A stretch of 64,000 bases of DNA. It comes from an uncultured delta proteobacterium. GTDB taxonomy: Bacteria; Desulfobacterota; Binatia; Binatales; Binataceae. The stretch spans positions 96,001 through 160,000 of the forward strand of contig CAVXXK010000004.1 of assembly GCA_963765675.1 (NCBI GenBank). Direction: 5' to 3'. This document shows, one piece after another, positions 1 through 64,000 of the stretch. The notes under the pieces are model-generated. The model was not told the origin of the DNA. It did no database searches and was given only the letters and a program-made list of their open reading frames with translations. The position numbers were made by a program, and so were the translations under genes. Position 1 is the stretch's first letter. Every line of letters starts with the position of its first letter.

Positions 1-13
1 GCTCTATAACCCT

Positions 14-850
14 TCATTCGGGCAGCTTCATCGACTCGTCGATCATCCGCTCGAAGTCCTCGGGGCTTAGCGCCGCGAGTTCTCGCGCGTCACCGCCGAC
101 GAGGTACCGCTCTTGCGGATTCTCCGCCGATGCCGCGTCGACGATCACCCGCGCGACATCGTTCGCGTCGCCAAGCGCGAGCTCTGCGCCAGTCTTTATC
201 CGATGCTCGATAATCCGCGCGTAGAGCGGATCGCGCGTCAGGCCCTTGACCCCCTGCCGCAAACGCTTGGGATAATGCATGTTCGCGCCGGCCCGCGTCT
301 TGAAATTCCCCGGCTCGATAAGCACGACGCGGATCCCGAACGGCCGCAGCTCGTAGCGAAGACCGTTGCTGATCGCCTCGAGCGCGAACTTGCTCGCCGA
401 GTAGACCGCCATGAACGGAAACGTGCGCACTCCCGAGATCGAGCTGACCATAACGATCGTCCCCGACCGCTGCGCTCTCATCGCGGGGAGCACCGCGCGC
501 GTAACCTGCACGGCACCGAAAAAATTAGTCTCGAAGACGTGCCGGATATCGTTGTCGTCGTAATCCTCGACCGGTCCAGCACTGCCGAAGCCCGCGTTGT
601 TCACGAGAATATCGATCCGGCCCTCGCGCTCGAGGATCTGCGCAATGGCATCCTTGACCGAAGCGGTGTCGGTCACATCGAGCTGGACAGTCTCGATCGT
701 GAGCTGCTCCGCCTGCGCCTCGGCGCGCAGATAGCCAGCGTTTTCGAGCGTGCGCATCGAGGCGTACACGCGATGCCCCCGGCGAGCGAACTCAAGCGCG
801 CTGAGCTTGCCGATCCCAGAACTGCATCCTGTGATCAGCGCGATTCCCAT
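14..850 (-). CDS. SDR family oxidoreductase
   Basis: TGCSSGIG, NNAG and YSASK motifs; start moved to ATG 850 behind an AGGAGG RBS. Confidence 0.9.
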   Translation of the reverse strand: MGIALITGCSSGIGKLSALEFARRGHRVYASMRTLENAGYLRAEAQAEQLTIETVQLDVTDTASVKDAIAQILEREGRIDILVNNAGFGSAGPVEDYDDNDIRHVFETNFFGAVQVTRAVLPAMRAQRSGTIVMVSSISGVRTFPFMAVYSASKFALEAISNGLRYELRPFGIRVVLIEPGNFKTRAGANMHYPKRLRQGVKGLTRDPLYARIIEHRIKTGAELALGDANDVARVIVDAASAENPQERYLVGGDARELAALSPEDFERMIDESMKLPE

Positions 851-932
851 AGGTCCTCCTGTCTCGAACGCTTTATCGTGACCATGCCCGAATGCACGCC
901 ACGCGCGCGGGAATGACACATCAGAAACACCG

Positions 933-1760
933 TCACTTCTGCGCGGGATAGGCGTAATGCCCATCGGACGCCGCCCCTCCAAAGACACCGGCGTCGCCGG
1001 TCAAATCGACGACGTCGATCACGCTAGCCTCGACCGGGACGCCTTCGAAAGAATCGGGAATGCGGCTCTTTACGTAGGCGAGCTCTTTGACTCCCTTGTC
1101 CGTCCCGTCATCGACGGTCACATCCAGCGCCGAGGTTTGTCCCTCCATATCTATTCCGACTCCTTCGATCACCGCGGTATCGCCCGACGGGAACCAATTC
1201 GGCTCGGCGGCCAGGAAATCGATTCGCGCAGCCATCGCTCGCACTACGTCAAGGTCTGGTCGCGAATCGCTATCCTTGATCGGAGGGCATCCGGCCGGCA
1301 GCGGCGGATTCGGCGCCCTGTTTAACCCGCGAACGCGCAGCATGTAAGGCAGGAATCTGTCGTACGGTTTGCTCTCGGTAACTTCGGTCGGCACGTTCTC
1401 GATTGTCTTCGGCACGCTGCTTCGGACGAACCCGACGTCGCCGGAGTTATCCGCCACCAAATCGAGCGTGGCAACCGGTTTGGACAAATCGATATCGACC
1501 GCGAGCACCCGGTCTTTGACGTGATAAGCGTCGAGCGAGCTTGCCAGATCTGGTTGTGCGCTGAGTGCGGCGACGGCGTCCGGACCCGGCTTGTCCTTAG
1601 CGCCCGACCACGCGGCAGGACATCGTGGTTGAGATGGCGACGCGGCCGCGACGGGCGCCGCGTCCTGCGCCGTCGCGAGGCCCGCAAAGCGCACGATTAT
1701 CGCCGCAATCGTCAGTGATCCAATAAGACGAAGCAGAGCGACGATATTCTGTCGGCTCAT
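933..1760 (-). CDS. Secreted hypothetical protein with two similar domains
   Basis: Signal-like N-terminus; two segments ending VRSSVPKTIENVPTEV and VKSRIPDSFEGVPVEA. Confidence 0.6.
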   Translation of the reverse strand: MSRQNIVALLRLIGSLTIAAIIVRFAGLATAQDAAPVAAASPSQPRCPAAWSGAKDKPGPDAVAALSAQPDLASSLDAYHVKDRVLAVDIDLSKPVATLDLVADNSGDVGFVRSSVPKTIENVPTEVTESKPYDRFLPYMLRVRGLNRAPNPPLPAGCPPIKDSDSRPDLDVVRAMAARIDFLAAEPNWFPSGDTAVIEGVGIDMEGQTSALDVTVDDGTDKGVKELAYVKSRIPDSFEGVPVEASVIDVVDLTGDAGVFGGAASDGHYAYPAQK

Positions 1761-1934
1761 ATGACGTCCCCTTTGACTGATTGTCATCGCTGTCCCCGCC
1801 CAATATCAAGCGTCGCTTCTCGGATGATTTGTCCGAGGCGAAACGAACCCACCGAAAGGCTAGGCTGACAGCGCCTGCCGTGATGCCCGCTACCATTGCA
1901 CGAGCGCATCGCTGCGCATATGCGTTAATTCATC

Positions 1935-2813
1935 TTGGATTCACAACTCAAAGCCGGCGACGCTGTGATCTTTATCGACCGCAAAGGGCGCCGCTACCTG
2001 AAGACGCTGCACGCAGGCAAGAAAATTCTGATTCGCGGAGAGCTTGCCGCGGACACGATTTTCGGCATCGACGAAGGCTCGCGAGTGAAATTCTCAACCG
2101 GCGAGACCTTTGTCGTCCTGCGCCCGACCTACGCCGATCTGATTCCCCTGCTGCCGCGCGCCGCGCAGGTCATCTATCCGAAAGACACCGGGCCGCTGCT
2201 CATCTGGGGCGACGTATTTCCCGGCGCGACTGTCGTCGAAGGCGGCACCGGCGCCGGCGCATTGACTATCGCGCTCCTGCGCGCGGTCGGGCCTGCGGGC
2301 CGGGTCATCTCGTATGAAATTCGCGAGGATTTCGCGGCCATCGCGCGGCGCAACGTCGCCGCCTACTTCGGCGATGCTCCCAACTGGACGCTCAAGCTGC
2401 GCGATCTGTACGACGGCTTCGACGAGACCGGCGTCGATCGGATGTTCCTCGATCTGCCCGAGCCGAGCCGCGCGCTGGAAGTCGCGGCGCGCGCGTTGCG
2501 CCCCGGCGGCGTGCTCGTCTGCTACGTTCCGACGGCGCTACAGATCAAAGACACCGTTGACGCGATTCAGGCGCGCGCTGACTTCGGCGAAGTCGAGACC
2601 TTCGAGACGCTGCTGCGCCATTGGCAGGTCAAAGGGATGAGCGTGCGACCGTTTTTCCGGATGGTCGCGCACTCGGCCTTCATCATTGTCGCCCGCCGCC
2701 TCGCCGATATCTCCGCCGGCGCCGAAGTAGAATCGATCACGCCGGCCGAGGCTACGGCCGACTCCGATTACGATTCTTCCGATTCGGACGGAGATCCCGA
2801 TCCCCTGGAATAA
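1935..2813 (+). CDS. trmI: tRNA (adenine-N1)-methyltransferase, GCD14/TrmI family
   Basis: LRPT, AQVIYPKD, EGGTGAGALT, LDLPEP and HSAF motifs. Confidence 0.9.
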   Translation: MDSQLKAGDAVIFIDRKGRRYLKTLHAGKKILIRGELAADTIFGIDEGSRVKFSTGETFVVLRPTYADLIPLLPRAAQVIYPKDTGPLLIWGDVFPGATVVEGGTGAGALTIALLRAVGPAGRVISYEIREDFAAIARRNVAAYFGDAPNWTLKLRDLYDGFDETGVDRMFLDLPEPSRALEVAARALRPGGVLVCYVPTALQIKDTVDAIQARADFGEVETFETLLRHWQVKGMSVRPFFRMVAHSAFIIVARRLADISAGAEVESITPAEATADSDYDSSDSDGDPDPLE

Positions 2814-2838
2814 AATCGATTAGCCAGTTGGCTCAGGT

Positions 2839-3882
2839 ATGAATGATCCGCCCAAAATCAAATCTCCGGCGAACCGACTGACGCGGCGAGAATTCGTCGG
2901 CATGAGCGGCGCCGCGATCATCATCGCGGGTATCGGCGGAATGGATAGACTCGTTCGCGCAAACGCTGCTGCGGCGGCGAAATTCGGTGGTCCAACTCCA
3001 AATTCGAAATTCTACATCACTACATACTCCAGCACGCCGCCGGTCGATCCTGCCGCATGGCGGCTCAGTATCAAGGGGTTAGTAGCAAATCCCTTCGAGC
3101 TTTCGTACGCGCAGATCAAATCGCTGCCTCAGATCGACGAAACTCTCACGCTCGAATGTATCGGCAACCCTCCCGACGGCAGCCTGATCAGCAACGCCCG
3201 ATGGCGCGGCGTGCGGCTGCGCCCGCTCCTGGAGCGCGCGCGCGTCAATCGGCGCGCGGTCTGGGTTGTGATGCGCGCGGCCGACGGCTACTACACCGGT
3301 CTTCCGGTTGACGAACTGCTGCGCGACGAGAACTTCCTGCCCTGGATGATGAACGGCGTGCCGCTGCCACCCGATCATGGGTTTCCGGTGCGAATCTTCA
3401 TTCCGGGGAAGTATGGGATGAAGCAGCCGAAATGGATTACCGAGCTCGAGTTCGTCGATCATCCTGAGACTGGCTATTGGGAAGCGCGCCGATGGAGCAA
3501 TACCGCGTGGCGCAAGGTCAATTCGGGATTTTTCTCGCCACACGTCGAAGGAGGGATGCTTTCCCTGTTCGATCGCAGTGCGAAAGTGTCCGGCCCGGCC
3601 GATATCTACGGATGGGCGCTCGCGGGACCGTCAGGAATCAAGCGTGTGCAAGCTTCGATTGACAATGGCGTCTCGTGGCGCGACGCCGTGTTGGTAAGTA
3701 ATCACTCGCCGTATGTATGGACCGTCTGGAAATACCACTTGGCGCCCGCTCCGGGCAAATACATAGTGAGTATCCGTGCGATAGACGGTAACGGAGTCGC
3801 ACAACCGCCGACCGATCCTCAGACCGGTAGCGGAATGTCCGGCCAAGCCCGCATGTCCATAGAAGTGACCGCTCCAGGATAG
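2839..3882 (+). CDS. Tat-exported molybdopterin-dependent oxidoreductase (sulfite oxidase family)
   Basis: TRREFV twin-arginine signal; TLECIGN, HGFPVR and GMKQPKWI motifs. Confidence 0.85.
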   Translation: MNDPPKIKSPANRLTRREFVGMSGAAIIIAGIGGMDRLVRANAAAAAKFGGPTPNSKFYITTYSSTPPVDPAAWRLSIKGLVANPFELSYAQIKSLPQIDETLTLECIGNPPDGSLISNARWRGVRLRPLLERARVNRRAVWVVMRAADGYYTGLPVDELLRDENFLPWMMNGVPLPPDHGFPVRIFIPGKYGMKQPKWITELEFVDHPETGYWEARRWSNTAWRKVNSGFFSPHVEGGMLSLFDRSAKVSGPADIYGWALAGPSGIKRVQASIDNGVSWRDAVLVSNHSPYVWTVWKYHLAPAPGKYIVSIRAIDGNGVAQPPTDPQTGSGMSGQARMSIEVTAPG

Positions 3883-3927
3883 CTTTGTCCTGACCAGGAC
3901 CGGCGGGACGCCGGCCCTGTTCAATTA

Positions 3928-6366
3928 TCAATGAAACAGTCTATGAAAGAATCCTCTGATTCCGCCGGGCGATGGACTCGCGCTTGGGATCGGCTGGATC
4001 GCTCCAGGAGCGTCGGGGCGGCTGGGAGGATTTGGTGTGCCGCCGAGCGCCGCGGGTAACGAGGCGAGGACTCCTGCGCCGCCACATGCCGTGGTGGTCG
4101 GAGCGGTGCCGATCAGAAACGGCAGCGCGATCGCGCGCGGACACGCAGGGGTCGCAAGGCCGCCGCTTTGCGGATCGATCGTGGCCATCACGATTCCCGA
4201 GGGCTCGGCGAAATCCGGTGAATCGTCCGGCACCGCGTGAGTCATGAAATTCACCCATGCCGGCAGAGCGGCGCTGGCGCCCGGCATCCCGAGACTCTGC
4301 GGCTCGTCGAAGCCGACCCAGACGCCGCACACGAGGTCGGGCGTGTACCCGATGAAATATCCGTCATGATAATCCTGGGTGGTGCCGGTCTTGCCCGCCG
4401 CGGGAAATTTCAGTCCCATCCTCCGCGCTGACGCGCCGGTGCCGTAACGCAACACCTGTTCGAGCGCGCCGGTAATCAGATACGCGACCGAAGGATTGAT
4501 GACGCGATTCTCGTCGTCCTCATGATGAAAGATCACGTGCCCCGCCGCATCGACGACCGCCTGAACCGCGTACGGCGGATCCTGCGCGCCCGAATTCGCA
4601 AACACCTGGTATGCGCCGACCAGTTCGAGCAGCGTGGTTTCGTCCGCGCCGATCGAGATCGGCAGCACCGCCGGCAGCTCTTCGTGGATTCCCAGCTCGT
4701 GCGCGGTCTGCACGATGCGCGCGGGACCGAGCTGGTTGCCGACCCACGCCGTCGGCACGTTGAGCGACTCGAACAGCGCCTGCGCGACCGTGACCTGCCC
4801 CTGGTAGGTGCGCTCGTAGTTGACGGGCGTCCAGCTTCCGAAGGTCATGGGGCGATCGGGCAGGACGGTCGCCAGCGTCATCGCGGGAGAGAACGGCGCA
4901 CGCGAGGGATCGAGCGCGGCCAGATAGACAATCGGCTTGAACGCCGAGCCGGGCTGGCGCTGGGCCATCGCGGCGCGGTTGAACTGGCTCGACGAATAAT
5001 CGCGTCCGCCGACCATCGCGCGAATCGCGCCATCCGACGCGTCGAGCACGACCATCGAGCTTTCGAGCTGTTTGGTCTTGTCGGCGCGCCGCAGCCGGCT
5101 GTGCGATTTCTCGAGCTGCGCCAGGTTTTGCTCGATCGCCTCCTGCGCATACGCTTGCATCTCGGGGTCTAGCGTCGTGTAAACCTTGAGCCCTTGGAGA
5201 TGCCCGTTAAGCCCCGGAATCTTGTCGACGAAACTTGTTACATAGTCGGTAAAGTATGGCGCGCGGCGCAGTCCGGGCGGCTTGGTCACGTCGATCGGCT
5301 CCGCGAGCGCGCGCTGGTACGCGGCCGCGTCGATCACGCCCGCATTTTTCATCACGCCGAGGACGATATTGCGTCGCGCGAGGCAGTTCTCCGGATGCCG
5401 CCGCGGATCGTAGAGACTCGGCGCCTGAATCATTCCGATCAGGGTCGCGGCCTCGGCCGGCGTGACCTCGCGCAGGTCGCGATTGAACAAATATCGCGCG
5501 GCCTGCGACAGGCCCTCGATCGGCGTGCCGTCGTACGAGCCCATCGGAACGTCATTGATATAGCGTTCGAGGATTTCGCGCTTGCCCAGCCGCATCTCGA
5601 GCACGATCGCGACCGCGAGCTCGCGGAACTTGCGGCTGAAGCTGCGCTCATGCCGATCCATAAAAGTGCGCGCGAGCTGCTGCGTCAGCGTGCTTGCGCC
5701 CTGCGCCAAATGATGCGACCTGAGATCGACCAACGCGGCTTCGATCACGCGAATCGGATCGATCCCCGGATGGTAGTAGAACCATCGGTCCTCGGTCGCG
5801 ATCAGGCCGTTCACCAGGTACGGCGGCAACGCGCCCAGCGCGACCTCGACGCGCTCGGCCGGAGCGCCCGGCAACAGCCGCCCGATCACCTCGGGCTCGA
5901 GCGCGACCGAGCGCTGGGACACGCCGAACGAATCGATCACGTTCGAGACGCGAATACCGCTGAGCGCGACGCGCACGATCGCGCCGGGATAGTCAGTTCC
6001 CGCGACAGTGAACGAGCGCGTGTAGATCGTGATCAGGCCCGGCGCGCGCGAGTACTCGCCGGGTGACGCAGGAGACGCGGTCTGCGTGTAGCTCAGATGA
6101 CTCAGGCGATCGATAAGGCCGGTGCGGACGATATCGTCGCCGGGACGAATCATCGCGGGTGCGGAATAGATTGCGCTGCTGAGCGCCTCGCGGCGCTGTT
6201 CGATCATCGCGGAGATTTCGCCGTAGAGTTGCGCGAGGTAGAACCCGGTGGCGAAGGTGATGAGCAGGAACGCCGCGCCGGCGATGGTCCGCACGCGCCA
6301 TCCGGCGATCCGCCATTCGCGCTTCTTGCGGCTCTTCCCGCCCCGCCTGTCATCAACCTTGGCCAC
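3928..6366 (-). CDS. mrcB: Class A penicillin-binding protein (PBP1B-like)
   Basis: TEDRWFYYHPGID, GASTLTQQL, GSAFK, SLN and KTGT motifs; N-terminal TM segment; start approximate. Confidence 0.85.
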   Translation of the reverse strand: MAKVDDRRGGKSRKKREWRIAGWRVRTIAGAAFLLITFATGFYLAQLYGEISAMIEQRREALSSAIYSAPAMIRPGDDIVRTGLIDRLSHLSYTQTASPASPGEYSRAPGLITIYTRSFTVAGTDYPGAIVRVALSGIRVSNVIDSFGVSQRSVALEPEVIGRLLPGAPAERVEVALGALPPYLVNGLIATEDRWFYYHPGIDPIRVIEAALVDLRSHHLAQGASTLTQQLARTFMDRHERSFSRKFRELAVAIVLEMRLGKREILERYINDVPMGSYDGTPIEGLSQAARYLFNRDLREVTPAEAATLIGMIQAPSLYDPRRHPENCLARRNIVLGVMKNAGVIDAAAYQRALAEPIDVTKPPGLRRAPYFTDYVTSFVDKIPGLNGHLQGLKVYTTLDPEMQAYAQEAIEQNLAQLEKSHSRLRRADKTKQLESSMVVLDASDGAIRAMVGGRDYSSSQFNRAAMAQRQPGSAFKPIVYLAALDPSRAPFSPAMTLATVLPDRPMTFGSWTPVNYERTYQGQVTVAQALFESLNVPTAWVGNQLGPARIVQTAHELGIHEELPAVLPISIGADETTLLELVGAYQVFANSGAQDPPYAVQAVVDAAGHVIFHHEDDENRVINPSVAYLITGALEQVLRYGTGASARRMGLKFPAAGKTGTTQDYHDGYFIGYTPDLVCGVWVGFDEPQSLGMPGASAALPAWVNFMTHAVPDDSPDFAEPSGIVMATIDPQSGGLATPACPRAIALPFLIGTAPTTTACGGAGVLASLPAALGGTPNPPSRPDAPGAIQPIPSASPSPGGIRGFFHRLFH

Positions 6367-6402
6367 AACCACCTCGCGTTTCCCACCCGACGCTAGCGAA
6401 TA

Positions 6403-6478
6403 CCCTCTCCCTCCGGGAGAGGGCAACACGGCGCGGCGATTGCTTTATTCAGCAATCGCCGTGACGCGTGGGTGAGGG
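6403..6478 (+). repeat. Palindromic REP-like repeat, family A (long form)
   Basis: CCCTCTCCC-TCC-GGGAGAGGG hairpin, inner hairpin, then GGGTGAGGG; several copies in window. Confidence 0.85.
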
Positions 6479-6525
6479 TGCTGCTCCGCTCTCTGCTCTG
6501 GCGCTCGCGCAACGAGAACAGGGCA

Positions 6526-7509
6526 TCAAAATGAGTACCTATTCCCCACCGCCGATTGACTGACTACTCCTTCGCCAAACTCATTCGCGAGCGCCCGCAG
6601 CGCGCGCCATCCGCTGCAATGCGCCGGGATTATTTGCGCGCACCCGAACTGCCGCAGACCCGCGACCGTATCGGGAATCAGTTTCTCCATCGCTGCGCCG
6701 CCAAGATGCAGGCCGCCGAACGCCGCGTAGATAGGAACGGCGGGAAACTGCTTTCGTACGTCGAGTAGCACGTTGACGATTCCCGCGTGCGAGCAAGCGC
6801 TGAAAACGACCATTCCCTTCCCGCCCACATGAACAGCAAGATAACGCTCATCCATTATCAGCGGATCGGCACGCCACGGTTCATTGATGCTATCGCGGCA
6901 CAGATGATCGGCGCGCCCCTTTTCGAAGCTCGTGATGCGCGGAATCTCACCGCTCAGGTAGAAGAATTCGTCCAGCAACAGTCGCGGAGCGCTATTGTTG
7001 ACGACTTCGACGCCATGCGCCGAGAGCTGCTGTAGCGAGGGGACCTTTTGAAAGGGCGCGACCTCGCCGGTGCTCAGCCGCGCGCCACGCTCCACGAACA
7101 TCCCTGGATTCACGTGGCAGGCGACGCTGCGCGTCCTGCGGCCATTTACAATCTCGTCGATCGCCGGCAGCACGCCTCCCATGTGATCCCAATGGCCATG
7201 CGAAATCGCGACGGCTTCGACCTGGCGGAGCGACACGCCGAGGTTTCGCGCGTTGGCGAGCAGCACCGCGCCGTCCGGACCCGCATCGAAGAGCAGCTTG
7301 TGGCGTTTGCCGCCGACTTCCGCAGTCAGCAGCAGCCCGAGACCAAGCTGAGCGCAGCAGAGCGTCGAGCCCGAAAGCTCGGAAGCCCCAGCAGCTACGA
7401 CATTATTGAACTCGGGCGAGCAGTAATGAGGCTTGGTCGAATAGCTATCGGTAAGATTGTCCGCGAGAACATCGACGACGAGCTTTTCAACGGTTTGAAT
7501 GTTGTTCAT
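6526..7509 (-). CDS. MBL-fold metallo-hydrolase
   Basis: LFDAG, SHGHWDHMGG, ACSHAG, GGLHL and PAHCSG motifs; C-terminal part of the 793-aa track ORF. Confidence 0.85.
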   Translation of the reverse strand: MNNIQTVEKLVVDVLADNLTDSYSTKPHYCSPEFNNVVAAGASELSGSTLCCAQLGLGLLLTAEVGGKRHKLLFDAGPDGAVLLANARNLGVSLRQVEAVAISHGHWDHMGGVLPAIDEIVNGRRTRSVACHVNPGMFVERGARLSTGEVAPFQKVPSLQQLSAHGVEVVNNSAPRLLLDEFFYLSGEIPRITSFEKGRADHLCRDSINEPWRADPLIMDERYLAVHVGGKGMVVFSACSHAGIVNVLLDVRKQFPAVPIYAAFGGLHLGGAAMEKLIPDTVAGLRQFGCAQIIPAHCSGWRALRALANEFGEGVVSQSAVGNRYSF

Positions 7510-7559
7510 CGGAAGCAGCATCGCGATCATACCGGAATCGCGCGCCAGTTCCGAAGCAC

Positions 7560-8046
7560 CTACTGTTTGTAGCCGAATCGGCGGAGCATCGCGTGGCGAT
7601 CCTTTCTGATCCGCCTCGCTCTCGACGCCTTTGGGCGGCTCGCCGTCGATCACTCCTACGACGCCGCGCGCGCCCGCTTCTTCGGCAATGATGATCCGCA
7701 CCGGGTTGGCGCTCGCGCAGAAGATCGTGCAGACCTCGGCGACCGATTTGATCGGATTCAGCACGTTCACCGGAAACGCGTTGCCGAGCATCACGACGAA
7801 GACGTGTCCCGCGCCGATCGCGCGCGCCGCCTCGGTCGCCGCGCGCTCGAGGGCCTCGTCAGTGCCGGTGTGCCGCACGAGGCGGGGACCAGAAGCCTCG
7901 TTGAACGCGACACCAAAGCGAATTTGCGGGACCGCCTGCACCAGCGCCTCGAACAGATCCTCGACCGTCTTGATAAAATGCGACTGCCCGACAATCACGT
8001 TGACGTCCTCGGAAGGCTTGGCGATCGGTATCGACTTCAGTTCCAT
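7560..8046 (-). CDS. Adenosine-specific kinase (DUF355), +1 frameshift near 7604
   Basis: GQSHFIKTVED, AFNEASG and IFCASANP motifs; removing one A restores the C-terminus KDRHAMLRRFGYKQ-stop. Confidence 0.8.
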
Positions 8047-8130
8047 GACAGCGCCCTCTCGCAAACGCGGTAGAGATTTGGAGATGATACGAAAGCGGAC
8101 GGCGCGCGCAAAGGCGCTCCCGCACTCGCA

Positions 8131-8688
8131 ATGCCGACCGCGAAAAAGCCGCCGTCCACCGAACGCAAGCTGCCCGCATTTTTCTACCGGATGCCGCCGC
8201 TGGCGCAGCGCGCCTACCTGCGCAGCGATGAGATCGGCAAGTTCGATTTCGAGCCGACCGCCTCCGCGCTCGACGCCGTCGCCGCCCTGGGGCGCGCGCT
8301 CGAATCGGGCGGATCGGTCGCCATTGCGGAAGCCACTCGCGCCGTCGCGATCGAGGTCTGCCGGATGGCCGCCGTGATGCCGCTCGCGGTCGAGGTGCGC
8401 AGCGTCCGTCCGCGAAATCAGCGCGGCGAATTGCACGGCCTGTTCTATCCCTTCGACGCGCGTTCGCGCACGCCCGCGCATATCGTCCTGTGGATGCGCA
8501 CCGCGCAGCGCCACGACGTCGTCCGGCCGCGCACCTTCGTGCGCACCCTGATGCATGAGCTGGTGCACTATCTCGATTACGCGCTGCTGCGCCTGGGCGA
8601 TTCGTATCACACGATGGGCTTCTTCCGGCGCGAGTCGTTCCTGGTGCGGATGCTGCTGCCGCCGGACCCCGGCGATCCGCCATCTTGA
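8131..8688 (+). CDS. Putative zinc metalloprotein (HExxH, SprT-like)
   Basis: TLMHELVH..D..H motif. Confidence 0.65.
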   Translation: MPTAKKPPSTERKLPAFFYRMPPLAQRAYLRSDEIGKFDFEPTASALDAVAALGRALESGGSVAIAEATRAVAIEVCRMAAVMPLAVEVRSVRPRNQRGELHGLFYPFDARSRTPAHIVLWMRTAQRHDVVRPRTFVRTLMHELVHYLDYALLRLGDSYHTMGFFRRESFLVRMLLPPDPGDPPS

Positions 8689-8767
8689 TGACCCGGCCCG
8701 CGATCCGCTACCTAATGACCACGCCGCAAGTAACAGGACGACTTGATAGAACGGCACGCGGGGGACA

Positions 8768-9238
8768 ATGGCATCAGCGATGGGATTCTTCTCGAAGTTC
8801 AGATCATCCGGATCAGCGGAAAAACGCGTGGCTGACGAATTGGCCGGCCTCGCAGGGCGCAAAGAGGAGCTGATCGCGCGGCTTGGAAGGCACGCCGCAC
8901 GATGCACCTATCCGTCGATGGCGGCGGACCTGAAAACACTGGCGGAAAAGGAAGCGGCGCATTTCAAAATCCTGCGCAACATCCTTTCCGATCGCGAGAT
9001 GTGGCCGCGCCCGCCCGAGGATCAGCAGCGCGAGGGCTCGAACGACTGGGAGCGGCTGGGCGGCGACCTGGCGATGCTCTCGGCGATCGCGGCGGGGCTA
9101 CGGCTGTGCGCGATGCATTGGGAGGCGATCGATCAGGAGATCGCCGACACGCTCGGCACGATGGCGACCGAGGACGTCGATCACGAAAGCGATCTGCGCC
9201 AGCTCGCCCTGAAGTGCGACCCGCAAGCGTTCGACTAG
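8768..9238 (+). CDS. Hypothetical protein, possibly ferritin-like four-helix bundle
   Basis: Helical pattern with EAAH and EDVDH motifs; RBS-like GGGGA upstream. Confidence 0.55.
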   Translation: MASAMGFFSKFRSSGSAEKRVADELAGLAGRKEELIARLGRHAARCTYPSMAADLKTLAEKEAAHFKILRNILSDREMWPRPPEDQQREGSNDWERLGGDLAMLSAIAAGLRLCAMHWEAIDQEIADTLGTMATEDVDHESDLRQLALKCDPQAFD

Positions 9239-9304
9239 AGCGAACGCCCGCAGGATCTTCGCGCGGTCAGCCGCAGGCCATTCCATCTGGCTGCTAGCGC
9301 GACT

Positions 9305-9480
9305 GGCGAGATTCCTCGCGGCATCTGCCGCGAGACTTGACCTGCACAAGACGATACCCGTCGCCTGCTCGCGCTCGGAATGACACAAATCTTTCGCACA
9401 GTGTCATTCCGAGCGCGCGAGCCGGGCATCACGCGGTCGTAGGATGAAGTGGCATTGCGCGAATCGCGAGGAATCTCGCC
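9305..9480. repeat. Nested palindromic element, family B
   Basis: Perfect outer IR GGCGAGATTCCTCGCG/CGCGAGGAATCTCGCC and inner IR CGCGCTCGGAATGACAC/GTGTCATTCCGAGCGCG. Confidence 0.85.
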
Positions 9481-9534
9481 CTGTGCATCGGCATACGTTG
9501 CCGATTAATACGAGCAAACCGCGCGCCGCGACGC

Positions 9535-10311
9535 TCACTCCGCCATCCGCGGGGAGGTTCCGCCGTCGATTACCAACAGCGACCCGGTCATGTAGCTCGA
9601 CGCATCGGACGCGAGGAAGATGCACGGGAAGGCAATCTCCTCGACCGTGCCGAAACGTCCGAGGGCGCGCGATCTCGCGACCGCCTGTTTCACTTTCGGA
9701 TTCGGCCACACCCGCGGCGCGGCGCCTACCGTGTCGATCGGACCGGGCGCGATACAGTTGACCCGGATTCCCTTGTCGCCCCATTCGCTCGCGTGCGAGA
9801 TCGTCAGAGTGATCACGCCGGCCTTGGCCGCAGAATAGGGCAGCATGTGCGCGGAGCCCTCGATTCCAGCGGTCGAAGAGATATTGATGATCGAGCCGGG
9901 AGATTTCTGCGCGATAAACTGGCGCGCCGCCGCCTTCGAGCAGAAGAACGCACCGTCGAGGTTGATCCCGACCACCGCGCGCCATCCGTTGGGCTTAAGA
10001 TCGAGCGTCGAGCTCGCGATACTCGCGCCGTGATTGTTGATCAGCACGTCGAGGCGTCCGAAATGCTTGACCGCCGCCGCGACCATCGCGTCGCACTGCT
10101 CGGGTTCGCGCACGTCGCATTGCGCCATCTCGCACTTGCCGCCGGCTTTGCGAATCTCGTCGCGCACCTTCTCGAGGTTCTCGACCTTGCGGCTCGCGAT
10201 CAGCACCGGCGCGCCGCGGCTCGCGAATTCTTTGGCGATCGATTCGCCGATTCCCGTTCCGCCGCCGGTGACGATGGTGACTTTCCCTTCGACGCTGAAT
10301 GGATCTTTCAA
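9535..10311 (-). CDS. SDR family oxidoreductase
   Basis: TGGGTGIG, YSAAK and IRVNCIAPG motifs; TTG start behind AGGAGG. Confidence 0.9.
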   Translation of the reverse strand: MKDPFSVEGKVTIVTGGGTGIGESIAKEFASRGAPVLIASRKVENLEKVRDEIRKAGGKCEMAQCDVREPEQCDAMVAAAVKHFGRLDVLINNHGASIASSTLDLKPNGWRAVVGINLDGAFFCSKAAARQFIAQKSPGSIINISSTAGIEGSAHMLPYSAAKAGVITLTISHASEWGDKGIRVNCIAPGPIDTVGAAPRVWPNPKVKQAVARSRALGRFGTVEEIAFPCIFLASDASSYMTGSLLVIDGGTSPRMAE

Positions 10312-10435
10312 TTTCGTGTTCCTCCTGAAGCTGGTCGAGCCGCGCCATCCCGCGCGAGTGCCAGCATTGGCGATCCAAAATTTATCGCACGCCACAATCC
10401 AGATAGCGAGAGCGCAGTTCTCGCTTCATCCTATA

Positions 10436-10468
10436 CCCTCTCCCTCCGGGAGAGGGCGTGGGTGAGGG
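10436..10468 (+). repeat. REP-like repeat, family A (short form)
   Basis: Same outer sequence as the 6403 copy without the inner hairpin. Confidence 0.8.
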
Positions 10469-10537
10469 TGCTGCTCTGCTGTCGCGTGCACGGCAGCTTC
10501 TCGCTCGAAGCGGGCGACGGCCGGCGGGACGACGGCC

Positions 10538-11446
10538 CTACTGCGATCGATCGGGCCCCTGCCCCGCTACCCAACCCGCGCGGCCCGGCAGCTCGATGCG
10601 CACGATCTCGCAGATCGGCAGCTCGGTGCGATTGAGCCGCGACGCGACCTCCCGCATCGCGACGAACTTCGCGCCGCGCTCCTTGAGCGCGCGCAGCATC
10701 ACGCAAAAGCTCTCGAGATGCCCCATCCCTTCGGTCTCGGCGTGAACCGTATGCACATTCAGCGCGTCGGACGTGAACTGTTCGAGGTAGTAACGCATCA
10801 CCGCCGCGTCGTCGGAGAGCCCGGGGCGACCCATTACTTCATCGAGCGTCGGCAGCGTAGTCGGGATCTCCGGCGTCGCGAGGATCTTGTCGCCGATCGC
10901 GCATCGAAATGGATAACGCCCGCGCGTGTCGCTGCGGTACTCGAGATTCTCCGCTTCGAGCGCGAGCGAGGCGGCGTCGTTGGTGCGCCATCCCGGCGCC
11001 GCGAATCCCTTCGCAGACTCGCCCATGATTGCGCGGAACGCCTCGAACGCGTCGTGCAGTTCCGCCCGCACCCCGATGTCTCCGATCGCGTCGATCCGAT
11101 CCTGCCATCGCACATGGTCGTAGCCATGCACGCCGACCTCGAAGCCGCGCGCGCGCAGATCGCGCATTACGGCAGGATATGCGAGCGCGATCGGACGCGC
11201 GGGAAGAATTGTCCCGGAAAGAACCGTTCGCAGGCCGTACATCGAGACCGCTTTGGTCCGGAACATCTTTTTCAGGAAACCGCGATTCTTGAGCACGCGC
11301 ACGATCGCGCGCCCAGAGTTGTCCGGTCCCATCGAGATGTAAAAACTCGCCGCGATTCCTTCGCGCTCGAGCATCGCGGCCATCCGCGGCACGCCCTGCC
11401 CCAGGCCCTGATGCGTATCTACGTCGATCTTGAGCGCCACTTCCAT
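10538..11446 (-). CDS. arnD: ArnD-like polysaccharide deacetylase/deformylase
   Basis: LKIDVDT, MGPDNSGR, HGYDHVRWQ, PTTLPTLDE and HAETEG motifs; arn context. Confidence 0.85.
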   Translation of the reverse strand: MEVALKIDVDTHQGLGQGVPRMAAMLEREGIAASFYISMGPDNSGRAIVRVLKNRGFLKKMFRTKAVSMYGLRTVLSGTILPARPIALAYPAVMRDLRARGFEVGVHGYDHVRWQDRIDAIGDIGVRAELHDAFEAFRAIMGESAKGFAAPGWRTNDAASLALEAENLEYRSDTRGRYPFRCAIGDKILATPEIPTTLPTLDEVMGRPGLSDDAAVMRYYLEQFTSDALNVHTVHAETEGMGHLESFCVMLRALKERGAKFVAMREVASRLNRTELPICEIVRIELPGRAGWVAGQGPDRSQ

Positions 11447-11476
11447 CGCACAATCCGAATCCCGATCAGCCGCGCA

Positions 11477-12460
11477 TCAACTGGCGACGCCTGGCGCGTC
11501 CGAGCGCAATACGACCGATCCTTCGAGCAAATTCGCGGCGGCAACATTTCGCGCCGCGCCTTCCGTGCCGCCTTCGAACTGCGCACGGAGGACGAGCACG
11601 CTGCCCTCGCCCGCCGCGACTTCGAGCGCGCCGCCGGCGTCCTCGCCGATTATCTCGCCGGGCTCGCCGCGCGATCCGTTCTCGTTTGCGATTCGCGCGC
11701 TCCAGATGAACAGCTTGCGATCGCCAAGGTAGCAGAATGCACCGGGATAGGGATGCGTCACTGCGCGGACGAGATTCGTGACTCGGCGCGCCGGCCATCG
11801 CCAGTCGATCCTTCCGTCTTCCGGCCGCCTCCGCCCGAAGTAACTTCCGGCGGCGAGGTCCTGCGGCGTTCGCGGCGCGGTTCCCGCAACGATCTGCGGA
11901 TGATATTCGCGCACGATCGCGGCGCCCACCGGCACCAGCTTGCGATAGAGCGTGAGCGCCGTGTCGGCGTCGTCAATCGCGACGGTTTTCTGCGCGACGA
12001 TATCGCCCGCGTCGGCGCGCGCGACCATGTGATGCAGCGTCACGCCCGCTTCGCGCTCGCCGTTGGCAAGCATCCAGTTGACGGGGGCGCGTCCGCGGTA
12101 ACGCGGCAGCGGCGAAGGATGCAGATTGTACGCGCCCATCGGCGCGAGCGCGAGCACGTCTTCCGCGATCAGATGCCTAAAGGAAAACGAGTAGATGATC
12201 GCCGGGCGCATCGCCGCGATCTTCGCGGTCCATTCGGCGTCGATCTTGTCGGGATAGTGCACCGCGATATTGTGCCGCGCCGCCAGCTCCGCGCACGAGC
12301 GCCACCAGATTTCCTCGTGAGGATCGTCGCGATGAGAAAACAGCGCCGCAATCGGCGCCCCGAGCTCGATCAGCTCCGCCAGGCACGCGTACCCCATCTC
12401 GTGGTAAGCGAACACGACGCACACGGCGTCCTTGACCGCGAGATCGGAGCGCGCACTCAC
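11477..12460 (-). CDS. Stand-alone formyltransferase (ArnA N-terminal-like)
   Basis: VFAYHEMG, NLHPSPLPRYRGRAP, DAGDI and RAVTHPYPGA motifs. Confidence 0.85.
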   Translation of the reverse strand: MSARSDLAVKDAVCVVFAYHEMGYACLAELIELGAPIAALFSHRDDPHEEIWWRSCAELAARHNIAVHYPDKIDAEWTAKIAAMRPAIIYSFSFRHLIAEDVLALAPMGAYNLHPSPLPRYRGRAPVNWMLANGEREAGVTLHHMVARADAGDIVAQKTVAIDDADTALTLYRKLVPVGAAIVREYHPQIVAGTAPRTPQDLAAGSYFGRRRPEDGRIDWRWPARRVTNLVRAVTHPYPGAFCYLGDRKLFIWSARIANENGSRGEPGEIIGEDAGGALEVAAGEGSVLVLRAQFEGGTEGAARNVAAANLLEGSVVLRSDAPGVAS

Positions 12461-12463
12461 AAC

Positions 12464-13448
12464 TTATCCGCGATCTTGGCGCGCGTTGTCCTGGTGGCCG
12501 TCCTGGCGATCGGCATGTTCATCACGATCACCATGCACGCCGCGCACGATGTAAGTCGGACGGCGGCGCACCTCGATATAAATTCTGCCCACGTATTCGC
12601 CGATCAGGCCGAACGCAAGGAACTGGAAGCCGACGAACAGAAACAGGATCGCGAACAGCGACCACAACGCGCCTTCCTGCTGCGGTCCGAAGATCAACCG
12701 ATGCAGAATCAGAACCGCAACCAGGATTGCATCGAGCACGAAAATTCCGATTCCCGCGAAGCTCAGCGCCTGGATCGGCAACAGCGAGAATCCGGTGATC
12801 AGGTTGAGGCTCAGCGTCGCGAGCCGCAGAAGATTGTATTTCGATTTGCCCTCGGCGCGCTCGGCGTGCGCCACGCGGATTTCCGTCACCCGCTTGGCGA
12901 ACGAGTTCGCCAGCGCCGGCACGAACGCCGCCTTCTCATCGCAATCGACTACCGTATCGACGATATGCCGCCGGTACGCGCGCAGCATGCATCCGTAATC
13001 ATGCATCGGCACGCCGACGATCACCGAGGTCAGGCGGTTGTGCATCCGTGACGCGTACTTGCGCCAGCTCTCGTCCTGCCGTTCCTCGCGCCATCCGCCG
13101 ACCACGTCGTTGCCCGCGTCGATCGCGGCGAGCAACCGCGGAATCTCTTCGGGCGGATTTTGCAGGTCCGCATCGAGCGTCACGATCACTTCGCCCCGCA
13201 CTTGCCTGAACCCCGCGAGGATCGCGGCATGCTGCCCGAAGTTGCGCGCCAGCTCCACCACGCGCACACGGCCCGCCTGCGCCGCGGCGATCTCGCGCAG
13301 GATCACCAGCGAATCATCGATCGATCCGTCGTCGATAAATACCGCTTCCCACGGTCGCGAAAGCCCCTCGAGCACCGGCAACAGGCGCGTCCAAAGACGC
13401 GCCCAGGTTGCCCGACTCGTTGAACACCGGGATCACAATCGAGACCAT
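12464..13448 (-). CDS. arnC: ArnC-like GT2 glycosyltransferase, +1 frameshift near 13403
   Basis: VSIVIPVFNE in one frame; DDGS, RNFGQHAA and DADLQNPP in the next; one extra G in a GGG run. Confidence 0.8.
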
Positions 13449-13558
13449 CCCGGCCTGCGGCGCTCTCCGCGCGGGAGTGTCGCGAAACGAACTTATTTGG
13501 CTTGCGGCCACTAAACGGCCATTGTGGCAAACGCACGCCCGAGGTTAAAGACACCAAC

Positions 13559-13625
13559 CGGCCGCCAAGACACGAAGGCACAAAGAAGAAATCTTCTGCT
13601 TAGTGTCTTCGTGTCTTAGTGGCCG
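13559..13625. repeat. Palindromic repeat, family C
   Basis: Imperfect IR CGGCCGCCAAGACACGAAGGCACAAAG / CTTAGTGTCTTCGTGTCTTAGTGGCCG between divergent genes. Confidence 0.7.
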
Positions 13626-13689
13626 CTTGAACTCTTAGTGCTCGCTTGAGGTTGACGACGCGACGCTGCGCCTTAACACTGCAAGGATC

Positions 13690-15402
13690 ATGATACCGCG
13701 TTCCCGAGCAGGTCGAATCGCGCTTGCCGCGATCGTTGCCGCGATTCTCTACCTGCCCGGACTCGGGCGTCCCGCACTATGGGAACCGGACGAGGGGCGT
13801 TACGCCGAGATCGCGCGCGAGATGGCGATTTCCGGCGACCTCGTGACGCCGCGCGATGACTATATCCGCTATTTCGAGAAGCCTCCGCTGGTTTATTGGG
13901 CGGAAGCCGGAGCGATCCGGATTCTCGGTCCGACTGAGTTCGCCGTGCGGCTTCCCGCCGCGCTTTTCACCGTCGGCGAGGTCGCACTCGCTTGCGCGAT
14001 CGGCGACGCGATGTTTGGCGCGGCTGCGGGACTTCTCGCCGCGCTGGCGCTCGCACTGTCACCGCTGGTGTTCGCATTCGCGCGCTTTGCGACGCTCGAT
14101 CCGGCGCTCGCATTTTTCTTGACCGCCGCGATCGGCGCATTTCTCGCCGCCTCGCGCGCGCCCGATTTCGGCTCCGGCGCCGGGCGGTACTGGATGTGGC
14201 TCGCGGCCGCGATGCTCGCACTCGGCACGCTCAGCAAAGGTCCGGTCGCGCTCGTGCTGGGCGGCGCGATCGCGCTGGTCTGGATGCTGGTCGAGCACCG
14301 CGCGCGCGAGCTGCGGCGCATCCCGTTCGTCTCCTGCGCGATCATCTATCTCGCGATCGTGATGCCGTGGTTCATCCTGGCCGAGCATCGCAACCCCGGC
14401 TTTCTTGAATTCTTTTTCATCCACGAGCACATCGAACGCTTCACCAGCTCGCAGGAGCACGGATGGGGTCCGTGGTTCTTCATTCCGGTCGTCATCGGCG
14501 GCGCGTGGCCATGGATATTTTTCGCGCCGCTCGGATGGATTGAGATCAGCCGCTCGAAAGAGAACCCGCTCCGCTCGCGATCGAATCTGCTCGTCATCTG
14601 GTTCGCGGCGATCGTGATGTTCTTTTCGATTCCGCGCTCGAAGCTCGGCTCGTATATCCTGCCCGCGCTTCCGCCGCTGGCGATTCTCGCCGGCTATGGT
14701 CTCACGCGTATCTCTCAAATCTCCCGCGACCGGGCAGTCGCGTGGATGCGACCCTTCGCGATCGTGAATATCTGCGCCGCCCTCGCCGCCTCCATCGGCT
14801 TCTACTTCGAGGCGCATCGGCTGCCGCGTGGCCTCGCGCTCGATGGCGCGATGATCGCCGCCGTACTCGCGGCGGGCGCGATTGCGGCGTACCTCCTCGC
14901 CCGCAATGCCGCCCGAGCTGCATTGGCAATCGTACCGATGGCGCTCGCGATGCTGCTGACGATCGGAATCGCCGAGCGCGCTCGCACCGCCGCGGCTCCA
15001 GTTGTCAGCTACCGCGAACTCGCACGAGGGATCGCGCCCTATCTGGCCCCCGGATGCGTCCTCGGCTCGTATCATCATTATGTGCAGGCGTTGCCCTTCT
15101 ATACCGGGACGCGCGAGATGCCGGTGCAGTACTGGGGCGAGCTCGGCGAATTCGCCGACCCGTCCGAACAGCACAACGAATTTATCGGCACGGCGACGCG
15201 GCTCAAAGAAATGTGGACGCATTCACAATGCTTCGTGCTGATCGCGAACGAAAAAGACCTGCCCGAAATTCTGAAAACTCTGCCGAATCCGAAACCGACG
15301 GTGATCGCCTGCGAAGGCAAAAAACTCGCCCTCTTCAACGGACCTCCATCGCATCCCTCGCCCGCGTCTGGTCCCTCGCCCTGTAAGGGAGAGGCCAGGT
15401 GA
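13690..15402 (+). CDS. arnT: ArnT/GT39 family glycosyltransferase
   Basis: PDEGRYAEIAREM, YFEKPPL, KGP and SKLGSYILP motifs; many TM segments. Confidence 0.85.
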   Translation: MIPRSRAGRIALAAIVAAILYLPGLGRPALWEPDEGRYAEIAREMAISGDLVTPRDDYIRYFEKPPLVYWAEAGAIRILGPTEFAVRLPAALFTVGEVALACAIGDAMFGAAAGLLAALALALSPLVFAFARFATLDPALAFFLTAAIGAFLAASRAPDFGSGAGRYWMWLAAAMLALGTLSKGPVALVLGGAIALVWMLVEHRARELRRIPFVSCAIIYLAIVMPWFILAEHRNPGFLEFFFIHEHIERFTSSQEHGWGPWFFIPVVIGGAWPWIFFAPLGWIEISRSKENPLRSRSNLLVIWFAAIVMFFSIPRSKLGSYILPALPPLAILAGYGLTRISQISRDRAVAWMRPFAIVNICAALAASIGFYFEAHRLPRGLALDGAMIAAVLAAGAIAAYLLARNAARAALAIVPMALAMLLTIGIAERARTAAAPVVSYRELARGIAPYLAPGCVLGSYHHYVQALPFYTGTREMPVQYWGELGEFADPSEQHNEFIGTATRLKEMWTHSQCFVLIANEKDLPEILKTLPNPKPTVIACEGKKLALFNGPPSHPSPASGPSPCKGEAR

Positions 15403-15519
15403 GGGTCCTTTAGTATTGAGTCGCGCTAATGCGCGACCATAATTCTTTTGAATCGCGCGTCGCTGTCGCGTCGCGCTGAAAAATGACCCTCACCTTACCT
15501 CTCCCATACTGGGCGAGGG
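15373..15519. repeat. Inverted pair of family-A variant repeats
   Basis: 15373-15405 and 15487-15519 are near reverse complements; a third copy lies at 52939-52971. Confidence 0.75.
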
Positions 15520-15624
15520 ATCAGACAAGGGGCGCGGAACCGACCACCGGGGGGCACTTGGAATCCCTGCGGGCGGTCTGTAGTTATTTGGCTGGCAGAA
15601 ACGCTGGGGCCCAGGGAATCGAAC

Positions 15625-16107
15625 ATGAAGTATCCGCTGACCCTCCTGATCTTCGCCGCAATCGCCGTCGCGGCTGCGTCCTGCGCTCCGGTCGCGCAGG
15701 ATCAGGCGCAGTCCGCATATGCCGCGGGGCGCTACGATGAAGCCGCCAATGATATCCAGGCCGCACTCGGACACGATCCCGACAGCCAGACCCTCAAGCA
15801 GCTCGCCGCGCAGATCTTCACCCAGCGCGGAGTCAAGGAATATCAAGCCGGCCAGATGATCGCGGCGGCCGACGATTTCCAGCGCGCGATCAACTACTAC
15901 CCGACCTACTCGATGGCCTACGACTACATGGGGATGCTCTCGTTTCAGCAGCATAATTGGCAGGACGCGATCAAATACGGCAGCGCAGGCGCCGGCTACG
16001 CCGGCACGCCTGAACCTGACTACGTGAAGTCGGCGCGCCAGAATCTTCTCAAAGTCCAGTCCGGCGGTTTCGCGCCCTATGTCGGCGCACGCAGGACAAA
16101 CCAGTGA
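15625..16107 (+). CDS. TPR lipoprotein
   Basis: Lipobox-like AASC; TPR-like helical repeats. Confidence 0.75.
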   Translation: MKYPLTLLIFAAIAVAAASCAPVAQDQAQSAYAAGRYDEAANDIQAALGHDPDSQTLKQLAAQIFTQRGVKEYQAGQMIAAADDFQRAINYYPTYSMAYDYMGMLSFQQHNWQDAIKYGSAGAGYAGTPEPDYVKSARQNLLKVQSGGFAPYVGARRTNQ

Positions 16108-16157
16108 CGGGCAAAGCGTGGCCTGGAAACGGCAGTACGATGTGGATGAGCAGGTGA

Positions 16158-16808
16158 GTGGTGGCTGACGAGAAACCCGAATCTTCCGCAAAGCCGTTCG
16201 GGCCGGCCGCCGCCGACGCGACCCTCGGCCAATACCTGACCGAGGCGCGCAAGAGCCGCGGCTTCACTCCTGAGCAAGTCGTTGCCGAAACCCGGATCCC
16301 CGCGCACTACGTCCGCGCGATCGAAAGCGACGACTACGCGACCGTCTCCGATGAGCTATACCTGCTGCCGTTCCTGCGCCGCTACGCGACCTATGTCGGC
16401 CTCGACCCGGAAGAAGTCGCCTCGCGTTTCGTGCGCGACGTGCAGCGTGCCGAGAACAATCCTTCCGCGCGGATCGCCGAGCCGATTTCGATGGTCACCA
16501 GCACGCGCGAGCGCAAGCCGCCGCGCGGCCGCCCGGTCGCGACCGCCTTGTTGATTGCGGCGCTGGTGATCCTCGCCATCGCGGTCTATCTGCGCCGCGA
16601 CACGCTCATCAGCAGCGCGCGCGGCATGGCCGGCGGCAGCACCGCGTCGCCGCTCGCGTCGCCGGCCGCTTCCGCCCCGGGCGCAGACGCCGATAACACT
16701 CCGCAAGCGCAGTCGTCGGGAATTCCATTCAAGACCGTGATCACGCCGCAGTCGCCCGCCGCTGCCGTCCCGTCCCCCGAAGCACCCGCGCAATCAGACG
16801 ACAACTAG
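16158..16808 (+). CDS. RodZ-like HTH membrane protein
   Basis: TLGQYLTEARKSRG..TRI..AIE..FLRRYA..GLD pattern followed by one TM segment. Confidence 0.75.
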   Translation: MVADEKPESSAKPFGPAAADATLGQYLTEARKSRGFTPEQVVAETRIPAHYVRAIESDDYATVSDELYLLPFLRRYATYVGLDPEEVASRFVRDVQRAENNPSARIAEPISMVTSTRERKPPRGRPVATALLIAALVILAIAVYLRRDTLISSARGMAGGSTASPLASPAASAPGADADNTPQAQSSGIPFKTVITPQSPAAAVPSPEAPAQSDDN

Positions 16809-16824
16809 CATCCGCTCTCTCAGG

Positions 16825-17117
16825 AGAGCTTTGCATAACCAATCAGAGTAGTGCGTGCCGGTGCGTGAGGGCGAGATTCCTCGCGATCCCCGCCGCTCCA
16901 AGTGATGCGCACGTCGCCATCTGCATTGCCTATGCGCGCTCGGAATGACAATTTGTCCTGGTTTTGTGTCATTCCGAGCGCGATCGGACAAGGTGTTATC
17001 GGTTCGTTTGCTCCATGCTGCGCGGCAGATGCCGCGAGAGCCTGTCCTGAGCAGGGCCGAAGGAAATCTCGCCCTTTCGCATAGGCGCACTCCTTCCGAG
17101 TGGTTACGCGAAGCTCT
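16825..17117. repeat. About 290-bp imperfect palindrome (family B, MITE/REPIN-like)
   Basis: Terminal IR AGAGCTTTGCATAACCA / TGGTTACGCGAAGCTCT enclosing the same inner motifs as 9305-9480. Confidence 0.8.
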
Positions 17118-17121
17118 ACTT

Positions 17122-17775
17122 TCAGTGCAGGATCGAATTCGCGATCTCTTCCGCCACCAGCTTCTTCGCCGTGCGGATATCGTCGCCCGGATGCGCCACC
17201 GCTACCACCTTGAGCTCGCTCTGCGATCCTGAAACGGTCGCGCGCGCGATAATTGCGGTGTCGTAAATCTTGTTCGCGGGCAGGCCGTTATACGTCTCCG
17301 GGTTGCTCTGAATCCCGTTCTTGAAAGTCTGGTACTGGCGAAACTGCGCCGTCGTCGGATCGTCCGGCGCCATATTCTGGCGCTCCGCTTCGATCGCGTA
17401 CGGATCCGGCGTGGTGTCGCCAGCATTGCCGACCGCCGGAACCTCGGCGCCCAGATCCTTGAGCATCCCGGCCACCGACGGATCGCCCGGCGAAACATCC
17501 TGCAGCGAAACCCCGGGCGATAGCACGTGCACGCTGAGCGTCACCGTCACGACCACCGGCGCGCCGTTGCCCCGATGCGTGCTCAGATCGCCGCTCAGCA
17601 CGTTCTGCACAGTCGAGTCGGTGCAGATCGCCATCACCGGCGCGCCCCGCGCGATATCCAGCCGCCCGAGCGTCTTCACGTCCGCCGCGATTGCGCGAGC
17701 TCCGCCGCTCGCCACAGTCGCCGCTATCGCAAACAGGATCGACGCACCGGCTTTGCCTATCGACCGCTTCATCAC
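17122..17775 (-). CDS. Secreted hypothetical protein
   Basis: Signal peptide ending AIA-A; directly downstream of the PLP enzyme gene. Confidence 0.6.
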   Translation of the reverse strand: MMKRSIGKAGASILFAIAATVASGGARAIAADVKTLGRLDIARGAPVMAICTDSTVQNVLSGDLSTHRGNGAPVVVTVTLSVHVLSPGVSLQDVSPGDPSVAGMLKDLGAEVPAVGNAGDTTPDPYAIEAERQNMAPDDPTTAQFRQYQTFKNGIQSNPETYNGLPANKIYDTAIIARATVSGSQSELKVVAVAHPGDDIRTAKKLVAEEIANSILH

Positions 17776-17784
17776 CGCCCTTCC

Positions 17785-18846
17785 CTATCGGTAAGCCCGC
17801 GCCGCTTCGATCGGCCAAATCGCGATCACTTCGTCGCCGCGCACCACGTAATATTCGCTGTGCAGATTGATCGTCGTATCGCCGTGGCTCGGAATCAGCT
17901 CGAGCTTCATCCCCGCCGCAAGCTCGCTGTGTCCGGCCGCCACATGTCCGTGCTCCTCCGACAATCGCTCGACTTTGATCGGCAGAAATTTTCCCCGCGG
18001 CGGACCAAATTCATTGGTCAGCGCTTTCATCCCGGCGTCGGTAATCGCGCGCTCGCCGCGCCGCGAAATCACCGTCGTCAAAAGACTCAGCGCCGGCTGC
18101 CCGAGGTCCGGCCGCACGAACCGGTAGGTGCCGTCCATGAAAACATACGAGCCCGCCTGCACCTCCGTGACTTCCGGCCACGAGCCCGCGATGTCGTAAG
18201 TGCCGGTCCCTCCCGCGCTCACGATCTCCGGCGCAAGTCCCGCCGCGCGCAGCGCCGCAACGTGCCGGCTCAGCACAGTCAACGCCTCGCGCGCCGTGGC
18301 CTCGCGTTTTTCGCGATCGGCAATCAGCACCGCGTGCCCTTCGTATCCCATGACTCCGCGATAGCGCAGCGGTCCGCGCGTGATCCGCCGCGCGAGCGCG
18401 ATCGTTTCTTCGGGAGACTCGGCGCCGCATCGATGCATCCCCGTGTCGACTTCGATTATCACGTCGGCGCCGCGGCCCGCGCGCTCGGCGCCCTGCTCGA
18501 GCTCGCGGACGTTGAATTCGCTCTCGACCGTCGCGATGATTTCCACCTGCCGCGCGACTGCGAAAAAGCGATCGATCTTTTGCGCTCCCGCGATCTGATT
18601 CGCGAGCAGAATCGGCCCGAGGCCCGCGCGTGCCAGCACCTCGGCCTCGCCGACCTTCGCCACCGTGATTCCGATCGCGCCCGCGGCAAGCTGGCGCCGC
18701 GCTATTTCAGGCGTCTTGGGAGTCTTGAAGTGCGGCCGGAGTTTCTGCGGACGCGCGCGAAAATATTCCGCCATCGCGGCGATATTCGCCTCGGCTACGT
18801 CGAGGTCGAGGATCAGCGCGGGCGTGTCGATCTCGTTTTTACGCAT
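17785..18846 (-). CDS. DSD1/D-threonine aldolase family PLP-dependent enzyme
   Basis: IDTPALILD, LRPHFKT, MGYEGH, GGTGT, QAGSYVFMD and SEEHG motifs. Confidence 0.88.
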   Translation of the reverse strand: MRKNEIDTPALILDLDVAEANIAAMAEYFRARPQKLRPHFKTPKTPEIARRQLAAGAIGITVAKVGEAEVLARAGLGPILLANQIAGAQKIDRFFAVARQVEIIATVESEFNVRELEQGAERAGRGADVIIEVDTGMHRCGAESPEETIALARRITRGPLRYRGVMGYEGHAVLIADREKREATAREALTVLSRHVAALRAAGLAPEIVSAGGTGTYDIAGSWPEVTEVQAGSYVFMDGTYRFVRPDLGQPALSLLTTVISRRGERAITDAGMKALTNEFGPPRGKFLPIKVERLSEEHGHVAAGHSELAAGMKLELIPSHGDTTINLHSEYYVVRGDEVIAIWPIEAARAYR

Positions 18847-18891
18847 CGCACCTGATCCTATCATCTGGCGCGCGAGGTTTTGATCGCCGCG

Positions 18892-19386
18892 CTACGGCAG
18901 CTTCTGATCGAGGATCTCTTTCGCCCGCGCCGCGCGCCATGCAACCAGGCGCTCAGCCAGCTCGCGATCCCCAAGCGCGATTATCTGCGCCGCGTAAAGT
19001 CCGGCGTTGGCCGCTCCCGGTTTGCCGATCGCCATCGTGGCAACAGGCACGCCTTTGGGCATCTGCGCGATCGCGAGCAGCGCATCGATTCCGTTGAGCG
19101 CCCATCCCGGCATCGGCACTCCGATCACCGGCAGAATCGTTTTCGCCGCCAGCACCCCGGGCAGCGCCGCCGCTCCGCCCGCCGCGCCGATCAGCACGCA
19201 GATTCCGCGTCCCGCCGCCGCGCCCGCATACTCGAGCGTCTGCTCGGGCGTGCGATGCGCCGACAGCACCCGAACCTCATGCGGTACTTTAAGTTCTGTC
19301 ATGACCTCGGCCGCCGCCGCCATGAATTCCCAGTCGCTTTTGCTGCCCAGCACCACGCCGACCAGCGCTGATTGCCCCGATGCCAT
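18892..19386 (-). CDS. purE: N5-CAIR mutase
   Basis: GSKSD, SAHRTP, AGGAAALPG and QMPKGVPVAT motifs. Confidence 0.95.
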   Translation of the reverse strand: MASGQSALVGVVLGSKSDWEFMAAAAEVMTELKVPHEVRVLSAHRTPEQTLEYAGAAAGRGICVLIGAAGGAAALPGVLAAKTILPVIGVPMPGWALNGIDALLAIAQMPKGVPVATMAIGKPGAANAGLYAAQIIALGDRELAERLVAWRAARAKEILDQKLP

Positions 19387-19525
19387 CTCTTATAAGGCTC
19401 CCTCGTCAACTTCGGATGCCACGAGGCTCGCCGCCCGCCGCGCAGTTGTCAAGCCCGCGGCCGCCGCGATTGCCGCGAACTCGGCGGATAGGACATCGCG
19501 GCCGATTCCGGCAAAATGTCCGATC

Positions 19526-20977
19526 ATGGCGACTCCGATTCCGCCGAATCATTGCGCCTTCACCCTGGGCGAGGCCGCCGCCGCGGTCGGCGGAGTCCTG
19601 CGCGGCGCCGACCCGGAGCGCCGTGCTTCGAGCGTCAGCATCGACACCCGCTCGCTCGAACCGGGCGCGATCTTCGTCGCGCTGCGCGGCGAGGCCGACG
19701 GCCATGCATATCTTGCGCGTGCCGCCGAGCGCGGCGCCGCCGCCACGATCGTCGAAACCGGCCGCGCGATAGATGCGCTCGCCTCGATCGAGGTCACTGA
19801 CACACTCGACGCGCTCGGCCGCCTCGCACGCGCTCATCTCGCGCGCATCCGCGCCGCACAGAATCTCCCGGTCGTCACGATCGGCGGCGCCGCCGGAAAG
19901 ACCACCACCAAGGAGCTCACCGCCGCAGCGGCCCGCGTCATCTTCGGTGCAACGCTGGCTACGCCCGGCAATCTCAATAATCTGATCGGCGTTCCGATGA
20001 CGATATTCATGCTCACGACCGAGCATCGCGCCGCGGTCCTCGAATGCGGCACCAACACGCGCGGCGAGATCGCGCGGCTCGGCGCGATTGTCCAGCCCGA
20101 CGCGGCCGCGGTGCTGAACGTCGCGATCGAACATAGCGAGGGGTTGGGCACGCTCGAGGAGATCGCCGACGAGGAAGCTTCGATATTCGCCGCCACGCGC
20201 CGCACCGCTGTCATTCCCGCGGACGACGCGATTCTACTAAAGAGGCTTCCAGCAGAGTTGCGCGCGATTTCGTTCGGCGTGGCGCGCGGCGCCGACGTAC
20301 GCGTGGTGAACCGCGCGGCGCTGAGCGATGGCCGAGCCCGAATCACGCTCCAACTGAATCCCGCCCTGCTCACCACCGGCGCGAATCCAATCCTGAACGC
20401 AGAGATTCATATGCTCGGCGCCGCCGCCGCACTTAACTGCGCCGCCGCTTTGGCCGCGGTCGCGGCAATCAGTCCCACGCCGATCACCGCCGATCAGCTT
20501 GAAGCGATTGGCGCGGTGTTCGCCGCCGCAAAACCGATCGCGCGTAGGATGGTGCCGCTTGAAATCGGCGGAGCGCTGGTCCTCGACGACAGCTACAACG
20601 CCCAGCCGCCCTCGATGCGCATCGCGATCGAAACCGCGCGCGAGATCGCCGCCGCACGTGGCGCGCGCCTGGTGCTCGCGCTCGGAGATATGCTCGAGCT
20701 CGGGGCACTCGCGCCCGCTTCGCACGACGCGGCGCTTCGCCACGCCGCCGACTCCGGCGCGGCGGTCATCGTCGCGGTCGGACCCGAGATGCGCGCCGCG
20801 CTGGCGCGTCTAACCTCGAGCGGATGCGATCTACTCGACGCCGCCGATAGCGACGATGCCGCTCGAATTGTGCGCGGTGTCCTCCGCTCCGGCGACGTGC
20901 TGCTGGTCAAGGGCTCGCTGGGAATGGCGATGGACCGCGTGGTCGATGCGCTCCGACGGGATCGCACCGACCCTTGA
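19526..20977 (+). CDS. murF: UDP-MurNAc-tripeptide--D-Ala-D-Ala ligase
   Basis: SIDTR, GKTTTKE, NLNNLIGVP, DDSYNA, LGDMLELG and LVKGS motifs. Confidence 0.92.
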   Translation: MATPIPPNHCAFTLGEAAAAVGGVLRGADPERRASSVSIDTRSLEPGAIFVALRGEADGHAYLARAAERGAAATIVETGRAIDALASIEVTDTLDALGRLARAHLARIRAAQNLPVVTIGGAAGKTTTKELTAAAARVIFGATLATPGNLNNLIGVPMTIFMLTTEHRAAVLECGTNTRGEIARLGAIVQPDAAAVLNVAIEHSEGLGTLEEIADEEASIFAATRRTAVIPADDAILLKRLPAELRAISFGVARGADVRVVNRAALSDGRARITLQLNPALLTTGANPILNAEIHMLGAAAALNCAAALAAVAAISPTPITADQLEAIGAVFAAAKPIARRMVPLEIGGALVLDDSYNAQPPSMRIAIETAREIAAARGARLVLALGDMLELGALAPASHDAALRHAADSGAAVIVAVGPEMRAALARLTSSGCDLLDAADSDDAARIVRGVLRSGDVLLVKGSLGMAMDRVVDALRRDRTDP

Positions 20978-21010
20978 GTTCCGCTACTCATGCGGCGCGA
21001 GTCTCGTTCT

Positions 21011-23698
21011 CTACTGCCCGATCGCGGTGACGTTGCAGGTCTCCGCCATCATCGAGGCGTTCGCCGGCAGCGTCAGCACCGACGCTGTCGCCGTCGGATT
21101 GTAGCTCCCGCAACTCGCGAGCAGATTGGGTGCCGCAGAAAACGCGGTCGGAAACGTGAAGGTCTGTGCGCTGCCGGTCTCCTGGTATGCATTCAAATAG
21201 CAAGTCGCCGTCTTGAGCGTCCCCTGCATCGACATCGAGCAGGACGCCGTGCCGGAAGTGCCTGACAGCGAGGTCAAGGTCGGCGCGGAATTGAATACTG
21301 TCGCCTGATTCGGCTCCGTCGAGACGATCGGCGGAACGCTCTGGCCGGCTACTGTGCAGTTGATGCAGTTGAACTCGGGGATCGCACCTCCGTTCACAGA
21401 TTCAATCGGAATAAGACCCGGCGTTGCCGGAAGCGTGCCACGAGAGTTTCCATGGTTGCTCAGCGGCTGACCAAACTGCGAAGTGATGAACGTGGACCCG
21501 TTAGCTTGAGGATTAGTCAATGCGATATTGAAGCTGGTGGTCGTCGAGTCCGGCTCAAAGAACATGTTCAGATAAGTCGCGGCACCGCCATTGGCTATGA
21601 TCGCTCCCCACGGTCCGCTTCCGGAAGCGACTCGCCAATCGGATATGTTCATTAGGCCATAATACGGAGTAGCATATAGGAACATCTGCGCTGATTCTTC
21701 CTGGCCACCTTCTGTCTTTCCATAGGTTCCAATTGAGCCGATCTTATAGAGTATCCCTGGGGCTTCGGCGCTGGTATTCATCATTACGAACGAGCCGATA
21801 TTGTCGAAGTCAAAGCAATAGTCTCGTAAGAGGCACCCCGTGTTGTAAAAAACCTCATTGTAGGTTTCTTGCGAATTGGAATAGACACAGATCTGGCCAC
21901 CGATGCCGTTGGGCGCCGAGCATTGAAGGTCGTCGAAGATCGCGTTTTCGTCGTTAGACAGTCCGCCCAGATTCACACAGGTGCCGACCTCCCCACATTC
22001 CACGTGACGGACTCTGAGCGCGGTGGGCGTTGTCGGAACCGTCGCATTGCTGGCCGGAGCCCCCGGACCGGCATTCGACTGCGATGGGCTACTGGTCGGA
22101 TAGTTATTCTCATCGATCATGGTTCCCGGAGTGTTGCCTACTTGTCCCTCGACCCCGAGATTCTCGATCGTCGTATTGGCGGCATAGTTCATATTGAACA
22201 TGAGGCCGCCCGGAGGTCCGTCCCACCTGAGCTGCGTGTTTGAAACCCCTCCGTTCGGAGCGCGCGACGCACCGGTAATTCCGGCCTGTGCGGTTCCCCA
22301 AAAACTCACTGCCTGCGACATATCGTAGTGCGTCGCGCACGCCGGTAGATAAACCTGACTGTAGTTCGGGGCCGTCCCGGTAAACAGATACGATGCGTTC
22401 ACTGCGGCTTGTATCGCCGGTGAATTGTCATGTCGCATCGTCGTCCCACCGGAGATGGTCTGCGATGGCGCTACCGACAACGTAACATTGCTCCCGCTGA
22501 TCGCCGTGATCTTCGCATCGAGGTCTGACGCTACCGCGCTGGTGCTGGCCTGCTCATCGATCCCATATGGAAACCCATTGTCCCGGTATTGGTAGCTAGT
22601 ATACGGTGCGCGCGTTTGATTGAGCCCGACGATCGCATAGATACTCGATGGAGTGCAGGAAGCGCCGGTACAGCGCCGGATAATCGTCCCGGCCGTGTTC
22701 GCGTCGACCGACCAGGTCACGATGATGCCCGTCATCACCGAGAGCGTTGCCGGCCCGGTCGAGTCGCAAACCGGCGCACTCGCCGCCGAGCGCATTCCAT
22801 TTAAGCCCGAGCCGATCCCCGTCTGACCGATATTCTGAACGCTGTAGCAATAAGTTGTTGAACACGACGGGTTCGAGTTGTTCGGCGTCCCGTCATCGGT
22901 CATGCAGTTGCCGTTCGCTGTGACGGTCGAGCCGGGGATCGGATAATCGGCCTGGACGTACGGAAAAAAGTTGTAGATATAACCGTCATCAGTGACGCTC
23001 GAAATGGTCGGAGTTGTGATAGTGTTCGATGCTCCCGCGGCGTCGAGTTTGACGTACTGGCCGACCTTGAAATCGCTCGATCCGATCCCGCCGCAAACGA
23101 CCGTAGTGGAGCTGGCCGTCGTCGTGCAGCTTACCGTCGAGTCCGAGCAGACCACGCCGTATGCCGGATTAGTCAGATCGAGAACGCCCGCGATATTGAA
23201 TCCGTTGAGCGCCGCCGGCGTGCCGGTTCCGCTCGCAGCATTGACGCCGCTGGTGATTACCGGAGTCTTTCCACCTTCGACTGTGTTGACCGTGCTCGCG
23301 CTCGAGACTCCCGTCACGTCGCCGCCCATCGAAAGACTGCTCGCGCTGGAGGCGCAACTCCACCCGCCGTTCTGGCCCAAAGCCCATGCGCCCGAACCAC
23401 CGCCGGTGCAAGGACTGACCTTCTGGCAATCGACACAGTAAAACATCGTGCCGTCCTGCTCCGCAGGCAGATTCGCAAAACTCAGACTCACGAAGCTGGG
23501 TGAGATCGGCTGTGCACCCGAGAATCGATCGTTGATCGCCTCGCGAAACAACAGCCCCGCATTGGTGCCCGAGAAGTCCGGGATCGGCTGATAAGCGCCC
23601 GACGGCGGAAGATTCTGCGCCACTGTGCCCGCGGGAGCGGCTGCGATCGCCAAACCGAATATCATCGTGGCCGCCAACGCACGAAGTATCTGCTTCAT
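21011..23698 (-). CDS. Large Cys-rich tailspike-like protein with signal peptide
   Basis: Last gene of the tail operon; MKQILRALAATMIFGLAIAAA signal; HDNSPAIQAAVN..VYLPA beta-helix-cap-like motif. Confidence 0.6.
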   Translation of the reverse strand: MKQILRALAATMIFGLAIAAAPAGTVAQNLPPSGAYQPIPDFSGTNAGLLFREAINDRFSGAQPISPSFVSLSFANLPAEQDGTMFYCVDCQKVSPCTGGGSGAWALGQNGGWSCASSASSLSMGGDVTGVSSASTVNTVEGGKTPVITSGVNAASGTGTPAALNGFNIAGVLDLTNPAYGVVCSDSTVSCTTTASSTTVVCGGIGSSDFKVGQYVKLDAAGASNTITTPTISSVTDDGYIYNFFPYVQADYPIPGSTVTANGNCMTDDGTPNNSNPSCSTTYCYSVQNIGQTGIGSGLNGMRSAASAPVCDSTGPATLSVMTGIIVTWSVDANTAGTIIRRCTGASCTPSSIYAIVGLNQTRAPYTSYQYRDNGFPYGIDEQASTSAVASDLDAKITAISGSNVTLSVAPSQTISGGTTMRHDNSPAIQAAVNASYLFTGTAPNYSQVYLPACATHYDMSQAVSFWGTAQAGITGASRAPNGGVSNTQLRWDGPPGGLMFNMNYAANTTIENLGVEGQVGNTPGTMIDENNYPTSSPSQSNAGPGAPASNATVPTTPTALRVRHVECGEVGTCVNLGGLSNDENAIFDDLQCSAPNGIGGQICVYSNSQETYNEVFYNTGCLLRDYCFDFDNIGSFVMMNTSAEAPGILYKIGSIGTYGKTEGGQEESAQMFLYATPYYGLMNISDWRVASGSGPWGAIIANGGAATYLNMFFEPDSTTTSFNIALTNPQANGSTFITSQFGQPLSNHGNSRGTLPATPGLIPIESVNGGAIPEFNCINCTVAGQSVPPIVSTEPNQATVFNSAPTLTSLSGTSGTASCSMSMQGTLKTATCYLNAYQETGSAQTFTFPTAFSAAPNLLASCGSYNPTATASVLTLPANASMMAETCNVTAIGQ

Positions 23699-23714
23699 CA
23701 GTATTCTCACTTGC

Positions 23715-24284
23715 TCAGAACCCTATCGCCAGCCACGAAAAGCCATTGCTCCGTTCGCCGGTGGGGCCAAGCGAAGTGCCGCCCGGAACATCCAGCACGA
23801 AGGTGGCTCCGGTGCGGCTGTATGTCACGACGCTGGCCACCGTGTTGAACCCGCTGGTGCTCGCGTAGACGTTGGTCGCGAGCGGCGGGAGCAATATCGC
23901 ATTGGGAAAGGTTATCGGCCAGGTGACGTTGAACTCTTCGTCGTTTGGAATCTTTTGATCGCTCAGCGGGAAATATCCCCACTGAATAAGCGCCGCGACC
24001 GCGCCCCGGCTGATATCCGTGATCGGGATCGTCAGATAGCCATTGGCCCGAAGAGAACCCGTGAAGCCAGCCATGAACGACTGCAGAATCCCGATGTTCG
24101 CAATGTTGGTGTTCTGGCGTCCGTACAGATAGGCAGTCCGGTTCGCCAGCTGCTGATGAGGCTGATTACTCAGTCCAATTCCGCTGAAGCTGGCGCCTGA
24201 AGCGGCGCCTTCAACTGAATCCGTCGCCTGGATTTCGTAAATTTCATTAGCGGTAAATTCCGGACTGTCTATTAGCGTGGCCAT
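23715..24284 (-). CDS. Short tail fibre/adaptor protein
   Basis: N-terminal SNQPHQQLANRTAYL; C-terminal IQWG..VTWPITFPNA fibre-tip-like motif. Confidence 0.7.
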   Translation of the reverse strand: MATLIDSPEFTANEIYEIQATDSVEGAASGASFSGIGLSNQPHQQLANRTAYLYGRQNTNIANIGILQSFMAGFTGSLRANGYLTIPITDISRGAVAALIQWGYFPLSDQKIPNDEEFNVTWPITFPNAILLPPLATNVYASTSGFNTVASVVTYSRTGATFVLDVPGGTSLGPTGERSNGFSWLAIGF

Positions 24285-24360
24285 GTATGTCCTCTTGTCG
24301 TGACGCCCGCTCTTCCACTGCGCCGGGATCGCGCATCGTTCGAATCTTTCGCCGAACTCC

Positions 24361-24837
24361 TCAGAAAGTCAGTGTCCAGGTTCCCGCAAGCGACATCCCG
24401 GCGGTGAATACTATCGGGCTCAGAGTTTTGCGCGCGAGAATCGGCGTGGGCGCGTTGCCCCCCGGAACTCCAACTCCGGTATGATTCGCGAACAGTGCGA
24501 TCTCCTGGATCGTGATCCCCTGCGCGCCGGTATCCGCCGTAGTCAGGCTCCAGTTAAACGTGACGCTTCCGTTACCGTCCTCCGAATGAGCGTCGACCGG
24601 TTTGTAATACGCCGGTGCGGTAAGTCCGAGATCATTCACCGTTGGCGCATTCGAGCCCGTGCCGAAACCCACCACCGAGCAGAACTCGCCGGTCGTGTCC
24701 CCGCCGAGCAGCGCCGCCAAAGCAGGCAGTCCGGCGTTCACGAACAGGTTTCGCCCCTGATCCTGGTAAATCAATTCGCCGCGCCCGAACACCCGCACCA
24801 TCACCGTTCCGCAAGGCCTATTCATTTCAACCTCCAT
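24361..24837 (-). CDS. Phage baseplate/tail-collar-like protein
   Basis: NLFVNAG..GFGTG..IQEIALF..ARKT pattern; position after tail protein I. Confidence 0.65.
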   Translation of the reverse strand: MEVEMNRPCGTVMVRVFGRGELIYQDQGRNLFVNAGLPALAALLGGDTTGEFCSVVGFGTGSNAPTVNDLGLTAPAYYKPVDAHSEDGNGSVTFNWSLTTADTGAQGITIQEIALFANHTGVGVPGGNAPTPILARKTLSPIVFTAGMSLAGTWTLTF

Positions 24838-25693
24838 TGAGCGTTGCGACGCCGTTTACGATTAGCGCGGGATCAGCGACAACCGGTTCATTCGCGCCGT
24901 AGGTGATTCCGCTATGCACGTAGTGTGCGTTGTATATTGGCGCGATCGGACCGTAGCCGTCAGTGTAGGACGGCGTGGTGATCGCGACGAAAAGTTGCGC
25001 GTCGGACGGCTGCGGTGCCGCGTCGATTTGATATTCGGCGATACCGCCAAGGGTAATGCTGTCATCCGGCGTCGGCGCGGCGTCTCGAACCGGCGCGATT
25101 ACAAACCACAGCGAATCCAGCCACGCGCGCGCGGGCTGAAAAAAATTGATCGCCGCAATTGCGCTTTGCGCCGAACCCGCGGGCACCGGCGCGTCCGTGC
25201 CAAGACTTATCAGAACCCGGAATACCGCCCATCCCTCGGAACTCGGATATGCGGTTCCGCCCCAGCTCGCCTCACCTTCTTGAATTATTACATCGGTCCA
25301 TCCAAGTGACGACAACGCCTGCTTGATCGCCGCCGGTGTTCCACGCTCGCGATGCAGCGCGATAGCTAGCTTCAACAGTTCGCGTTCCGTCGCCGCATTC
25401 GGTGCGACTTCGCCGGCCGCCGAGTCAGGACCGGACAGCGTATCGATATCGGTAAGCGAATCGATATCGGTCAGCGTATCTATACTCAGTCCGACCGGAG
25501 CTGCGAGCTGCCATAGCGGCGACAGAATATCGAACTGCCACGCAAGAAAGACCAGCGCGCCGTCCACTACCGAATCGATTCGATAGATCAACAGCGGCGT
25601 CAGATCGAGCGCCGACAGACGCTCAATCAGCACGAGCAATGCCTGAGTCCGAGTGTCGTTGATCGACGGTGATGCGGATAACTCAGCCATCAT
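24827..25693 (-). CDS. Phage tail protein I (P2 gpI-like)
   Basis: FLAWQFDI..RELLKLAIALHRERGTPAAIKQAL..PARAWL; follows baseplate J. Confidence 0.8.
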   Translation of the reverse strand: MMAELSASPSINDTRTQALLVLIERLSALDLTPLLIYRIDSVVDGALVFLAWQFDILSPLWQLAAPVGLSIDTLTDIDSLTDIDTLSGPDSAAGEVAPNAATERELLKLAIALHRERGTPAAIKQALSSLGWTDVIIQEGEASWGGTAYPSSEGWAVFRVLISLGTDAPVPAGSAQSAIAAINFFQPARAWLDSLWFVIAPVRDAAPTPDDSITLGGIAEYQIDAAPQPSDAQLFVAITTPSYTDGYGPIAPIYNAHYVHSGITYGANEPVVADPALIVNGVATLNGG

Positions 25694-25837
25694 GCGCTCC
25701 GGATAAAGAGGAACACCAGGACATAAGGGAAGCCAAAGACATTAAGACACCAGACGAATGGATCATAGCCGCGCGCCGCGCGCCCCTGTGATCCTTTTCT
25801 TGGCGCGCTCGTGCCTTCATGTTTTGGATCACTTCCC

Positions 25838-27007
25838 TCACGAATGTTCAGTCGATGTGGCGGACGTCAACGATATTGCGGTGCAGTTCGCCCATTGTCC
25901 CGCTGCTAACTGAGTATATGCAGGCTCTGTGAGCGTAATTTCGTAAACGCCCGCTACCGAAAGCGCCGCGACCACCTGGCTCGGCACGATATCGCGCTGA
26001 ATCTTCGCGGCGAGTCCCAGCGCGTATTGCACCGCGGCGTTGTTCACGGCGGTCATGGTCGTATTCGGATCAGCGTCCGAGTACAGCGTCACAGTCGCGG
26101 TAATCTGGTAATCGATTTCGGTTACCGCGAGCACGTTGACCGTGTCAGTCAACGGACGTACCGCATCGGCGCTGAGTGTGGCGGAAACCTTCTCGAGCAG
26201 CGGCGCTCCCGCAACTCCGGCAGCGTTTGGCGCGCTTTGCGGCTGGACGGTTATCGGCCCGGTGAGGATATATACATTGACCTGCCCCGGCGCCGGACTG
26301 ATCACCAACGCGTCGACGATTGACGGATCGACTCCCAATGCAAAAAATCTGTACGCTCCTGCTGGACCTGCCACGCTGAACTGGTTCGGCGCCGCCTGGA
26401 TACGCGAGCGCAGATGGTCATCGGTTTCCGGCGACGAGCCGCCCGCGGTGACTGTGGTATTGCTGACACTTGCAATTGTCGCGCTCGGACTGAGTAGTGC
26501 GTTGACTTGACCCACCAGGTAGCCATTCGCGCCCGATCCCGGTTGGACCGCCGACGCGCCCACCGTGCCCGAAAGCGCGCCCGCGGGAATAACCAGCGCC
26601 GCGGTTGTCGCGAATGAGTATTGCCCATCGCTGGTACCGGCGAGCGTACCCTCGGCGATCGTGATCGCGACCGTCAGCACGCTTGAGAGCGTGAATTCGA
26701 GCGTCGTTGTCGCGCTCTGGGCGGCAAGCCGGGCCACACCCACGAGCTGGCCCAAATAGTCGATCATCGGAAATATCGCGAAGGCAAGAAGGTTTTGTTG
26801 CGCGGCGTACTGAATTGCGTTGCGGACCAGGGATTCGCGGTACGCATAGAGGTTGATCAGAAGACGCTCAACCTGGGCGGGCTGCAAAGTGCGGTCGGCG
26901 GCCGCCTCAAACTCCGCGATCATATCGGCAAGCACGAGATTCGGATCGAGCCCGTCCGAATCATCGACGAATACCGGGGGCGGAAGCGACGGGATTCCTG
27001 CTGCCAT
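25838..27007 (-). CDS. Baseplate J/gp47 family protein
   Basis: AYRE, GGSSPETDDHLRSRI, FSVAGPAGAYRF and VRPLTDTV motifs. Confidence 0.9.
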   Translation of the reverse strand: MAAGIPSLPPPVFVDDSDGLDPNLVLADMIAEFEAAADRTLQPAQVERLLINLYAYRESLVRNAIQYAAQQNLLAFAIFPMIDYLGQLVGVARLAAQSATTTLEFTLSSVLTVAITIAEGTLAGTSDGQYSFATTAALVIPAGALSGTVGASAVQPGSGANGYLVGQVNALLSPSATIASVSNTTVTAGGSSPETDDHLRSRIQAAPNQFSVAGPAGAYRFFALGVDPSIVDALVISPAPGQVNVYILTGPITVQPQSAPNAAGVAGAPLLEKVSATLSADAVRPLTDTVNVLAVTEIDYQITATVTLYSDADPNTTMTAVNNAAVQYALGLAAKIQRDIVPSQVVAALSVAGVYEITLTEPAYTQLAAGQWANCTAISLTSATSTEHS

Positions 27008-27026
27008 CAGTATATATCCTTGCCGT

Positions 27027-27455
27027 TCACTGCGCCGACGCGCCAAGCGAGACGGTAGTGGTCGTAGTAGTGTTTGATCCTGTGCTGGGCGCCCCGGACA
27101 GGTTGAGTTGCCACGTGACGCTCACTTCCAAATGCGCCCCCGACTGAGTAGTCGTATCGAGCACTGGAACCGCGGTGACATTTACCAGCGTGATGCGCGG
27201 TTCCCACAGGCTCAGCGCGGCGGTCACCTCTCGAACGATCGCGGGCAGCGACTGGGACATCGGATGATCGATGTAGCGCCAGATATCGCAGCCGAATGTG
27301 GGTCGCAGCGGATCGCTGCCGAGCGGCGTGGTGAGGATGATGGCAACGCACTGGTCGACATCGGCGACGCCTTGCACCACTTGCCCGATCGCGCCGAGCT
27401 TGAGCGACCAATCCGCCGACGTGATATCGGCGAGTGTGACTGCGCCCGCGCTCAT
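27027..27455 (-). CDS. Baseplate wedge GpW/gp25 family
   Basis: IILTTPLGSDPLRPTFG and WEPRI motifs. Confidence 0.9.
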   Translation of the reverse strand: MSAGAVTLADITSADWSLKLGAIGQVVQGVADVDQCVAIILTTPLGSDPLRPTFGCDIWRYIDHPMSQSLPAIVREVTAALSLWEPRITLVNVTAVPVLDTTTQSGAHLEVSVTWQLNLSGAPSTGSNTTTTTTVSLGASAQ

Positions 27456-27456
27456 C

Positions 27457-28083
27457 CTACTCCGCCTCCACGATCAGGCTCGCGCTGGTGATCGACCCAA
27501 GCCCCGCGGGACAAGTTACCTGGTCGCCCAGGCGCGCGACGCCTTTCAACTGCCCTGCTCCGAGGCGAATCTGCGCCAGCGAGGTTAACTGCGCGTTCCC
27601 CTCCGCGTCGATCGCGATCGAGGCGGCGCCCGCGCCGATCGTCAAGGTGGCGCCGGTCGGCAACGCAATCGTGAGCGCGTGCGCGCCGCCGTCGTACTTG
27701 ATCGATGCACCGTCGCCAAACTGAAGACTCAGTACGTGCGCCGCGCGATCGTACTCAAACGAGGCGCCGTCCTTAAACCCGAGATGCCACTTGTCGGCGC
27801 TGCTGACTGGCGTCGTGTCGGCCGATGAATAGATCGCGCCGAGGACCGCGCCCGCCTCGTCGTGCGCGTCCATCAGGCAGACAACTTGCTCGCCGAGGTC
27901 TGGAATCCAGTAAGCCTTGTCGTTCTGACTCTTGGGCACGACGATTGGCAGCCACCAACTCCGCATCTGATCATAGTCGGCGAACGTGACCCGCACGCGA
28001 GCGAGCGCCGTGTCCTGCTCCTGCACAATCCCGACCCGGAACAAACCGGGTGCCGTCGCGCGGCGATCCTCATGATGCAACAT
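27457..28083 (-). CDS. Baseplate assembly protein V (central spike)
   Basis: RVRVTF..SWWL..WIPDLGEQV..GAVLGAIYS..FKDG..YD; C-terminal VARLGD. Confidence 0.9.
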   Translation of the reverse strand: MLHHEDRRATAPGLFRVGIVQEQDTALARVRVTFADYDQMRSWWLPIVVPKSQNDKAYWIPDLGEQVVCLMDAHDEAGAVLGAIYSSADTTPVSSADKWHLGFKDGASFEYDRAAHVLSLQFGDGASIKYDGGAHALTIALPTGATLTIGAGAASIAIDAEGNAQLTSLAQIRLGAGQLKGVARLGDQVTCPAGLGSITSASLIVEAE

Positions 28084-28091
28084 CGCCTACC

Positions 28092-29099
28092 TCACACGCT
28101 GCGCAGCGCTTCGAGTTCGGTCGTGTAGCCTCGCTCGCGACTGATCAAATGCCGCGCGGTTTCGATCAGATAAATCCCGTCGAGCATTCCCCATCCTGAA
28201 AGCAGCACGTTGCATCCCGCTGAGAGCGCAGGATTCCCGGGACCGGCCAGCCGCGCGCTGAAGAACGACTGGTTATTGCGATTCAGCGCGGCGCTCGCGC
28301 GCAGTCCCGCCTGCGCCGCATTCTCGCATCGCGCGATTATCTTGAGCGTGTCGCCGGTCGGCGCTGCGGTAACTGCCGATGCGCTCTGCGCGATGAGTTG
28401 TTTGCCGGAGGGATCGAAATATGCTGCTGACGCCGCCGAATATATTCGCCGAGTGCGGTTGCGAAACTCGAAGCGCTCGAGGCCGCTGCGTACGATCGTC
28501 GCGATCGGCAGCGACGCCTGCAGTATTGCGTGCGCGTAAAATACCATTTGCGATCCGCGAATCGTGAAGTCGTAGCCAAATTCGTCTGCAAGCCGCCACA
28601 GGAATTCGAGATCGGTTTCGTCGCGTTGGGTCACGCGCGCGAATGCTACGTCCTCGACCTCGGGCGCGCTCACCAACCCAAGTCCATACTTGCCCGCGAT
28701 CGTCGCGGCGATCGCGAGCAGCGTCTGCCCCTCGTACGCGGCACTGTTGCGCGTGCGCATCGCGGGAGTCACATACGCCGCCAGGCATCGCAGCCGAAAT
28801 ACGTCGGGCGGCCCCGACAATTGCAGATCATCGACCTGAAACGCTCCGCACTCGAGGAGCTGACCGCCACTGTATCCGAGCAAGGCCTCGATACCGTCGC
28901 CGAGCGCCGGATACCACGGCCCCTGCCAGCGCTGCGCGTGATCTTCCACCTCAACGCACAGTTCGCCGGACCTCGCGCCGAGCCGATCGACATAACTGAT
29001 CGCTCGCACCATCGCGGAAATCTCACCCGAGATATTCACTCCCGCGTAATTGAGTATCCACTGAGGCGAACGGACTGAGTATGAAATAGCTGCGCTCAT
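28092..29099 (-). CDS. Late control D-like baseplate hub
   Basis: YVDR, GAFQVD, QRDETDLEFL and GYTTELE motifs; position. Confidence 0.85.
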   Translation of the reverse strand: MSAAISYSVRSPQWILNYAGVNISGEISAMVRAISYVDRLGARSGELCVEVEDHAQRWQGPWYPALGDGIEALLGYSGGQLLECGAFQVDDLQLSGPPDVFRLRCLAAYVTPAMRTRNSAAYEGQTLLAIAATIAGKYGLGLVSAPEVEDVAFARVTQRDETDLEFLWRLADEFGYDFTIRGSQMVFYAHAILQASLPIATIVRSGLERFEFRNRTRRIYSAASAAYFDPSGKQLIAQSASAVTAAPTGDTLKIIARCENAAQAGLRASAALNRNNQSFFSARLAGPGNPALSAGCNVLLSGWGMLDGIYLIETARHLISRERGYTTELEALRSV

Positions 29100-29350
29100 G
29101 ACATGGTACCCGCCGCGCTCGAGGACGACGCGGTCTTCCATGGCGGCAGATCAGTGTTGTGCGAGTTGCTCGCACTTAGAACTGGAACCTGGATCACTAT
29201 TCCGGCCTCGAACACCGGTTCAATCGCCACCAGCGGATTAGCCATGATGATCGGATTGAAGCGCGTCGCGTCGCCATAAAACCTCCACGCGAGCAGGTCC
29301 CAGCGTTCGCCCGCGCGCGTGACATGCGCGATATACTGCGTCGCCGTCAT
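29096..29350 (-). CDS. Tail protein X (LysM-like)
   Basis: GERWDLLAWRFYG..IIMANP..LPPWK. Confidence 0.88.
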   Translation of the reverse strand: MTATQYIAHVTRAGERWDLLAWRFYGDATRFNPIIMANPLVAIEPVFEAGIVIQVPVLSASNSHNTDLPPWKTASSSSAAGTMS

Positions 29351-29386
29351 CGCGCCACGCTCCGCGTGATTGCCGCGGTCGAGATG

Positions 29387-29935
29387 TCACCCGGCTGCTG
29401 GATCGGAGGTGGCCGGCGCCGAAGGCGGCGGATTTCCGAGCAGAGCGCTAAGCCCGATCGGTGATAGCGACGCGGCTGGCGCGCTCGCGGTGCTTGAGCT
29501 GGATAGGAGGCCCAGCGGCGCGAAGTTGAGCAGGCCTGCAGCTCCTGGATCGAGCAGCGAATCGAGCGGCCACTGCTTGAGCCCGAGCCGCAGGCGAAGC
29601 GCGATCGGAGCGCCGCCTGCGTCGAGCTGCGCCGCGCGCGTCGTGATCGTCTCGATCACAAAGTAGCCGCGCAGAGTTCCGTTGCCGAGCACCAGCGGCA
29701 TCGCCTGATGAGTCTCGGCGGCAGCGCGCAGGGCAACCGCCTGAAGTTCGGGATTTGCGAGTGAGGCGTGCAGCAACAGGTCGAACGACAGCCGCTCGAG
29801 GCTGTCTCCCGTCCACTGGAGCCGCGGCTGCGCTTCGATTACCCGCTGCTCGGCGTAAACATAGCCGCGCTCGGACTCGATCCCCTCCGGCGAGCCGACC
29901 ACCTCAAACTGGATTGTGCCGAGTTCAGCAAACAC
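29387..29935 (-). CDS. Phage tail protein, P2 GpU-like
   Basis: MFAELGTIQF..PRLQWTG..LVLGNG..GYFVI; GTG start behind GGAG. Confidence 0.85.
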   Translation of the reverse strand: MFAELGTIQFEVVGSPEGIESERGYVYAEQRVIEAQPRLQWTGDSLERLSFDLLLHASLANPELQAVALRAAAETHQAMPLVLGNGTLRGYFVIETITTRAAQLDAGGAPIALRLRLGLKQWPLDSLLDPGAAGLLNFAPLGLLSSSSTASAPAASLSPIGLSALLGNPPPSAPATSDPAAG

Positions 29936-29967
29936 TGTACTTTCTCCGAATAGCCACAATGCACTCG

Positions 29968-30258
29968 TCAGTCGGCGCGCGCGGCCGCTCCGCCGCCCTG
30001 ATTGTCGCGCCGGACCGAGGTGGCCGCTTCCACCCGCATCGGACGGCCCGCGAGCTCGGCGCCGTTGAGATCTTCAATCGCCGCCGCGGCGTCCTCGACC
30101 CGCGCCATTTCGACGAAACCGAATCCCCGCGAGCGCCCGTCGAAACGATCGCGCACGACCTCCGCGCGCTCGACGATACCTACTTTCGCGAACGCTTCGC
30201 GCAGCTCGTCGTCGCTCAGCCGAAAACTCAGATTGCCAACAAATAATCGCCCACTCAT
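29968..30258 (-). CDS. RRM (RNP-1) RNA-binding protein
   Basis: RNP2 LFVGNL and RNP1 RGFGFVEM; AAAGGA RBS. Confidence 0.93.
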   Translation of the reverse strand: MSGRLFVGNLSFRLSDDELREAFAKVGIVERAEVVRDRFDGRSRGFGFVEMARVEDAAAAIEDLNGAELAGRPMRVEAATSVRRDNQGGGAAARAD

Positions 30259-30398
30259 CTGGCTACGTCCTTTTTCGATTCGCGGTCATTCTACGTCCAG
30301 TTCCGCCTCCCCTCCGCCGCCGGCGATTGCGCGCCGATAATCGCGGACCGCGCGGGTCCAGTATTCGAGTTCCGCAAAATCCATCGCCCGCAGTTCGG

Positions 30399-30752
30399 CT
30401 AGCGGAAATCCGAATCGGACAAGTCCCGCGAATCCGGCGGCGGAGGGAGCTGAAAATTTTCGCCGATCACCTCGGCCTGCAATGCCAGCACGTCGGCCAG
30501 CTCCATCGCGAGCACGTCTTCGTAAACGATCTTCCGTCCCGCGATCTCTGCCAGCTCTGCGACCAGCGCAAACACCACCGCGTTCGGATCGTCGCCGCCC
30601 GCCGCACGCTGCGCCCGCATCAGATCGCGCCCGTAGCCCTTGCGCACGATAGCCTGCTTGCCGGAGGGCAGCTCGAACGCGTGCGACTCGCCGCCGGCCG
30701 CGTCGCCACTCATTCCGATTACAACACCGTTCACTCGCATTTCTTCGGCCAT
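30399..30752 (-). CDS. Tail assembly chaperone; -1 frameshift product extends to 30286
   Basis: Directly after the tube gene; A-AAT-TTT slippery site; -1 frame gives ELRAMDFAELEYW (GpE'-like). Confidence 0.8.
   Translation of the reverse strand: MAEEMRVNGVVIGMSGDAAGGESHAFELPSGKQAIVRKGYGRDLMRAQRAAGGDDPNAVVFALVAELAEIAGRKIVYEDVLAMELADVLALQAEVIGENFQLPPPPDSRDLSDSDFR
30453..30459 (-). promoter_or_regulatory. Programmed -1 frameshift heptamer AAATTTT
   Basis: X XXY YYZ pattern in the correct phase (GAA AAT TTT CAG). Confidence 0.75.
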
Positions 30753-30791
30753 CGCTCACCTCGCTTGTCGTTGGCGGCCCTGTCGAGCGCC

Positions 30792-31310
30792 TCAGCCGCC
30801 CAGGTTGCTGCGGAAATCGGAAAGCTGATCGACTCCGCCGACCACGTAAAGGTTTGCGAACACGTCGTAAAGATAAATCTGTACGCCCGCGACGTAGAGT
30901 TCCGCGTGATAAATACTCACTGCGGAAGTCGTCTCGACCATCTGATGCTGCTTGAATGCAGGCGCGCCGGCGTCCTTGAACACTCCCGTCATCAGGTAGA
31001 CGACAGGCAATTCGGCGCTGCGCCCCTGGCTCGTATACTGTTCCAGGTTGCCGCGCGTCTGGAACGAATGCGCGGTAAACGGGCTCGCGGCGAAGGTCAG
31101 CGCCTCGGCGTCAAACGACGCCCACTTGATCTTCGACTCGAGCTTGGCCACTCCTGCCCACAACTCCGCGGTACCGGCCATCCCGAGGCCCTTGTAGTCG
31201 ATCATCTTGTGCTTGGGATGCGCAATCTGGATTTCCTCAGCGCGGCCGAGCAGACCGACGCCGTCGATATAGATATTCGCATTAGTCAGTGAATTGATCT
31301 GGATATTCAT
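30792..31310 (-). CDS. Major tail tube protein (P2 FII-like)
   Basis: NANIYIDG..LGRAEEI..GLGMAG..DVFANLYVVGGVD; follows sheath. Confidence 0.9.
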   Translation of the reverse strand: MNIQINSLTNANIYIDGVGLLGRAEEIQIAHPKHKMIDYKGLGMAGTAELWAGVAKLESKIKWASFDAEALTFAASPFTAHSFQTRGNLEQYTSQGRSAELPVVYLMTGVFKDAGAPAFKQHQMVETTSAVSIYHAELYVAGVQIYLYDVFANLYVVGGVDQLSDFRSNLGG

Positions 31311-31322
31311 CCGCCGATACTC

Positions 31323-32861
31323 CTACGCGGTCGCGGAGGCGGTCGTGGTTTGCGGGCTGGTCTGACCGAGCTGCGACAGCAGGGTCGAGTCGATATAGCT
31401 CTGGAACGTGAGCCGCTCGGCCGGCGGCGGCGGCATCACGTCGATGTCGAAGACCAACTGCCCGGCGGCGACCTGGTTCGCGGGATTCTCCGCGGGATCG
31501 TAACTGGCCGAGCCCGCGACCAGCGCGCCGCGCTGGATCAGGCTGCGGATGAAGGCGTTGACGCTCGCGAGGATCGCCGTGATCAGCGCGTTCGAGATCG
31601 GCTGGTCGATAAACTGGAGCATCGAGAGCTGAATCGACTCCTCGATCACGTCCATCGTGCGCCGCACGTTGATAAAATTGTCCGGCGCGATGTCGGTCGG
31701 ATACGCCGCCGAGCGATTACCCCATACCCGCAGCCCGGTTCCGTACGCGTTGAACACGGTGACGATCCCTTGCGCGTTCAGGTTGTTCGAGTCCGATAGC
31801 GGATCGAGAATCGAAGAGTAGATGCTTACGTCGGGCCCCAGAATTCCCTCGACCTCGGTATTGGAAGGCGACCACCAATAGCCATTCGAAAGGTCCTTGG
31901 CCGCGATCGCGCCCGCCACCCATTGCGAATACGGTCCGACCGATGTTCCGGAATACGGCGTGGGAATCGGCGTACCGGCGGAAGTCAGCGTCACTCCCGT
32001 CGGCACCAGCCCGGTGTCGGAAAACTGCTGCTGCGGATAGCAAAGGATCACGCGGCTCGACGATGTATCGAACGCGTTACCCGACACGCCCCGATTCGCG
32101 AGCGCCGTGGCTACGGGAGTCGAGGGTGCAGAATCGATCAGCGCCATCGCGCGGATCGTATTCGCCATCACCGCGAGCGCGCTGGCGACGTCCTCGTTCT
32201 GCGCGTAGCCGGGAGCGGCGAGCAGCTTCGCGAAGAAACCCATTGTGCCGTATGTAGTCTGCAGCGCCTGGATACCGGTGTAGACCCCGCTGGTCACCGC
32301 TCCGATTATGTCCGCGTCGAGGACCTTGGTCGGATCGGCGTAATTGAACGAGACGGTTACCGCCTCTCCGGCGGTCAGCGCGCCGCCCGCGAGGGCGGTG
32401 ATAACACCGTTGACGGCATCGAGCGAATAGTCAGTCCCAAGGACGTAGGTCGTCGAGCCCGCCTGGTTCTTTACTACTACCGCGCTGACGCCCATATGTC
32501 CCAGATTCAGCGCCTGGGCGCCGGATGCCGGGAAGCTCATCGCCTGCGCCGTGATCGCGGTGAAGTGGCGCGTCGGGTCGAATACGTTGACGACAATCGC
32601 CTGGCCCGCTCCCTGCTCCTGGATTGCCGCGAGCGCATAGGGAATCGTATATCCCTGGATGAGCGGGCCGAAGTTCGCGGCGTCGAGCGCCGAGCTGACC
32701 AATGTCGGAGAATTAATCGCGGGTGCGACGGAGGGCGCGGCTACCGCCCACGATGGCGCGGTACCGATCAGTCCAATCACGGCGGACTTGACGACGGTGA
32801 CCGGATTCGGCCCAGTAGTAACTTCGATCACTTCGACCCCGTGCAGGAAGCTTGCTGACAT
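31323..32861 (-). CDS. Contractile tail sheath protein
   Basis: FLHGVEVIE, GYWWSPSN, RVWGNRS, FINVRRT and PPPPAERLTF motifs. Confidence 0.93.
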   Translation of the reverse strand: MSASFLHGVEVIEVTTGPNPVTVVKSAVIGLIGTAPSWAVAAPSVAPAINSPTLVSSALDAANFGPLIQGYTIPYALAAIQEQGAGQAIVVNVFDPTRHFTAITAQAMSFPASGAQALNLGHMGVSAVVVKNQAGSTTYVLGTDYSLDAVNGVITALAGGALTAGEAVTVSFNYADPTKVLDADIIGAVTSGVYTGIQALQTTYGTMGFFAKLLAAPGYAQNEDVASALAVMANTIRAMALIDSAPSTPVATALANRGVSGNAFDTSSSRVILCYPQQQFSDTGLVPTGVTLTSAGTPIPTPYSGTSVGPYSQWVAGAIAAKDLSNGYWWSPSNTEVEGILGPDVSIYSSILDPLSDSNNLNAQGIVTVFNAYGTGLRVWGNRSAAYPTDIAPDNFINVRRTMDVIEESIQLSMLQFIDQPISNALITAILASVNAFIRSLIQRGALVAGSASYDPAENPANQVAAGQLVFDIDVMPPPPAERLTFQSYIDSTLLSQLGQTSPQTTTASATA

Positions 32862-32902
32862 GTCCTGTTACCTCGCGCGGGGACGCTGCCCCGCGAATTC
32901 AA

Positions 32903-33724
32903 TTAGTTCGTGGGCACGGTTTCATCGGCCGCCGCGATCACCTGGTCTGCGAAGGTATAGCCGACCTGTACCGTCTCACCGGTGGAGACCGCGCCGCCCG
33001 CGAGCGCGGTAATAATTCCGTTTACCGCGTCGAGTGAGTAATCGGTTCCGAGACTCAACACCGCGCCGCCCGGCGCGGTGACGACCACCGCGGAGAGGTT
33101 GCCGTTGGGGAGCTGGATCGTTCCCGCCGGGCTGAAGGTAAACGGCGCCGGCGCGAGCGTGACCTGGCTCTGCCCGCTTTCTTCCATCGCGACGCCGCGA
33201 ATGAAAAGTGGAAAGTTCGGCGCCGATGACGATTGGACCGCGACCGTCGAGAGCTCGAAAGTGGTTCTATAAATCCACACCCCGCCCTGTTTGTCGCGCT
33301 CGACGAACTTTTCGGATCGCGGATAGATCTGGCGGCATCCGGGGATGCGGAATCCGGTCAGCGCCGCGCGAACCGCTTCGATTACTGAGTATGCGCCGGG
33401 ACTCGGGCCGCTAGGCTCCGCGCCATAGCTCCATCCGAGGTCGCGCATCATGATAGTCACACCGAACTCCATCAACCGTTCCTGGATAATCGCCGACGTG
33501 TCGAGCATCACGCCGTATTTGGAACCAAGATACTGCACCAGCGCGGCGCCGACGCGATGCGTCAGCCGGTAGGACTCGGGCTGATCGGGATAGTGAGCGA
33601 CCTCGATTCCCGCGACCTGCGCCGCAATTTGCGCGACGATAGCAACTTCGATCGTCGCGATATCGATCGCGGTCGGCGCAGTGAAGGTCTCGCCGTTCCA
33701 CGGCGTATCCAGCATCGCAGCCAT
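32903..33724 (-). CDS. Mu gp37-like tail completion protein with extra C-terminal domain
   Basis: YPDQPESYRLTHRVGAALVQYLGS..VRAALTGF; position before sheath. Confidence 0.75.
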   Translation of the reverse strand: MAAMLDTPWNGETFTAPTAIDIATIEVAIVAQIAAQVAGIEVAHYPDQPESYRLTHRVGAALVQYLGSKYGVMLDTSAIIQERLMEFGVTIMMRDLGWSYGAEPSGPSPGAYSVIEAVRAALTGFRIPGCRQIYPRSEKFVERDKQGGVWIYRTTFELSTVAVQSSSAPNFPLFIRGVAMEESGQSQVTLAPAPFTFSPAGTIQLPNGNLSAVVVTAPGGAVLSLGTDYSLDAVNGIITALAGGAVSTGETVQVGYTFADQVIAAADETVPTN

Positions 33725-33727
33725 CGC

Positions 33728-34162
33728 CTAGTACCCCTTGAGCCGGCCGCGGCTGAACACGCGCCGGGGGCCGGTGACCTCTTCGGCCGCGCCCGCGACC
33801 GGAGGCTCGGCGTTGTCGGGCGCAAGGCCGAGTGTCAGCTCGCCCGCGCTGACTTTGGTCAGCATCGCGATCGCGTCGTCGTAGCGGCGCCGCGCGTCCG
33901 CGAGATCGTGCAGCGGCCGCAGCGCCTGCAGCCGGTACATCGCGATATCCGACGCGAGCCGGTTCAGCACCTGCGGCGGATCGCTGAGCGGCAGCGCGAA
34001 ACGCGCCTCGAGGTAGCTGTCGATCTCCGCCGACGCGTCGTCGAGCGCCTGAGTAAGCGAATCGGTGTTGACGGTGGTCGCGGCCGGATCCTCATTGGTG
34101 AGCTGAACCAGATCGCGATTCGGATAGCGATTGATAATGTCCTGTGGCTCCGCGTAACTCAC
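33728..34162 (-). CDS. Mu gp36-like head-tail connector (DUF1320)
   Basis: MSYA..ALDDASAEIDSYL..RFALPL..DIAMYRL..RYDDAI..VFSR. Confidence 0.9.
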   Translation of the reverse strand: MSYAEPQDIINRYPNRDLVQLTNEDPAATTVNTDSLTQALDDASAEIDSYLEARFALPLSDPPQVLNRLASDIAMYRLQALRPLHDLADARRRYDDAIAMLTKVSAGELTLGLAPDNAEPPVAGAAEEVTGPRRVFSRGRLKGY

Positions 34163-34200
34163 GCCCGGATACCTCTGCTTGATGCGTTCGCGTTTGAGCG

Positions 34201-34238
34201 CCCCCGCAGGCTCGGCGCGAGGCCAAGACCTGCGGGGG
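34201..34238 (-). terminator. GC-rich hairpin after the capsid gene (attenuator or stabiliser)
   Basis: CCCCCGCAGG ... CCTGCGGGGG 10-bp stem; no clear U-tract. Confidence 0.4.
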
Positions 34239-34316
34239 TCATGGACGAAGCCAGCGCGGCGGGAGGAGGAATCACCGCGCGGGCGCAGGGAGAATATGCA
34301 GTCAATCGCGTCATGA

Positions 34317-35264
34317 TTACGCCAGATACTCGCTGACGATCAGGTCCGCGCTGTTGCGCCAGATGTTGGTAGTCGCGACGCTTGCGCTTGCGCCGGTGCC
34401 GGCCATGAATTCGGAATTGAGTAATTGGCGAGCGACTTCTTCGAGCGACGGCGGGACGACCAGGAACACTCCTGCGCGGCCCGAGAGCGCTCCGAACGGC
34501 GCGCCGCCGTCGGTGGTGAACGATCGCATCGCGGCCCGGACCGCGCCGTAGTTGGCGGGATTACTCAGATCGGTATTGCTGGCGTATGCGAGCTGCCACA
34601 GCCCGACGCCGGTGTTCGCGCGTCCATCAACACCGTAGCGGAACTCGCGCCGGTTGAAGACCGCTTCGTCCGTCATCGCGCTCATCCGTGTGACCGCGTA
34701 TTCGCGGCGCAGCTGGAAGATAAACGGACGAATCGCGCGCGACGCGTCGACCAGGAACCAGTAATCTCCGGTGCCCGAGGTGTTGATATTGGCCGCCGTG
34801 GTACCGCCCGACTGATTGAGTAGTCCCACGGGATGCGCTGCGGAAAAGAACGGCTGACCGTCATAGCCAGTCACGGCACTGGGAGTAGCCACCGCGGTTT
34901 TGAGCATCGAGAACAGCAGCATGTCGGGATGCATCTTGGTGTCCCAGCCGAGCTGCTCGATGATCGGCTCATAGACGCCGTAGGTATCGTCCTCGATATC
35001 GTTGCGATCGATCGCGACCGTGTCTTCAAAGTTGCGGTTCACGATCGTGTAGGTATGCGCTTCGAGCGCCTGGACGACGCGGTCGCCGAGCCATTCGCGA
35101 AACCTGGTCGTGCGGCCGAGCCACGGATAGGTGGTCTGGCGCGAGCCGGAACGCACCACGCTCGCGATTTGCTCGTAGTAGGAGGGCGGCTTCTCGAATC
35201 CGCGCTGAAAGACCACGTCGAAGCCGGTGAACAATGCGGTCAGATTGGCGGCGCTGATTTCCAT
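34317..35264 (-). CDS. Mu gpT-like major capsid protein
   Basis: YPWLG..REWLGDR..NRNFEDTVAIDRNDIEDD..YDGQPFF..LVVPPSLE. Confidence 0.92.
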   Translation of the reverse strand: MEISAANLTALFTGFDVVFQRGFEKPPSYYEQIASVVRSGSRQTTYPWLGRTTRFREWLGDRVVQALEAHTYTIVNRNFEDTVAIDRNDIEDDTYGVYEPIIEQLGWDTKMHPDMLLFSMLKTAVATPSAVTGYDGQPFFSAAHPVGLLNQSGGTTAANINTSGTGDYWFLVDASRAIRPFIFQLRREYAVTRMSAMTDEAVFNRREFRYGVDGRANTGVGLWQLAYASNTDLSNPANYGAVRAAMRSFTTDGGAPFGALSGRAGVFLVVPPSLEEVARQLLNSEFMAGTGASASVATTNIWRNSADLIVSEYLA

Positions 35265-35295
35265 GATTGCAATTCCTCTTGCGGCTGACGCTCGG

Positions 35296-35778
35296 TTACG
35301 CGGCGGCGGACGCCTGATGCCAGAAATCGACCCACACCTGCCCGCTCGGATCGAGCGCGACCACTTCGCCCGCGGCGGCGTATTGCTGCACGCTCGCGCC
35401 GCTTGCGCGGTCGGTGGCGGTGAGGGTGTGATCGTCGAGCGCGAAGCAGATCGCGCCCAGGTCCGCGATCGTGATCGAGTTGTCCTGGTCGTAGAGGAAC
35501 ACGCCCTTGCGCGCCTTAACCGAGATCGCGCCGGCCGTGCCGGGATTGTTGATCGCGTTCTCTCCGGGAATCCCGTTTACGACGTTCTCGGCGCGTCCGA
35601 CGATCTTGAGCGCGTTGGCGGTCGTAGTGGTGGCCGATGCCGGCACCGCGTAGCCATTGGCGTCGATCGCGAGCATCCCGCCCAGGTACACGTTGGTGTT
35701 CGCTTCGACGCCGAACACGCGCATCCGGCCGTCGTCGGAAAGCTCGGGCGTGTTGCGTGAATTAGTCAATCCAGCCAT
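35296..35778 (-). CDS. Putative capsid decoration/cement protein
   Basis: Between protease and capsid; GYAVPA..G.AE..KGVF..DDHT..VWV. Confidence 0.65.
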   Translation of the reverse strand: MAGLTNSRNTPELSDDGRMRVFGVEANTNVYLGGMLAIDANGYAVPASATTTTANALKIVGRAENVVNGIPGENAINNPGTAGAISVKARKGVFLYDQDNSITIADLGAICFALDDHTLTATDRASGASVQQYAAAGEVVALDPSGQVWVDFWHQASAAA

Positions 35779-35799
35779 GTCTGCACATGCTCCTTGCTG

Positions 35800-36942
35800 T
35801 TAGCGGTCGCCGCCGGGCGAAAGCAGGCTCAGGAAATCCGCGCGTCCGTTTTTGCGCCGGACGAAATCGGCCGCGCTGACGCCCAGTTGCGAGCAGATCG
35901 CGAGCTCGGTCGCGCCGAGCGAGGTGCGTGCCCCGGATGCTCCTGGGGCCATCGGGGGCTCGTTGTCGAAGCCCGATGCCGCACCCAGAATCGCGGGCTG
36001 GCGCGCGACGAAGGAGCTGAAGCCGGCGGGATCGGCGGCGCAGTAGGCTATAGCCCATTCGCGCTGCGCCGGGACGAGCTTGCCGGCGCGCGTCGCTTCG
36101 TCAACCGCCTGCGCGGCGCGGTCGCGCGCGCGTTCCGCGCGCATCGCATTGAGCTCGGTGAGCGCCTTCTGGAACTCCGCGATCGCGACGAAGCGCGCGG
36201 GGTCGAGCACGCGGGTGTTGGCCGCCGCCGCGTCGCCGCCCGCGCCGCTGTCGTCATTGCCGTCGTTGTCATCGTTGTCCCCGGCGAGATCGCGCACGGC
36301 GGCAAGCACCTGCTCAGGCGCCGCGCCGGGATCAAGGCCCAGGATCTCCCGCAGCTTGTTCAGGAACTCTTCCATCATGCTTTCCTCTGGGCTCGCGGCG
36401 TGGGTTGCCGCCGCGGCGATTGCGGTCAGGTAAAGATTTGGATTGTTGGTCAATCCCGCGCGCAGCAGCCGAGTCACGCGGCCGCTTGCCGGATCGAACT
36501 GGAACACCGGCGAGACGTAGCGATACTCGCGCGCGGCGATCGCGGCCGCCGCGCGCGCGGTCCATTCGACGCGGCCCCATACGGCGCCTGCGCGGACCGC
36601 AAACTCGACAATCCATCCGGCTGCGGGCGCAGGCCGTCCCGCGGGAGCGCCGAAGTCGGTCGCGTGGTCGTAGTCGATCGGCAGCCCGGCAGCCATCGCC
36701 AATGCGCGAGACGCAGCAATCACGTCCGCGGCATCTTCGACCCGGAACGGGCCGCGGCCGTCGCGGCCGTTGAAGACTCCCGCCGGCAGAAGCTCGATCC
36801 AGTCGGGCGCCACTGCGTCCTGCCCGCCCGGATTCGCGGGAGCGGCGGGCGCGCCGGCGGTATCGACCGCGGAAGGACGGTTCAGTTTGCCTGCGTCCAA
36901 TCTGCGGTCACCACCGGCGCGTGTCTGGAGGTGTTTGCCCAT
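35800..36942 (-). CDS. Mu gpI-like prohead protease (with internal scaffold)
   Basis: WIELLPAG, GRDGRGP, PIDYDH, YRYVSPVF and AGLTNNPNL motifs. Confidence 0.92.
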   Translation of the reverse strand: MGKHLQTRAGGDRRLDAGKLNRPSAVDTAGAPAAPANPGGQDAVAPDWIELLPAGVFNGRDGRGPFRVEDAADVIAASRALAMAAGLPIDYDHATDFGAPAGRPAPAAGWIVEFAVRAGAVWGRVEWTARAAAAIAAREYRYVSPVFQFDPASGRVTRLLRAGLTNNPNLYLTAIAAAATHAASPEESMMEEFLNKLREILGLDPGAAPEQVLAAVRDLAGDNDDNDGNDDSGAGGDAAAANTRVLDPARFVAIAEFQKALTELNAMRAERARDRAAQAVDEATRAGKLVPAQREWAIAYCAADPAGFSSFVARQPAILGAASGFDNEPPMAPGASGARTSLGATELAICSQLGVSAADFVRRKNGRADFLSLLSPGGDR

Positions 36943-36950
36943 CGAGAGGC

Positions 36951-36994
36951 ATTTTGCGGCGAATCAAAAAAATAAATAAGGCTGAACAGTTCAG
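36951..36994 (-). promoter_or_regulatory. Putative activator-dependent late promoter (head/tail operon)
   Basis: CTGAACTGTTCAGCCTTA-N20-CAAAAT; matches the motif at 50959-51002. Confidence 0.7.
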
Positions 36995-37335
36995 CCATGA
37001 ACAAATCTGGCAAAAACCCGAACGACTGTTAGGGAGAAAAACGAGCGGCTGAAAAAGCCCGCAAAAACGGCGAAGCCGTTGTGGCAGTGGGACTTCCCGA
37101 AGGATGATGGAGCGCCTTTTTCGAGGTGCGCGCGTGCGACCTGGCCAAAATGGACGTGTCAAAATCCTACTTACAAAACCGGTTTTTCGGCATTGCGCCG
37201 GCGTGCAGACGACGCTTCGCGTCGCCCGACGAGCCGTCGGCATCCACTGGCAGAAGCGGGCTCAGAGCCAGTAGGACCGCCGGCCGCGGGGGATGCCCGG
37301 ATGGCTCGATCTGTGTAGTCTGCGGTTCGATCGCG

Positions 37336-38143
37336 ATGAAAAAATCTGATCCGATAATTGAAGTTTCGGGGCTGGTAATCGAGCGCGAGGCCGCGATCCT
37401 GCGCGGTATCGACTGGCGCGTCGACCGCGGGCAGAACTGGGCGATCCTGGGCGCCAATGGCTCGGGAAAAACCTCGATGCTCCGCGCGCTGACCGGATAC
37501 CTGCCGCCGACGCGCGGAACGATCCGCGTCCTGGTCGAGACCTTCGGCCGCTCCGACTGGCGCGAGCTGCGCACCCGGATCGGGATGGTCAGCTCATCGA
37601 TCCAGCAGCTCATGCCGGAGAACGAAACCGCGCTCGACGCCGTGCTCTCAGGCAAATTCGCGATGATCGGCTATTGGGGCGACGCCGCGCCGCGCGACCG
37701 CCGCGCCGCCGCCACGATTCTGCGCCGGGTCGAGGCGCACGCGCTCGCAGAGCGCCCGTGGGGCTATCTGTCGCAGGGTGAGCGCCAGCGCGTGCTGATC
37801 GGGCGCGCGCTGATGGCCGCGCCGCGGCTCCTGATCCTCGACGAACCGTGCGCGGGCCTCGATCCGGTCGCACGCGAGCATTTCCTGCAATTCATCGAGC
37901 GGATGGCGCGGCAGGCGCGCGGCGCCCGCGATGATTCTGGTGACGCATCATGTCGAAGAGATCACGCCCGCATTCTCGCACGTGCTCGTGCTGCGCAAGG
38001 GGCGCGTGCTCGCCGCCGGTCCGCGCGCGCGAGTGCTCAACTCGAAGACGCTGTCCGCGGCCTTCGGCGCTCCGGTGCACCTCGTGCGCAAGGGCCCGCG
38101 CTACGCGCTGACGGTGCATCGCACGGCCTCTCATGTGATGTAG
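37336..38143 (+). CDS. ABC ATP-binding protein (ModF-like), +1 frameshift near 37920
   Basis: GANGSGKT, LSQGE and LILDEP; ILVTHHVEEI continues in the +1 frame. Confidence 0.82.
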
Positions 38144-38242
38144 CTGGATCGCGAAAAGCGAAGGCCCGGATTGCTCCCAGGCCTTTCGCCGTTTCAGTGC
38201 GAATCCGGATCAATCCCGGTGATAAACGCTTAGACCGCCGTG

Positions 38243-41128
38243 TCACTTCCCGATTCCCGACAGTTCGACCGATCGGGGCGAACCTTCGGCGTTGTCGGAA
38301 ATCGCGATCGAGGCCTCGACGCGGCCCGCCGACTGTGGCGCGAAGGTCACGTCGATCGAGCAATTCGCTCCGGCAGCGAGCACTCGGGGGCACTGATTTG
38401 CGACCGTGAAAGGAGCCGGCGCCGGGTCAACGCTTTCGATTATCACCGCGACTGAGTGCTTCGACTTTTTGTTGATCACCTTCACTTGTCTGACGCGTGC
38501 AACGCCGAGCTTGACCTTCCCAAAATTCACGCGCAGCGGTTTGATCGTGATTCGCTCCGCGACGGCCGTCGGCGTCGCGGTCGGTGTCGTGGTGGCGGTG
38601 TCCGTCGGGGAGGCGGTCGCGGTCGGCGTCGGCGATACGGTCGCAGTCGCGATGGGAGTGGCGGATAGGGTCGCCGACGGGGTCGGCGTGAATGTCGGCG
38701 TCGCGGTCACGGTCGGCGTCGGCGAGGACGGTGGGTCCGGATACATCAGGACCCGATTATTCCCGCTGTCGGCGACGTAGAGATTGTCGGCGCTGTCGAG
38801 GGCGAGCGCGCCCGGCGCCCAGAGGCTATCGGGACCCAGGCCGTCGAGATCATCCGGCGCGGCGCCCTGGTTGGAGCCAATCGCGCTCATCGAGCTCTGT
38901 CCGAACACCGCGATCGCGGCGGGCGCGGCAGGATATGGCGGAGCAAACTCGAGCACGCGGCTGTTGCCGGAATCGACGATATACAGATTGCCACGAGGGT
39001 CGAGCGCGACCGCCGCAGGCGCGTCCAACGTCGAGGCCGACGCACCTCCGGCATTTGCGATACTCGAGGTAAAACTGCCGTTTTGCCCAAACACGACGCT
39101 CGCTTGAGGCGCGGCCGAAAAAGGCGCCGTGAACTCGAGCGCGCGATTGTTTTCCATGTCGGCGATAAACAGATCGCCCGCGATGTCGGCCGCGACCGCG
39201 CCGGGAGCGCATAGCGTGAGCGCCGTGCTCAAGCCTCCGCCGTTGCATTGATTAGTGGTGAAATTGCCGCTCTGTCCGAACACGCGTATCGCAGCAGGCG
39301 CCGCGACGAATGGCGGTGGGAATTCGAGCACGCGCGAGTTACCGCTATCCGAGATAAACAAGTCGCCAGCGCGATCGAACGCGACCGCGGAGGGACCGAG
39401 CAGCGACGACGCGCTCACCGACCCGGGAGGAGTGCACGCGCTCGCCTCGAAGCTGCCGCAGGTGCCGAAGACCCTGATTGCTGGAGCCGAATCGACGCAC
39501 GGATAAGGACCGCAGGCCGCCGCCGGCGCCGCGAACTCGAGCACGCGGTTGTTGCCTGAATCCGCGACGAACAGGTTGCCGCTCGAGTCGGTCGCCGCGC
39601 CCTCCGGTGCGGAAAGGGTCGTATCACTTTCCGCCACGCCTGCGTTGGGCCTCGACGAAATGAAATCGCTCTGCCCAATCACGATATCGGCCGTACCGCT
39701 GGCAGGGGCCGACGGACCGATCCATCCCAGTACGCGATTATTCTTCGTGTCGGCGAGGTAGACCGCGGTCTGCGCGCCCGCGACTGCGATCGCGACGCCG
39801 CCGGGAGCGTCGAGTCCGGCGCCGTCGACACGATTTATCGCGCCGTGCGCAAAATCCGGTTGCCCGAGCTCGCCGCTCGCCGACGCGGTCGGGAACGAGC
39901 TTCCCTCGTTGAACTCGAGCACACGATTATTGCCGGTATCAGCCGCATAGAGATTGCCGGCGCCGTCGATCGCAAGGCCGCCCGGGCCGGACAGGCTCGT
40001 GGAACTCGGATTTTCTTCGCTCAGTCCGATGGTGAGGTTCGCCGTCGTGTTCGATAAGGTAACCGCCTTTTCGTAGATCAGGATCTCGTCACCTTGATTC
40101 CATCCGATATATAGATTCCCTGCGCCATCGACGGCGATCCCGGACGGTTCGCTCACGACCTCGGTGCCCGCGAAAACCAGATTTGCCGCGGTCGAGTTGC
40201 GCCCCTTCGCGCCGAAGGGTCCGGTGTATTCGAGCGCGCGGTCGTTTCCGGTGTCGGCGACGAACAGATCTCCGGTACCATCGAGCGCAAGCCCGACGCT
40301 GCCGAAGGGCGCGCCTCCGATGTCGAAGCATAGCGTGGACGCGGTCGCGCTCGAGCCCTGGTTGCAGGCCGCTCCGCTCGCGACGCTCTGCCCGAAAATA
40401 AGACTCGCCGCCGTGCTGATGGGTTGCGTTACGCGACCGCCCGAAAATGGCGTGAAGTAAACTGTCACGCGATTATCACCCGCATCGACGACGAACAGAT
40501 TGCCGGCGCTATCGAGCGCGAGACCCTCGGGCCGGCACAGCGTCGCCGCCGAGACCTGACCACTCGCGCATCCAGCGCTGGATTGAAAATTTCCGCCTTG
40601 ACCGAACACGGCTGCGGCCACTGCGCCGGCGATTGGAGTACCATTGAATCCCGCGAGCGGGGCGCCGAACACCGTCACCCGATTATTCCCGCTGTCGGCG
40701 ACGTAGAGATTGCCCGAGCGATCCACGCCAACTCCTGCAGGAGCCGAGAGCGTGCCCGCGCCCGGCGCACCGCCCTGATTTGGCGCCGACGACAGGAAGT
40801 CAGGTTGCCCGATCACGATATCCGCCGCCGCTCCGCTGACGAATCCGCCCGCATCGTCCCATCCGAGCACGCGGTTGTTCGCGGTATCAGCGACCCAGAC
40901 GTGATTGGGCGAGGCGGAGGTATCGATCGCGACCGCGCTCGGCGCCGCCATCCCGGTGCCATCGACAAAGTTGGGTGCGTTTTTGTAGAAATCAGCCTGG
41001 CCGAAAACCAGGCTCGCGACCTGCTGATCGCCGGCAATCGCGACAAGCGCGGCCATCGCGCCCGCAGCGATCACCGCCGCGAAGGCATAGCAGGATCTGC
41101 GCCGGACGATAGTCCGCGCACTTGCCAT
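38243..41128 (-). CDS. Secreted NHL-repeat protein with Pro/Thr linker and C-terminal Ig-like domain
   Basis: Many GNLYVADSGNNRV repeats; PTPTAT linker; C-terminal CSIDVTFAP..ISDNA. Confidence 0.85.
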   Translation of the reverse strand: MASARTIVRRRSCYAFAAVIAAGAMAALVAIAGDQQVASLVFGQADFYKNAPNFVDGTGMAAPSAVAIDTSASPNHVWVADTANNRVLGWDDAGGFVSGAAADIVIGQPDFLSSAPNQGGAPGAGTLSAPAGVGVDRSGNLYVADSGNNRVTVFGAPLAGFNGTPIAGAVAAAVFGQGGNFQSSAGCASGQVSAATLCRPEGLALDSAGNLFVVDAGDNRVTVYFTPFSGGRVTQPISTAASLIFGQSVASGAACNQGSSATASTLCFDIGGAPFGSVGLALDGTGDLFVADTGNDRALEYTGPFGAKGRNSTAANLVFAGTEVVSEPSGIAVDGAGNLYIGWNQGDEILIYEKAVTLSNTTANLTIGLSEENPSSTSLSGPGGLAIDGAGNLYAADTGNNRVLEFNEGSSFPTASASGELGQPDFAHGAINRVDGAGLDAPGGVAIAVAGAQTAVYLADTKNNRVLGWIGPSAPASGTADIVIGQSDFISSRPNAGVAESDTTLSAPEGAATDSSGNLFVADSGNNRVLEFAAPAAACGPYPCVDSAPAIRVFGTCGSFEASACTPPGSVSASSLLGPSAVAFDRAGDLFISDSGNSRVLEFPPPFVAAPAAIRVFGQSGNFTTNQCNGGGLSTALTLCAPGAVAADIAGDLFIADMENNRALEFTAPFSAAPQASVVFGQNGSFTSSIANAGGASASTLDAPAAVALDPRGNLYIVDSGNSRVLEFAPPYPAAPAAIAVFGQSSMSAIGSNQGAAPDDLDGLGPDSLWAPGALALDSADNLYVADSGNNRVLMYPDPPSSPTPTVTATPTFTPTPSATLSATPIATATVSPTPTATASPTDTATTTPTATPTAVAERITIKPLRVNFGKVKLGVARVRQVKVINKKSKHSVAVIIESVDPAPAPFTVANQCPRVLAAGANCSIDVTFAPQSAGRVEASIAISDNAEGSPRSVELSGIGK

Positions 41129-41405
41129 CGCGCCCCCCTTTTTTGATCTCGCGCCTGACCGCTAGCTGGCCAACCAGCGCGACATCGCCCGTATAAGCGC
41201 ATTATGAACAAAATTCTGGTGAATTAGAATAGGAGCGTGTGCCGATCCCCCGGCCCGCGCTGGATCACGACAGACCATGCTCCCGCTTGATTTGTCTCCC
41301 AGATTACGTAATCTGCCGTCTCTCTTTTGTGGCTTTAACGACTTGGCGGCGCGATGCTACAGTGCGCCTAACTATTGATTCGGCGCTCGAAAGGAGACCG
41401 CAAAC

Positions 41406-42068
41406 ATGAGCATCAAGGAGCGACTTGGCATCTTCGCGACGGTAACCGCCGCCGCGATGATCGGTGGTGCTGTCGGTGGATATCTGATGAACGCGGCGAC
41501 GCTTGACGCCGCCGGCACGCCGAAATCGATGACGGCGCGCAAATTCGTCCTGGTCGACGACGCCGGCCGCACCCGCGGCGAACTCGGCGTCAACCCGCAA
41601 GGCGTCGCGCAGCTCGCGCTCTTCGACGACCAGCATCACATCCGCGCCGGCATCGGCGTCGCACACAACGGCGCACCCGGCCTTGCGATCTACAGCCCGA
41701 CCGGCCAGACCCGGATCGAGCTGGCTCTGTCGAACCATACCTCGCGGCTGCGCTTCTTCAATCCCGACGGCCGAACGGTTGCGGGCTTTGGCGCGACCTC
41801 GGCCGGCCAGCCCGGATTGGTGCTCGAGGATAATCAGGGCCGCACCCGCGCCTCGATCGAGGTCGCGTCCGATGGCTCGCCGACGCTGAGGCTCGGTGAC
41901 GCCAATGGCTCGCGCATCGGACTCGACGTGACTCCGGACGGACTGCCGGGGCTCGCGCTGCTCGGCACCAACGGCGTCACGCGCGCGACGCTGACGCTCA
42001 ACGCCGACGGAGCTGGCGCCCTGACCGTGTTCGATTCGTCGGGCAAAGCGGTAGGCGGCGGCGAATAA
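41406..42068 (+). CDS. Membrane-anchored beta-repeat protein
   Basis: AAGGAG RBS; N-terminal TM; about eight 22-23-aa LxLxDxxGxxR repeats. Confidence 0.7.
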   Translation: MSIKERLGIFATVTAAAMIGGAVGGYLMNAATLDAAGTPKSMTARKFVLVDDAGRTRGELGVNPQGVAQLALFDDQHHIRAGIGVAHNGAPGLAIYSPTGQTRIELALSNHTSRLRFFNPDGRTVAGFGATSAGQPGLVLEDNQGRTRASIEVASDGSPTLRLGDANGSRIGLDVTPDGLPGLALLGTNGVTRATLTLNADGAGALTVFDSSGKAVGGGE

Positions 42069-42142
42069 GTCGGCGGACGGAAATAAACAACGCAGATGGT
42101 TGGGCGGCGTTTGCGGTTCTGAAAGCGACCGCTCTTCAGATG

Positions 42143-42218
42143 CCCTCTCCCTCCGGGAGAGGGAAAGCGGCGCGATGCTTGCGTTTCTTTCGCAAGCATC
42201 GTGACGCGCGGATGAGGG
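42143..42218 (+). repeat. REP-like repeat, family A (long form)
   Basis: Same architecture as the 6403 copy. Confidence 0.85.
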
Positions 42219-42284
42219 CGCGCAGGATGCACAAATCACGACTGAGTAATGCTGCTCCGAGACTGACTAATGCGGAACTAACTA

Positions 42285-42767
42285 ATGAATGACGCCCCAC
42301 TCCATCGCCGTGCCGCCCGCTCCGCAGCCGTCTTCGCGCTTGCGCTGGCGCTCGGCGGATGCGCCGCGCTCTCGCAATCCGACAAGCCAACACCCCAGCA
42401 GCGTTCGCAACAGCTCGAGCCGATGCTGGCCGCCGCGGGCTTTGCGATGCTGCCCGCCGATACGCCGCAGCGCCAGGAGCAGCTCTCCACGCTGCCACCG
42501 CTGACCGTGTCCTACTACGTCGGCCGCAAGGGTAAGCTGCACTACTGGATGGCGGATCCGCAGTATTGCAAATGCCTCTACCTCGGCACCGAAGAGAACT
42601 ACCAGAAATACGAGCAGATGCGCCTGCAGCAGAAATGGCAGCGCAAGGAAAACGAGGACGCGCGCGAAAACCTCGAGGCCAGCCAGGAAGAACAGATGGA
42701 ATTGCAGACCGAGATGTTCAATCCTTACGGCGGAATGGGATGGATCGGTCCCGGAATGTACTATTGA
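42285..42767 (+). CDS. Hypothetical lipoprotein
   Basis: LGGC lipobox; LAAAGF..ADPQYCKCLYLG. Confidence 0.7.
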   Translation: MNDAPLHRRAARSAAVFALALALGGCAALSQSDKPTPQQRSQQLEPMLAAAGFAMLPADTPQRQEQLSTLPPLTVSYYVGRKGKLHYWMADPQYCKCLYLGTEENYQKYEQMRLQQKWQRKENEDARENLEASQEEQMELQTEMFNPYGGMGWIGPGMYY

Positions 42768-42791
42768 TCGGGCGGGCGATTTATATCCGCG

Positions 42792-43592
42792 ATGCGCTTC
42801 GACAGATTCATCCAGCGATGCCACTCCGAATGGCCGGAGTTCGGCGATCCTCGCCTCCTCGAGAAGTCGCGCAATCCCGCCACGCGCGACCTTTCCGAGG
42901 TCCTGTCGCGCGTGCCCGGGATGGCGACCGAGAACAAGCTCAAGCTGCTCAATCTCGCCGTCGCCTCGCTCGGCGACAGCGAGGTGTATGTCGAGGTCGG
43001 ATGCTACAAAGGCGCGAGCCTGGTCGGCGCGGCGACCGGAAATCCCGACGCGCGGATATACGCGTGCGATAACTTCTCCCAGTTCGACGGCGCCGCCGAA
43101 GCGCTCGAAGGAGTGCTGGCGCAATTCACGCAGCCGGGCCAGGTCGAGTTCCGCGATCTCGATTTCCGCAAGTTCATGACCGAAGCGCCGTGGCGGCCGG
43201 CGAAAATCGGCGCCTATTTCTACGACGGCGGCCATTCCTTCGAGGATCAGTACGACGGACTTCGCCTCGCAATACCGCATCTGGCCGATGACGCAATAGT
43301 CATTATCGACGATACCAACAAACGCGCCGCCCGTTCCGCCGACGCACTAATCGCGCGCCAGGTGCCCGGCTTCGAATTGATACTCAATCTGCGCACGCCG
43401 GGAAATCATCATCCAACCTGGTGGAACGGCATCCAGGTCTATCGTTACCGCGCCCAGGGCCCAGTTGATTCGGCAGCGCTCGCCGGAGCGTCCTTTTCCG
43501 CGCGCAAACTGATCTACGACGACCTGTTTCTGAATTTGAAACATCGTCGCCGCGCCTTGCGTACGAAGCTCAAGCAATCATTCAAGCCGTGA
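42792..43592 (+). CDS. Class I SAM-dependent methyltransferase (Methyltransf_24-like)
   Basis: YVEVGCYKGAS, YDGGHSFE and IIDD motifs. Confidence 0.8.
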   Translation: MRFDRFIQRCHSEWPEFGDPRLLEKSRNPATRDLSEVLSRVPGMATENKLKLLNLAVASLGDSEVYVEVGCYKGASLVGAATGNPDARIYACDNFSQFDGAAEALEGVLAQFTQPGQVEFRDLDFRKFMTEAPWRPAKIGAYFYDGGHSFEDQYDGLRLAIPHLADDAIVIIDDTNKRAARSADALIARQVPGFELILNLRTPGNHHPTWWNGIQVYRYRAQGPVDSAALAGASFSARKLIYDDLFLNLKHRRRALRTKLKQSFKP

Positions 43593-43634
43593 TCCCGGCC
43601 GTTACTCACCAACCCGCCCGGACCGAGGCACATC

Positions 43635-45018
43635 TTAATTCGAGCTCCGCTCTCCCGAACGCGCGGGACTGAGTATTGCGTCGCCGGCTGCCGCCTCAGG
43701 CAGACCCAGCTTGTCGAGCACCGCTTTTTGCGAGACGCGCAGACCGCGATCCGCCATCGCCCCGACGATATCGGCGAACTCCTTGGCGTCCTGATCGTCC
43801 GGCAGTCCCAGCACCAGCTTTGGGTATTGGCGCATCGGACCGAGATTCAGATCGACGATCGGCCGTACCAGGTCGCGACCGAGCGTCTCGCCCAGCCGGC
43901 GCGCATCCGCCACCAAAATATCGCGCCGCACCGCGTCGTGAACCTCGGCCGCCGCGCGCGATCCGCCCGACGACGACATCTCAGTCGTCAGCGTCTGGCC
44001 AAGCACCGCCTTCGAGACCTGCGCGTCCAGGTACTCGCAGAACGAGCGGTAGAGCTCCGAGCTTCCGCCCTGCCGCGCTTCGGTGAATTCGATCATCATC
44101 GACTCGGGGATTATCGCAGCCGCGTCGGTGCCGATATTCGCGACCGCCCGCAAGAGCGTCTGCTTGTCGATCTCAGTCGCGCCCGGATGATACTTGCCGA
44201 CTCGCAGCGGCTGCCCGAAGACTTCCGTGAACGTCACCCAGTCTTTCAGTATGTAGTTCTTGAACAGGTACGACCATCCCGCCGCGCGCGCGAGTCCGCC
44301 GCGAATCGGCAGACCGGCCTTCGCCTTCGAGAAGTGAGTAATGAACTTGAACGGAGCCAGCGGCGCCGTCATCGGCTGGATTCCGTCGCGCAGACTACCC
44401 GCCAGTCCGCCACCTGCGAAGTGCGGTGTCTTTCCGCCGTCGCTCGATGTCGTTGTCGCCGACGCACTGGTCATGGTCTGCTCTTTCAGCGTGCGGACCA
44501 GCAGCTCGTTGCCGGAAATCCAGTCGAACATGAACCAGCGCGGGTCGCGCCACTTGAGTTCGCGCGGAAACCATTCGCGTCCAGAGCGATCCCAGATTAT
44601 TTCGGTCGCTGAGAAACCTTTCCCGATCGCGTCGAGGATATCCACCAGCGCCGAATCGATCGACAGCGCTCCTCCGAGCAGGAGCTCGCGAATCATCGCG
44701 GCCGCGCGCTGATCCTCGGCCGAAGACGACGCTGCGCGCACGATCAGCTCGAGGCCAGCGACCGCCTGCTTGCGCGTGCCGAGCACCGCCAGGTAGTGCA
44801 GGTCCTTTTCTTCCATCTCCTCGGCGAGTTCGAGATAGAGAAACGGATCACCGAACTCCGCCTCGCGCAGAATTGACGCGAGCCGCTCCGGGCGTGAGCC
44901 CGACCGACGGATGCATCACGGAGAAGATATTGCGGATTCCCGCCATCGTCGGCGCCGCCTGTTCCGAGCGCAGGCTCTCGGTCTCGACCTCGCGCCCATA
45001 CGCGTCGTAAAGCTTCAT
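43635..45018 (-). CDS. Mu gp29-like portal (DUF935), +1 frameshift near 44891
   Basis: GLTP[ERLASILREAE]..EEMEEKDLHY, FGQPLRVGKY and SKAVLGQTLT; N-terminus MKLYDAYG is in the adjacent frame. Confidence 0.88.
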
Positions 45019-45231
45019 GAGGCCGCCTCCTGATGTTTGCGGTCGGATTCACCTACTTTGCGGAACCATCCAGCGCCGCAAAGATGGCACGGCTCGGGCA
45101 GCCGCATAGTGGTAAGCAAAAACTGATACCCACAAGCTTCGCACCGCCATTCCCAATAAATACTCATTCAACCCTCAGTCGATTATATTAATTAACTAAT
45201 CACTCAAATTAGCTAATAGCTTCTGCCGATA

Positions 45232-45309
45232 CCCTCTCCCTCCGGGAGAGGGCAAGCGGCGCGATGCTTGCGATTCTTTTTCGCAAGCATCGTGACGCGC
45301 GGGTGAGGG
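45232..45309 (+). repeat. REP-like repeat, family A, between terminase and portal
   Basis: Near-identical to the 42143 copy. Confidence 0.85.
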
Positions 45310-45334
45310 CGTGGGCGCTGCTCTGCAATCTCCT

Positions 45335-46801
45335 TCACCAAGCCCCCTCCCCAAACCGAACCGGCGCAGCCCCGCGCACCGGCGTATAGGCAATCTCCGC
45401 CACCTCCATTCGCGAGGCCGCGAACGCGAGCGCCGCCGCGACCGCGGAGTCTCCATGCCGCGGCATCCCGTCCGAGCCGCGAGCGCGCGCGTCGCCGACC
45501 TTCGCGATTCCCTGCTCGACCACGATCGCGCGATGGTCGGCCAGAATATCGGCGTCGCGCGGCAGCTCGATCGCGCCGTCCTCGAACGCCGCCTTGTAGC
45601 GCGGCATATTCTCGCGGTACCACTCGGCCGAGAGCATCACCTGCGCGATCCGCGCTCCGTAGCGCTGCGCCGCGGTCTCGGCGAGGTACTGGCCGTTACC
45701 CCGCGCGTCCATCGCGCCGGCGATAAACCTCGGCAGACGGTCTGCCAGGTAGAATAGAATCTGTTCCTGCTGCCGAAACGGAAGATTGCGCAGCTCCACC
45801 ACCATCGCGGTTCGGCGAGTAAGGTCCGGCGCAATCTGCATCACCCAGATTACAGTCAGATCGCCCGAGCGTCCGAAATCCTCGCCGAAGCAAGTTGCCG
45901 ACGCGCTGTCGAGCGCTCCCAGAGCCGACGCGAGACGATCTTCGCACCACGCCTCGGTCTCCGAGCACCGAACCTCCTCCGGCTTGAACGCAAAATCGTC
46001 GGCGACCGACCATCGGAGCACCGGAATTCCCTCGCGCATCCGCGATTCGATCGCAAGCGCACTCAGGAACGTTCCCGCCGACGCGCGCGGGATGCACATC
46101 AGCTCCTCGCCGGCATTGTCGGCGTAGAGCTCGAAGATCTCGCGCCGCCAGTCCGCCTCGCCCTCGGGCGACCATTCGCGCCCCAGCGTCTCGCAGATCT
46201 TTCGGTACAGTCCCTGCGCGAGCGCGTCGTCGAGGGTCACGCGATGGATCGAATACGGCAGGCGTCCGGCGCGGACGTCGCACACGAGCTGATTGAACGC
46301 GTTGGCGGCGCCGTTGTGGGTCGAGATGATCCGCACCAGCCCACCCCACATCGTAAACGCGAGCGCGGCTTTCAAAAGGCCCGCCAGATCATCGTGAAAG
46401 GCGGCCTCGTCGATCACGGCGCAGCCCTGCTTGCCGCGCAGATTCGACGGACGCGACGACAGCGCGACGATCTTGTGCCCCGACGCGAAGCGAATCCGGT
46501 AGGCAAGGATGTCGCGCGCTTCGTCGGTGACGGCGATCTCCTCGATCGCGCGCGCCGCCTTGTCGAATCGCCGCGCCCACATCGCGGCCGTCTCGACGAA
46601 TTCGAGCGCCATGTCCTTGTTGTAGCCGATGTACCAGCCGTCCATCCCGCCGCGTCCCGCGACTGCGGCGCCGAGCGCGCGATCGGCGGCCTCGGTCCAG
46701 GTGAGCCCGATACGCCGCGACTTCTCGGCGACTTTCACCTGCGCGCGATCGGCAATCCATCGCCGCTGATAGGGCAGGAGAATCGACAATCCATCGTTCA
46801 T
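45335..46801 (-). CDS. Mu gp28-like terminase large subunit
   Basis: LLPYQRRW, EKSRRIGLTW, VIDEAAFH, ISTHNG, GEDFGRSGD, DARGNG and HGDSA motifs. Confidence 0.92.
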   Translation of the reverse strand: MNDGLSILLPYQRRWIADRAQVKVAEKSRRIGLTWTEAADRALGAAVAGRGGMDGWYIGYNKDMALEFVETAAMWARRFDKAARAIEEIAVTDEARDILAYRIRFASGHKIVALSSRPSNLRGKQGCAVIDEAAFHDDLAGLLKAALAFTMWGGLVRIISTHNGAANAFNQLVCDVRAGRLPYSIHRVTLDDALAQGLYRKICETLGREWSPEGEADWRREIFELYADNAGEELMCIPRASAGTFLSALAIESRMREGIPVLRWSVADDFAFKPEEVRCSETEAWCEDRLASALGALDSASATCFGEDFGRSGDLTVIWVMQIAPDLTRRTAMVVELRNLPFRQQEQILFYLADRLPRFIAGAMDARGNGQYLAETAAQRYGARIAQVMLSAEWYRENMPRYKAAFEDGAIELPRDADILADHRAIVVEQGIAKVGDARARGSDGMPRHGDSAVAAALAFAASRMEVAEIAYTPVRGAAPVRFGEGAW

Positions 46802-46812
46802 TTCAGTCTCCA

Positions 46813-47837
46813 TCAAAATTCCGTGCGCTCTCTGAACGCGCCCACTTGCCGCATCATCTCGTAGAGTCTCTCGGCGTGCTCTTCGAGCGCCTGCGCGACC
46901 GCGCGCGAGATCCCGCTCTCGCCGGGAGCAGTGGCTCCGGGAGGCAGATTGACCGTGATCGACGGCGACGAGTTGATCGTGATCGGCGCGGCCACGTTCG
47001 CGCTTCGGTTCCTGCCGGACGCACCAAAATCTCGCACTCGCTCGCGCGACGAATTTGCGAGGTCCGCGCGCAACGAGAATTCGTCAGCGGAAGGCGGTGC
47101 GCGCAAGCTTGCGAGCACGCGACGGATTCGCGCTGGCAGCATCGCGATCGCGCTGGCGGTTTCGCGGGTGCGCGTCGCGCCGCGATATCGCGCACCAGGC
47201 TCGATGGCTTCAGAAGCCATCGCAGGGTCTCAGATTGCCGGTCGGCCGCGATTGTACGGCGCGCGACGCCGCTCGCCGTCAGTACCGCGGCGAGATTGAG
47301 CGCTCGCGGCGCGGACGATATGTCGGGTTCGGAGATTGCGCTGCCGCCCGCTGCGCGGCCGCTCTGCTGCGAATCGGATTGCAGGTTCGCGCGCAACGTG
47401 AGTTGCCGCACGCGAGCGACCGCGATATTGCCTGCACGCACAGCGGCGAGCGCGCGCGTCATCGCCGCTCGCGGCGAGGGCGATCGGCGCTCCGGGCTTT
47501 CACCCTCTGAGCGAGTGCGATCACTTTGCCCTGCGACGATCGGTGCGTGCTGCGCGCGTCCGGCCGCGAGAACCGATGCCAGAGGCCGAGCGCTGCGCAG
47601 CATCGAGGTGACGCCGCGCTCTTGCGGACCTATCGCCTCAGCGGCTGAAGCGGCGCTTTGCGAGGACTTTGCGCGCGCGGGAACTTCGAGCGCATGCAGC
47701 ACTTCGGCAAGCGCATTCGTGCGTGCGCGAACAGATGCGCCCACGCGCGCGAAGGCCGCCAGGATATTCGCGGTCCGCGCGAACGACGCGATCCGTTCCT
47801 CGACGCTCGGGCGGTGCGGATTCAGACCTTCATTCAT
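46813..47837 (-). CDS. Ala/Arg-rich gene or gene pair with tape-measure-like C-terminus; frame change near 47230
   Basis: GAGGAG RBS at the 47837 ATG; C-terminus ITINSSPSITVN..QALEEHAERLYEMMRQ..RERTEF. Confidence 0.5.
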
Positions 47838-47870
47838 CGCAAGGCTCCTCGCGATACGCTCGCGGCCTCA

Positions 47871-48341
47871 TCAGAGCTTGATTTCGAGCAGCGCGCTGCG
47901 AATCTTCTCGGCCGCGTCCGGCGTGAGCCCGGATTCGCGCGCTTCCTCGACTCGCGCCGCCGCCGCGTCAACGCCGGCGTTCACGCGCGATCCGGCCTCG
48001 ACGCGCCATCGTTCCGTCTCGATCCCCTGCTTGCTCACCGCACAGATGGTTCTGGCGATCGCGTGGATATCAGGCGAATTTGTTCCTTTACGCTTCGCGT
48101 TGAGCATCTTCTGCATGATCGTGAACAGATGCGTTTGCACCATCCGAGCTAGTGCGCGCTCCATCGTTTCATCGTCGCCTGCGGTTTCCTCGGCGATCAC
48201 GCGCGCCTCTGCGATCGAGAGCCGCACTGCTTCGAGTTGTTCCGCGAAATCTTTTGAATCGTCGTGAGATTTCGCTTCGGCCCCTTTCTCTTTGCCGGCC
48301 CTTTTTTTCTCGTGATTCTCGTCCGTGCTGTTTTTAGCCAT
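47871..48341 (-). CDS. Mu gp27-like (DUF3486) small-terminase candidate, N-terminally reduced
   Basis: ARVIAE..DD..MVQTHLF and GLTPDAAEKIRSALL motifs; position upstream of large terminase. Confidence 0.72.
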   Translation of the reverse strand: MAKNSTDENHEKKRAGKEKGAEAKSHDDSKDFAEQLEAVRLSIAEARVIAEETAGDDETMERALARMVQTHLFTIMQKMLNAKRKGTNSPDIHAIARTICAVSKQGIETERWRVEAGSRVNAGVDAAAARVEEARESGLTPDAAEKIRSALLEIKL

Positions 48342-48347
48342 CGCCGA

Positions 48348-48662
48348 TTACCAGTACTTGCGCGGACGGGCGACGCCGGCCGGCGCCGCCTGGTTGTACT
48401 CGACCATGTCGACGCCGCGCGCGGTGAGCCGAGCGAACCAGGTGCCGGTGTCCTGGCCCTCGAGCTCGATCAGATCGAGGTCGGCGAGGTAGCTTAGCTC
48501 GCGGCGAACCGCGTTGAGTGAAAACGGCAGCCGGATATCGATCAACACGCGCCAGATGATCTGTTCCGACACCACGCTTGGACGTCCGGCATCCACCACC
48601 CGCAAAATCCGCCAGCGGGCTTCCTCGCGCTGCTTTTGTTCGAGGTCGATTGCATCAGCCAT
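48348..48662 (-). CDS. Mu gp26-like winged-helix protein
   Basis: RWRIL..VRRELSYL..ARLTARGVDMVEY..GVARP. Confidence 0.78.
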   Translation of the reverse strand: MADAIDLEQKQREEARWRILRVVDAGRPSVVSEQIIWRVLIDIRLPFSLNAVRRELSYLADLDLIELEGQDTGTWFARLTARGVDMVEYNQAAPAGVARPRKYW

Positions 48663-48948
48663 AGAGTCTTTCCTTCAGAGTCGCGATTTCCTGGCGCATC
48701 TCTTCGCGCATGGCGTCGAGCTTCGCGTCGAGCGTGGCGCTGAACCTGATCCAGTCCTCGCGCCTGACGTATTCGAGCGGGAGAGACGCGCGCAGTTCGT
48801 AAAGTCCGCGCTCAATTTCGCTCCAGCGGGCCGAGTCGCGCAGCACGGCTTGCTGATGGCGCTCGAGAATCCAGCGCACCGTGCCCACGTTCAGGCCCGC
48901 CAGGGTTAATCCCGCGGTCAGGAAGGCCGCCACCGCGTCCCAGCTCAC
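48655..48948 (-). CDS. Mu-like membrane/coiled-coil protein (gp25 position)
   Basis: N-terminal TM; LPLEYVRREDW..KLD. Confidence 0.7.
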   Translation of the reverse strand: MSWDAVAAFLTAGLTLAGLNVGTVRWILERHQQAVLRDSARWSEIERGLYELRASLPLEYVRREDWIRFSATLDAKLDAMREEMRQEIATLKERLYG

Positions 48949-49289
48949 CTGACACCGCCGCGGTTGTCGGCGCGGTCATCCGGGCGATTTTCGGGACGGC
49001 CGTCTGGACGAATTTCGCCGCGGCCATCGGCGAGCCGCCGCTCGTCGTTCAGCTCGGCGGGATCGGGTTCGGTGGTTCGTTTGATCGCGCACGCACCCGC
49101 CATCGCCAGCATCACGACCCCCAGCCCGCGCCCATAGGCGTCGGCGTCGGAGGCGCCGAAATGGCGCGTGATCCCGACCTGGATACACCAGAACACGATG
49201 TAGGATAATGCGCCCAAGACACCGACGACCCGCGCCGCGTCGTAGGTGAGATTGTCCTTGCCCGTGAGGATGTCACTGAGAAATTTCAC
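48945..49289 (-). CDS. Putative holin
   Basis: Two TM segments and a charged C-terminus; within lysis cassette. Confidence 0.55.
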   Translation of the reverse strand: MKFLSDILTGKDNLTYDAARVVGVLGALSYIVFWCIQVGITRHFGASDADAYGRGLGVVMLAMAGACAIKRTTEPDPAELNDERRLADGRGEIRPDGRPENRPDDRADNRGGVR

Positions 49290-49593
49290 CGGGATGCTTC
49301 CCTTGCGCCGGCGGAGCGGCGCAGGCCCGCAGCAACTGATCGCGCTCGACCACCGCGGCCTTCAGGACCACCACCGACGCGGCGTAGGCGCGAATCGTGT
49401 CGGCCGGCGCGGAGTCCGGCGTAAGGCTCGCGATCCGGAGCGCGGGCCGCGGCGGCGCTGCCGCGGCGCAATACACCGGCTCGGGAATCGGGACGCTGAC
49501 TTTCATCGGCACTGCGATCGGCGCCGCCGCACGCGCGCATCCGCCGATCGCCGCCGCAATCCACATCGCGATCAATCTGCGCCGCTTTACCAT
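49273..49593 (-). CDS. Putative o-spanin (Rz1-like lipoprotein)
   Basis: MVKRRRLIAMWIAAAIGGC lipobox; Pro-rich; overlaps end of upstream gene. Confidence 0.65.
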   Translation of the reverse strand: MVKRRRLIAMWIAAAIGGCARAAAPIAVPMKVSVPIPEPVYCAAAAPPRPALRIASLTPDSAPADTIRAYAASVVVLKAAVVERDQLLRACAAPPAQGKHPGEISQ

Positions 49594-49994
49594 TGGCCTA
49601 ACTCCCGCGCCTGCGCGTTGCCCCACTTGATCGCCGCGTCGCATCCGGACGGGACCGCCGCTTGCGCGATCTGCGCGGCCTGCGCGCCGGCCTTTTCCAT
49701 CCCGGCGGACGCTTGAGCGGCGAGGTTGGCTTCGCGCGTGTCGGCCGCCTGTGCGACGCTCTGTGCCGACGCGCGTATCGCCTCGACCGCCGCGTTCTGC
49801 TGGGCGACCGCGCTCTGGCAGGCGGCGTTCTCGGCCTGAGCGGTGGCGAGTTGTGATTGAAACGCGGTAGCCTCTTTGCGCGCCGAGTCGCGCTCGTGAA
49901 TCAGCACGACGGCTCCCAGAGCCACTGCGCCGAGCACCGCCAGAAGAGCGAGCGGCCGCCAATTCGCCGCGAAAAGTGCCAGTAAGGCAGGCAT
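49587..49994 (-). CDS. Putative i-spanin (Rz-like)
   Basis: N-terminal TM followed by Ala/Gln coiled coil with two Cys. Confidence 0.65.
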   Translation of the reverse strand: MPALLALFAANWRPLALLAVLGAVALGAVVLIHERDSARKEATAFQSQLATAQAENAACQSAVAQQNAAVEAIRASAQSVAQAADTREANLAAQASAGMEKAGAQAAQIAQAAVPSGCDAAIKWGNAQARELGQW

Positions 49995-50006
49995 CGCGAT
50001 CGCGCC

Positions 50007-50312
50007 CTACTTCGCCGCCGCGGGCTTTGCGGCCGCCGCCGCGCTCGACTGGATCGCGTTTGCGAGTTTCTCGGTCGCTTGCGCATGATGCTCGATCGCG
50101 GCGCTATGCCGCGTTACCGCCGCCGTTGCGGGCGCCGCCGCAGCGGTGCTCGCCACCGCGGACTCGACCGAGGTCAGACGCGAATCGAGCGCCGTAACCA
50201 TCGCGACCAGGTCGGCGACCAGCTTGCGGCCGAACAGCGTGCCGAGCGCGAATCCGCCGGCGAGCGCGATCACGCCGGCCGCCAACGCGGTCATCTTCAG
50301 TGCATCAGTCAT
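50007..50312 (-). CDS. Small membrane protein in lysis cassette
   Basis: GGAGG RBS; N-terminal TM. Confidence 0.55.
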   Translation of the reverse strand: MTDALKMTALAAGVIALAGGFALGTLFGRKLVADLVAMVTALDSRLTSVESAVASTAAAAPATAAVTRHSAAIEHHAQATEKLANAIQSSAAAAAKPAAAK

Positions 50313-50351
50313 CGGAAACCTCCGTCGTGCGACGGTCGTTGATGCGGGCGT

Positions 50352-50915
50352 TTATTCGTAGGCTCGATTGAGCCATCCGGCCAGAAATTCCTGGTCGCCG
50401 TCCGGACCCGCGTCGCGCGCGAACGCAGCCATCACGCGGTAGTAACCGGCGGCTTCCGAGCGCGTCGCCGCCATCAGGGCCAGAGGCTCGGCCGCGTGCG
50501 CGGCGGCAGCGGTTTCCGGTCCGAGGACGTTGTCTTCAGTCACGCGGCGGCCGACCGCGCGCAGCGCTCGCTGCAGGCATCCGATCGCATGGGCCGGCCC
50601 GATATTTACCGCCAGATCGAAAATCTTGGCGGCGATCGCGCCGGGCGCCGCGTCGAAACCGAACGGACGCCAGTAGTCGCGATAGTAAATCGCGATCGCG
50701 TCGGCACGGGTCAGATTCGCGATGTCGAGCGTCGGGTACTCGCGCGCGGAAATTCCAAAGCGGGTGATTCCGCCCGGATCGTCGGGTGCGGTTTCGATGC
50801 CGCCCTCGTCGCCAAGGACGCGGTTTACCGCGGCGACAAACTCGGGCGAATAGGATTCGGTCAGCGATTCCGGGAGGCCAGATGCGTCGTCCACTGCAAG
50901 ACTCACTGCGGGCAA
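50352..50915 (-). CDS. Endolysin, glycoside hydrolase family 108
   Basis: EGG..PDDPGGITRFGI, IYYRDYW, FDLAVNIG and FLAGWLNR motifs. Confidence 0.9.
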   Translation of the reverse strand: MPAVSLAVDDASGLPESLTESYSPEFVAAVNRVLGDEGGIETAPDDPGGITRFGISAREYPTLDIANLTRADAIAIYYRDYWRPFGFDAAPGAIAAKIFDLAVNIGPAHAIGCLQRALRAVGRRVTEDNVLGPETAAAAHAAEPLALMAATRSEAAGYYRVMAAFARDAGPDGDQEFLAGWLNRAYE

Positions 50916-50958
50916 CGCGGGCGTTTGGGCGGCGTGGATCGGAGCCGCCAGGAAGTAC

Positions 50959-51002
50959 AGTTTAGCGCAAACGCAAAAGTTTCGTAAGGCCGAGCAGTTC
51001 AG
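50959..51002 (-). promoter_or_regulatory. Putative activator-dependent late promoter (lysis/packaging operon)
   Basis: CTGAACTGCTCGGCCTTA-N20-TAAACT; matches the motif at 36951-36994. Confidence 0.7.
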
Positions 51003-51364
51003 ACCGGTTTTTTGCCCGATAATACTTTATAGACATACCTCTCCGTGCAGCCTAATGTTCTCGCGATTCTGGACACGCTGACGCCCGCTGTGCGTAGCGC
51101 AATTATCTGCGCGCGGCGCAGCACGCGGTCGGGATGAGCCGGAATCATCACGCGGTCGCCGCCAAACGAACGCGCAAGCCGCGCGGCCGCGCCGATTCCG
51201 ATCGATCGCGTGATCTGATCACTCGACGAAACTTTGTTCGGAATATAAACCCGCCGTCCGCCGAAATCGCGCGCCAGATGCGACGTCGCCTTCATCCCGA
51301 TCACCCGCGTGATATCCCTAATCAGCGACTCGCGGCTCAGGATGTAGCCCTCATGCGCGGGCAC
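50999..51364 (-). CDS. Mor/C family transcription activator
   Basis: Two IG..A..LAR.FGG..V.IP motifs plus C-terminal HTH (VSRIARTLGCTERYVYKVL); start uncertain. Confidence 0.8.
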   Translation of the reverse strand: MPAHEGYILSRESLIRDITRVIGMKATSHLARDFGGRRVYIPNKVSSSDQITRSIGIGAAARLARSFGGDRVMIPAHPDRVLRRAQIIALRTAGVSVSRIARTLGCTERYVYKVLSGKKPV

Positions 51365-51417
51365 GCGAGCAACGCGGGCAAGTAGCTGGAACAGCCTGCT
51401 ACTATGTCCGGCGGCTC

Positions 51418-51642
51418 TCACAGGCTGTACGCGGCGCGCAGATTCGGCGGGATCGAACCGATCCCACGATCGCGATCGTACACCACGCGCCATTTGAGCT
51501 CCGCGACTTCGGCGATGCACAGGGGACAGAGACCGCGACGCCTCGTCGCGACACCGTACCGCACTGGCGCGCGGCACCACAGGCACTTGGTCATCCGGTC
51601 CGCGGACCGGACGTGGCGGCCGCGATGGTCCTGCTGGAGCAT
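51418..51642 (-). CDS. Small putative zinc-finger protein
   Basis: CLWC-x15-CPLC; lies between repressor and activator. Confidence 0.5.
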   Translation of the reverse strand: MLQQDHRGRHVRSADRMTKCLWCRAPVRYGVATRRRGLCPLCIAEVAELKWRVVYDRDRGIGSIPPNLRAAYSL

Positions 51643-51860
51643 GTGGACTTCCAGACGGCATTCGCCGCGAGGCTCGGACGTGAAGGCGGCCGTGCGAAAG
51701 AACTTCGGACTCCGCGAACATCAGCGGCAGGTCGAGCGAGTCGATGCAGGGGAAGGGTTGTGGATAATCGGCGGGCGCATCCAATCCAAAGCTTGCTTTG
51801 CCTGTCATCCCCATGCCAAAAACAGCTATTCCACAGATGGTGGATATTAGTCAACACAAA

Positions 51861-52526
51861 GTGTTTACACACGAAGACGCCGAATTCCGATCCCGCCTGG
51901 CCCAGGTGCTGGCCAAGTTCGGTTCGGTGGCCGCGCTGGCGCGCGCGATCGGCGTGTCCAACAACGCGATTTACAAGTGGCTGCAGGGGGACGGACAGCC
52001 AAATCTGTCCAACCTGGTGGGGCTTTCGCGCGCGGCCCGCGTCTCGGTCGAATGGCTCGCGACCGGGCGCGGCGCGGCCGCGCGCAGAGGGGCGGCGGCG
52101 CCGCGCGCGCTCGGAGAAGGATACACGTTCATGCCGCGTTTCGACGCTCGAGGCGGCGCGCGCGGCAAGCAAGGACTGATGAACGATCAGATCGTGGACA
52201 GTCTGGCGCTCAGCAGCGAATGGGTGCGAACGCGGCTGCATGCCGAGCCGCGCAATCTGCTGCTGCTCGAGATCGCGGGCGACACGATGGCGCCGACGCT
52301 GAACGCGACCGACCTCGCGATAGTGGATTTGGGAGAGCCGCGCTTTCGGCGCGACGCGATTTACGTGCTGCGCCATGCGGACGAGCTTGCGGTGCGCAGG
52401 TTGCAGCGCCGTCCCGACGGCAAGTTGATCATCAAGTGCGACAATCCAGCATACGAGCCGGTAGTAGCGGCGCCCGAGACGATCGCGATCATCGGCAACG
52501 TGATCTGGTCAGGCACGCGCCGGTAG
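51861..52526 (+). CDS. CI/LexA-like repressor (HTH + S24 domain with substituted catalytic dyad)
   Basis: ALARAIGVSNNAIYKW..VSVEWLATG; GDTMAPTL, AVRRLQ and DNPAY; start may be up to 63 nt upstream. Confidence 0.88.
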   Translation: MFTHEDAEFRSRLAQVLAKFGSVAALARAIGVSNNAIYKWLQGDGQPNLSNLVGLSRAARVSVEWLATGRGAAARRGAAAPRALGEGYTFMPRFDARGGARGKQGLMNDQIVDSLALSSEWVRTRLHAEPRNLLLLEIAGDTMAPTLNATDLAIVDLGEPRFRRDAIYVLRHADELAVRRLQRRPDGKLIIKCDNPAYEPVVAAPETIAIIGNVIWSGTRR

Positions 52527-52800
52527 AGCGCAGAGCAGTCCACTCTTCGCACTGTGCCACAAGGGTTTCGTGCTCGTACGCCGAAAGTCAGTCAACACCG
52601 CGAGCCGACCTCTCCCTTGATCCCTCTCCTTGGACAAGGAGAGGGTATCTCAGCGCTCAGGAAGGTTATGCAAAGGTCTCCTCCGGGAGAGGGTATATCC
52701 GAGCCTTCCACGCGGAAGGCGGACAGAGAGTGTCGATTTCAGAAAACCTCTCGTTCGGCAAAGTACGACTGGCACGCTGACGGCGCGACGGCTCCGAAAA

Positions 52801-52971
52801 CCCTCTCCCGCCGGGAGAGGGCAAGCGGCGCGGCGATTGCTTCTTTCAGCAATCGCCGTGACGCGCGGGTGAGGGCGGCCTTGCTCCATCGCGGATCCTC
52901 TTTAATCGCGCGTCGCTGCGCGCCGCGCTGACTAAGGTCCCTCACCTAACCTCTCCCTTTCAGGGCGAGGG
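52801..52971. repeat. Family A long copy (52801-52875) plus inverted variant (52939-52971)
   Basis: Match the copies at 6403 and 15487; degenerate fragments also at about 52620-52695. Confidence 0.8.
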
Positions 52972-52972
52972 A

Positions 52973-54028
52973 TCAGACGGGGATACGGCGGCCGGTGGAG
53001 GCGTCGAACAAATGGAGTTTCTTCGACGGCAAGTAGAAACGATGCGTCTGGCCGGCTTCGATGCGGCGGGAAGTTACCGCGCAGATCGGAGTTTCTCCGC
53101 CGTGCGCCAGCGTGCCGCGGACTATGAACGAAGCGCCGGAGAACTCTACGCTGGCTACCGCGATATCGATTGCCAGCGCTCCGGCGGTTTCGTCCGGTGA
53201 CAGATCGGCGGGACGGATTCCTGCGCGCAGCGACTGCGGGGCGTTTGCCGGTAGGTTGATTGGATAGCGGACGCCCCCGATTTCTAATGCGCCCTCCCCG
53301 GCTTTGCGGGCGTCGAATAGATTCATCGCCGGATCGCCTACGAACGACGCGACGAATTCGGTTTCGGGACGATTGAAGATTTCCTCGGGAGGACCCATCT
53401 GCTCGATTCGTCCCGCCCGCATCACCGCCATCCGATCGGCCAGCGCTAACGCTTCGACCTGGTCGTGCGTGACGTAGACGAACGTGCGGCCCGTCGCGCG
53501 TTGCAGGTTTTTCAGTTCGATTCGCAGGGACGCGCGCAAGCGGGCGTCGAGGCTCGCGAGCGCTTCGTCCATCAAGACGATTTCAGGCTCGCGCACGAGC
53601 GCGCGTGCGAGCGCGACGCGCTGTTGCTCGCCGCCGGAGAGCTCGGCGGGGCGGCGTTCCAGTCCGACCGTCAGGCCGGCCTTCGCGGCAGCATCCTTCA
53701 CCCGGCGATCGATCTCCGCGGACGGAACTTTTCCGAGCCGCAGCGGGAACGCGATATTCCCGAACGCGCTCATATGCGGATAGAGCGCGAAATTCTGAAA
53801 CACCATCGCGATTCGCGCTCGGTGAGAATCGGCCGCGTCCGCAAATTCGATCGCGCCGGAGTCGGGCTCGTCGAGTCCAGCGATCAGCCTGAGCAGCGTG
53901 CTTTTGCCGCATCCCGACGGCCCCAGCAGCACCAGGAACTCGCCGCTTGCGACGGTCAGCGACACGTCGCGCACGCCGCCGCCGGCGGCAAACACGCGGG
54001 TCAAGTTTTTGATCGTGAGCGCGTGCAT
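52973..54028 (-). CDS. Sugar ABC transporter ATP-binding protein (MalK-like)
   Basis: GPSGCGKST, VFQNFALYPH, LSGGEQQR and VTHDQVEA motifs. Confidence 0.9.
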   Translation of the reverse strand: MHALTIKNLTRVFAAGGGVRDVSLTVASGEFLVLLGPSGCGKSTLLRLIAGLDEPDSGAIEFADAADSHRARIAMVFQNFALYPHMSAFGNIAFPLRLGKVPSAEIDRRVKDAAAKAGLTVGLERRPAELSGGEQQRVALARALVREPEIVLMDEALASLDARLRASLRIELKNLQRATGRTFVYVTHDQVEALALADRMAVMRAGRIEQMGPPEEIFNRPETEFVASFVGDPAMNLFDARKAGEGALEIGGVRYPINLPANAPQSLRAGIRPADLSPDETAGALAIDIAVASVEFSGASFIVRGTLAHGGETPICAVTSRRIEAGQTHRFYLPSKKLHLFDASTGRRIPV

Positions 54029-54040
54029 CGGGCTTTCGCT

Positions 54041-54875
54041 CTAGCGCGATCCTCCCGTTACCAACGCGGTGCGCAGCGTCGGGCCGAGTGCGATCACGAC
54101 GCACACCGCCGGGATCATCATCAGGAGCGCCAGCGCGCTGGCCGGTCCGACGTTACCGAAGACCGTATAGTAATAAAGCAAAGGCGGGAGCGTGCGATTA
54201 GTCTGCTGGAGCAGCAGCGCGAAGCCGAACTCGTCCCAGCTCAGGATGAAGCAGAGCACGAACGCCGCTGAGAGCGCGCCGCGCACTATAGGCAGATCGA
54301 TCGTCAGGAACACGCGCGCAGGCGACGCGCCGTCGAGCCACGCGGCTTCTTCGATTTCGCGCGGCACCGCGACGAAGGCGGCGTAGAGTGTGAGCGCGGC
54401 GGTCGGAATCGCGATCGCGCAATGGATAATCGCAAGGCCGAGCGCGCTCGGGATATCGTAGAGGCCGATCGACGCGAGCATAATCCCGGCCGGAATCGCG
54501 ACCGCGATCATCGGAAGCAGGCGCACGCCCGAGACCGCGCCGAAGCCCGCGCTGCGCGCCGCCGTTCCACGCGCCATCGCATACGCGAGCATCGCGCCGA
54601 GCGCGGTTGCGCCGGCCGCGGAGATCACGCCGACAGCGAGGCTGCGCACGATCGCGCCGCGCAACTCACCGACCGCGAAGACGGTCACAAAATGCTCGAG
54701 CGTCAGATGACGCGGAATCCACGCGGGCGGCCACACGAACGTCTCGAGCTCGGGTGTCAGCGCCTGCTTGGCGAGCAGGTAGAGCGGCACGACAGCGGCG
54801 GCGATCACGAGCGCGCTGACCGCCGATTCGCACCGCCGCGAGAGCGGTAGGTTCGCTGCGCGTGGCCGTGCTCAT
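54041..54875 (-). CDS. Sugar ABC permease, +1 frameshift near 54822
   Basis: EEAAWLDGA motif; N-terminus MSTATRSEP behind GGAG RBS joins the main frame after removing one G. Confidence 0.8.
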
Positions 54876-54887
54876 GCTCTCGCTCCT

Positions 54888-55724
54888 TCATCCGACGACC
54901 ACCTGCGCGCGGCGACCGCTCCCGCCGAGCGCGAAGATCGTCACCACCAGCGCCAGCACCATCGCGGCCGCCATCGCGACTCTCGGCGCCTGCGCGTCGC
55001 TCCACTGCCCGTATGAGTAAGTGGACAGGACGGGAACCGCCTCCGGCCCGGTCAGCACCAGCACGGTCGAGAAAATTCTGAGCGCGTCGATTCCGCGCAG
55101 CACCGTCGCTCCGACGATCGCCGGCGCAAGCATCGGCAGCGTCACGTAGCGGAAGGCAGCGAGCCTGCCGGCGCCGTCGAGTTGCGCGGCTTCGTAGAGC
55201 TCGCGCGGAATCGTCTGCAAGCCCGCCATCAGCATCAGCATCACGATCGGCGTGACGTGCCACGCGTCGACCACCGCGACCGAGAGCATCGCGAGCGAGC
55301 CGCGCGGCGAGAGCCACGCTACGCCATGCATTCCGAACGCCTCGAGCGCGCCGTTTAAGTATCCCCGCGGCATCAGCAGGTAGCGCGCGATCGTCAGGAT
55401 GACGATTTCTGGAATTGCGAACGGCAGAATCGCGGCGACTTCGACGATCGGAGAGCGCCGCTTGCGCGCCGTGAGCATCAGCGCGAGTCCGAGTCCGATC
55501 GCGAGTTCGAGGATAAGGCTCGCGATCGGAAGGACCAGGTTGTCGAGCAGCGCCCGCCAGAACATCGGATCATGCGCCAGCACCGAATAATTCCTTAGCG
55601 AGGGGCCGCGATAGTCGAACGAGCCGACCAGACCGCCGAGAGCCGGGAGCACCAGCGTGGCGAGCATGAAGACCGCCGGAATCACGACGAAAGCGGTCCT
55701 GAGATTTCGTGCGCGCGCGTTCAT
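54888..55724 (-). CDS. Sugar ABC permease
   Basis: LYEAAQLDGA..VTLPML; TM segments. Confidence 0.88.
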   Translation of the reverse strand: MNARARNLRTAFVVIPAVFMLATLVLPALGGLVGSFDYRGPSLRNYSVLAHDPMFWRALLDNLVLPIASLILELAIGLGLALMLTARKRRSPIVEVAAILPFAIPEIVILTIARYLLMPRGYLNGALEAFGMHGVAWLSPRGSLAMLSVAVVDAWHVTPIVMLMLMAGLQTIPRELYEAAQLDGAGRLAAFRYVTLPMLAPAIVGATVLRGIDALRIFSTVLVLTGPEAVPVLSTYSYGQWSDAQAPRVAMAAAMVLALVVTIFALGGSGRRAQVVVG

Positions 55725-56906
55725 TGTTCGAGTCCCGCGCAGCATCGCGACTCACTAGATTCGCCAACCGAAACAGTATCTGTTGACGGACTGAGTATAG
55801 TGGCGAGAGCGGCTGCAGGAGCGGTTCCGCGCAGCAATACTTCGCGAATCGCTTGTTGCCATCGATTACTCAGTTGTGGATAGCAGTCGAGGACGGGACG
55901 CGCGCGCACGTGATCGCGCATCGCGGTGAAACCCGCGTAGAGTTTCGCGTCCTCGCTGCCCGCGGCTGGCGGGACTGAGCCGTACCATCCGAGCTCACTG
56001 CTCAGGCGAGCCTGCACCTCAGGCGTGAGCAACCAGGCAAGGAATGCGCGCGCGAGCTCCGGATGCGGCGCGGAAACCGGAATCGCAAGGTAGCCGCCGC
56101 CCAGAGGCGTCGCCATCCCGTCGGGACCGGCGGGGATTGGCGCGCTCAGGTCGACCTCGGGAGCGAGGCCCTTGGACTTCAAGTATCCGATCGCGAAGGG
56201 CCAGTTAAAATGAATCCACACGGTGCCGCGGGCCTGCGCCTCGAGCACCGACATTTCGCGGAACACGGCGGATTCGTCGTTCAGATCCGGCGCGAGGAGA
56301 TGCAGGAAATCTAACGCGCGAAGCGAGCCGCTCGAATCGGGATCGCATTCGCTGCCCCCCGCACTCCACACGAACGCCATCGCGTCGCAGGCGGCGCCCT
56401 CGTAACGCGCAGCCTTCAGCGCGAGCTTGCCCGGATGAGCGCGGGCGAAGCGCGCGAGATCGTCCCAGGTGCGCGGCGGATCGGGAACTTCGATCCGATT
56501 ATAGATCATCGCCTGCCACATCAAGCGATGCGGAATGAAATATATGTGATGATTTTCGGTTGCCGCGGCCCATGCCGCTTCGGAGAATAGAGAATGTGCG
56601 GAAGGCGGCACGAGGCCGTCGAGCACGGCGGCATTCGAGCGCGCCTCGCCGAGCATCGCAAGGTCGAGCTCGACCAAATCGAGCGATCCGCGGCGTCCGC
56701 GGGCCTGAACGCGCAGGGCCTGCAGGATATCGCCGTAGGATTGTGCGACGATATTGATACGGACATGATGAGCGGCCTCGAAGGGAGAGACGAAATCAGC
56801 GTAGCGCGCGGCCTCCGACGGAAAGACTGCCAGCGCGAGATTCAGTTGGCCGCGCGCAGCCTCGGTGCGGCCGCATCCTGCGACAACGGCGAGCGCGATC
56901 GCCATG
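55721..56906 (-). CDS. Sugar ABC substrate-binding lipoprotein
   Basis: VAGC lipobox; PPRTWDDL, NWPFA and LGGGYLAI motifs; start uncertain. Confidence 0.8.
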
Positions 56907-57014
56907 CAGGCAAGCGCGGCGCAAGCGCGGATGCAATACTTCGAGGAGCGGATTCCTGGATAGCCTGAAAGACGTATCACAATTCTTGAAACCCGCGTTA
57001 ATGGAAAATCAGCA

Positions 57015-57689
57015 ATGAACGAGAGCAAGAACCTCACCACCGCGAAGCAACCGTTCGAGTTTTGCTCGCGCCTCAATTTGACCCTGCTGACCGGACGCAA
57101 AGCGCAGGACCTGGCCGAGATGGCCGAGAACCTGCGCAGCGTGCCCGGCTCCGTGATCTATCATCACACTCACCATTTTCTGGTGCAGCATCAACACCTT
57201 TCGCCGGAGCCGCCCAACGATTTCGCGTACTGGGTGTCGAACATCCTGCTCGACGCGCGGCTGGGCGAGGAGCTGGCGTCGATCGACGTGATGCGATTCT
57301 CGACGATCCATGAACTGCGCGAGGCGCTGGTCAGAGTCATCGAGGCGTCGCTGGAACGCAACAGCGAGGTTCGGGCCGCGCCGCGGGGACAGGAGTTTCA
57401 CTTTATGCGATCGGTATCGTTCGTGATGCCGACGGGGGTGCGCGCCGCCGACTTGCGCGAGTTTCGCAACGCGCTGACCTATGCCTCGCTGAGCGCGATC
57501 TCCTATCACATGTTCGACGCGCGGCTGCGGCTGGAAACGGGCGACAATGATTTCGCGGCGTGGGTCGAAGGACAGCTCGGAGAGAAAGCGCTGGCCGAGT
57601 CGCTGCGGACGCTCGATCCATACACCTACACCGAAGAAGGGCTGCGGCGCAGGATGATCACCCTGGTCGAACAGCGATTGGGCAACTGA
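57015..57689 (+). CDS. DUF5752-like protein (TreT-associated)
   Basis: Duplicated IYHH..NDFAYWV / ISYH..NDFAAWV motifs; adjacent to treT. Confidence 0.75.
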   Translation: MNESKNLTTAKQPFEFCSRLNLTLLTGRKAQDLAEMAENLRSVPGSVIYHHTHHFLVQHQHLSPEPPNDFAYWVSNILLDARLGEELASIDVMRFSTIHELREALVRVIEASLERNSEVRAAPRGQEFHFMRSVSFVMPTGVRAADLREFRNALTYASLSAISYHMFDARLRLETGDNDFAAWVEGQLGEKALAESLRTLDPYTYTEEGLRRRMITLVEQRLGN

Positions 57690-57690
57690 A

Positions 57691-58917
57691 ATGGGCGCAA
57701 AGCTTTCCGAATATATACCGATCGTCGGCGAGGGCGTGGTGCAGGAGCTGACGGTGCTCGGCGCGCGGCTGGCGGGAAAAAAAGTGGTGAACGTCAACTC
57801 GACCCGCAGCGGCGGCGGAGTGGCGGAGATACTGCAGCGGTTGATTCCGCTTCTTGGAGAAGTCGGGATCAACGCGCAATGGGAAGTGGTCGAAGGCACC
57901 CAGGATTTTTTCGCCCTGACCAAGCATCTGCACAACGCGCTGCATGGTACTCCGCACATCTTTACGGCCGAGGACCAGGGCGTCTTCGACCTGACCACGA
58001 AGTCCAACCTCGAGCGGCTCAACCTGAACGGCGACATCATGTTCATCCACGATCCGCAACCCGCGGGGCTGGTGCGCAACCGCGGCGCGATTGGCGGGAA
58101 ATGGATCTGGCGATGCCATATCGACCTGTCGGCGCCGGCGCCGGGAGCGTGGGAATTTATCGAACCGATGGTGCGGCAGTTTGATCTGAGCGTGTTCTCG
58201 GCGCCGCAGTTCACCCGCGCACTGCCGATTCCGCAGATCCTGATCTCGCCATCGATCGATCCGCTGGCGGACAAGAACCGCGAGCTCAGCCGCACCGAGA
58301 TCGACGCGATCCTGACCAGGCTCGGGATTCGCAGCGACAAGCCGATGGTGACGCAGATCTCGCGCTTCGATCGGCTGAAGGATCCGCTCGGAGTGCTCGA
58401 GGCGTGGCAGCTCGCGCGGCGCCGGGTGGATTGCCAACTCGTGCTCGCGGGAGGAGGCGCCAGCGACGACCCCGAAGGCGCGGAGGTTCTGCGCGAGGTG
58501 CGTGAGCGCGCGGGCACTGACGTTGACGTGCATATCCTGGATCTTCCGCCGACCTCGCATATCGAGGTCAACGCGATCCAGAGCGCGTCGGCGGTGGTGA
58601 TCCAGAAATCGCTGAAGGAAGGATTCGGATTGACGGTCTCCGAGGCGCTATGGAAATCGAAGCCGGTCATTGCGGGTGCGGCGGGCGGCATTCCACTTCA
58701 AATCACGCACAAGTATTCGGGCATCCTGACCCACACGATCGAAGGTACCGCTTTCTGGATAAAGCAGTTGCTATCCGAGCCGGAATTCGCGCGGCAACTG
58801 GGGCGCAATGGCCACAATCATGTGCGTTCGAATTTCCTGCTGACGCGGCATATGCGCGACTACATGCTCGCGTTCCTGCTGCTGGACCATCCGAACGTCG
58901 ACGTGATCAGGCTCTAG
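57691..58917 (+). CDS. treT: Trehalose synthase TreT-like GT4 glycosyltransferase
   Basis: NST..GGGVAEIL, HDPQP, WRCHID, PSIDPL..KN and EGFGLTVSEA motifs. Confidence 0.85.
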   Translation: MGAKLSEYIPIVGEGVVQELTVLGARLAGKKVVNVNSTRSGGGVAEILQRLIPLLGEVGINAQWEVVEGTQDFFALTKHLHNALHGTPHIFTAEDQGVFDLTTKSNLERLNLNGDIMFIHDPQPAGLVRNRGAIGGKWIWRCHIDLSAPAPGAWEFIEPMVRQFDLSVFSAPQFTRALPIPQILISPSIDPLADKNRELSRTEIDAILTRLGIRSDKPMVTQISRFDRLKDPLGVLEAWQLARRRVDCQLVLAGGGASDDPEGAEVLREVRERAGTDVDVHILDLPPTSHIEVNAIQSASAVVIQKSLKEGFGLTVSEALWKSKPVIAGAAGGIPLQITHKYSGILTHTIEGTAFWIKQLLSEPEFARQLGRNGHNHVRSNFLLTRHMRDYMLAFLLLDHPNVDVIRL

Positions 58918-58935
58918 GCGCACGGCCGGCAGCGA

Positions 58936-59196
58936 TTAGAAGATCAGGCCAAGTGCATCGCCGATCAGGCGAAACGGGAAGAGGATAATCGTGCCCACGG
59001 CGTTCAGGGTCGAGCCGACTACGCTGTCAGGTTCGTTGGTCGTGGTGGTTGTCGTGCTGGTGGTGCCGGCGGGCGCGTCGGGGTCGGCCGGCTGAACGGT
59101 GGTGGTGGTGGTCTGTTGATCGGAGCATCCGGACAGAATCGCGGGTCCTGCGAGGGTAATCGCCAGAAGCAGGATCGGAAAGGCGCGTCGTTTCAT
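58936..59196 (-). CDS. Small lipoprotein
   Basis: LSGC lipobox; Thr-rich; GGAG RBS. Confidence 0.7.
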   Translation of the reverse strand: MKRRAFPILLLAITLAGPAILSGCSDQQTTTTTVQPADPDAPAGTTSTTTTTTNEPDSVVGSTLNAVGTIILFPFRLIGDALGLIF

Positions 59197-59272
59197 TGTT
59201 GGTTCTCCATCTGACTATTTGCCGATTTCAGGATCGTGCTGCCGGAAACTGGTAAAAGTTAGGAGCAAGGGG

Positions 59273-59288
59273 AGCAAAAGCTGAGCCA
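59273..59288 (-). promoter_or_regulatory. Putative sigma54 promoter
   Basis: TGGCTCAGCTTTTGCT (GG-N10-GC) upstream of the small lipoprotein. Confidence 0.5.
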
Positions 59289-59377
59289 TCGGAATTCGTG
59301 GGGATTATTGGATCGAGAGAAACGCATTGCTGGAAATTTTTTCATGCTCGGATGGATCGTGGGATTGTAGTCGTGCG

Positions 59378-59452
59378 CCCTCACCCGCGCGTCACGACGC
59401 TTGCGAGAAAAACGCAAGCCTCGCGCCGCTTCACCCTCTCCCGGTGGGAGAG
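59378..59452 (-). repeat. REP-like repeat, family A (long form, inverted)
   Basis: Reverse complement of the 42143-type copy. Confidence 0.8.
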
Positions 59453-59487
59453 CGGATTGAAAAGAGTATTGAATAATCCTCCACCGG

Positions 59488-60849
59488 TCAGTTTTCCTGT
59501 GAGTAACGATCCAGTTTGTTGTAAAGGGTCTTGGCGCTCACGCCGAGGACTTGGGCGGCGCGGGTTTTGTTGCCGCCGGTGAATTCGATCGTGCGCGAAA
59601 TGATCTCGCGCTCGACCTCGTCGAGCGAGGAGCCCAAGCGAACCTTGAAGAATCCGCTGTCGCTCTGCGAGGCGGAGCGGAACTCCTCGGGCAGATCGTG
59701 CAGGCCGATCATGCGGCCGTCGCAGACGATCATCGCGCGCTCGATCACGTTGCGCAGTTGGCGGACGTTGCCGGGCCACGGATGCGATCGCAGCGCGGCG
59801 AGGCACTCTTCATCGACGCCCGCGATCTGCTTGTTGTTGCGCTCGGCGTAGTGCGCAACGAACGAATCGATCAGCAGCGGCAGGTCGTCCGAGCGCTCGC
59901 GCAGCGGCGGCAGCCGAATCGAGAAGACGTTCAGCCGATAGAACAAATCCTCGCGCAGCTTGTTGTCGCGCACCGCCTGCTCGATATCCCGGTTCGAGGC
60001 CGCGAGCACGCGCACGTCGAGCGGAATTTCGGCGGAGCCGCCAAGACGGCGCATCCGCTGTTCCTCGATCACTCGGAGCAGCTTGGCCTGCAGCTCGGGT
60101 TTCATCTCGGTGATCTCGTCGAGCAAGAGTGTTCCGCCGTTGGCCAGCTCGAAGCATCCTTCGCGCCTGCGATCGGCGCCGGTGAATGCGCCGCGCTCGT
60201 GGCCGAACAGCTCGCTCTCCATCAGGGTCTCTGGAATCGCGGCGCAGTTGACGCCGACATATGCGGCGCCGCGCCGCGGCGACATCTCGTGGATCGTCCG
60301 CGCGACCAGCTCTTTACCGGTGCCGCTTTCGCCCGAAATTACGACTGAGGCCGCCGACTGCGCGACGCGCTCGATCGCGGCCAGCACTTTGCGCATCGCG
60401 GGCGAGCGGCCGTAGAGCGGACCGAGCTCGCCGACCTCGGCCAGGCGGCGGCGCAGCGCGAGGTTCTCTTCGCGGACCTCGATACTATCGGCCAGCGTGC
60501 GGAGCATCTGGCGCAGATGCGGCGGATCGACGGGCTTGCGCAGATAGTCGAGTGCGCCGAGCTTAATCGCCTCGACCGCTTCGGGAATATCGCCTTCCCC
60601 GGAAATCATGATGGTCGGCAGATTGACGCCCATCTCGCGGATGTCGCGCAGGAGCTCGATGCCGTTCTTGCGCGGCATCTTGACGTCGGCCAGCAGAAGA
60701 TGCGGGTTGAAGGTCTTGATCAACTCGAGCGCACGCACGCCGTCTTCGGCGACTTCGACGGTGTAACCCCAAGTGGTCAGCGACTCGCGCCAGGTCTCAT
60801 GCGTAGAAGTGTCGTCTTCTGCGACCAGGATTCGAGTTGGATGTGCCAT
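59488..60849 (-). CDS. Sigma54-dependent response regulator (NtrC family)
   Basis: Receiver domain; GESGTGKE, GAFTGA, WPGNVRQL; Fis-type HTH. Confidence 0.93.
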   Translation of the reverse strand: MAHPTRILVAEDDTSTHETWRESLTTWGYTVEVAEDGVRALELIKTFNPHLLLADVKMPRKNGIELLRDIREMGVNLPTIMISGEGDIPEAVEAIKLGALDYLRKPVDPPHLRQMLRTLADSIEVREENLALRRRLAEVGELGPLYGRSPAMRKVLAAIERVAQSAASVVISGESGTGKELVARTIHEMSPRRGAAYVGVNCAAIPETLMESELFGHERGAFTGADRRREGCFELANGGTLLLDEITEMKPELQAKLLRVIEEQRMRRLGGSAEIPLDVRVLAASNRDIEQAVRDNKLREDLFYRLNVFSIRLPPLRERSDDLPLLIDSFVAHYAERNNKQIAGVDEECLAALRSHPWPGNVRQLRNVIERAMIVCDGRMIGLHDLPEEFRSASQSDSGFFKVRLGSSLDEVEREIISRTIEFTGGNKTRAAQVLGVSAKTLYNKLDRYSQEN

Positions 60850-61001
60850 TGCTGAACCTCGTCCGGAGAAAAGCGCAATTGTCATACCGGAAGAAAGACT
60901 AGCAACCCATTGAGCAAAGTTAGACGGGGCCGGAAAAATTTACCGTATGTGGAGAAACTATACACCCCGCGAAAGCGGGTTGCACGGTCCGCCCGAGCCG
61001 A

Positions 61002-61472
61002 TCAGCGAACCTCGATCGTACCGAGAAGGATAGAGGCTTTGTGCGCGAGGCTGGTAGCAGCCTCGTACTGCTTTTCGTCCAGAGACTTGCGCGCGCTTGT
61101 GAGCAAGTTCGCCGCAAGGTCATAGCTCTCGGCATCGGCGTCGTCCAGGCGGTTTCGATCGATTCTTCCGATCGTAGCGCTCGCCTCTCCCACCGATTTC
61201 GCGGCGGCATCGCGTTGCCCCGGAGTTGAGTCCGTGATCAGCGCGGGCCTCGGCGCCGCTCTTAACGCCGCCGGATCTTTGAGCCGCGCGGTAGGAGTGG
61301 GTGTCGCGGACGGCGAGGGAGCCGCAGTCGGCGTCGGCAATGCAGCTCGCGACGACGCGGGGTCGGGTGTGACTGTGGCTGCCGGCGGCTGATAGAACGG
61401 CTGCCAGGTGGCGCACGCGGCGATCGTGACCGTCAGGATTGCCGCGCCAAGAAAGGCGATGGTGATGCGCAA
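61002..61472 (-). CDS. Lipoprotein in the two-component operon
   Basis: IAAC lipobox; Pro/Thr linker; helical C-terminus; TTG start inferred. Confidence 0.6.
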   Translation of the reverse strand: MRITIAFLGAAILTVTIAACATWQPFYQPPAATVTPDPASSRAALPTPTAAPSPSATPTPTARLKDPAALRAAPRPALITDSTPGQRDAAAKSVGEASATIGRIDRNRLDDADAESYDLAANLLTSARKSLDEKQYEAATSLAHKASILLGTIEVR

Positions 61473-61494
61473 TGTTTCGATGCCCCGGCTGATA

Positions 61495-63315
61495 CTAATC
61501 GCGCGGATCGATCGAGAGCCGGGACGCGTCGGCCGCGACCGGAAATTTGACGGTGCAGGCGGTTCCTTCACCGACTGTGGATGCAATCTCAATCGTCCCT
61601 TGGTTCAATTCGATCGCGCGCAGGGCGAGCGGCAGTCCAAGTCCGTTACCTTCGCGTTTGGTTGTGTAGTACAGGTCGAATATCTGTTCCATTTTGTCCG
61701 GCGGAATTCCTTCGCCAAGATCTGAAATCTCGAGCTCGACTATTCCGTTGCGCGCGGTGCTGAGCAGCGTTACTGATCCGCCGTTCGGCATCGCCTGTAC
61801 CGCATTCTGGATCAGGTTTGCAAGCGCCTCCGACACCATCGCGCGATCAGCACGAATAGAGGGTAGTTCGGGATCCAGCCGCAACGCCACCGTCACGTTA
61901 CCGCCGGGTTTGACTGTCGAGCTCAACTCGGTCAGCAGGTCGTTCGGATTGAACTCGCTCAACTTGAGCTCGGCCGGACGCATAAAGCGCAGCATCGCTT
62001 CGACCGATTGATCGAGCCGGCGTACGTCGTTGCGCAGATGATCGAGATGGCGGCCGATGTCGCGGCCCGCAGCGGCGTCGTCGCGCAAGAGCCCGATGCG
62101 CAGGCTCATCGATTGGAGCGGGCTACGCAATTGATGCGCGACGCCGGAGATCAGTGCGCCGAGGCGGGCCAGCCGGCTCGAAAATTCCACCACGGTTTCG
62201 AGCTCGTGAACCGCGTTCATGTCGCGCAACACCAGCAGCAGGCCCATCGGACTGCGGCTGCTGCCGAGCCGGAAGAACGACACCAGCATCGAGGCGCGCT
62301 CGGAATCCGGATGGTCGGCCTTGATCGGAACGTCGTGCGCCTCCGCGCCAGACTCGATCGCCGCCTCCGCCATCAGGACCAGCGGATGGTTCTTGCGCAG
62401 GAGCACGCTCAGCAGCCGTCCTTCCGCGCTCCCGGTGCGCGGAATTCCCAGGACCTGGTGCGCCTCCGGGTTGGCGAACAGCAGGATGCCGTCGCCGTCG
62501 AGCAGGATCACGCCGTCGCGAATCGATCGAATCATCTCGAACGCGTGGCTCGGCTTGGTCTCCCAGCGGCCGGATTCGGAGTGGACCTGGCGCGACAGGC
62601 GTTTGAAGCGATCGGCAAGGCCGCCCAGGTCGTTGCCGGCGCCAACGATCGAGCGCGCTTCATCGGAACGGCCAAGGCCGGCGGCGATAAGGCTGAAGCC
62701 CTGGAACATCAGGTTGCGCAGGAGAATCGCGGCCAGGGTAACCGCGACCAGATCAACCGCAATAAACGCTGCGAACACCAGCGCAAGCCTGCGTGCCTGC
62801 GCGGCGATAAGCACGGTCGTGATGGTCACAGAGACGGATGCGAATGGCTTGCCTGCGATCTCGATCGACCGCGTGATCGCGTATTCCCGCTCGACCGACA
62901 ACGCGTGGAGCGCCGGCAGCGGCCACCAGCTCGAAAGCTTATCTTGCAGCACGTTCATCGAAAGCAGAGGGCGCTGCGGTTTGCCGCCGTCTTCGTCATC
63001 TGGCGCCACCATCACGACGCCCTGCGCGTCGAGCACGCGCGCCCGCACGACAGCCCATCCGAATGCCTGGGTGGATGCGAGCAGAGATTTGAGCGCGGCG
63101 TTGCTCTTGAGCGCGGTCGTGGGATCGGTGTGCGAGGTCTCAAGGGTCGTGCGGATCTGCTGGTAGATCTGCTCGGTCATCAGATTGCCGGAATCGGCGA
63201 TACCGTTGACGACGTTTTTGATCGTGTAGGAGAGCGAGAACATCGCGATCGCGATGGTCGGGATCAGTTGCAGGAGCAGGAACGCAACCAGGAATCGTCC
63301 GCGCAAGCGGTTCAT
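61495..63315 (-). CDS. Sensor histidine kinase (PAS)
   Basis: Two TMs; VAHQLRSPL, NLIQNA, DLGEGI and GNGLGL motifs. Confidence 0.92.
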   Translation of the reverse strand: MNRLRGRFLVAFLLLQLIPTIAIAMFSLSYTIKNVVNGIADSGNLMTEQIYQQIRTTLETSHTDPTTALKSNAALKSLLASTQAFGWAVVRARVLDAQGVVMVAPDDEDGGKPQRPLLSMNVLQDKLSSWWPLPALHALSVEREYAITRSIEIAGKPFASVSVTITTVLIAAQARRLALVFAAFIAVDLVAVTLAAILLRNLMFQGFSLIAAGLGRSDEARSIVGAGNDLGGLADRFKRLSRQVHSESGRWETKPSHAFEMIRSIRDGVILLDGDGILLFANPEAHQVLGIPRTGSAEGRLLSVLLRKNHPLVLMAEAAIESGAEAHDVPIKADHPDSERASMLVSFFRLGSSRSPMGLLLVLRDMNAVHELETVVEFSSRLARLGALISGVAHQLRSPLQSMSLRIGLLRDDAAAGRDIGRHLDHLRNDVRRLDQSVEAMLRFMRPAELKLSEFNPNDLLTELSSTVKPGGNVTVALRLDPELPSIRADRAMVSEALANLIQNAVQAMPNGGSVTLLSTARNGIVELEISDLGEGIPPDKMEQIFDLYYTTKREGNGLGLPLALRAIELNQGTIEIASTVGEGTACTVKFPVAADASRLSIDPRD

Positions 63316-63539
63316 GTTAATCCGAGCTTTTCGAGCCGAGGCTCGAGGTCTTGCGATCGGTCAATTTCCAGTTAGCGACTGTTTTGCTGGATCACTTTAG
63401 ACAACAGAGCACTTTACCTGTGTTCCGTAAAGAACAGGTTGTCATCGACGCGACTGGGTACGCGGCGTTTCGTTTTTACACGATCCGGAATCGATCTTAA
63501 CAAAGCTTCGATAATGCGGCAATTTTTGGTTCGGTTCGA

Positions 63540-63555
63540 TGGCAACGATATTGCT
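63540..63555 (+). promoter_or_regulatory. Putative sigma54 promoter
   Basis: TGGCAACGATATTGCT (GG-N10-GC) about 90 nt upstream of 63646. Confidence 0.65.
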
Positions 63556-63645
63556 CCGTCTTTCGTCTCCAACGCGCGGCGCCCTTGACGCTGGCGCGGC
63601 CAATCTTTTGAATTTCAAGCATCGCCCTCAGGAGGTTCGATTAAA

Positions 63646-63900
63646 ATGGTGGACAACAAGCTCGAAGACGGCATCGCCGCTGGATCCGAGGCGTTCGAGA
63701 AGGCGCGCAAGGCCGGCCGCGAGGCGCTCGAGGACGGTTACGAGAACGTGCGCGAGTACGGTGAGAAATCGCTCGAATACGCGAGCCAAGCCGGCGAAGG
63801 CTTGCTCGATTTCGTAAAGCGCGAGCCGCTTTTGGCGGTCGCCGGAGCATTTCTGGTCGGATACGTCGCCGCTCAAATCATCCGCCGGATTTCGGCGTAA
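63646..63900 (+). CDS. ElaB/YqjD (DUF883)-like tail-anchored protein
   Basis: AGGAGG RBS; FVKREPLLAVAGAFLVGY C-terminal TM. Confidence 0.75.
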   Translation: MVDNKLEDGIAAGSEAFEKARKAGREALEDGYENVREYGEKSLEYASQAGEGLLDFVKREPLLAVAGAFLVGYVAAQIIRRISA

Positions 63901-63912
63901 GGCCCGAACACA

Positions 63913-64000
63913 ATGGAGTCGCAAGACGAGTCGACGGTCCTGGTATTCGATAAATCCGCTCTGGCGGACAGAATCAGAGAAAATCCGCTGGCCGCGGTCG
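63913..64000 (+). CDS. Partial ORF, possibly a second DUF883-like protein
   Basis: MESQDE..IRENPLAAV runs off the window end. Confidence 0.45.
   Translation, partial: MESQDESTVLVFDKSALADRIRENPLAAV

What the first reader, a model, noticed from the sequence alone, without database searches (positions are those of the whole stretch)
21011..52526. Candidate domesticated Mu-derived, contractile-tailed gene-transfer-agent-like system
Seen: near-complete packaging, head, contractile tail, baseplate and lysis genes in Mu-like order with intact catalytic motifs. No MuA/MuB, ner, integrase, replication, gin or mom gene is visible, and under 0.5 kb separates the repressor from the late activator. Also seen: an altered repressor dyad, a reduced small-terminase candidate, a rearranged tape-measure position, and host genes and repeats inside the cluster, while promoter-like motifs, the slippery site and the scaffold start persist. 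Established: GTAs are replication-less phage structural clusters that package host DNA; tailocins and eCIS lack heads and terminases. Inference: the losses fall on selfish functions while particle functions are kept, which fits domestication. I know of no described GTA derived from a Mu-like myovirus, but could not check the literature.
Basis: partly seen in the sequence, partly recalled or inferred. Interest (0 to 1): 0.93.

Follow-up and report, generated by a model that had tools for sequence, protein, structure and literature searches.

The report
Domesticated Mu-like phage particle cluster
A phage-derived gene set for heads, contractile tails, DNA packaging and cell lysis, which can no longer copy or move itself, has been inherited and kept intact across a whole family of uncultured soil bacteria, so the bacteria probably use it themselves, possibly to ship their own DNA to neighbours.

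Summary
Window 23715-52526 carries about 22 kb of Mu/BcepMu-type late genes: CI-type repressor, Mor, lysis cassette, TerS, TerL, portal, protease/scaffold, capsid, sheath, tube, chaperone with slippery site, and baseplate. A 6.7-kb island of host genes interrupts them. No transposase, MuB, GemA, MuF, MuG or integrase was found. The organism is a Candidatus Binataceae MAG.

The capsid gene occurs in 107 of 151 family genomes, mostly in single copy. The cluster shares flanks with relatives, and its distances track RpoB (Mantel r 0.85; 17 of 35 tree splits shared). Every gene has dN/dS of 0.03-0.25, like the flanking host genes. In one relative the two halves lie on different contigs and both are intact. 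Domestication is therefore well supported (about 0.85).

- The tape-measure gene is short (about 350 aa) and relocated between TerS and TerL. It is frameshifted in this genome only.
- TerS lacks its N-terminal block in this genus.
- The repressor's catalytic Lys is Arg genus-wide, and its Ser is Thr in this genome.

GTA-like host-DNA packaging is the best reading (about 0.5) but is untested. PBSX-like killing particles and slow decay remain possible. I found no published Mu-derived GTA.

The parts
21011..23710 (-). 899-aa protein with an N-terminal signal peptide, hypervariable; its membership in the element is uncertain
   Evidence: No Pfam or PHROG hit. Signal-peptide-like N-terminus in the translation. 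Only 43% identical in G009, where its neighbours are 92-97% identical. Lies between the fibre gene and the Mur ligase gene, also in L039.
23715..24284 (-). Short tail-fibre protein (gp53-like C-terminal domain)
   Evidence: PF21882 E 4.7e-8. PHROG tail-fibre families. dN/dS 0.055.
24361..24837 (-). phrog_5417 protein (fibre/baseplate accessory, function unknown)
   Evidence: PHROG E 4.7e-20. dN/dS 0.076.
24827..29350 (-). Baseplate and hub genes: P2 gpI-like 24827-25693, gpJ 25838-27046, gpW/gp25 27027-27455, gpV spike 27457-28083, gpD 28092-29141, gpX-like 29096-29350
   Evidence: Pfam. phrog_52 E 5.7e-78 for gpD. BcepMu gp46-gp51 homologues at 31-48% identity. dN/dS 0.07-0.16.
29387..29959 (-). 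gpU-like tail protein
   Evidence: PF06995 E 3.9e-25. BcepMu gp45 36% identical.
29968..30258 (-). RRM-type RNA-binding protein embedded in the tail operon
   Evidence: PF00076 E 1.2e-22. Found at this position in 55 of 80 related loci. Seven host paralogues, none above 51% identity. dN/dS 0.087.
30286..30752 (-). Tail assembly chaperone: frame A 30399-30752, with a -1 frame extension to 30286; slippery heptamer A AAT TTT at 30453-30459
   Evidence: phrog_21320 E 4e-22. Weak Phage_TAC_7 match. Frame analysis and heptamer. dN/dS 0.134.
30792..32861 (-). Tail tube (30792-31310) and contractile sheath (31323-32861)
   Evidence: PF04985 E 2.3e-38; PF04984/PF17482. BcepMu gp40 and gp39 at 39% and 45% identity. 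dN/dS 0.033 and 0.081.
32903..34162 (-). Head-tail joining proteins Gp37-like (32903-33724) and Mu Gp36-like (33728-34162)
   Evidence: PF09646 E 1e-30; PF07030 E 1.2e-34.
34317..35778 (-). Major capsid protein gpT (34317-35264) and phrog_1731 virion protein (35296-35778)
   Evidence: PF10124 E 4.1e-96. PHROG. Single copy in the genome. dN/dS 0.065.
35800..36942 (-). Mu gpI-type head protease with a nested scaffold start (ATG at codons 189/190, about window 36378)
   Evidence: PF10123 E 1.3e-77. Internal ATG preceded by a GAGGA-type motif. BcepMu has the same nested arrangement, gp32/gp33.
36943..43634 (.). Island of host genes splitting the head module from the packaging module: ABC ATPase 37126-38409 (+, truncated by a G000-specific deletion of about 3.7 kb), NHL-repeat protein 38243-41128 (-), 41406-42068 (+), 42285-42767 (+), methyltransferase 42792-43592 (+)
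   Evidence: Pfam. GC3 frame analysis. In genus g172, which lacks the phage genes, ABC, the 220-aa gene and the methyltransferase region sit directly beside the Mur ligase gene. dN/dS 0.13-0.24.
43635..44816 (-). Mu-type portal
   Evidence: PF06074 E 8.4e-100. dN/dS 0.079.
45335..46816 (-). Large terminase
   Evidence: phrog_2 E 5.5e-31. 56% identical to BcepMu gp28 over 92% of its length. dN/dS 0.084.
46813..47837 (-). Short tape-measure homologue, relocated between TerS and TerL; a 1-nt deletion between 47235 and 47236 breaks the frame in this genome
   Evidence: Alignment and translations. An HMM built from 53 ORFs at the canonical tape-measure position hits it at E 1e-12 to 2e-14 and hits the BcepMu gp44 tape measure at E 1.7e-9. 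The ORF is open (344-369 aa) in 6 of 6 other complete same-genus copies, with C-terminal dN/dS of 0.16-0.36.
47871..48341 (-). Small terminase (Mu gp27 family) lacking the N-terminal block
   Evidence: PF11985 matched only over model positions 49-172 of 173. G013, L079 and BcepMu match from positions 1-4. Alignment A2. The block is absent in 6 of 6 complete same-genus copies.
48348..49289 (-). gp26-like (48348-48662), gp25-like lipoprotein (48655-48948) and a membrane protein (48945-49289)
   Evidence: phrog_436 and phrog_462. BcepMu gp26 and gp25 at 38% and 37% identity.
49273..50915 (-). Lysis cassette: lipoprotein (Rz1-like, inferred; about 49273-49623), Rz-like spanin 49587-49994, holin candidate 50007-50312, GH108 endolysin 50352-50915
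   Evidence: phrog_214 E 5.8e-5. PF05838/PF09374 and phrog_315. Lipobox and transmembrane segments read from the translations (inference).
50999..51325 (-). Mor/C-family late activator (108 aa)
   Evidence: PF08765 E 2.2e-11. phrog_836. dN/dS 0.147.
51418..51642 (-). Conserved 74-aa zinc-ribbon-like ORF between the repressor and Mor
   Evidence: CxxC..CxxC in the translation. tblastn hit in 25 of the 34 repressor loci listed. GC3 0.81. dN/dS 0.249. No family assigned.
51798..52526 (+). CI/LexA-type repressor (HTH plus S24 peptidase) with an altered Ser/Lys dyad
   Evidence: PF00717, PF01381. GDTM instead of GDSM in G000 only. VRRL instead of VKRL in 8 of 8 same-genus copies. Aligned to UmuD' GDSM / VKKL.

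Best explanation
The region is a former Mu/BcepMu-type transposable myovirus that lost transposition and replication (transposase, MuB, GemA), and also MuF and MuG. Since then it has been inherited vertically in the chromosome of Candidatus Binataceae as a host-maintained particle-making module. I put the domestication itself at about 0.85.

Most likely mode of action (inferred, about 0.5):
1. Relief of the CI-type repressor lets the small zinc-ribbon gene and Mor be expressed.
2. Mor turns on the lysis, packaging, head and tail operons.
3. Procapsids are filled headful by TerL/TerS directly from chromosomal DNA, because the element cannot replicate.
4. A short contractile tail is attached, its length set by the roughly 350-aa tape measure.
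5. The endolysin, spanins and holin release the particles, which deliver host DNA to relatives. This is a GTA-like system.

In this genus TerS has lost its N-terminal block, which would make initiation sequence-independent. The repressor's catalytic Lys is Arg, so induction probably no longer runs through RecA-stimulated self-cleavage.

Shown: gene content, losses, vertical inheritance, selection, and the TerS, tape-measure and repressor changes. Inferred: particle production, what is packaged, and delivery.
For: (1) Gene content. A complete late-gene set was found by Pfam and PHROG. It is colinear with BcepMu gp25-gp51.

(2) Losses.
- PF02914 gave 0 of 41 genomes, with a positive control in 1 of 5 other genomes.
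- BcepMu gp09, GemA, MuF and MuG have no hit in G000.
- There is no integrase on the contig.
- 15 IMG/VR contigs with TerL at 63-75% identity share the layout without GemA, MuF or MuG. Nearly all contigs at 62% or lower that extend beyond the portal carry MuF, and many also carry GemA or MuG, as true phages do.

(3) Family-wide and single-copy. The capsid gene is in 107 of 151 genomes, 76 of 95 high-quality genomes and 22 of 30 genera. The repressor is in 113 of 151. Outside the family the capsid is in 11 of 199 phylum genomes, at 35-47% identity.

(4) Vertical descent.
- The left flank (racemase, purE, Mur ligase) lies on the same contig as, and colinear with, the tail genes in six same-genus genomes and in three other genera.
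- The right flank is shared in four same-genus genomes.
- Mantel r is 0.848, with 0 of 5000 permutations reaching it.
- 17 of 35 tree splits are shared, against a maximum of 3 in 1000 label permutations. 7 of 8 genera are monophyletic in both trees.

(5) Selection.
- Median dN/dS is 0.03-0.25 for all cluster genes at dS 0.3-1.0. Flanking host genes give 0.035-0.21.
- The G000 lineage shows no excess of amino-acid changes: 93 against 112 over 5881 sites.

(6) Long residence.
- Native host genes now sit between the portal and the protease.
- Genome-wide dispersed repeats lie inside the cluster.
- In G005 the two halves are on different contigs and both are intact.

(7) GTA hallmark. TerS lacks about 48 N-terminal model positions in 6 of 6 same-genus copies, but not in genera g4, g175, g14, g15 or in phages. 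[quoted passage not shown]

(8) Tape measure. Its length is kept (344-369 aa) at only 35-65% identity.
Against: - There are no expression or particle data. No RNA run holds the stretch.
- In this genome the tape-measure gene is frameshifted. Public contigs laid on the place did not settle whether this is real.
- The mutated repressor dyad could equally mean a locked, non-inducible element.
- MuF and MuG, which are needed by Mu (recalled), are absent.
- Capsid size is unknown. A Mu-size head (about 37-39 kb, recalled) could hold the whole 29-kb locus, unlike classical GTAs.
- The cluster is dispensable. It was not found in 44 of 151 family genomes, including 0 of 6 in genus g172. Tail genes are deleted in L039. 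The copies in G014, G020 and G244 are rearranged.
- The missing TerS block was not shown to be a DNA-binding fold. The model has pLDDT 75, and Foldseek found no match at E <= 0.001.
- A simple promoter scan found nothing.
Confidence: 0.5

Rival explanations
1. PBSX-type defective phage. The host keeps the module as a lysis-released, contractile-tailed killing particle (a phage-like bacteriocin) against competitors. DNA packaging is a by-product, and the DNA is not productively delivered.
For: - The tail and baseplate genes are the most constrained (tube dN/dS 0.033, V 0.067, J 0.085).
- The receptor-side genes are variable: the 899-aa protein is only 43% identical between G000 and G009.
- MuF, described in the BcepMu record as 'minor head protein and DNA pilot', is absent.
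- Like PBSX (recalled), it is a conserved, chromosomally fixed, repressor-controlled element.
Against: - The head and packaging genes are as constrained as the tail genes (capsid 0.065, portal 0.079, TerL 0.084). A pure tailocin role would not need this.
- Loss of the TerS N-terminal block is hard to explain if packaging were irrelevant.
- No killing or immunity gene was recognised.
Confidence: 0.2
2. In-situ, pac-directed packaging (like lateral transduction). The terminase still starts at a site inside or beside the locus and packages successive headfuls of the neighbouring chromosome, so transfer is regional rather than random. This may apply to the genera whose TerS keeps the N-terminal block.
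For: - TerS with the full Mu gp27 model (positions 2-172) is kept in g4, g15 and other genera.
- Mu packages from a pac site near its left end into flanking host DNA (recalled).
- The element cannot excise or replicate.
Against: - In this window's genus the N-terminal block is gone.
- No pac site or terminal repeat was identified: 0 shared 11-mers between the two ends.
- In G005 the packaging genes and the head-tail genes are far apart.
Confidence: 0.15
3. A defective prophage relic with no present function in this genome. It has decayed slowly after a long period of usefulness, or was kept only for single genes such as the repressor, the RRM protein or the lysis genes.
For: - G000-specific lesions: the tape-measure frameshift, Ser to Thr in the repressor, and a 3.7-kb deletion in the island.
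- Losses and scrambling in other lineages.
- Domesticated defective prophages under purifying selection are known from enterobacteria (recalled).
Against: - All 30-odd genes, not just a few, show dN/dS of 0.03-0.25 at dS up to 1.
- The G000 branch shows no acceleration.
- ORFs are intact across genera. For example, the capsid is intact in 81 of 83 loci, the tube in 66 of 69, the portal in 18 of 18 and TerL in 17 of 18.
Confidence: 0.12
4. A still autonomous temperate phage that spreads horizontally and integrates at a preferred site.
For: IMG/VR lists related contigs as viral. A MuA-type transposase exists elsewhere in one Binataceae genome.
Against: - There is no transposase, integrase or replication gene in or beside the locus, nor a cognate one in the genome.
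- Host genes directly abut the repressor, also in L203.
- Co-phylogeny with RpoB.
- The host island and the split locus.
Confidence: 0.03

Closest known systems
RcGTA-type gene transfer agents of Alphaproteobacteria (with BaGTA, VSH-1, Dd1 and VTA as other independent GTAs)
   Same: - A phage structural, packaging and lysis cluster without replication or integration genes.
- Vertically inherited over a large clade, and purifying selection, as GTA papers describe (abstracts of PMC5721377 and PMC6821227 seen in the listing).
- TerS without the N-terminal domain (passage in PMC11841831).
- The locus can be split over the genome, as in G005. VSH-1 and RcGTA are also multi-locus (titles seen).
   Different: - The ancestor is a Mu/BcepMu-type transposable myovirus with a contractile tail, not an HK97-type siphovirus.
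- It keeps its own CI-type repressor and Mor activator. Whether host regulators control it was not tested.
- Head capacity is unknown and may exceed the cluster size.
- No particle, packaging or transfer data exist.
PBSX-like defective prophages of Bacillus
   Same: A contractile-tailed, head-bearing, non-replicating, chromosomally fixed element conserved among related species, under an Xre/CI-type repressor (recalled). A PBSX-like region 'highly conserved in Bacillus strains' is mentioned in the abstract of PMC8347963.
   Different: Unrelated phage lineage and host phylum. The PBSX functions (killing, 13-kb host DNA; recalled) are shown by experiment, whereas nothing is shown here.
Burkholderia phage BcepMu and phage Mu (transposable myoviruses)
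   Same: Gene order from the lysis genes to the baseplate. TerL 56%, sheath 45%, J 43%, V 48% identical. Mor-family activator. Nested protease/scaffold. Chaperone frameshift. Homology at the tape-measure C-terminus.
   Different: - No transposase, MuB, GemA, MuF, MuG or long tail fibre.
- The tape measure is about 350 aa, against 846 aa in BcepMu.
- The capsid is closer to B3/RS138-type phages (44%).
- The locus is immobile and interrupted by host genes.
Tailocins (R-type pyocins) and extracellular contractile injection systems
   Same: Domesticated contractile sheath, tube and baseplate.
   Different: Here these genes are present and as constrained as the tail genes.

Membership tests
Gene transfer agent | Phage-like structural, packaging and lysis genes without replication, integration or transposition functions | tested here: met
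Gene transfer agent | Maintained by vertical inheritance under purifying selection in a host clade | tested here: met
   Synteny.
Gene transfer agent | Small terminase without a DNA-binding domain (non-specific initiation) | tested here: inconclusive
   The N-terminal ~48 model positions are missing in 6 of 6 same-genus copies and present in other genera and in phages. That the block binds DNA is inferred from general TerS architecture. The fold search gave no significant match.
Gene transfer agent | Particles carry essentially random host DNA | not testable with these tools
   Needs DNA from particles.
Gene transfer agent | Packaged DNA is too short to carry the encoding genes | not testable with these tools
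   Capsid size cannot be read from the sequence. The locus is 28.8 kb (22.1 kb phage-derived). In G005 it is split over two contigs, which excludes transfer as a single unit there.
Gene transfer agent | Delivery of DNA to recipient cells | not testable with these tools
   Experiment needed.
Mu-like transposable phage | DDE transposase (MuA or rve type) plus a MuB-type ATPase | tested here: not met
   Positive control.
Mu-like transposable phage | Mu-type head module (gp27, gp28, portal gp29, gpI protease, gpT capsid, gp36) | tested here: met
Mu-like transposable phage | MuF and MuG morphogenesis proteins | tested here: not met
   No tblastn hit in G000. None in 15 Binataceae-type IMG/VR contigs, whereas the phage-type contigs have them.
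Mu-like transposable phage | Mor/C late activator | tested here: met
   PF08765.
Mu-like transposable phage | Terminal repeats or Mu ends | tested here: not met
   0 shared 11-mers, inverted or direct, between 20950-24400 and 52500-52980. This is a crude test.
Tailocin / eCIS | No capsid, portal or terminase | tested here: not met
   Capsid, portal, TerL and TerS are present with dN/dS of 0.065-0.21.
PBSX-like defective prophage | Fixed, conserved, non-replicating myovirus-like element under a CI/Xre-type repressor | tested here: met
PBSX-like defective prophage | Particles kill sensitive strains and do not inject DNA | not testable with these tools
   Experiment needed.

The most novel reading that the evidence does not exclude
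This is an independently evolved gene transfer agent, the first derived from a transposable Mu-like myovirus and the first with a contractile tail and a family-wide distribution in the uncultured phylum of Binatus. Living genera would preserve successive steps of GTA evolution:
1. Loss of transposition, MuF and MuG, and shrinkage of the tape measure, in the family ancestor.
2. Invasion by host genes, and relocation of the tape-measure gene next to the terminase genes, in one clade.
3. Loss of the TerS N-terminal block and of the repressor's catalytic lysine in one genus.

This would be a natural time series of how a phage becomes a host organelle for DNA export.
Probability: 0.4. Interest if true: 0.9.

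Novelty: new variant of a known kind. Interest (0 to 1): 0.8.

Why it matters
GTAs are known from only a handful of independent origins, and none of them is Mu-like. In the searches I found no paper describing a Mu-derived GTA, and none linking Binatota or Binataceae to GTAs or domesticated prophages. The listings, and passages of four papers, were read; supplements were not available.

If this system works as proposed, it would matter in three ways.
- It would add a new origin with a different particle architecture.
- It would show that transposable phages can be domesticated whole.
- It would point to a built-in route of gene exchange in a widespread but uncultured family of soil and peat bacteria.

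The graded states among genera also make testable predictions. TerS with and without the N-terminal block can be compared for DNA binding. The repressor with Lys and with Arg can be compared for self-cleavage. The short tape measure predicts a tail of only some 50 nm.

Tried and rejected
- A tape measure at the canonical place: none lies between the chaperone/RRM gene and gpU in this genome. PF10145 has no match in G000. tblastn with two canonical-position ORFs found nothing better than E 0.2. The gene turned up only through the alignment of the TerS-TerL spacer.
- PHROG scan of the tape-measure-like ORFs: only weak hits to phrog_5690 (E 0.012 and 0.034).
- Minus-strand ORFs 41304-42239, 42282-43280 and 46854-47837 as genes: the first two are antisense artefacts. 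The third is the N-terminal two thirds of the frameshifted tape-measure gene.
- Fold of a full-length TerS (G013, alignment A2): pLDDT 75, with two short helices in the block that genus g1 lacks. Foldseek against PDB found no match at E <= 0.001, and the top rows (TetR-type regulators, E > 1) are not evidence.
- Sequence search of the repressor against PDB: only the P22 C2 N-terminal domain at default settings. The S24 half aligned to UmuD' at E 0.011. I used this only to place the dyad.
- Expression: no RNA holder was listed for window 27000-36999.
- Public contigs of four runs laid on 43000-53000 were short (150-370 nt) and of low depth. No indel was listed at 47235/47236, and cover there was thin. 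The frameshift therefore stays unresolved, and nothing is concluded about habitat or abundance.
- Sigma-70 promoter scan of 50900-53000: 0 sites. The short inverted repeats in the repressor-Mor gap were not distinguishable from chance.
- No Rfam family was found in the window.
- No terminal repeats were found.
- Supplementary files of papers were not consulted.

Unpublished genomes. G010, G243, G267, G283, G295, G308 and G357 were flagged unpublished.
- They are included in the counts.
- Through loci L007, L018, L163, L053, L055, L065, L067, L069, L171 and L180 they also enter.
- Searches used none of them.
- No conclusion rests on them alone.

First-pass dN/dS mislabelled some same-genus loci as 'other genera'. 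One search replaces it.

Full report
WHAT IS THERE. On the minus strand, between a Mur ligase gene (19007-20977) and an ABC-transporter operon (52973-57100), lies a set of phage late genes in Mu order. In order they are:
- Mor-family activator 50999-51325.
- GH108 endolysin, a small membrane protein, an Rz-like spanin and a lipoprotein.
- Homologues of BcepMu gp25 and gp26.
- Small terminase (Mu gp27 family) and large terminase.
- Mu portal.
- gpI protease with a nested scaffold start, a phrog_1731 virion protein, and gpT capsid.
- Gp36 and Gp37.
- Sheath and tube.
- A tail chaperone with the slippery heptamer A AAT TTT and a -1 extension.
- gpU, gpX, gpD, V, W, J, I, phrog_5417 and a 189-aa fibre protein.

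A CI/LexA-type repressor (51798-52526) is transcribed divergently.

The closest cultured phage by TerL is the transposable myovirus BcepMu (56% identity). tblastn with all BcepMu proteins finds homologues of gp25-29, 36, 37, 39, 40 and 45-51 only in this window. It finds none for the transposase, GemA, MuF, MuG, the 846-aa tape measure or the long fibre, and only a weak hit for the MuB-like protein. The capsid is at best 44% identical to any cultured phage.

Further checks on the losses:
- PF02914 (MuA core) is absent from G000 and from 40 relatives. The search works in this lineage, because one of five other Binataceae genomes has a 743-aa MuA-type ORF in a separate, scrambled remnant.
- No tyrosine integrase lies on the contig.
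- The window has no tRNA.
- The two ends share no repeat.

Phage-derived DNA amounts to about 22.1 kb: 23715-36942 plus 43635-52526.

WHOSE GENOME. Record titles of the 80 best capsid relatives name Candidatus Binataceae, Candidatus Binatus, or 'uncultured delta proteobacterium' MAGs.

CONSERVATION AND DESCENT. The capsid gene is found in 107 of 151 family genomes. This is 76 of 95 genomes that are at least 90% complete, and 22 of 30 genera, including 10 of 10 in this genus and 33 of 33 in genus g181. It is almost always a single match without stops. In a phylum-wide sample only 11 of 199 genomes outside the family have a capsid match, at 35-47% identity. The repressor is found in 113 of 151 genomes, always within 10-25 kb of the capsid where both lie on one contig.

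The position is shared.
- The racemase-purE-Mur ligase flank runs into the tail genes on one contig in G001, G003, G004, G005, G009 and G010 (G010 is unpublished). With a longer spacer, the same holds in genera g4 (G013) and g14 (G023). In a g181 genome the Mur ligase gene follows the fibre genes (L039).
- The repressor abuts the ABC operon in four same-genus genomes.

For 38 public genomes I compared a concatenate of seven cluster proteins (2349 columns) with RpoB.
- Mantel r is 0.848, or 0.919 without the two divergent copies. 0 of 5000 permutations reach it.
- Maximum-likelihood trees share 17 of 35 splits, against at most 3 in 1000 label permutations. 7 of 8 multi-member genera are monophyletic in both trees. 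The grouping g1+g175+g4 recurs in both.
- The exceptions are G014, G020 and G244. Their copies are more divergent and rearranged.

SELECTION. Against up to nine public same-genus genomes, every cluster gene has a median dN/dS of 0.03-0.25 at dS 0.3-1.0. Examples: tube 0.033, capsid 0.065, portal 0.079, sheath 0.081, TerL 0.084, J 0.085, RRM 0.087, repressor 0.138, Mor 0.147, endolysin 0.183, TerS 0.214. The flanking host genes give 0.035-0.21.

With G005 as outgroup, G000 has 93 unique amino-acid changes and G009 has 112, over 5881 sites (p 0.18). This genome's copy is therefore not evolving faster.

Across the 80 loci, most genes are single open frames. The capsid is intact in 81 of 83 loci, the tube in 66 of 69, the sheath in 65 of 70, the portal in 18 of 18 and TerL in 17 of 18. 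The criterion was at least 90% coverage with no stop; lower counts for U, V, W and J partly reflect divergence.

SIGNS OF LONG RESIDENCE.
- In the more divergent genera, the order from repressor through Mor, lysis, TerS, TerL and portal to protease, capsid, the tail genes and J is contiguous.
- In this genus and its wider clade, 6-10 kb of other genes sit between the portal and the protease. In G000 these are an ABC ATPase, an NHL-repeat protein and three + strand genes including a methyltransferase.
- In genus g172, which has no capsid gene (0 of 6), the Mur ligase gene is followed directly by that ABC gene (65% identity) and the same + strand genes. The island therefore consists of native neighbours, not phage cargo.
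- Two families of genome-wide dispersed repeats of 60-170 bp lie inside the cluster, at 36976-37037, 37205-37260, 42130-42220 and 45220-45330, and also beside the repressor.
- In G005 the tail-head half stays beside the Mur ligase gene on contig C1. The packaging-lysis-regulator half stays beside the ABC operon on contig C2. Both halves are intact.

THE THREE SUBTLE CLAIMS.

(a) Tape measure. Other genera have a fast-evolving 277-480-aa ORF between the chaperone/RRM gene and gpU. A profile of its last 80 residues, built from 53 loci, hits the annotated BcepMu tape measure at E 1.7e-9, with the next best at 0.2. The same profile hits the ORF lying between TerS and TerL in this genus at E 1e-12 to 2e-14, among 1571 six-frame ORFs.
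- This relocated position is seen in 8 of 8 same-genus genomes that cover the place, and in g4 and g175. Genus g14 keeps the canonical place.
- The ORF stays open at 344-369 aa in 6 of 6 other complete same-genus copies, although identity is only 35-65%. dN/dS is 0.38-0.68 overall and 0.16-0.36 in the C-terminal fifth. Length rather than sequence is conserved, as expected of a tape measure.
- In G000 a 1-nt deletion between 47235 and 47236 breaks the frame.

(b) Small terminase. The Pfam gp27 model is matched from positions 1-4 in BcepMu, G013 (g4) and L079. It is matched only from position 49-50 in G000 and G005. Alignment A2 shows that a block of about 45 residues is missing. The block is absent in 6 of 6 complete same-genus copies and present in g4, g175, g14, g173, g15 and in phage contigs.

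(c) Repressor. Other genera have GDSM and VKR(L/I/V) at the sites that align with GDSM and VKKL of UmuD'. All 8 same-genus copies have Arg for the Lys, as does one g179 genome. G000 alone also has Thr for the Ser. The roles of these residues as nucleophile and general base are recalled knowledge of LexA, CI and UmuD.

FAMILY-WIDE DIFFERENCES FROM REAL PHAGES. Of 80 IMG/VR contigs related by TerL, 15 have 63-75% identity and show the Binataceae layout, with no GemA, MuF or MuG. Those at 62% or lower carry MuF, mostly with GemA or MuG, wherever they extend beyond the portal. Three of them show a transposase within 10 kb. One contig (L200; TerL 63%, capsid 63%) still has MuF and MuG and may be the nearest free relative. 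Beside the repressor of one Binataceae-type contig lie folD and a permease gene.

MECHANISM. See Best explanation.
- Shown: the anatomy, the losses, the descent and the selection.
- Inferred: the regulatory chain from repressor through the zinc-ribbon ORF and Mor to the late operons; headful packaging of chromosomal DNA; a short tail; release by lysis; and delivery.

LITERATURE. Full-text searches were run for 'gene transfer agent' with 'Mu-like' (36 papers, 20 listed), for Binatota/Binatia/Binataceae with prophage or GTA, for PBSX with GTA and contractile (5 papers), and for domesticated or vertically inherited with 'Mu-like prophage'. None listed a Mu-derived GTA or any such element in Binatota.

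I read passages only, not whole texts, of four papers:
- PMC12724379, on Mu-like prophages of Desulfovibrio piger, with GTAs mentioned in passing.
- PMC8987985, for the definition of GTAs as domesticated defective phages.
- PMC12378983.
- PMC11841831, on the TerS of known GTAs.

VERDICT. GTA-like function is the best but unproven reading. This is a new variant of a known kind.

Noticed in passing
window 29968-30258: A bona fide RRM_1 RNA-binding protein gene sits inside the tail operon, between the chaperone and gpU. It is found there in 55 of 80 related loci and is under purifying selection (dN/dS 0.087). Its closest host paralogue is only 51% identical. What an RNA-binding protein does in a tail operon is unexplained.
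   Followed up: partly
window 51418-51642: A conserved 74-aa ORF with CxxC..CxxC (zinc-ribbon-like) lies between the repressor and Mor, at the place where Mu has ner. It belongs to no family in Pfam or PHROGs and may be a regulator.
   Followed up: partly
L268 (G312:C158) and L269 (G296:C427): Genus g172 lacks the phage genes but has Mur ligase, the ABC ATPase, the 220-aa gene and the methyltransferase region side by side. This is the 'empty' configuration. Whether it is ancestral or results from deletion depends on the placement of g172, which I did not resolve.
   Followed up: partly
window 37126-38409 and 38243-41128: G000 lacks about 3.7 kb that all relatives have between the ABC ATPase and the NHL-repeat gene. 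As a result the ABC ORF runs on, antisense, into the NHL gene. The content of the missing stretch was not examined.
   Followed up: no
window 42130-42220, 45220-45330, 52795-52970; also 36976-37037 and 37205-37260: Two families of short dispersed repeats, with well over a hundred copies across the contigs of G000 (REP/MITE-like), occupy intergenic sites inside and beside the cluster.
   Followed up: partly
window 21011-23710: An 899-aa secreted protein at the fibre end is only 43% identical between G000 and G009, although its neighbours are 92-97% identical. It is 82% identical in G005. It may be a diversifying surface or receptor-side protein.
   Followed up: no
L039 (G299) 14202-14626; L148-L150, L144: One g181 genome has lost everything from the end of the tube gene to gpW. 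The copies in G014, G020 and G244 are rearranged and lack the chaperone and tape-measure region. The element therefore decays in some lineages.
   Followed up: partly
L090-L093 (G043:C5:50000-80000): A 743-aa MuA-type transposase ORF lies near scattered fragments of V, TerS, gp26 and protease genes and a 30%-identical repressor. This appears to be the remnant of a different Mu-like prophage in a Binataceae genome.
   Followed up: partly
G004:C22 and G004:C36: One same-genus MAG holds a second, contiguous copy of the cluster at about 70% DNA identity (capsid 73%). It could be contamination from another genus in the bin, or a transfer.
   Followed up: no
L200 (IMGVR_UViG_3300005861_000343): A 43.9-kb viral contig with TerL 63% and capsid 63% identical still carries MuF and MuG. 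It may be the nearest free-phage relative of the domesticated cluster.
   Followed up: no
L094-L095 (G009:C2): In G009 the gpD, sheath and gp37 genes each align in two frames. In a four-contig MAG this may reflect assembly errors rather than real frameshifts.
   Followed up: no

Follow-up and report, generated by a model that had tools for sequence, protein, structure and literature searches.

One of the closest described systems is gp1, the small terminase of the gene transfer agent (GTA) RcGTA. According to the available text of Sherlock et al. (2019; PMC6854486), this protein has no N-terminal DNA-binding domain and is essential for gene transfer. Its DNA binding is weak and without evident specificity, it contacts the large terminase (TerL) through its C-terminus, and its role was established by deletion, two-hybrid and gel-shift experiments. 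Loss of the DNA-binding region is proposed there as a mark of GTA-type terminases (PMC6854486).

The terminase described here belongs to a different family, that of gp27 of phage Mu. The Mu pac site lies at Mu's left end. The helical core of small terminases forms a ring and contacts the large terminase. To our knowledge, discussion of how GTAs switched to packaging any DNA has drawn chiefly on a single example, the small terminase of RcGTA. The locus comes from the Binatota, a widespread and uncultured phylum of soil and peat. Our literature searches found no report of a gene transfer agent in Binatia, and a search for Binatota together with prophage returned nothing related. By title, none of the matches for domesticated Mu-like elements as gene transfer agents dealt with this subject.

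A Gp27-family small terminase without its N-terminal helix-turn-helix

The window, that is the whole stretch of 64,000 nt analyzed here, encodes a small terminase (TerS) of 156 amino acids (aa) in the open reading frame (ORF) 47871-48341 on the minus strand. The ATG lies at 48341-48339 and the TAA of the upstream gp26-like gene at 48350-48348, which leaves a gap of exactly 6 nt. An in-frame stop is found two codons before the ATG and the stop-to-stop frame is 158 aa, so that no N-terminal extension is possible. The protein was divided as follows.

47871-48341, minus strand: small terminase of the Gp27 family without helix-turn-helix (HTH), 156 aa plus stop (PF11985, phrog_426; short orthologues 56-92% identical)
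48255-48341, minus strand: charged low-complexity N-terminal tail, residues 1-29, at the place that tail and HTH together take in long forms (pLDDT below 50 for residues 1-23; fast-evolving)
47874-48254, minus strand: helical core, residues 30-156, the presumed oligomerisation and TerL-contact part (four predicted helices; dN/dS 0.04-0.46)

The ORF matched PF11985 (Phage_Mu_Gp27) above the gathering cut-off, with 41.7 bits (cut-off 28) and an E-value of 2.1e-10. Residues 30-154 aligned only to HMM positions 49-172 of 173. Thus the full architecture of the family, in which HMM positions 1-48 are the HTH, was not found in this protein. The match to phrog_426 (terminase small subunit) covered profile positions 57-183 of 184. 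Mu gp27 (from NC_000929) spans PF11985 positions 1-173 and phrog_426 positions 1-183, and in six long relatives, which stem from viral contigs or other genera of the Binataceae, PF11985 is covered from HMM positions 1-4 to 170-172. Three further short forms from the window's genus begin at positions 45-50. What the long forms have in addition is a conserved segment (WKIKKLPPDLKEQLD..L..G...S..QL.KWL.DNGFEISHAAIHKYGQKF), and one long form matches HTH_32 with an E-value of 9e-6, a match that falls short of the HTH_32 cut-off.

The core matches PF11985 as that of Mu gp27 does, and the gene order of Mu is kept. The terminase stands where Mu-like phages have it, with a gp26-like gene (phrog_436) upstream and a TerL (phrog_2) and a portal (PF06074) downstream. 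Unlike in Mu, HMM positions 1-48 are missing, an orphan gene precedes the large terminase, and the element has no MuA.

Over 48254-48446, a stretch that covers both the terminase start codon and the upstream stop, the window was matched without any difference by contigs of run X2, which is an independent soil metagenome. Therefore, the HTH-less start is not an assembly artefact. The metagenome contigs compared derive from relatives, no run having contained more than 0.16 of the sampled words; no RNA run was among those listed. We conclude that ORF 47871-48341 is a real HTH-less variant of the known Mu Gp27 small terminase family.

The short and the long form were modelled with AlphaFold2. For the short form (alignment of 41 rows, mean pLDDT 78), residues 1-23 were disordered and were followed by helices at residues 23-52, 57-81, 92-136 and 141-155. 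The long form (alignment of 27 rows, mean pLDDT 68) had two additional helices ahead of the core, at residues 36-48 and 54-63, and the start of a third, within the helix at residues 70-100. Comparison of the models thus suggests that two helices were deleted together with the beginning of a third; this third one would be the recognition helix in an HTH of three helices. A Foldseek search of both models against the PDB gave no match at E <= 0.001 that would confirm the presumed ring-forming role. Weak TetR/homeodomain-like rows lay above this threshold and were not taken as evidence. We also considered the N-terminal tail as a strongly basic DNA clamp. This was rejected, as 8 K/R and 7 D/E residues were counted in residues 1-30.

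These results agree with the original prediction on several points. It had described a protein of 156 aa with the upstream gene 6 nt away and no room for an extension, which the coordinates and the in-frame stop bear out. It had also named an HTH-like 'S..S..hRY' segment as typical of the N-terminus of the family and absent here, and the extra segment of the long forms fits this motif. HMM coverage and structure prediction had been named as checks. On the HMM the start is missing, and in the model a disordered stretch leads directly into long helices without those of the HTH. In summary, the N-terminal HTH module of this small terminase is truly lost.

Distribution and origin of the short form

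A word-indexed protein search returned 26 proteins including the query. There were 21 short proteins of 109-181 aa, which were 56-92% identical to the query and from Candidatus Binataceae where named, and 4 long proteins of 205-239 aa. A Gp27 homologue was detected in 111 of the 165 family genomes, mostly as a single copy. We then surveyed 60 loci (30 from the family-genome search, 10 IMG/VR loci and 20 added) with a profile of 207 positions that was derived from alignment A3 and has its HTH at approximately positions 30-78. The match started at profile positions 68-73 in 8 loci, all from the window's genus, and at position 62 in genome G152, which belongs to the same genus. A 140-aa fragment in G085 started at position 97. 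The remaining 50 of the 60 loci started at or before position 35 and keep the HTH. For two of these 50 (L066 and L067, on G100:C41 and G084:C5), the contig also carries a MuA transposase gene at a distance of 3-6 kb, and we take these copies to be true Mu-like prophages. The extracted short forms measured 150-164 aa, against 190-273 aa for the long forms.

The form in G152 (L022, G152:C292, 1432-2085) is a second HTH-less variant of the genus, with a core only 36% identical. It carries an acidic, proline-rich C-terminal extension of 50 aa that overlaps the start of the next gene, and its gp26-like neighbour is 83% identical to that of the window.

A tblastn search with the 156-aa protein against 50,697 phage records gave no match at 1e-3. 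Therefore, a long form was used as query for the phage collection. It matched 46 phage records, and in 44 of them the alignment began at query residue 31 or earlier. The other two, which are one phage under two accessions, hold a full CDS of 191 aa. The original prediction would have failed on a similar truncation in active Mu-like phages. No truncated Gp27 was present among the 46 matched records, all of which keep the HTH. An exhaustive profile search of 1.84 billion representatives yielded 1416 proteins at E <= 0.001. Within the 150 best of them, the whole N-terminal module was missing only in P0017, P0020 (a 110-aa fragment) and P0060 (identical to the protein of G152), all from the window's lineage. 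In the same 150, P0065 begins inside the HTH and P0125 has an HTH with an insertion.

A different kind of variation was seen in some loci of genus g2. In L029, L032, L055, P0025 and P0026 the terminase tail ahead of the HTH contains in-frame inserts, which resemble translated repeat-like DNA (..SPSPFRRGE.., ..SSSPLQGEG..).

A tree was calculated from the core columns of the terminase with 48 rows, leaving out the partial L012, the fragment L063 and ten viral contigs. The eight HTH-less rows formed one side of a branch with an SH-aLRT of 82. The nearest branches to this group were those of the HTH-bearing genera g7 and g5, and the terminase clades track the host genus. G152 sat on a long branch (1.3), and its placement is less sure. 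Taken together, tree and survey indicate that the HTH was lost in a single event limited to the window's genus of Candidatus Binataceae.

Selection on the short form was estimated from seven complete sequences from seven species-level genomes (Nei-Gojobori). In all 21 pairs the dN/dS of the core was 0.04-0.46. The N-terminal tail had a dN of 0.09-1.37, compared to 0.014-0.23 for the core. Thus the core is under purifying selection, which argues that the truncated terminase was kept working through the radiation of the genus. In the long forms of genus g2 (11 sequences), the HTH had a median dN/dS of 0.25 (50 of 55 pairs); the core median was 0.18 and that of the tail 0.37.

Of the eight loci with a short form, L008 is from the unpublished genome G158, which contributes a row to alignments A2-A4 as well as to the dN/dS table and the tree. 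None of our conclusions depends on G158 alone. The unpublished genomes G018, G102, G162 and G164 entered only the genome tallies of Gp27 and MuA, and G018 is among the nine genomes with MuA.

A Mu-derived element at a fixed chromosomal site

The terminase is part of a Mu-like element that spans 21011-52526 of the window, with the late region on the minus strand and host genes adjoining both ends. Starting from the repressor, the order is S24 repressor (plus strand), Mor, GH108 endolysin, the proteins at the gp25 and gp26 positions, TerS, orphan gene, TerL, a zinc-ribbon ORF and the portal. Around the terminase this follows the Mu order gp25-gp26-gp27-gp28-gp29. A 6.5-kb block of non-phage genes comes next, and the remainder, as far as 21011, holds gpI, gpT, Gp37, sheath, baseplate and fibres. 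Besides the terminase, the following features were assigned.

51798-52526, plus strand: repressor with HTH and S24 peptidase, end of the element (PF00717 at 1.3e-17, PF01381 at 7.9e-8)
50999-51814, minus strand: Mor-family late activator (PF08765 at 8e-11; domain at residues 200-265 of the frame)
50352-50915, minus strand: endolysin with GH108 and peptidoglycan-binding domain (PF05838 at 2.2e-21, PF09374 at 1.8e-7)
48655-48948, minus strand: 97-aa protein at the Mu gp25 position (phrog_462 at 2.1e-15; gene order)
48348-48662, minus strand: Mu gp26-like protein, winged-helix candidate (phrog_436 at 3.1e-26; Mu gp26 in the same phrog at 7.3e-43)
46813-47837, minus strand: orphan gene 'gpX' between the two terminase genes, with a 1-nt deletion that splits it (single ORF in relatives)
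45335-46816, minus strand: large terminase (phrog_2 at 5.5e-31; 74-99% identical in relatives)
43635-45018, minus strand: Mu-type portal, frame broken by an extra C near 44892 (PF06074 at 8.4e-100)
37126-43592, no strand assigned: non-phage block with ABC ATPase, 961-aa NHL-repeat protein, two small proteins and a methyltransferase (Pfam)
21011-36942, minus strand: head and contractile-tail module with fibre, baseplate, sheath, Gp37, gpT major head and gpI protease/scaffold (Pfam)

The head and tail module matched PF21882, PF09684, PF04865, PF04717, PF06995, PF04984, PF09646, PF10124 (4.1e-96) and PF10123 (1.3e-77). Host ABC-transporter genes begin at 52973, beyond the end of the repressor. 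The non-phage block is kept at the same place in three other genomes (G160, G054 and G045), and it occupies the place of Mu gene 30 (F).

Some further details of the stretch were noted. The Mor and repressor frames overlap head to head by 17 nt. Since the Mor domain covers only residues 200-265, the true start of Mor is probably far downstream of that of the longest frame. A direct repeat of 84 nt (77% identical) links the sheath gene (32358-32441) and a Gp37-family gene (32969-33052). Another repeat of about 90 nt, MITE/REP-like and with two hairpins, has three copies assigned to the element, at 42133-42221, 45222-45309 and 52791-52875, and also occurs at 10426-10483, 6429-6478 and 59375-59431. 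Depth at 45229-45409 reached 218 in one metagenome run, which indicates that this repeat is multi-copy.

Two genes of the element are out of frame in this assembly. An extra C in a CCC run (approximately 44888-44893) breaks the portal, and a base is missing from the orphan gene near 47224-47235, where the excess of third-position substitutions changes frame near 47250. Both breaks lie in G/C runs of three. G160 and G159 have an intact portal frame, and the extra C is missing from each of the three metagenome contigs across the site (runs X2 and X3). In addition, G160 carries its own 1-nt indels, in sheath, Gp37 and further genes whose frames are open in the window. Taken together, these observations make consensus errors of the assembly the likelier cause of both breaks. 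If both breaks were real, the element would be dead in the window's strain.

The frame breaks bear on the question of whether the short terminase is a decaying remnant, in an element that no longer packages DNA in the window's genus. We regard this as quite improbable. The breaks would suit it if they were real; however, consensus errors are the likelier cause, and the neighbouring genes are open in relatives and 74-100% identical. The G152 copy, with its very long branch and its C-terminal extension of 50 aa, could likewise be read as decay, but its frame is open, as are those of all seven complete short forms. PF04233 (Mu F head protein) had no match in the genome, whose completeness is 95.6%, and this too would be consistent with a loss of function. 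Against decay, the core constraint described above holds in every one of the 21 pairs.

No transposition or integration gene was detected in the following scans. PF02914 (MuA DDE) was found neither in G000 nor in any of the ten other genomes of the window's genus. In the family it occurred in only 9 of 165 genomes, where it lay on other contigs or beside divergent second copies of Gp27. PF09299 (MuA C-terminal domain) gave no match, and control genomes gave none either, which makes this result uninformative. Among 43 frames scanned, chosen from 84 frames of at least 180 aa, there was no integrase-like Pfam match. At the repressor end, the place of a MuA-type transposase, the repressor adjoins the host ABC-transporter genes.

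Beside the tail-fibre end, one and the same set of five host genes is found in the window, in G159 of the same genus, in G054 (g5) and in G045 and G023 (both g2). For a phage with random insertion, a site shared by three genera points to inheritance from a common ancestor. In two genomes the element is split. On a single contig of G023 (G023:C1), the head and tail half is found at 3.96 Mb and the packaging half 1.25 Mb away, at 2.71 Mb, and in G159 the two halves are on different contigs (C1 and C2). The gpT gene has no stops in these split-locus genomes (85% identical in G023 and 97% in G159).

The same data speak to a further possibility, that of an ordinary small terminase in an active temperate phage with its replication and integration genes outside the examined region. 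The element does possess a full set of head and tail genes together with lysis genes, a Mor activator and a repressor, and IMG/VR records related stretches as viral contigs. Nevertheless, we consider an active phage very improbable. MuA DDE is missing from G000 and the ten other genomes of the genus, the scanned frames hold no integrase-like match and host genes adjoin both ends, and neither the flank shared by three genera nor the split loci fit random transposition.

Domestication fits better. The element presents a structural gene cluster with no transposition or integration gene found in the scans, a conserved site, purifying selection and dispersed loci that are intact, as would be expected for a GTA. 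The missing transposase, the vertical inheritance at a fixed site and the intact genes of split loci together argue for a GTA-like domesticated element. On these grounds it is probably a Mu-derived, domesticated, GTA-like element and a candidate new GTA lineage in Binataceae.

Long-form Gp27 proteins of other Binataceae genera (for example L048, L010 and L011) likewise follow a gp26-like gene, and their core is 35-47% identical to that of the window. In sister genera they belong to the same transposase-less element at the same chromosomal site. Unlike these, the window's terminase has no HTH of about 50 residues, which the sister genera keep under constraint. As the same element exists there with a constrained HTH, loss of the HTH did not make the element GTA-like. 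The loss was late and genus-specific, within an element that was already domesticated.

Proposed DNA packaging without the HTH

We propose that, in the ancestor of the window's genus, a single in-frame deletion removed the three-helix HTH of a Gp27-family TerS. What was left would be a disordered charged tail and the helical core, and this TerS would still be working. We infer that the HTH is the pac reader and that the core serves ring formation and TerL binding. A TerS ring without HTH would then still switch on the large terminase, but could not read a pac site. Packaging in the HTH-less genus would start regardless of sequence, as has been put forward for the small terminase of RcGTA. We consider non-specific packaging the most likely consequence of the HTH loss, with a probability slightly better than even. 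In favour are the loss itself, its single origin, the constraint on the core, the rarity of short forms and the hallmarks of domestication. Weighing against it, all genomes are metagenome-assembled and the element is known from its genes alone. By title, none of the literature matches listed reports an experiment showing that the Gp27 HTH reads pac.

The neighbouring genes offer another route. Site-specific packaging could have been kept if the gp26-like or the orphan protein recognizes the DNA, the short TerS being only an adaptor. The gp26-like gene precedes the terminase in 39 of 40 loci, and the 40th ends at a contig end. Across genera its protein is far better conserved, with 70-98% identity in 37 loci against 35-47% for TerS. 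One of the Atlas clusters nearest to it bears the name 'ArsR family transcriptional regulator' (score 0.97), and PadR is a weaker lead; these names are automatic labels. The orphan gene is a single ORF in relatives (348, 353 and 366 aa in G160, G159 and G054, respectively; range 348-369 aa including G152), and it is present in the HTH-less genus g1, including G152, and in g5. However, the gp26-like gene also occurs in all long-form loci and in Mu, and the orphan gene also in G054, which has a long TerS. Since both also accompany terminases that have an HTH, neither originated as a substitute for it. The gp26-like protein has no Pfam match, and the orphan protein has neither a Pfam nor a PHROG match. 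We rate a recognition role of these neighbours as unlikely.

The gp26-like gene was in addition considered as the split-off HTH of the terminase. This was ruled out, because it represents the family of Mu gp26 itself and is present beside full-length terminases. The orphan protein is rich in Ala, Arg and Ser, is about 350 aa long and has a conserved C-terminal motif (..ITINSSPSITVN..EEHAERLYE..).

Non-specific packaging is also what the comparison with RcGTA would suggest. The original prediction had cited the RcGTA small terminase as lacking its specificity region, which the available text of PMC6854486 confirms. Like RcGTA gp1 as described there, the window's terminase is helical, starts at the presumed coiled-coil part with no DNA-binding domain at its N-terminus, and belongs to a host-inherited element derived from a phage. 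The absence of this domain is evident from HMM coverage and from the AlphaFold2 model. As to a coiled-coil ring, four long helices were predicted in the monomer model, and Foldseek gave no significant fold match. In contrast to RcGTA gp1, for which deletion, two-hybrid and gel-shift experiments are described (PMC6854486), the window's terminase is known from sequence and predicted structure alone. A further difference is that the HTH-bearing ancestral state survives in sister genera of Binataceae, whereas the available text of PMC6854486 describes none for RcGTA. By this analogy, the window's terminase appears to be convergent with the RcGTA small terminase, in a different family. Convergence with GTAs had been claimed in the original prediction, and it stands insofar as the HTH is gone and the surroundings are GTA-like. 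It needs revision insofar as the loss does not define the element, since sister genera keep a constrained HTH. The sequence-independent packaging of host DNA proposed in that prediction would be the likely outcome, although the gp26-like neighbour could supply DNA binding.

Lateral transduction occurs in staphylococcal prophages. As a speculation to which we give a low probability, the Binataceae element may be an independent, Mu-derived GTA not previously described. The HTH-bearing genera would then start headful packaging at the element's own pac and run into the chromosome, in a manner similar to lateral transduction, and packaging in the HTH-less genus would be random.

Loss of the N-terminal DNA-binding module would thus have happened independently, in a terminase family apparently unrelated to that of RcGTA, and points to a possible GTA in Binatota. 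The orthologous HTH-bearing copies of the sister genera form matched protein pairs with the short forms and are a natural HTH-plus comparison group for packaging specificity. If the speculation on an independent, Mu-derived GTA is true, the HTH-bearing and HTH-less genera would be a living before-and-after pair for the indiscriminate packaging of GTAs.
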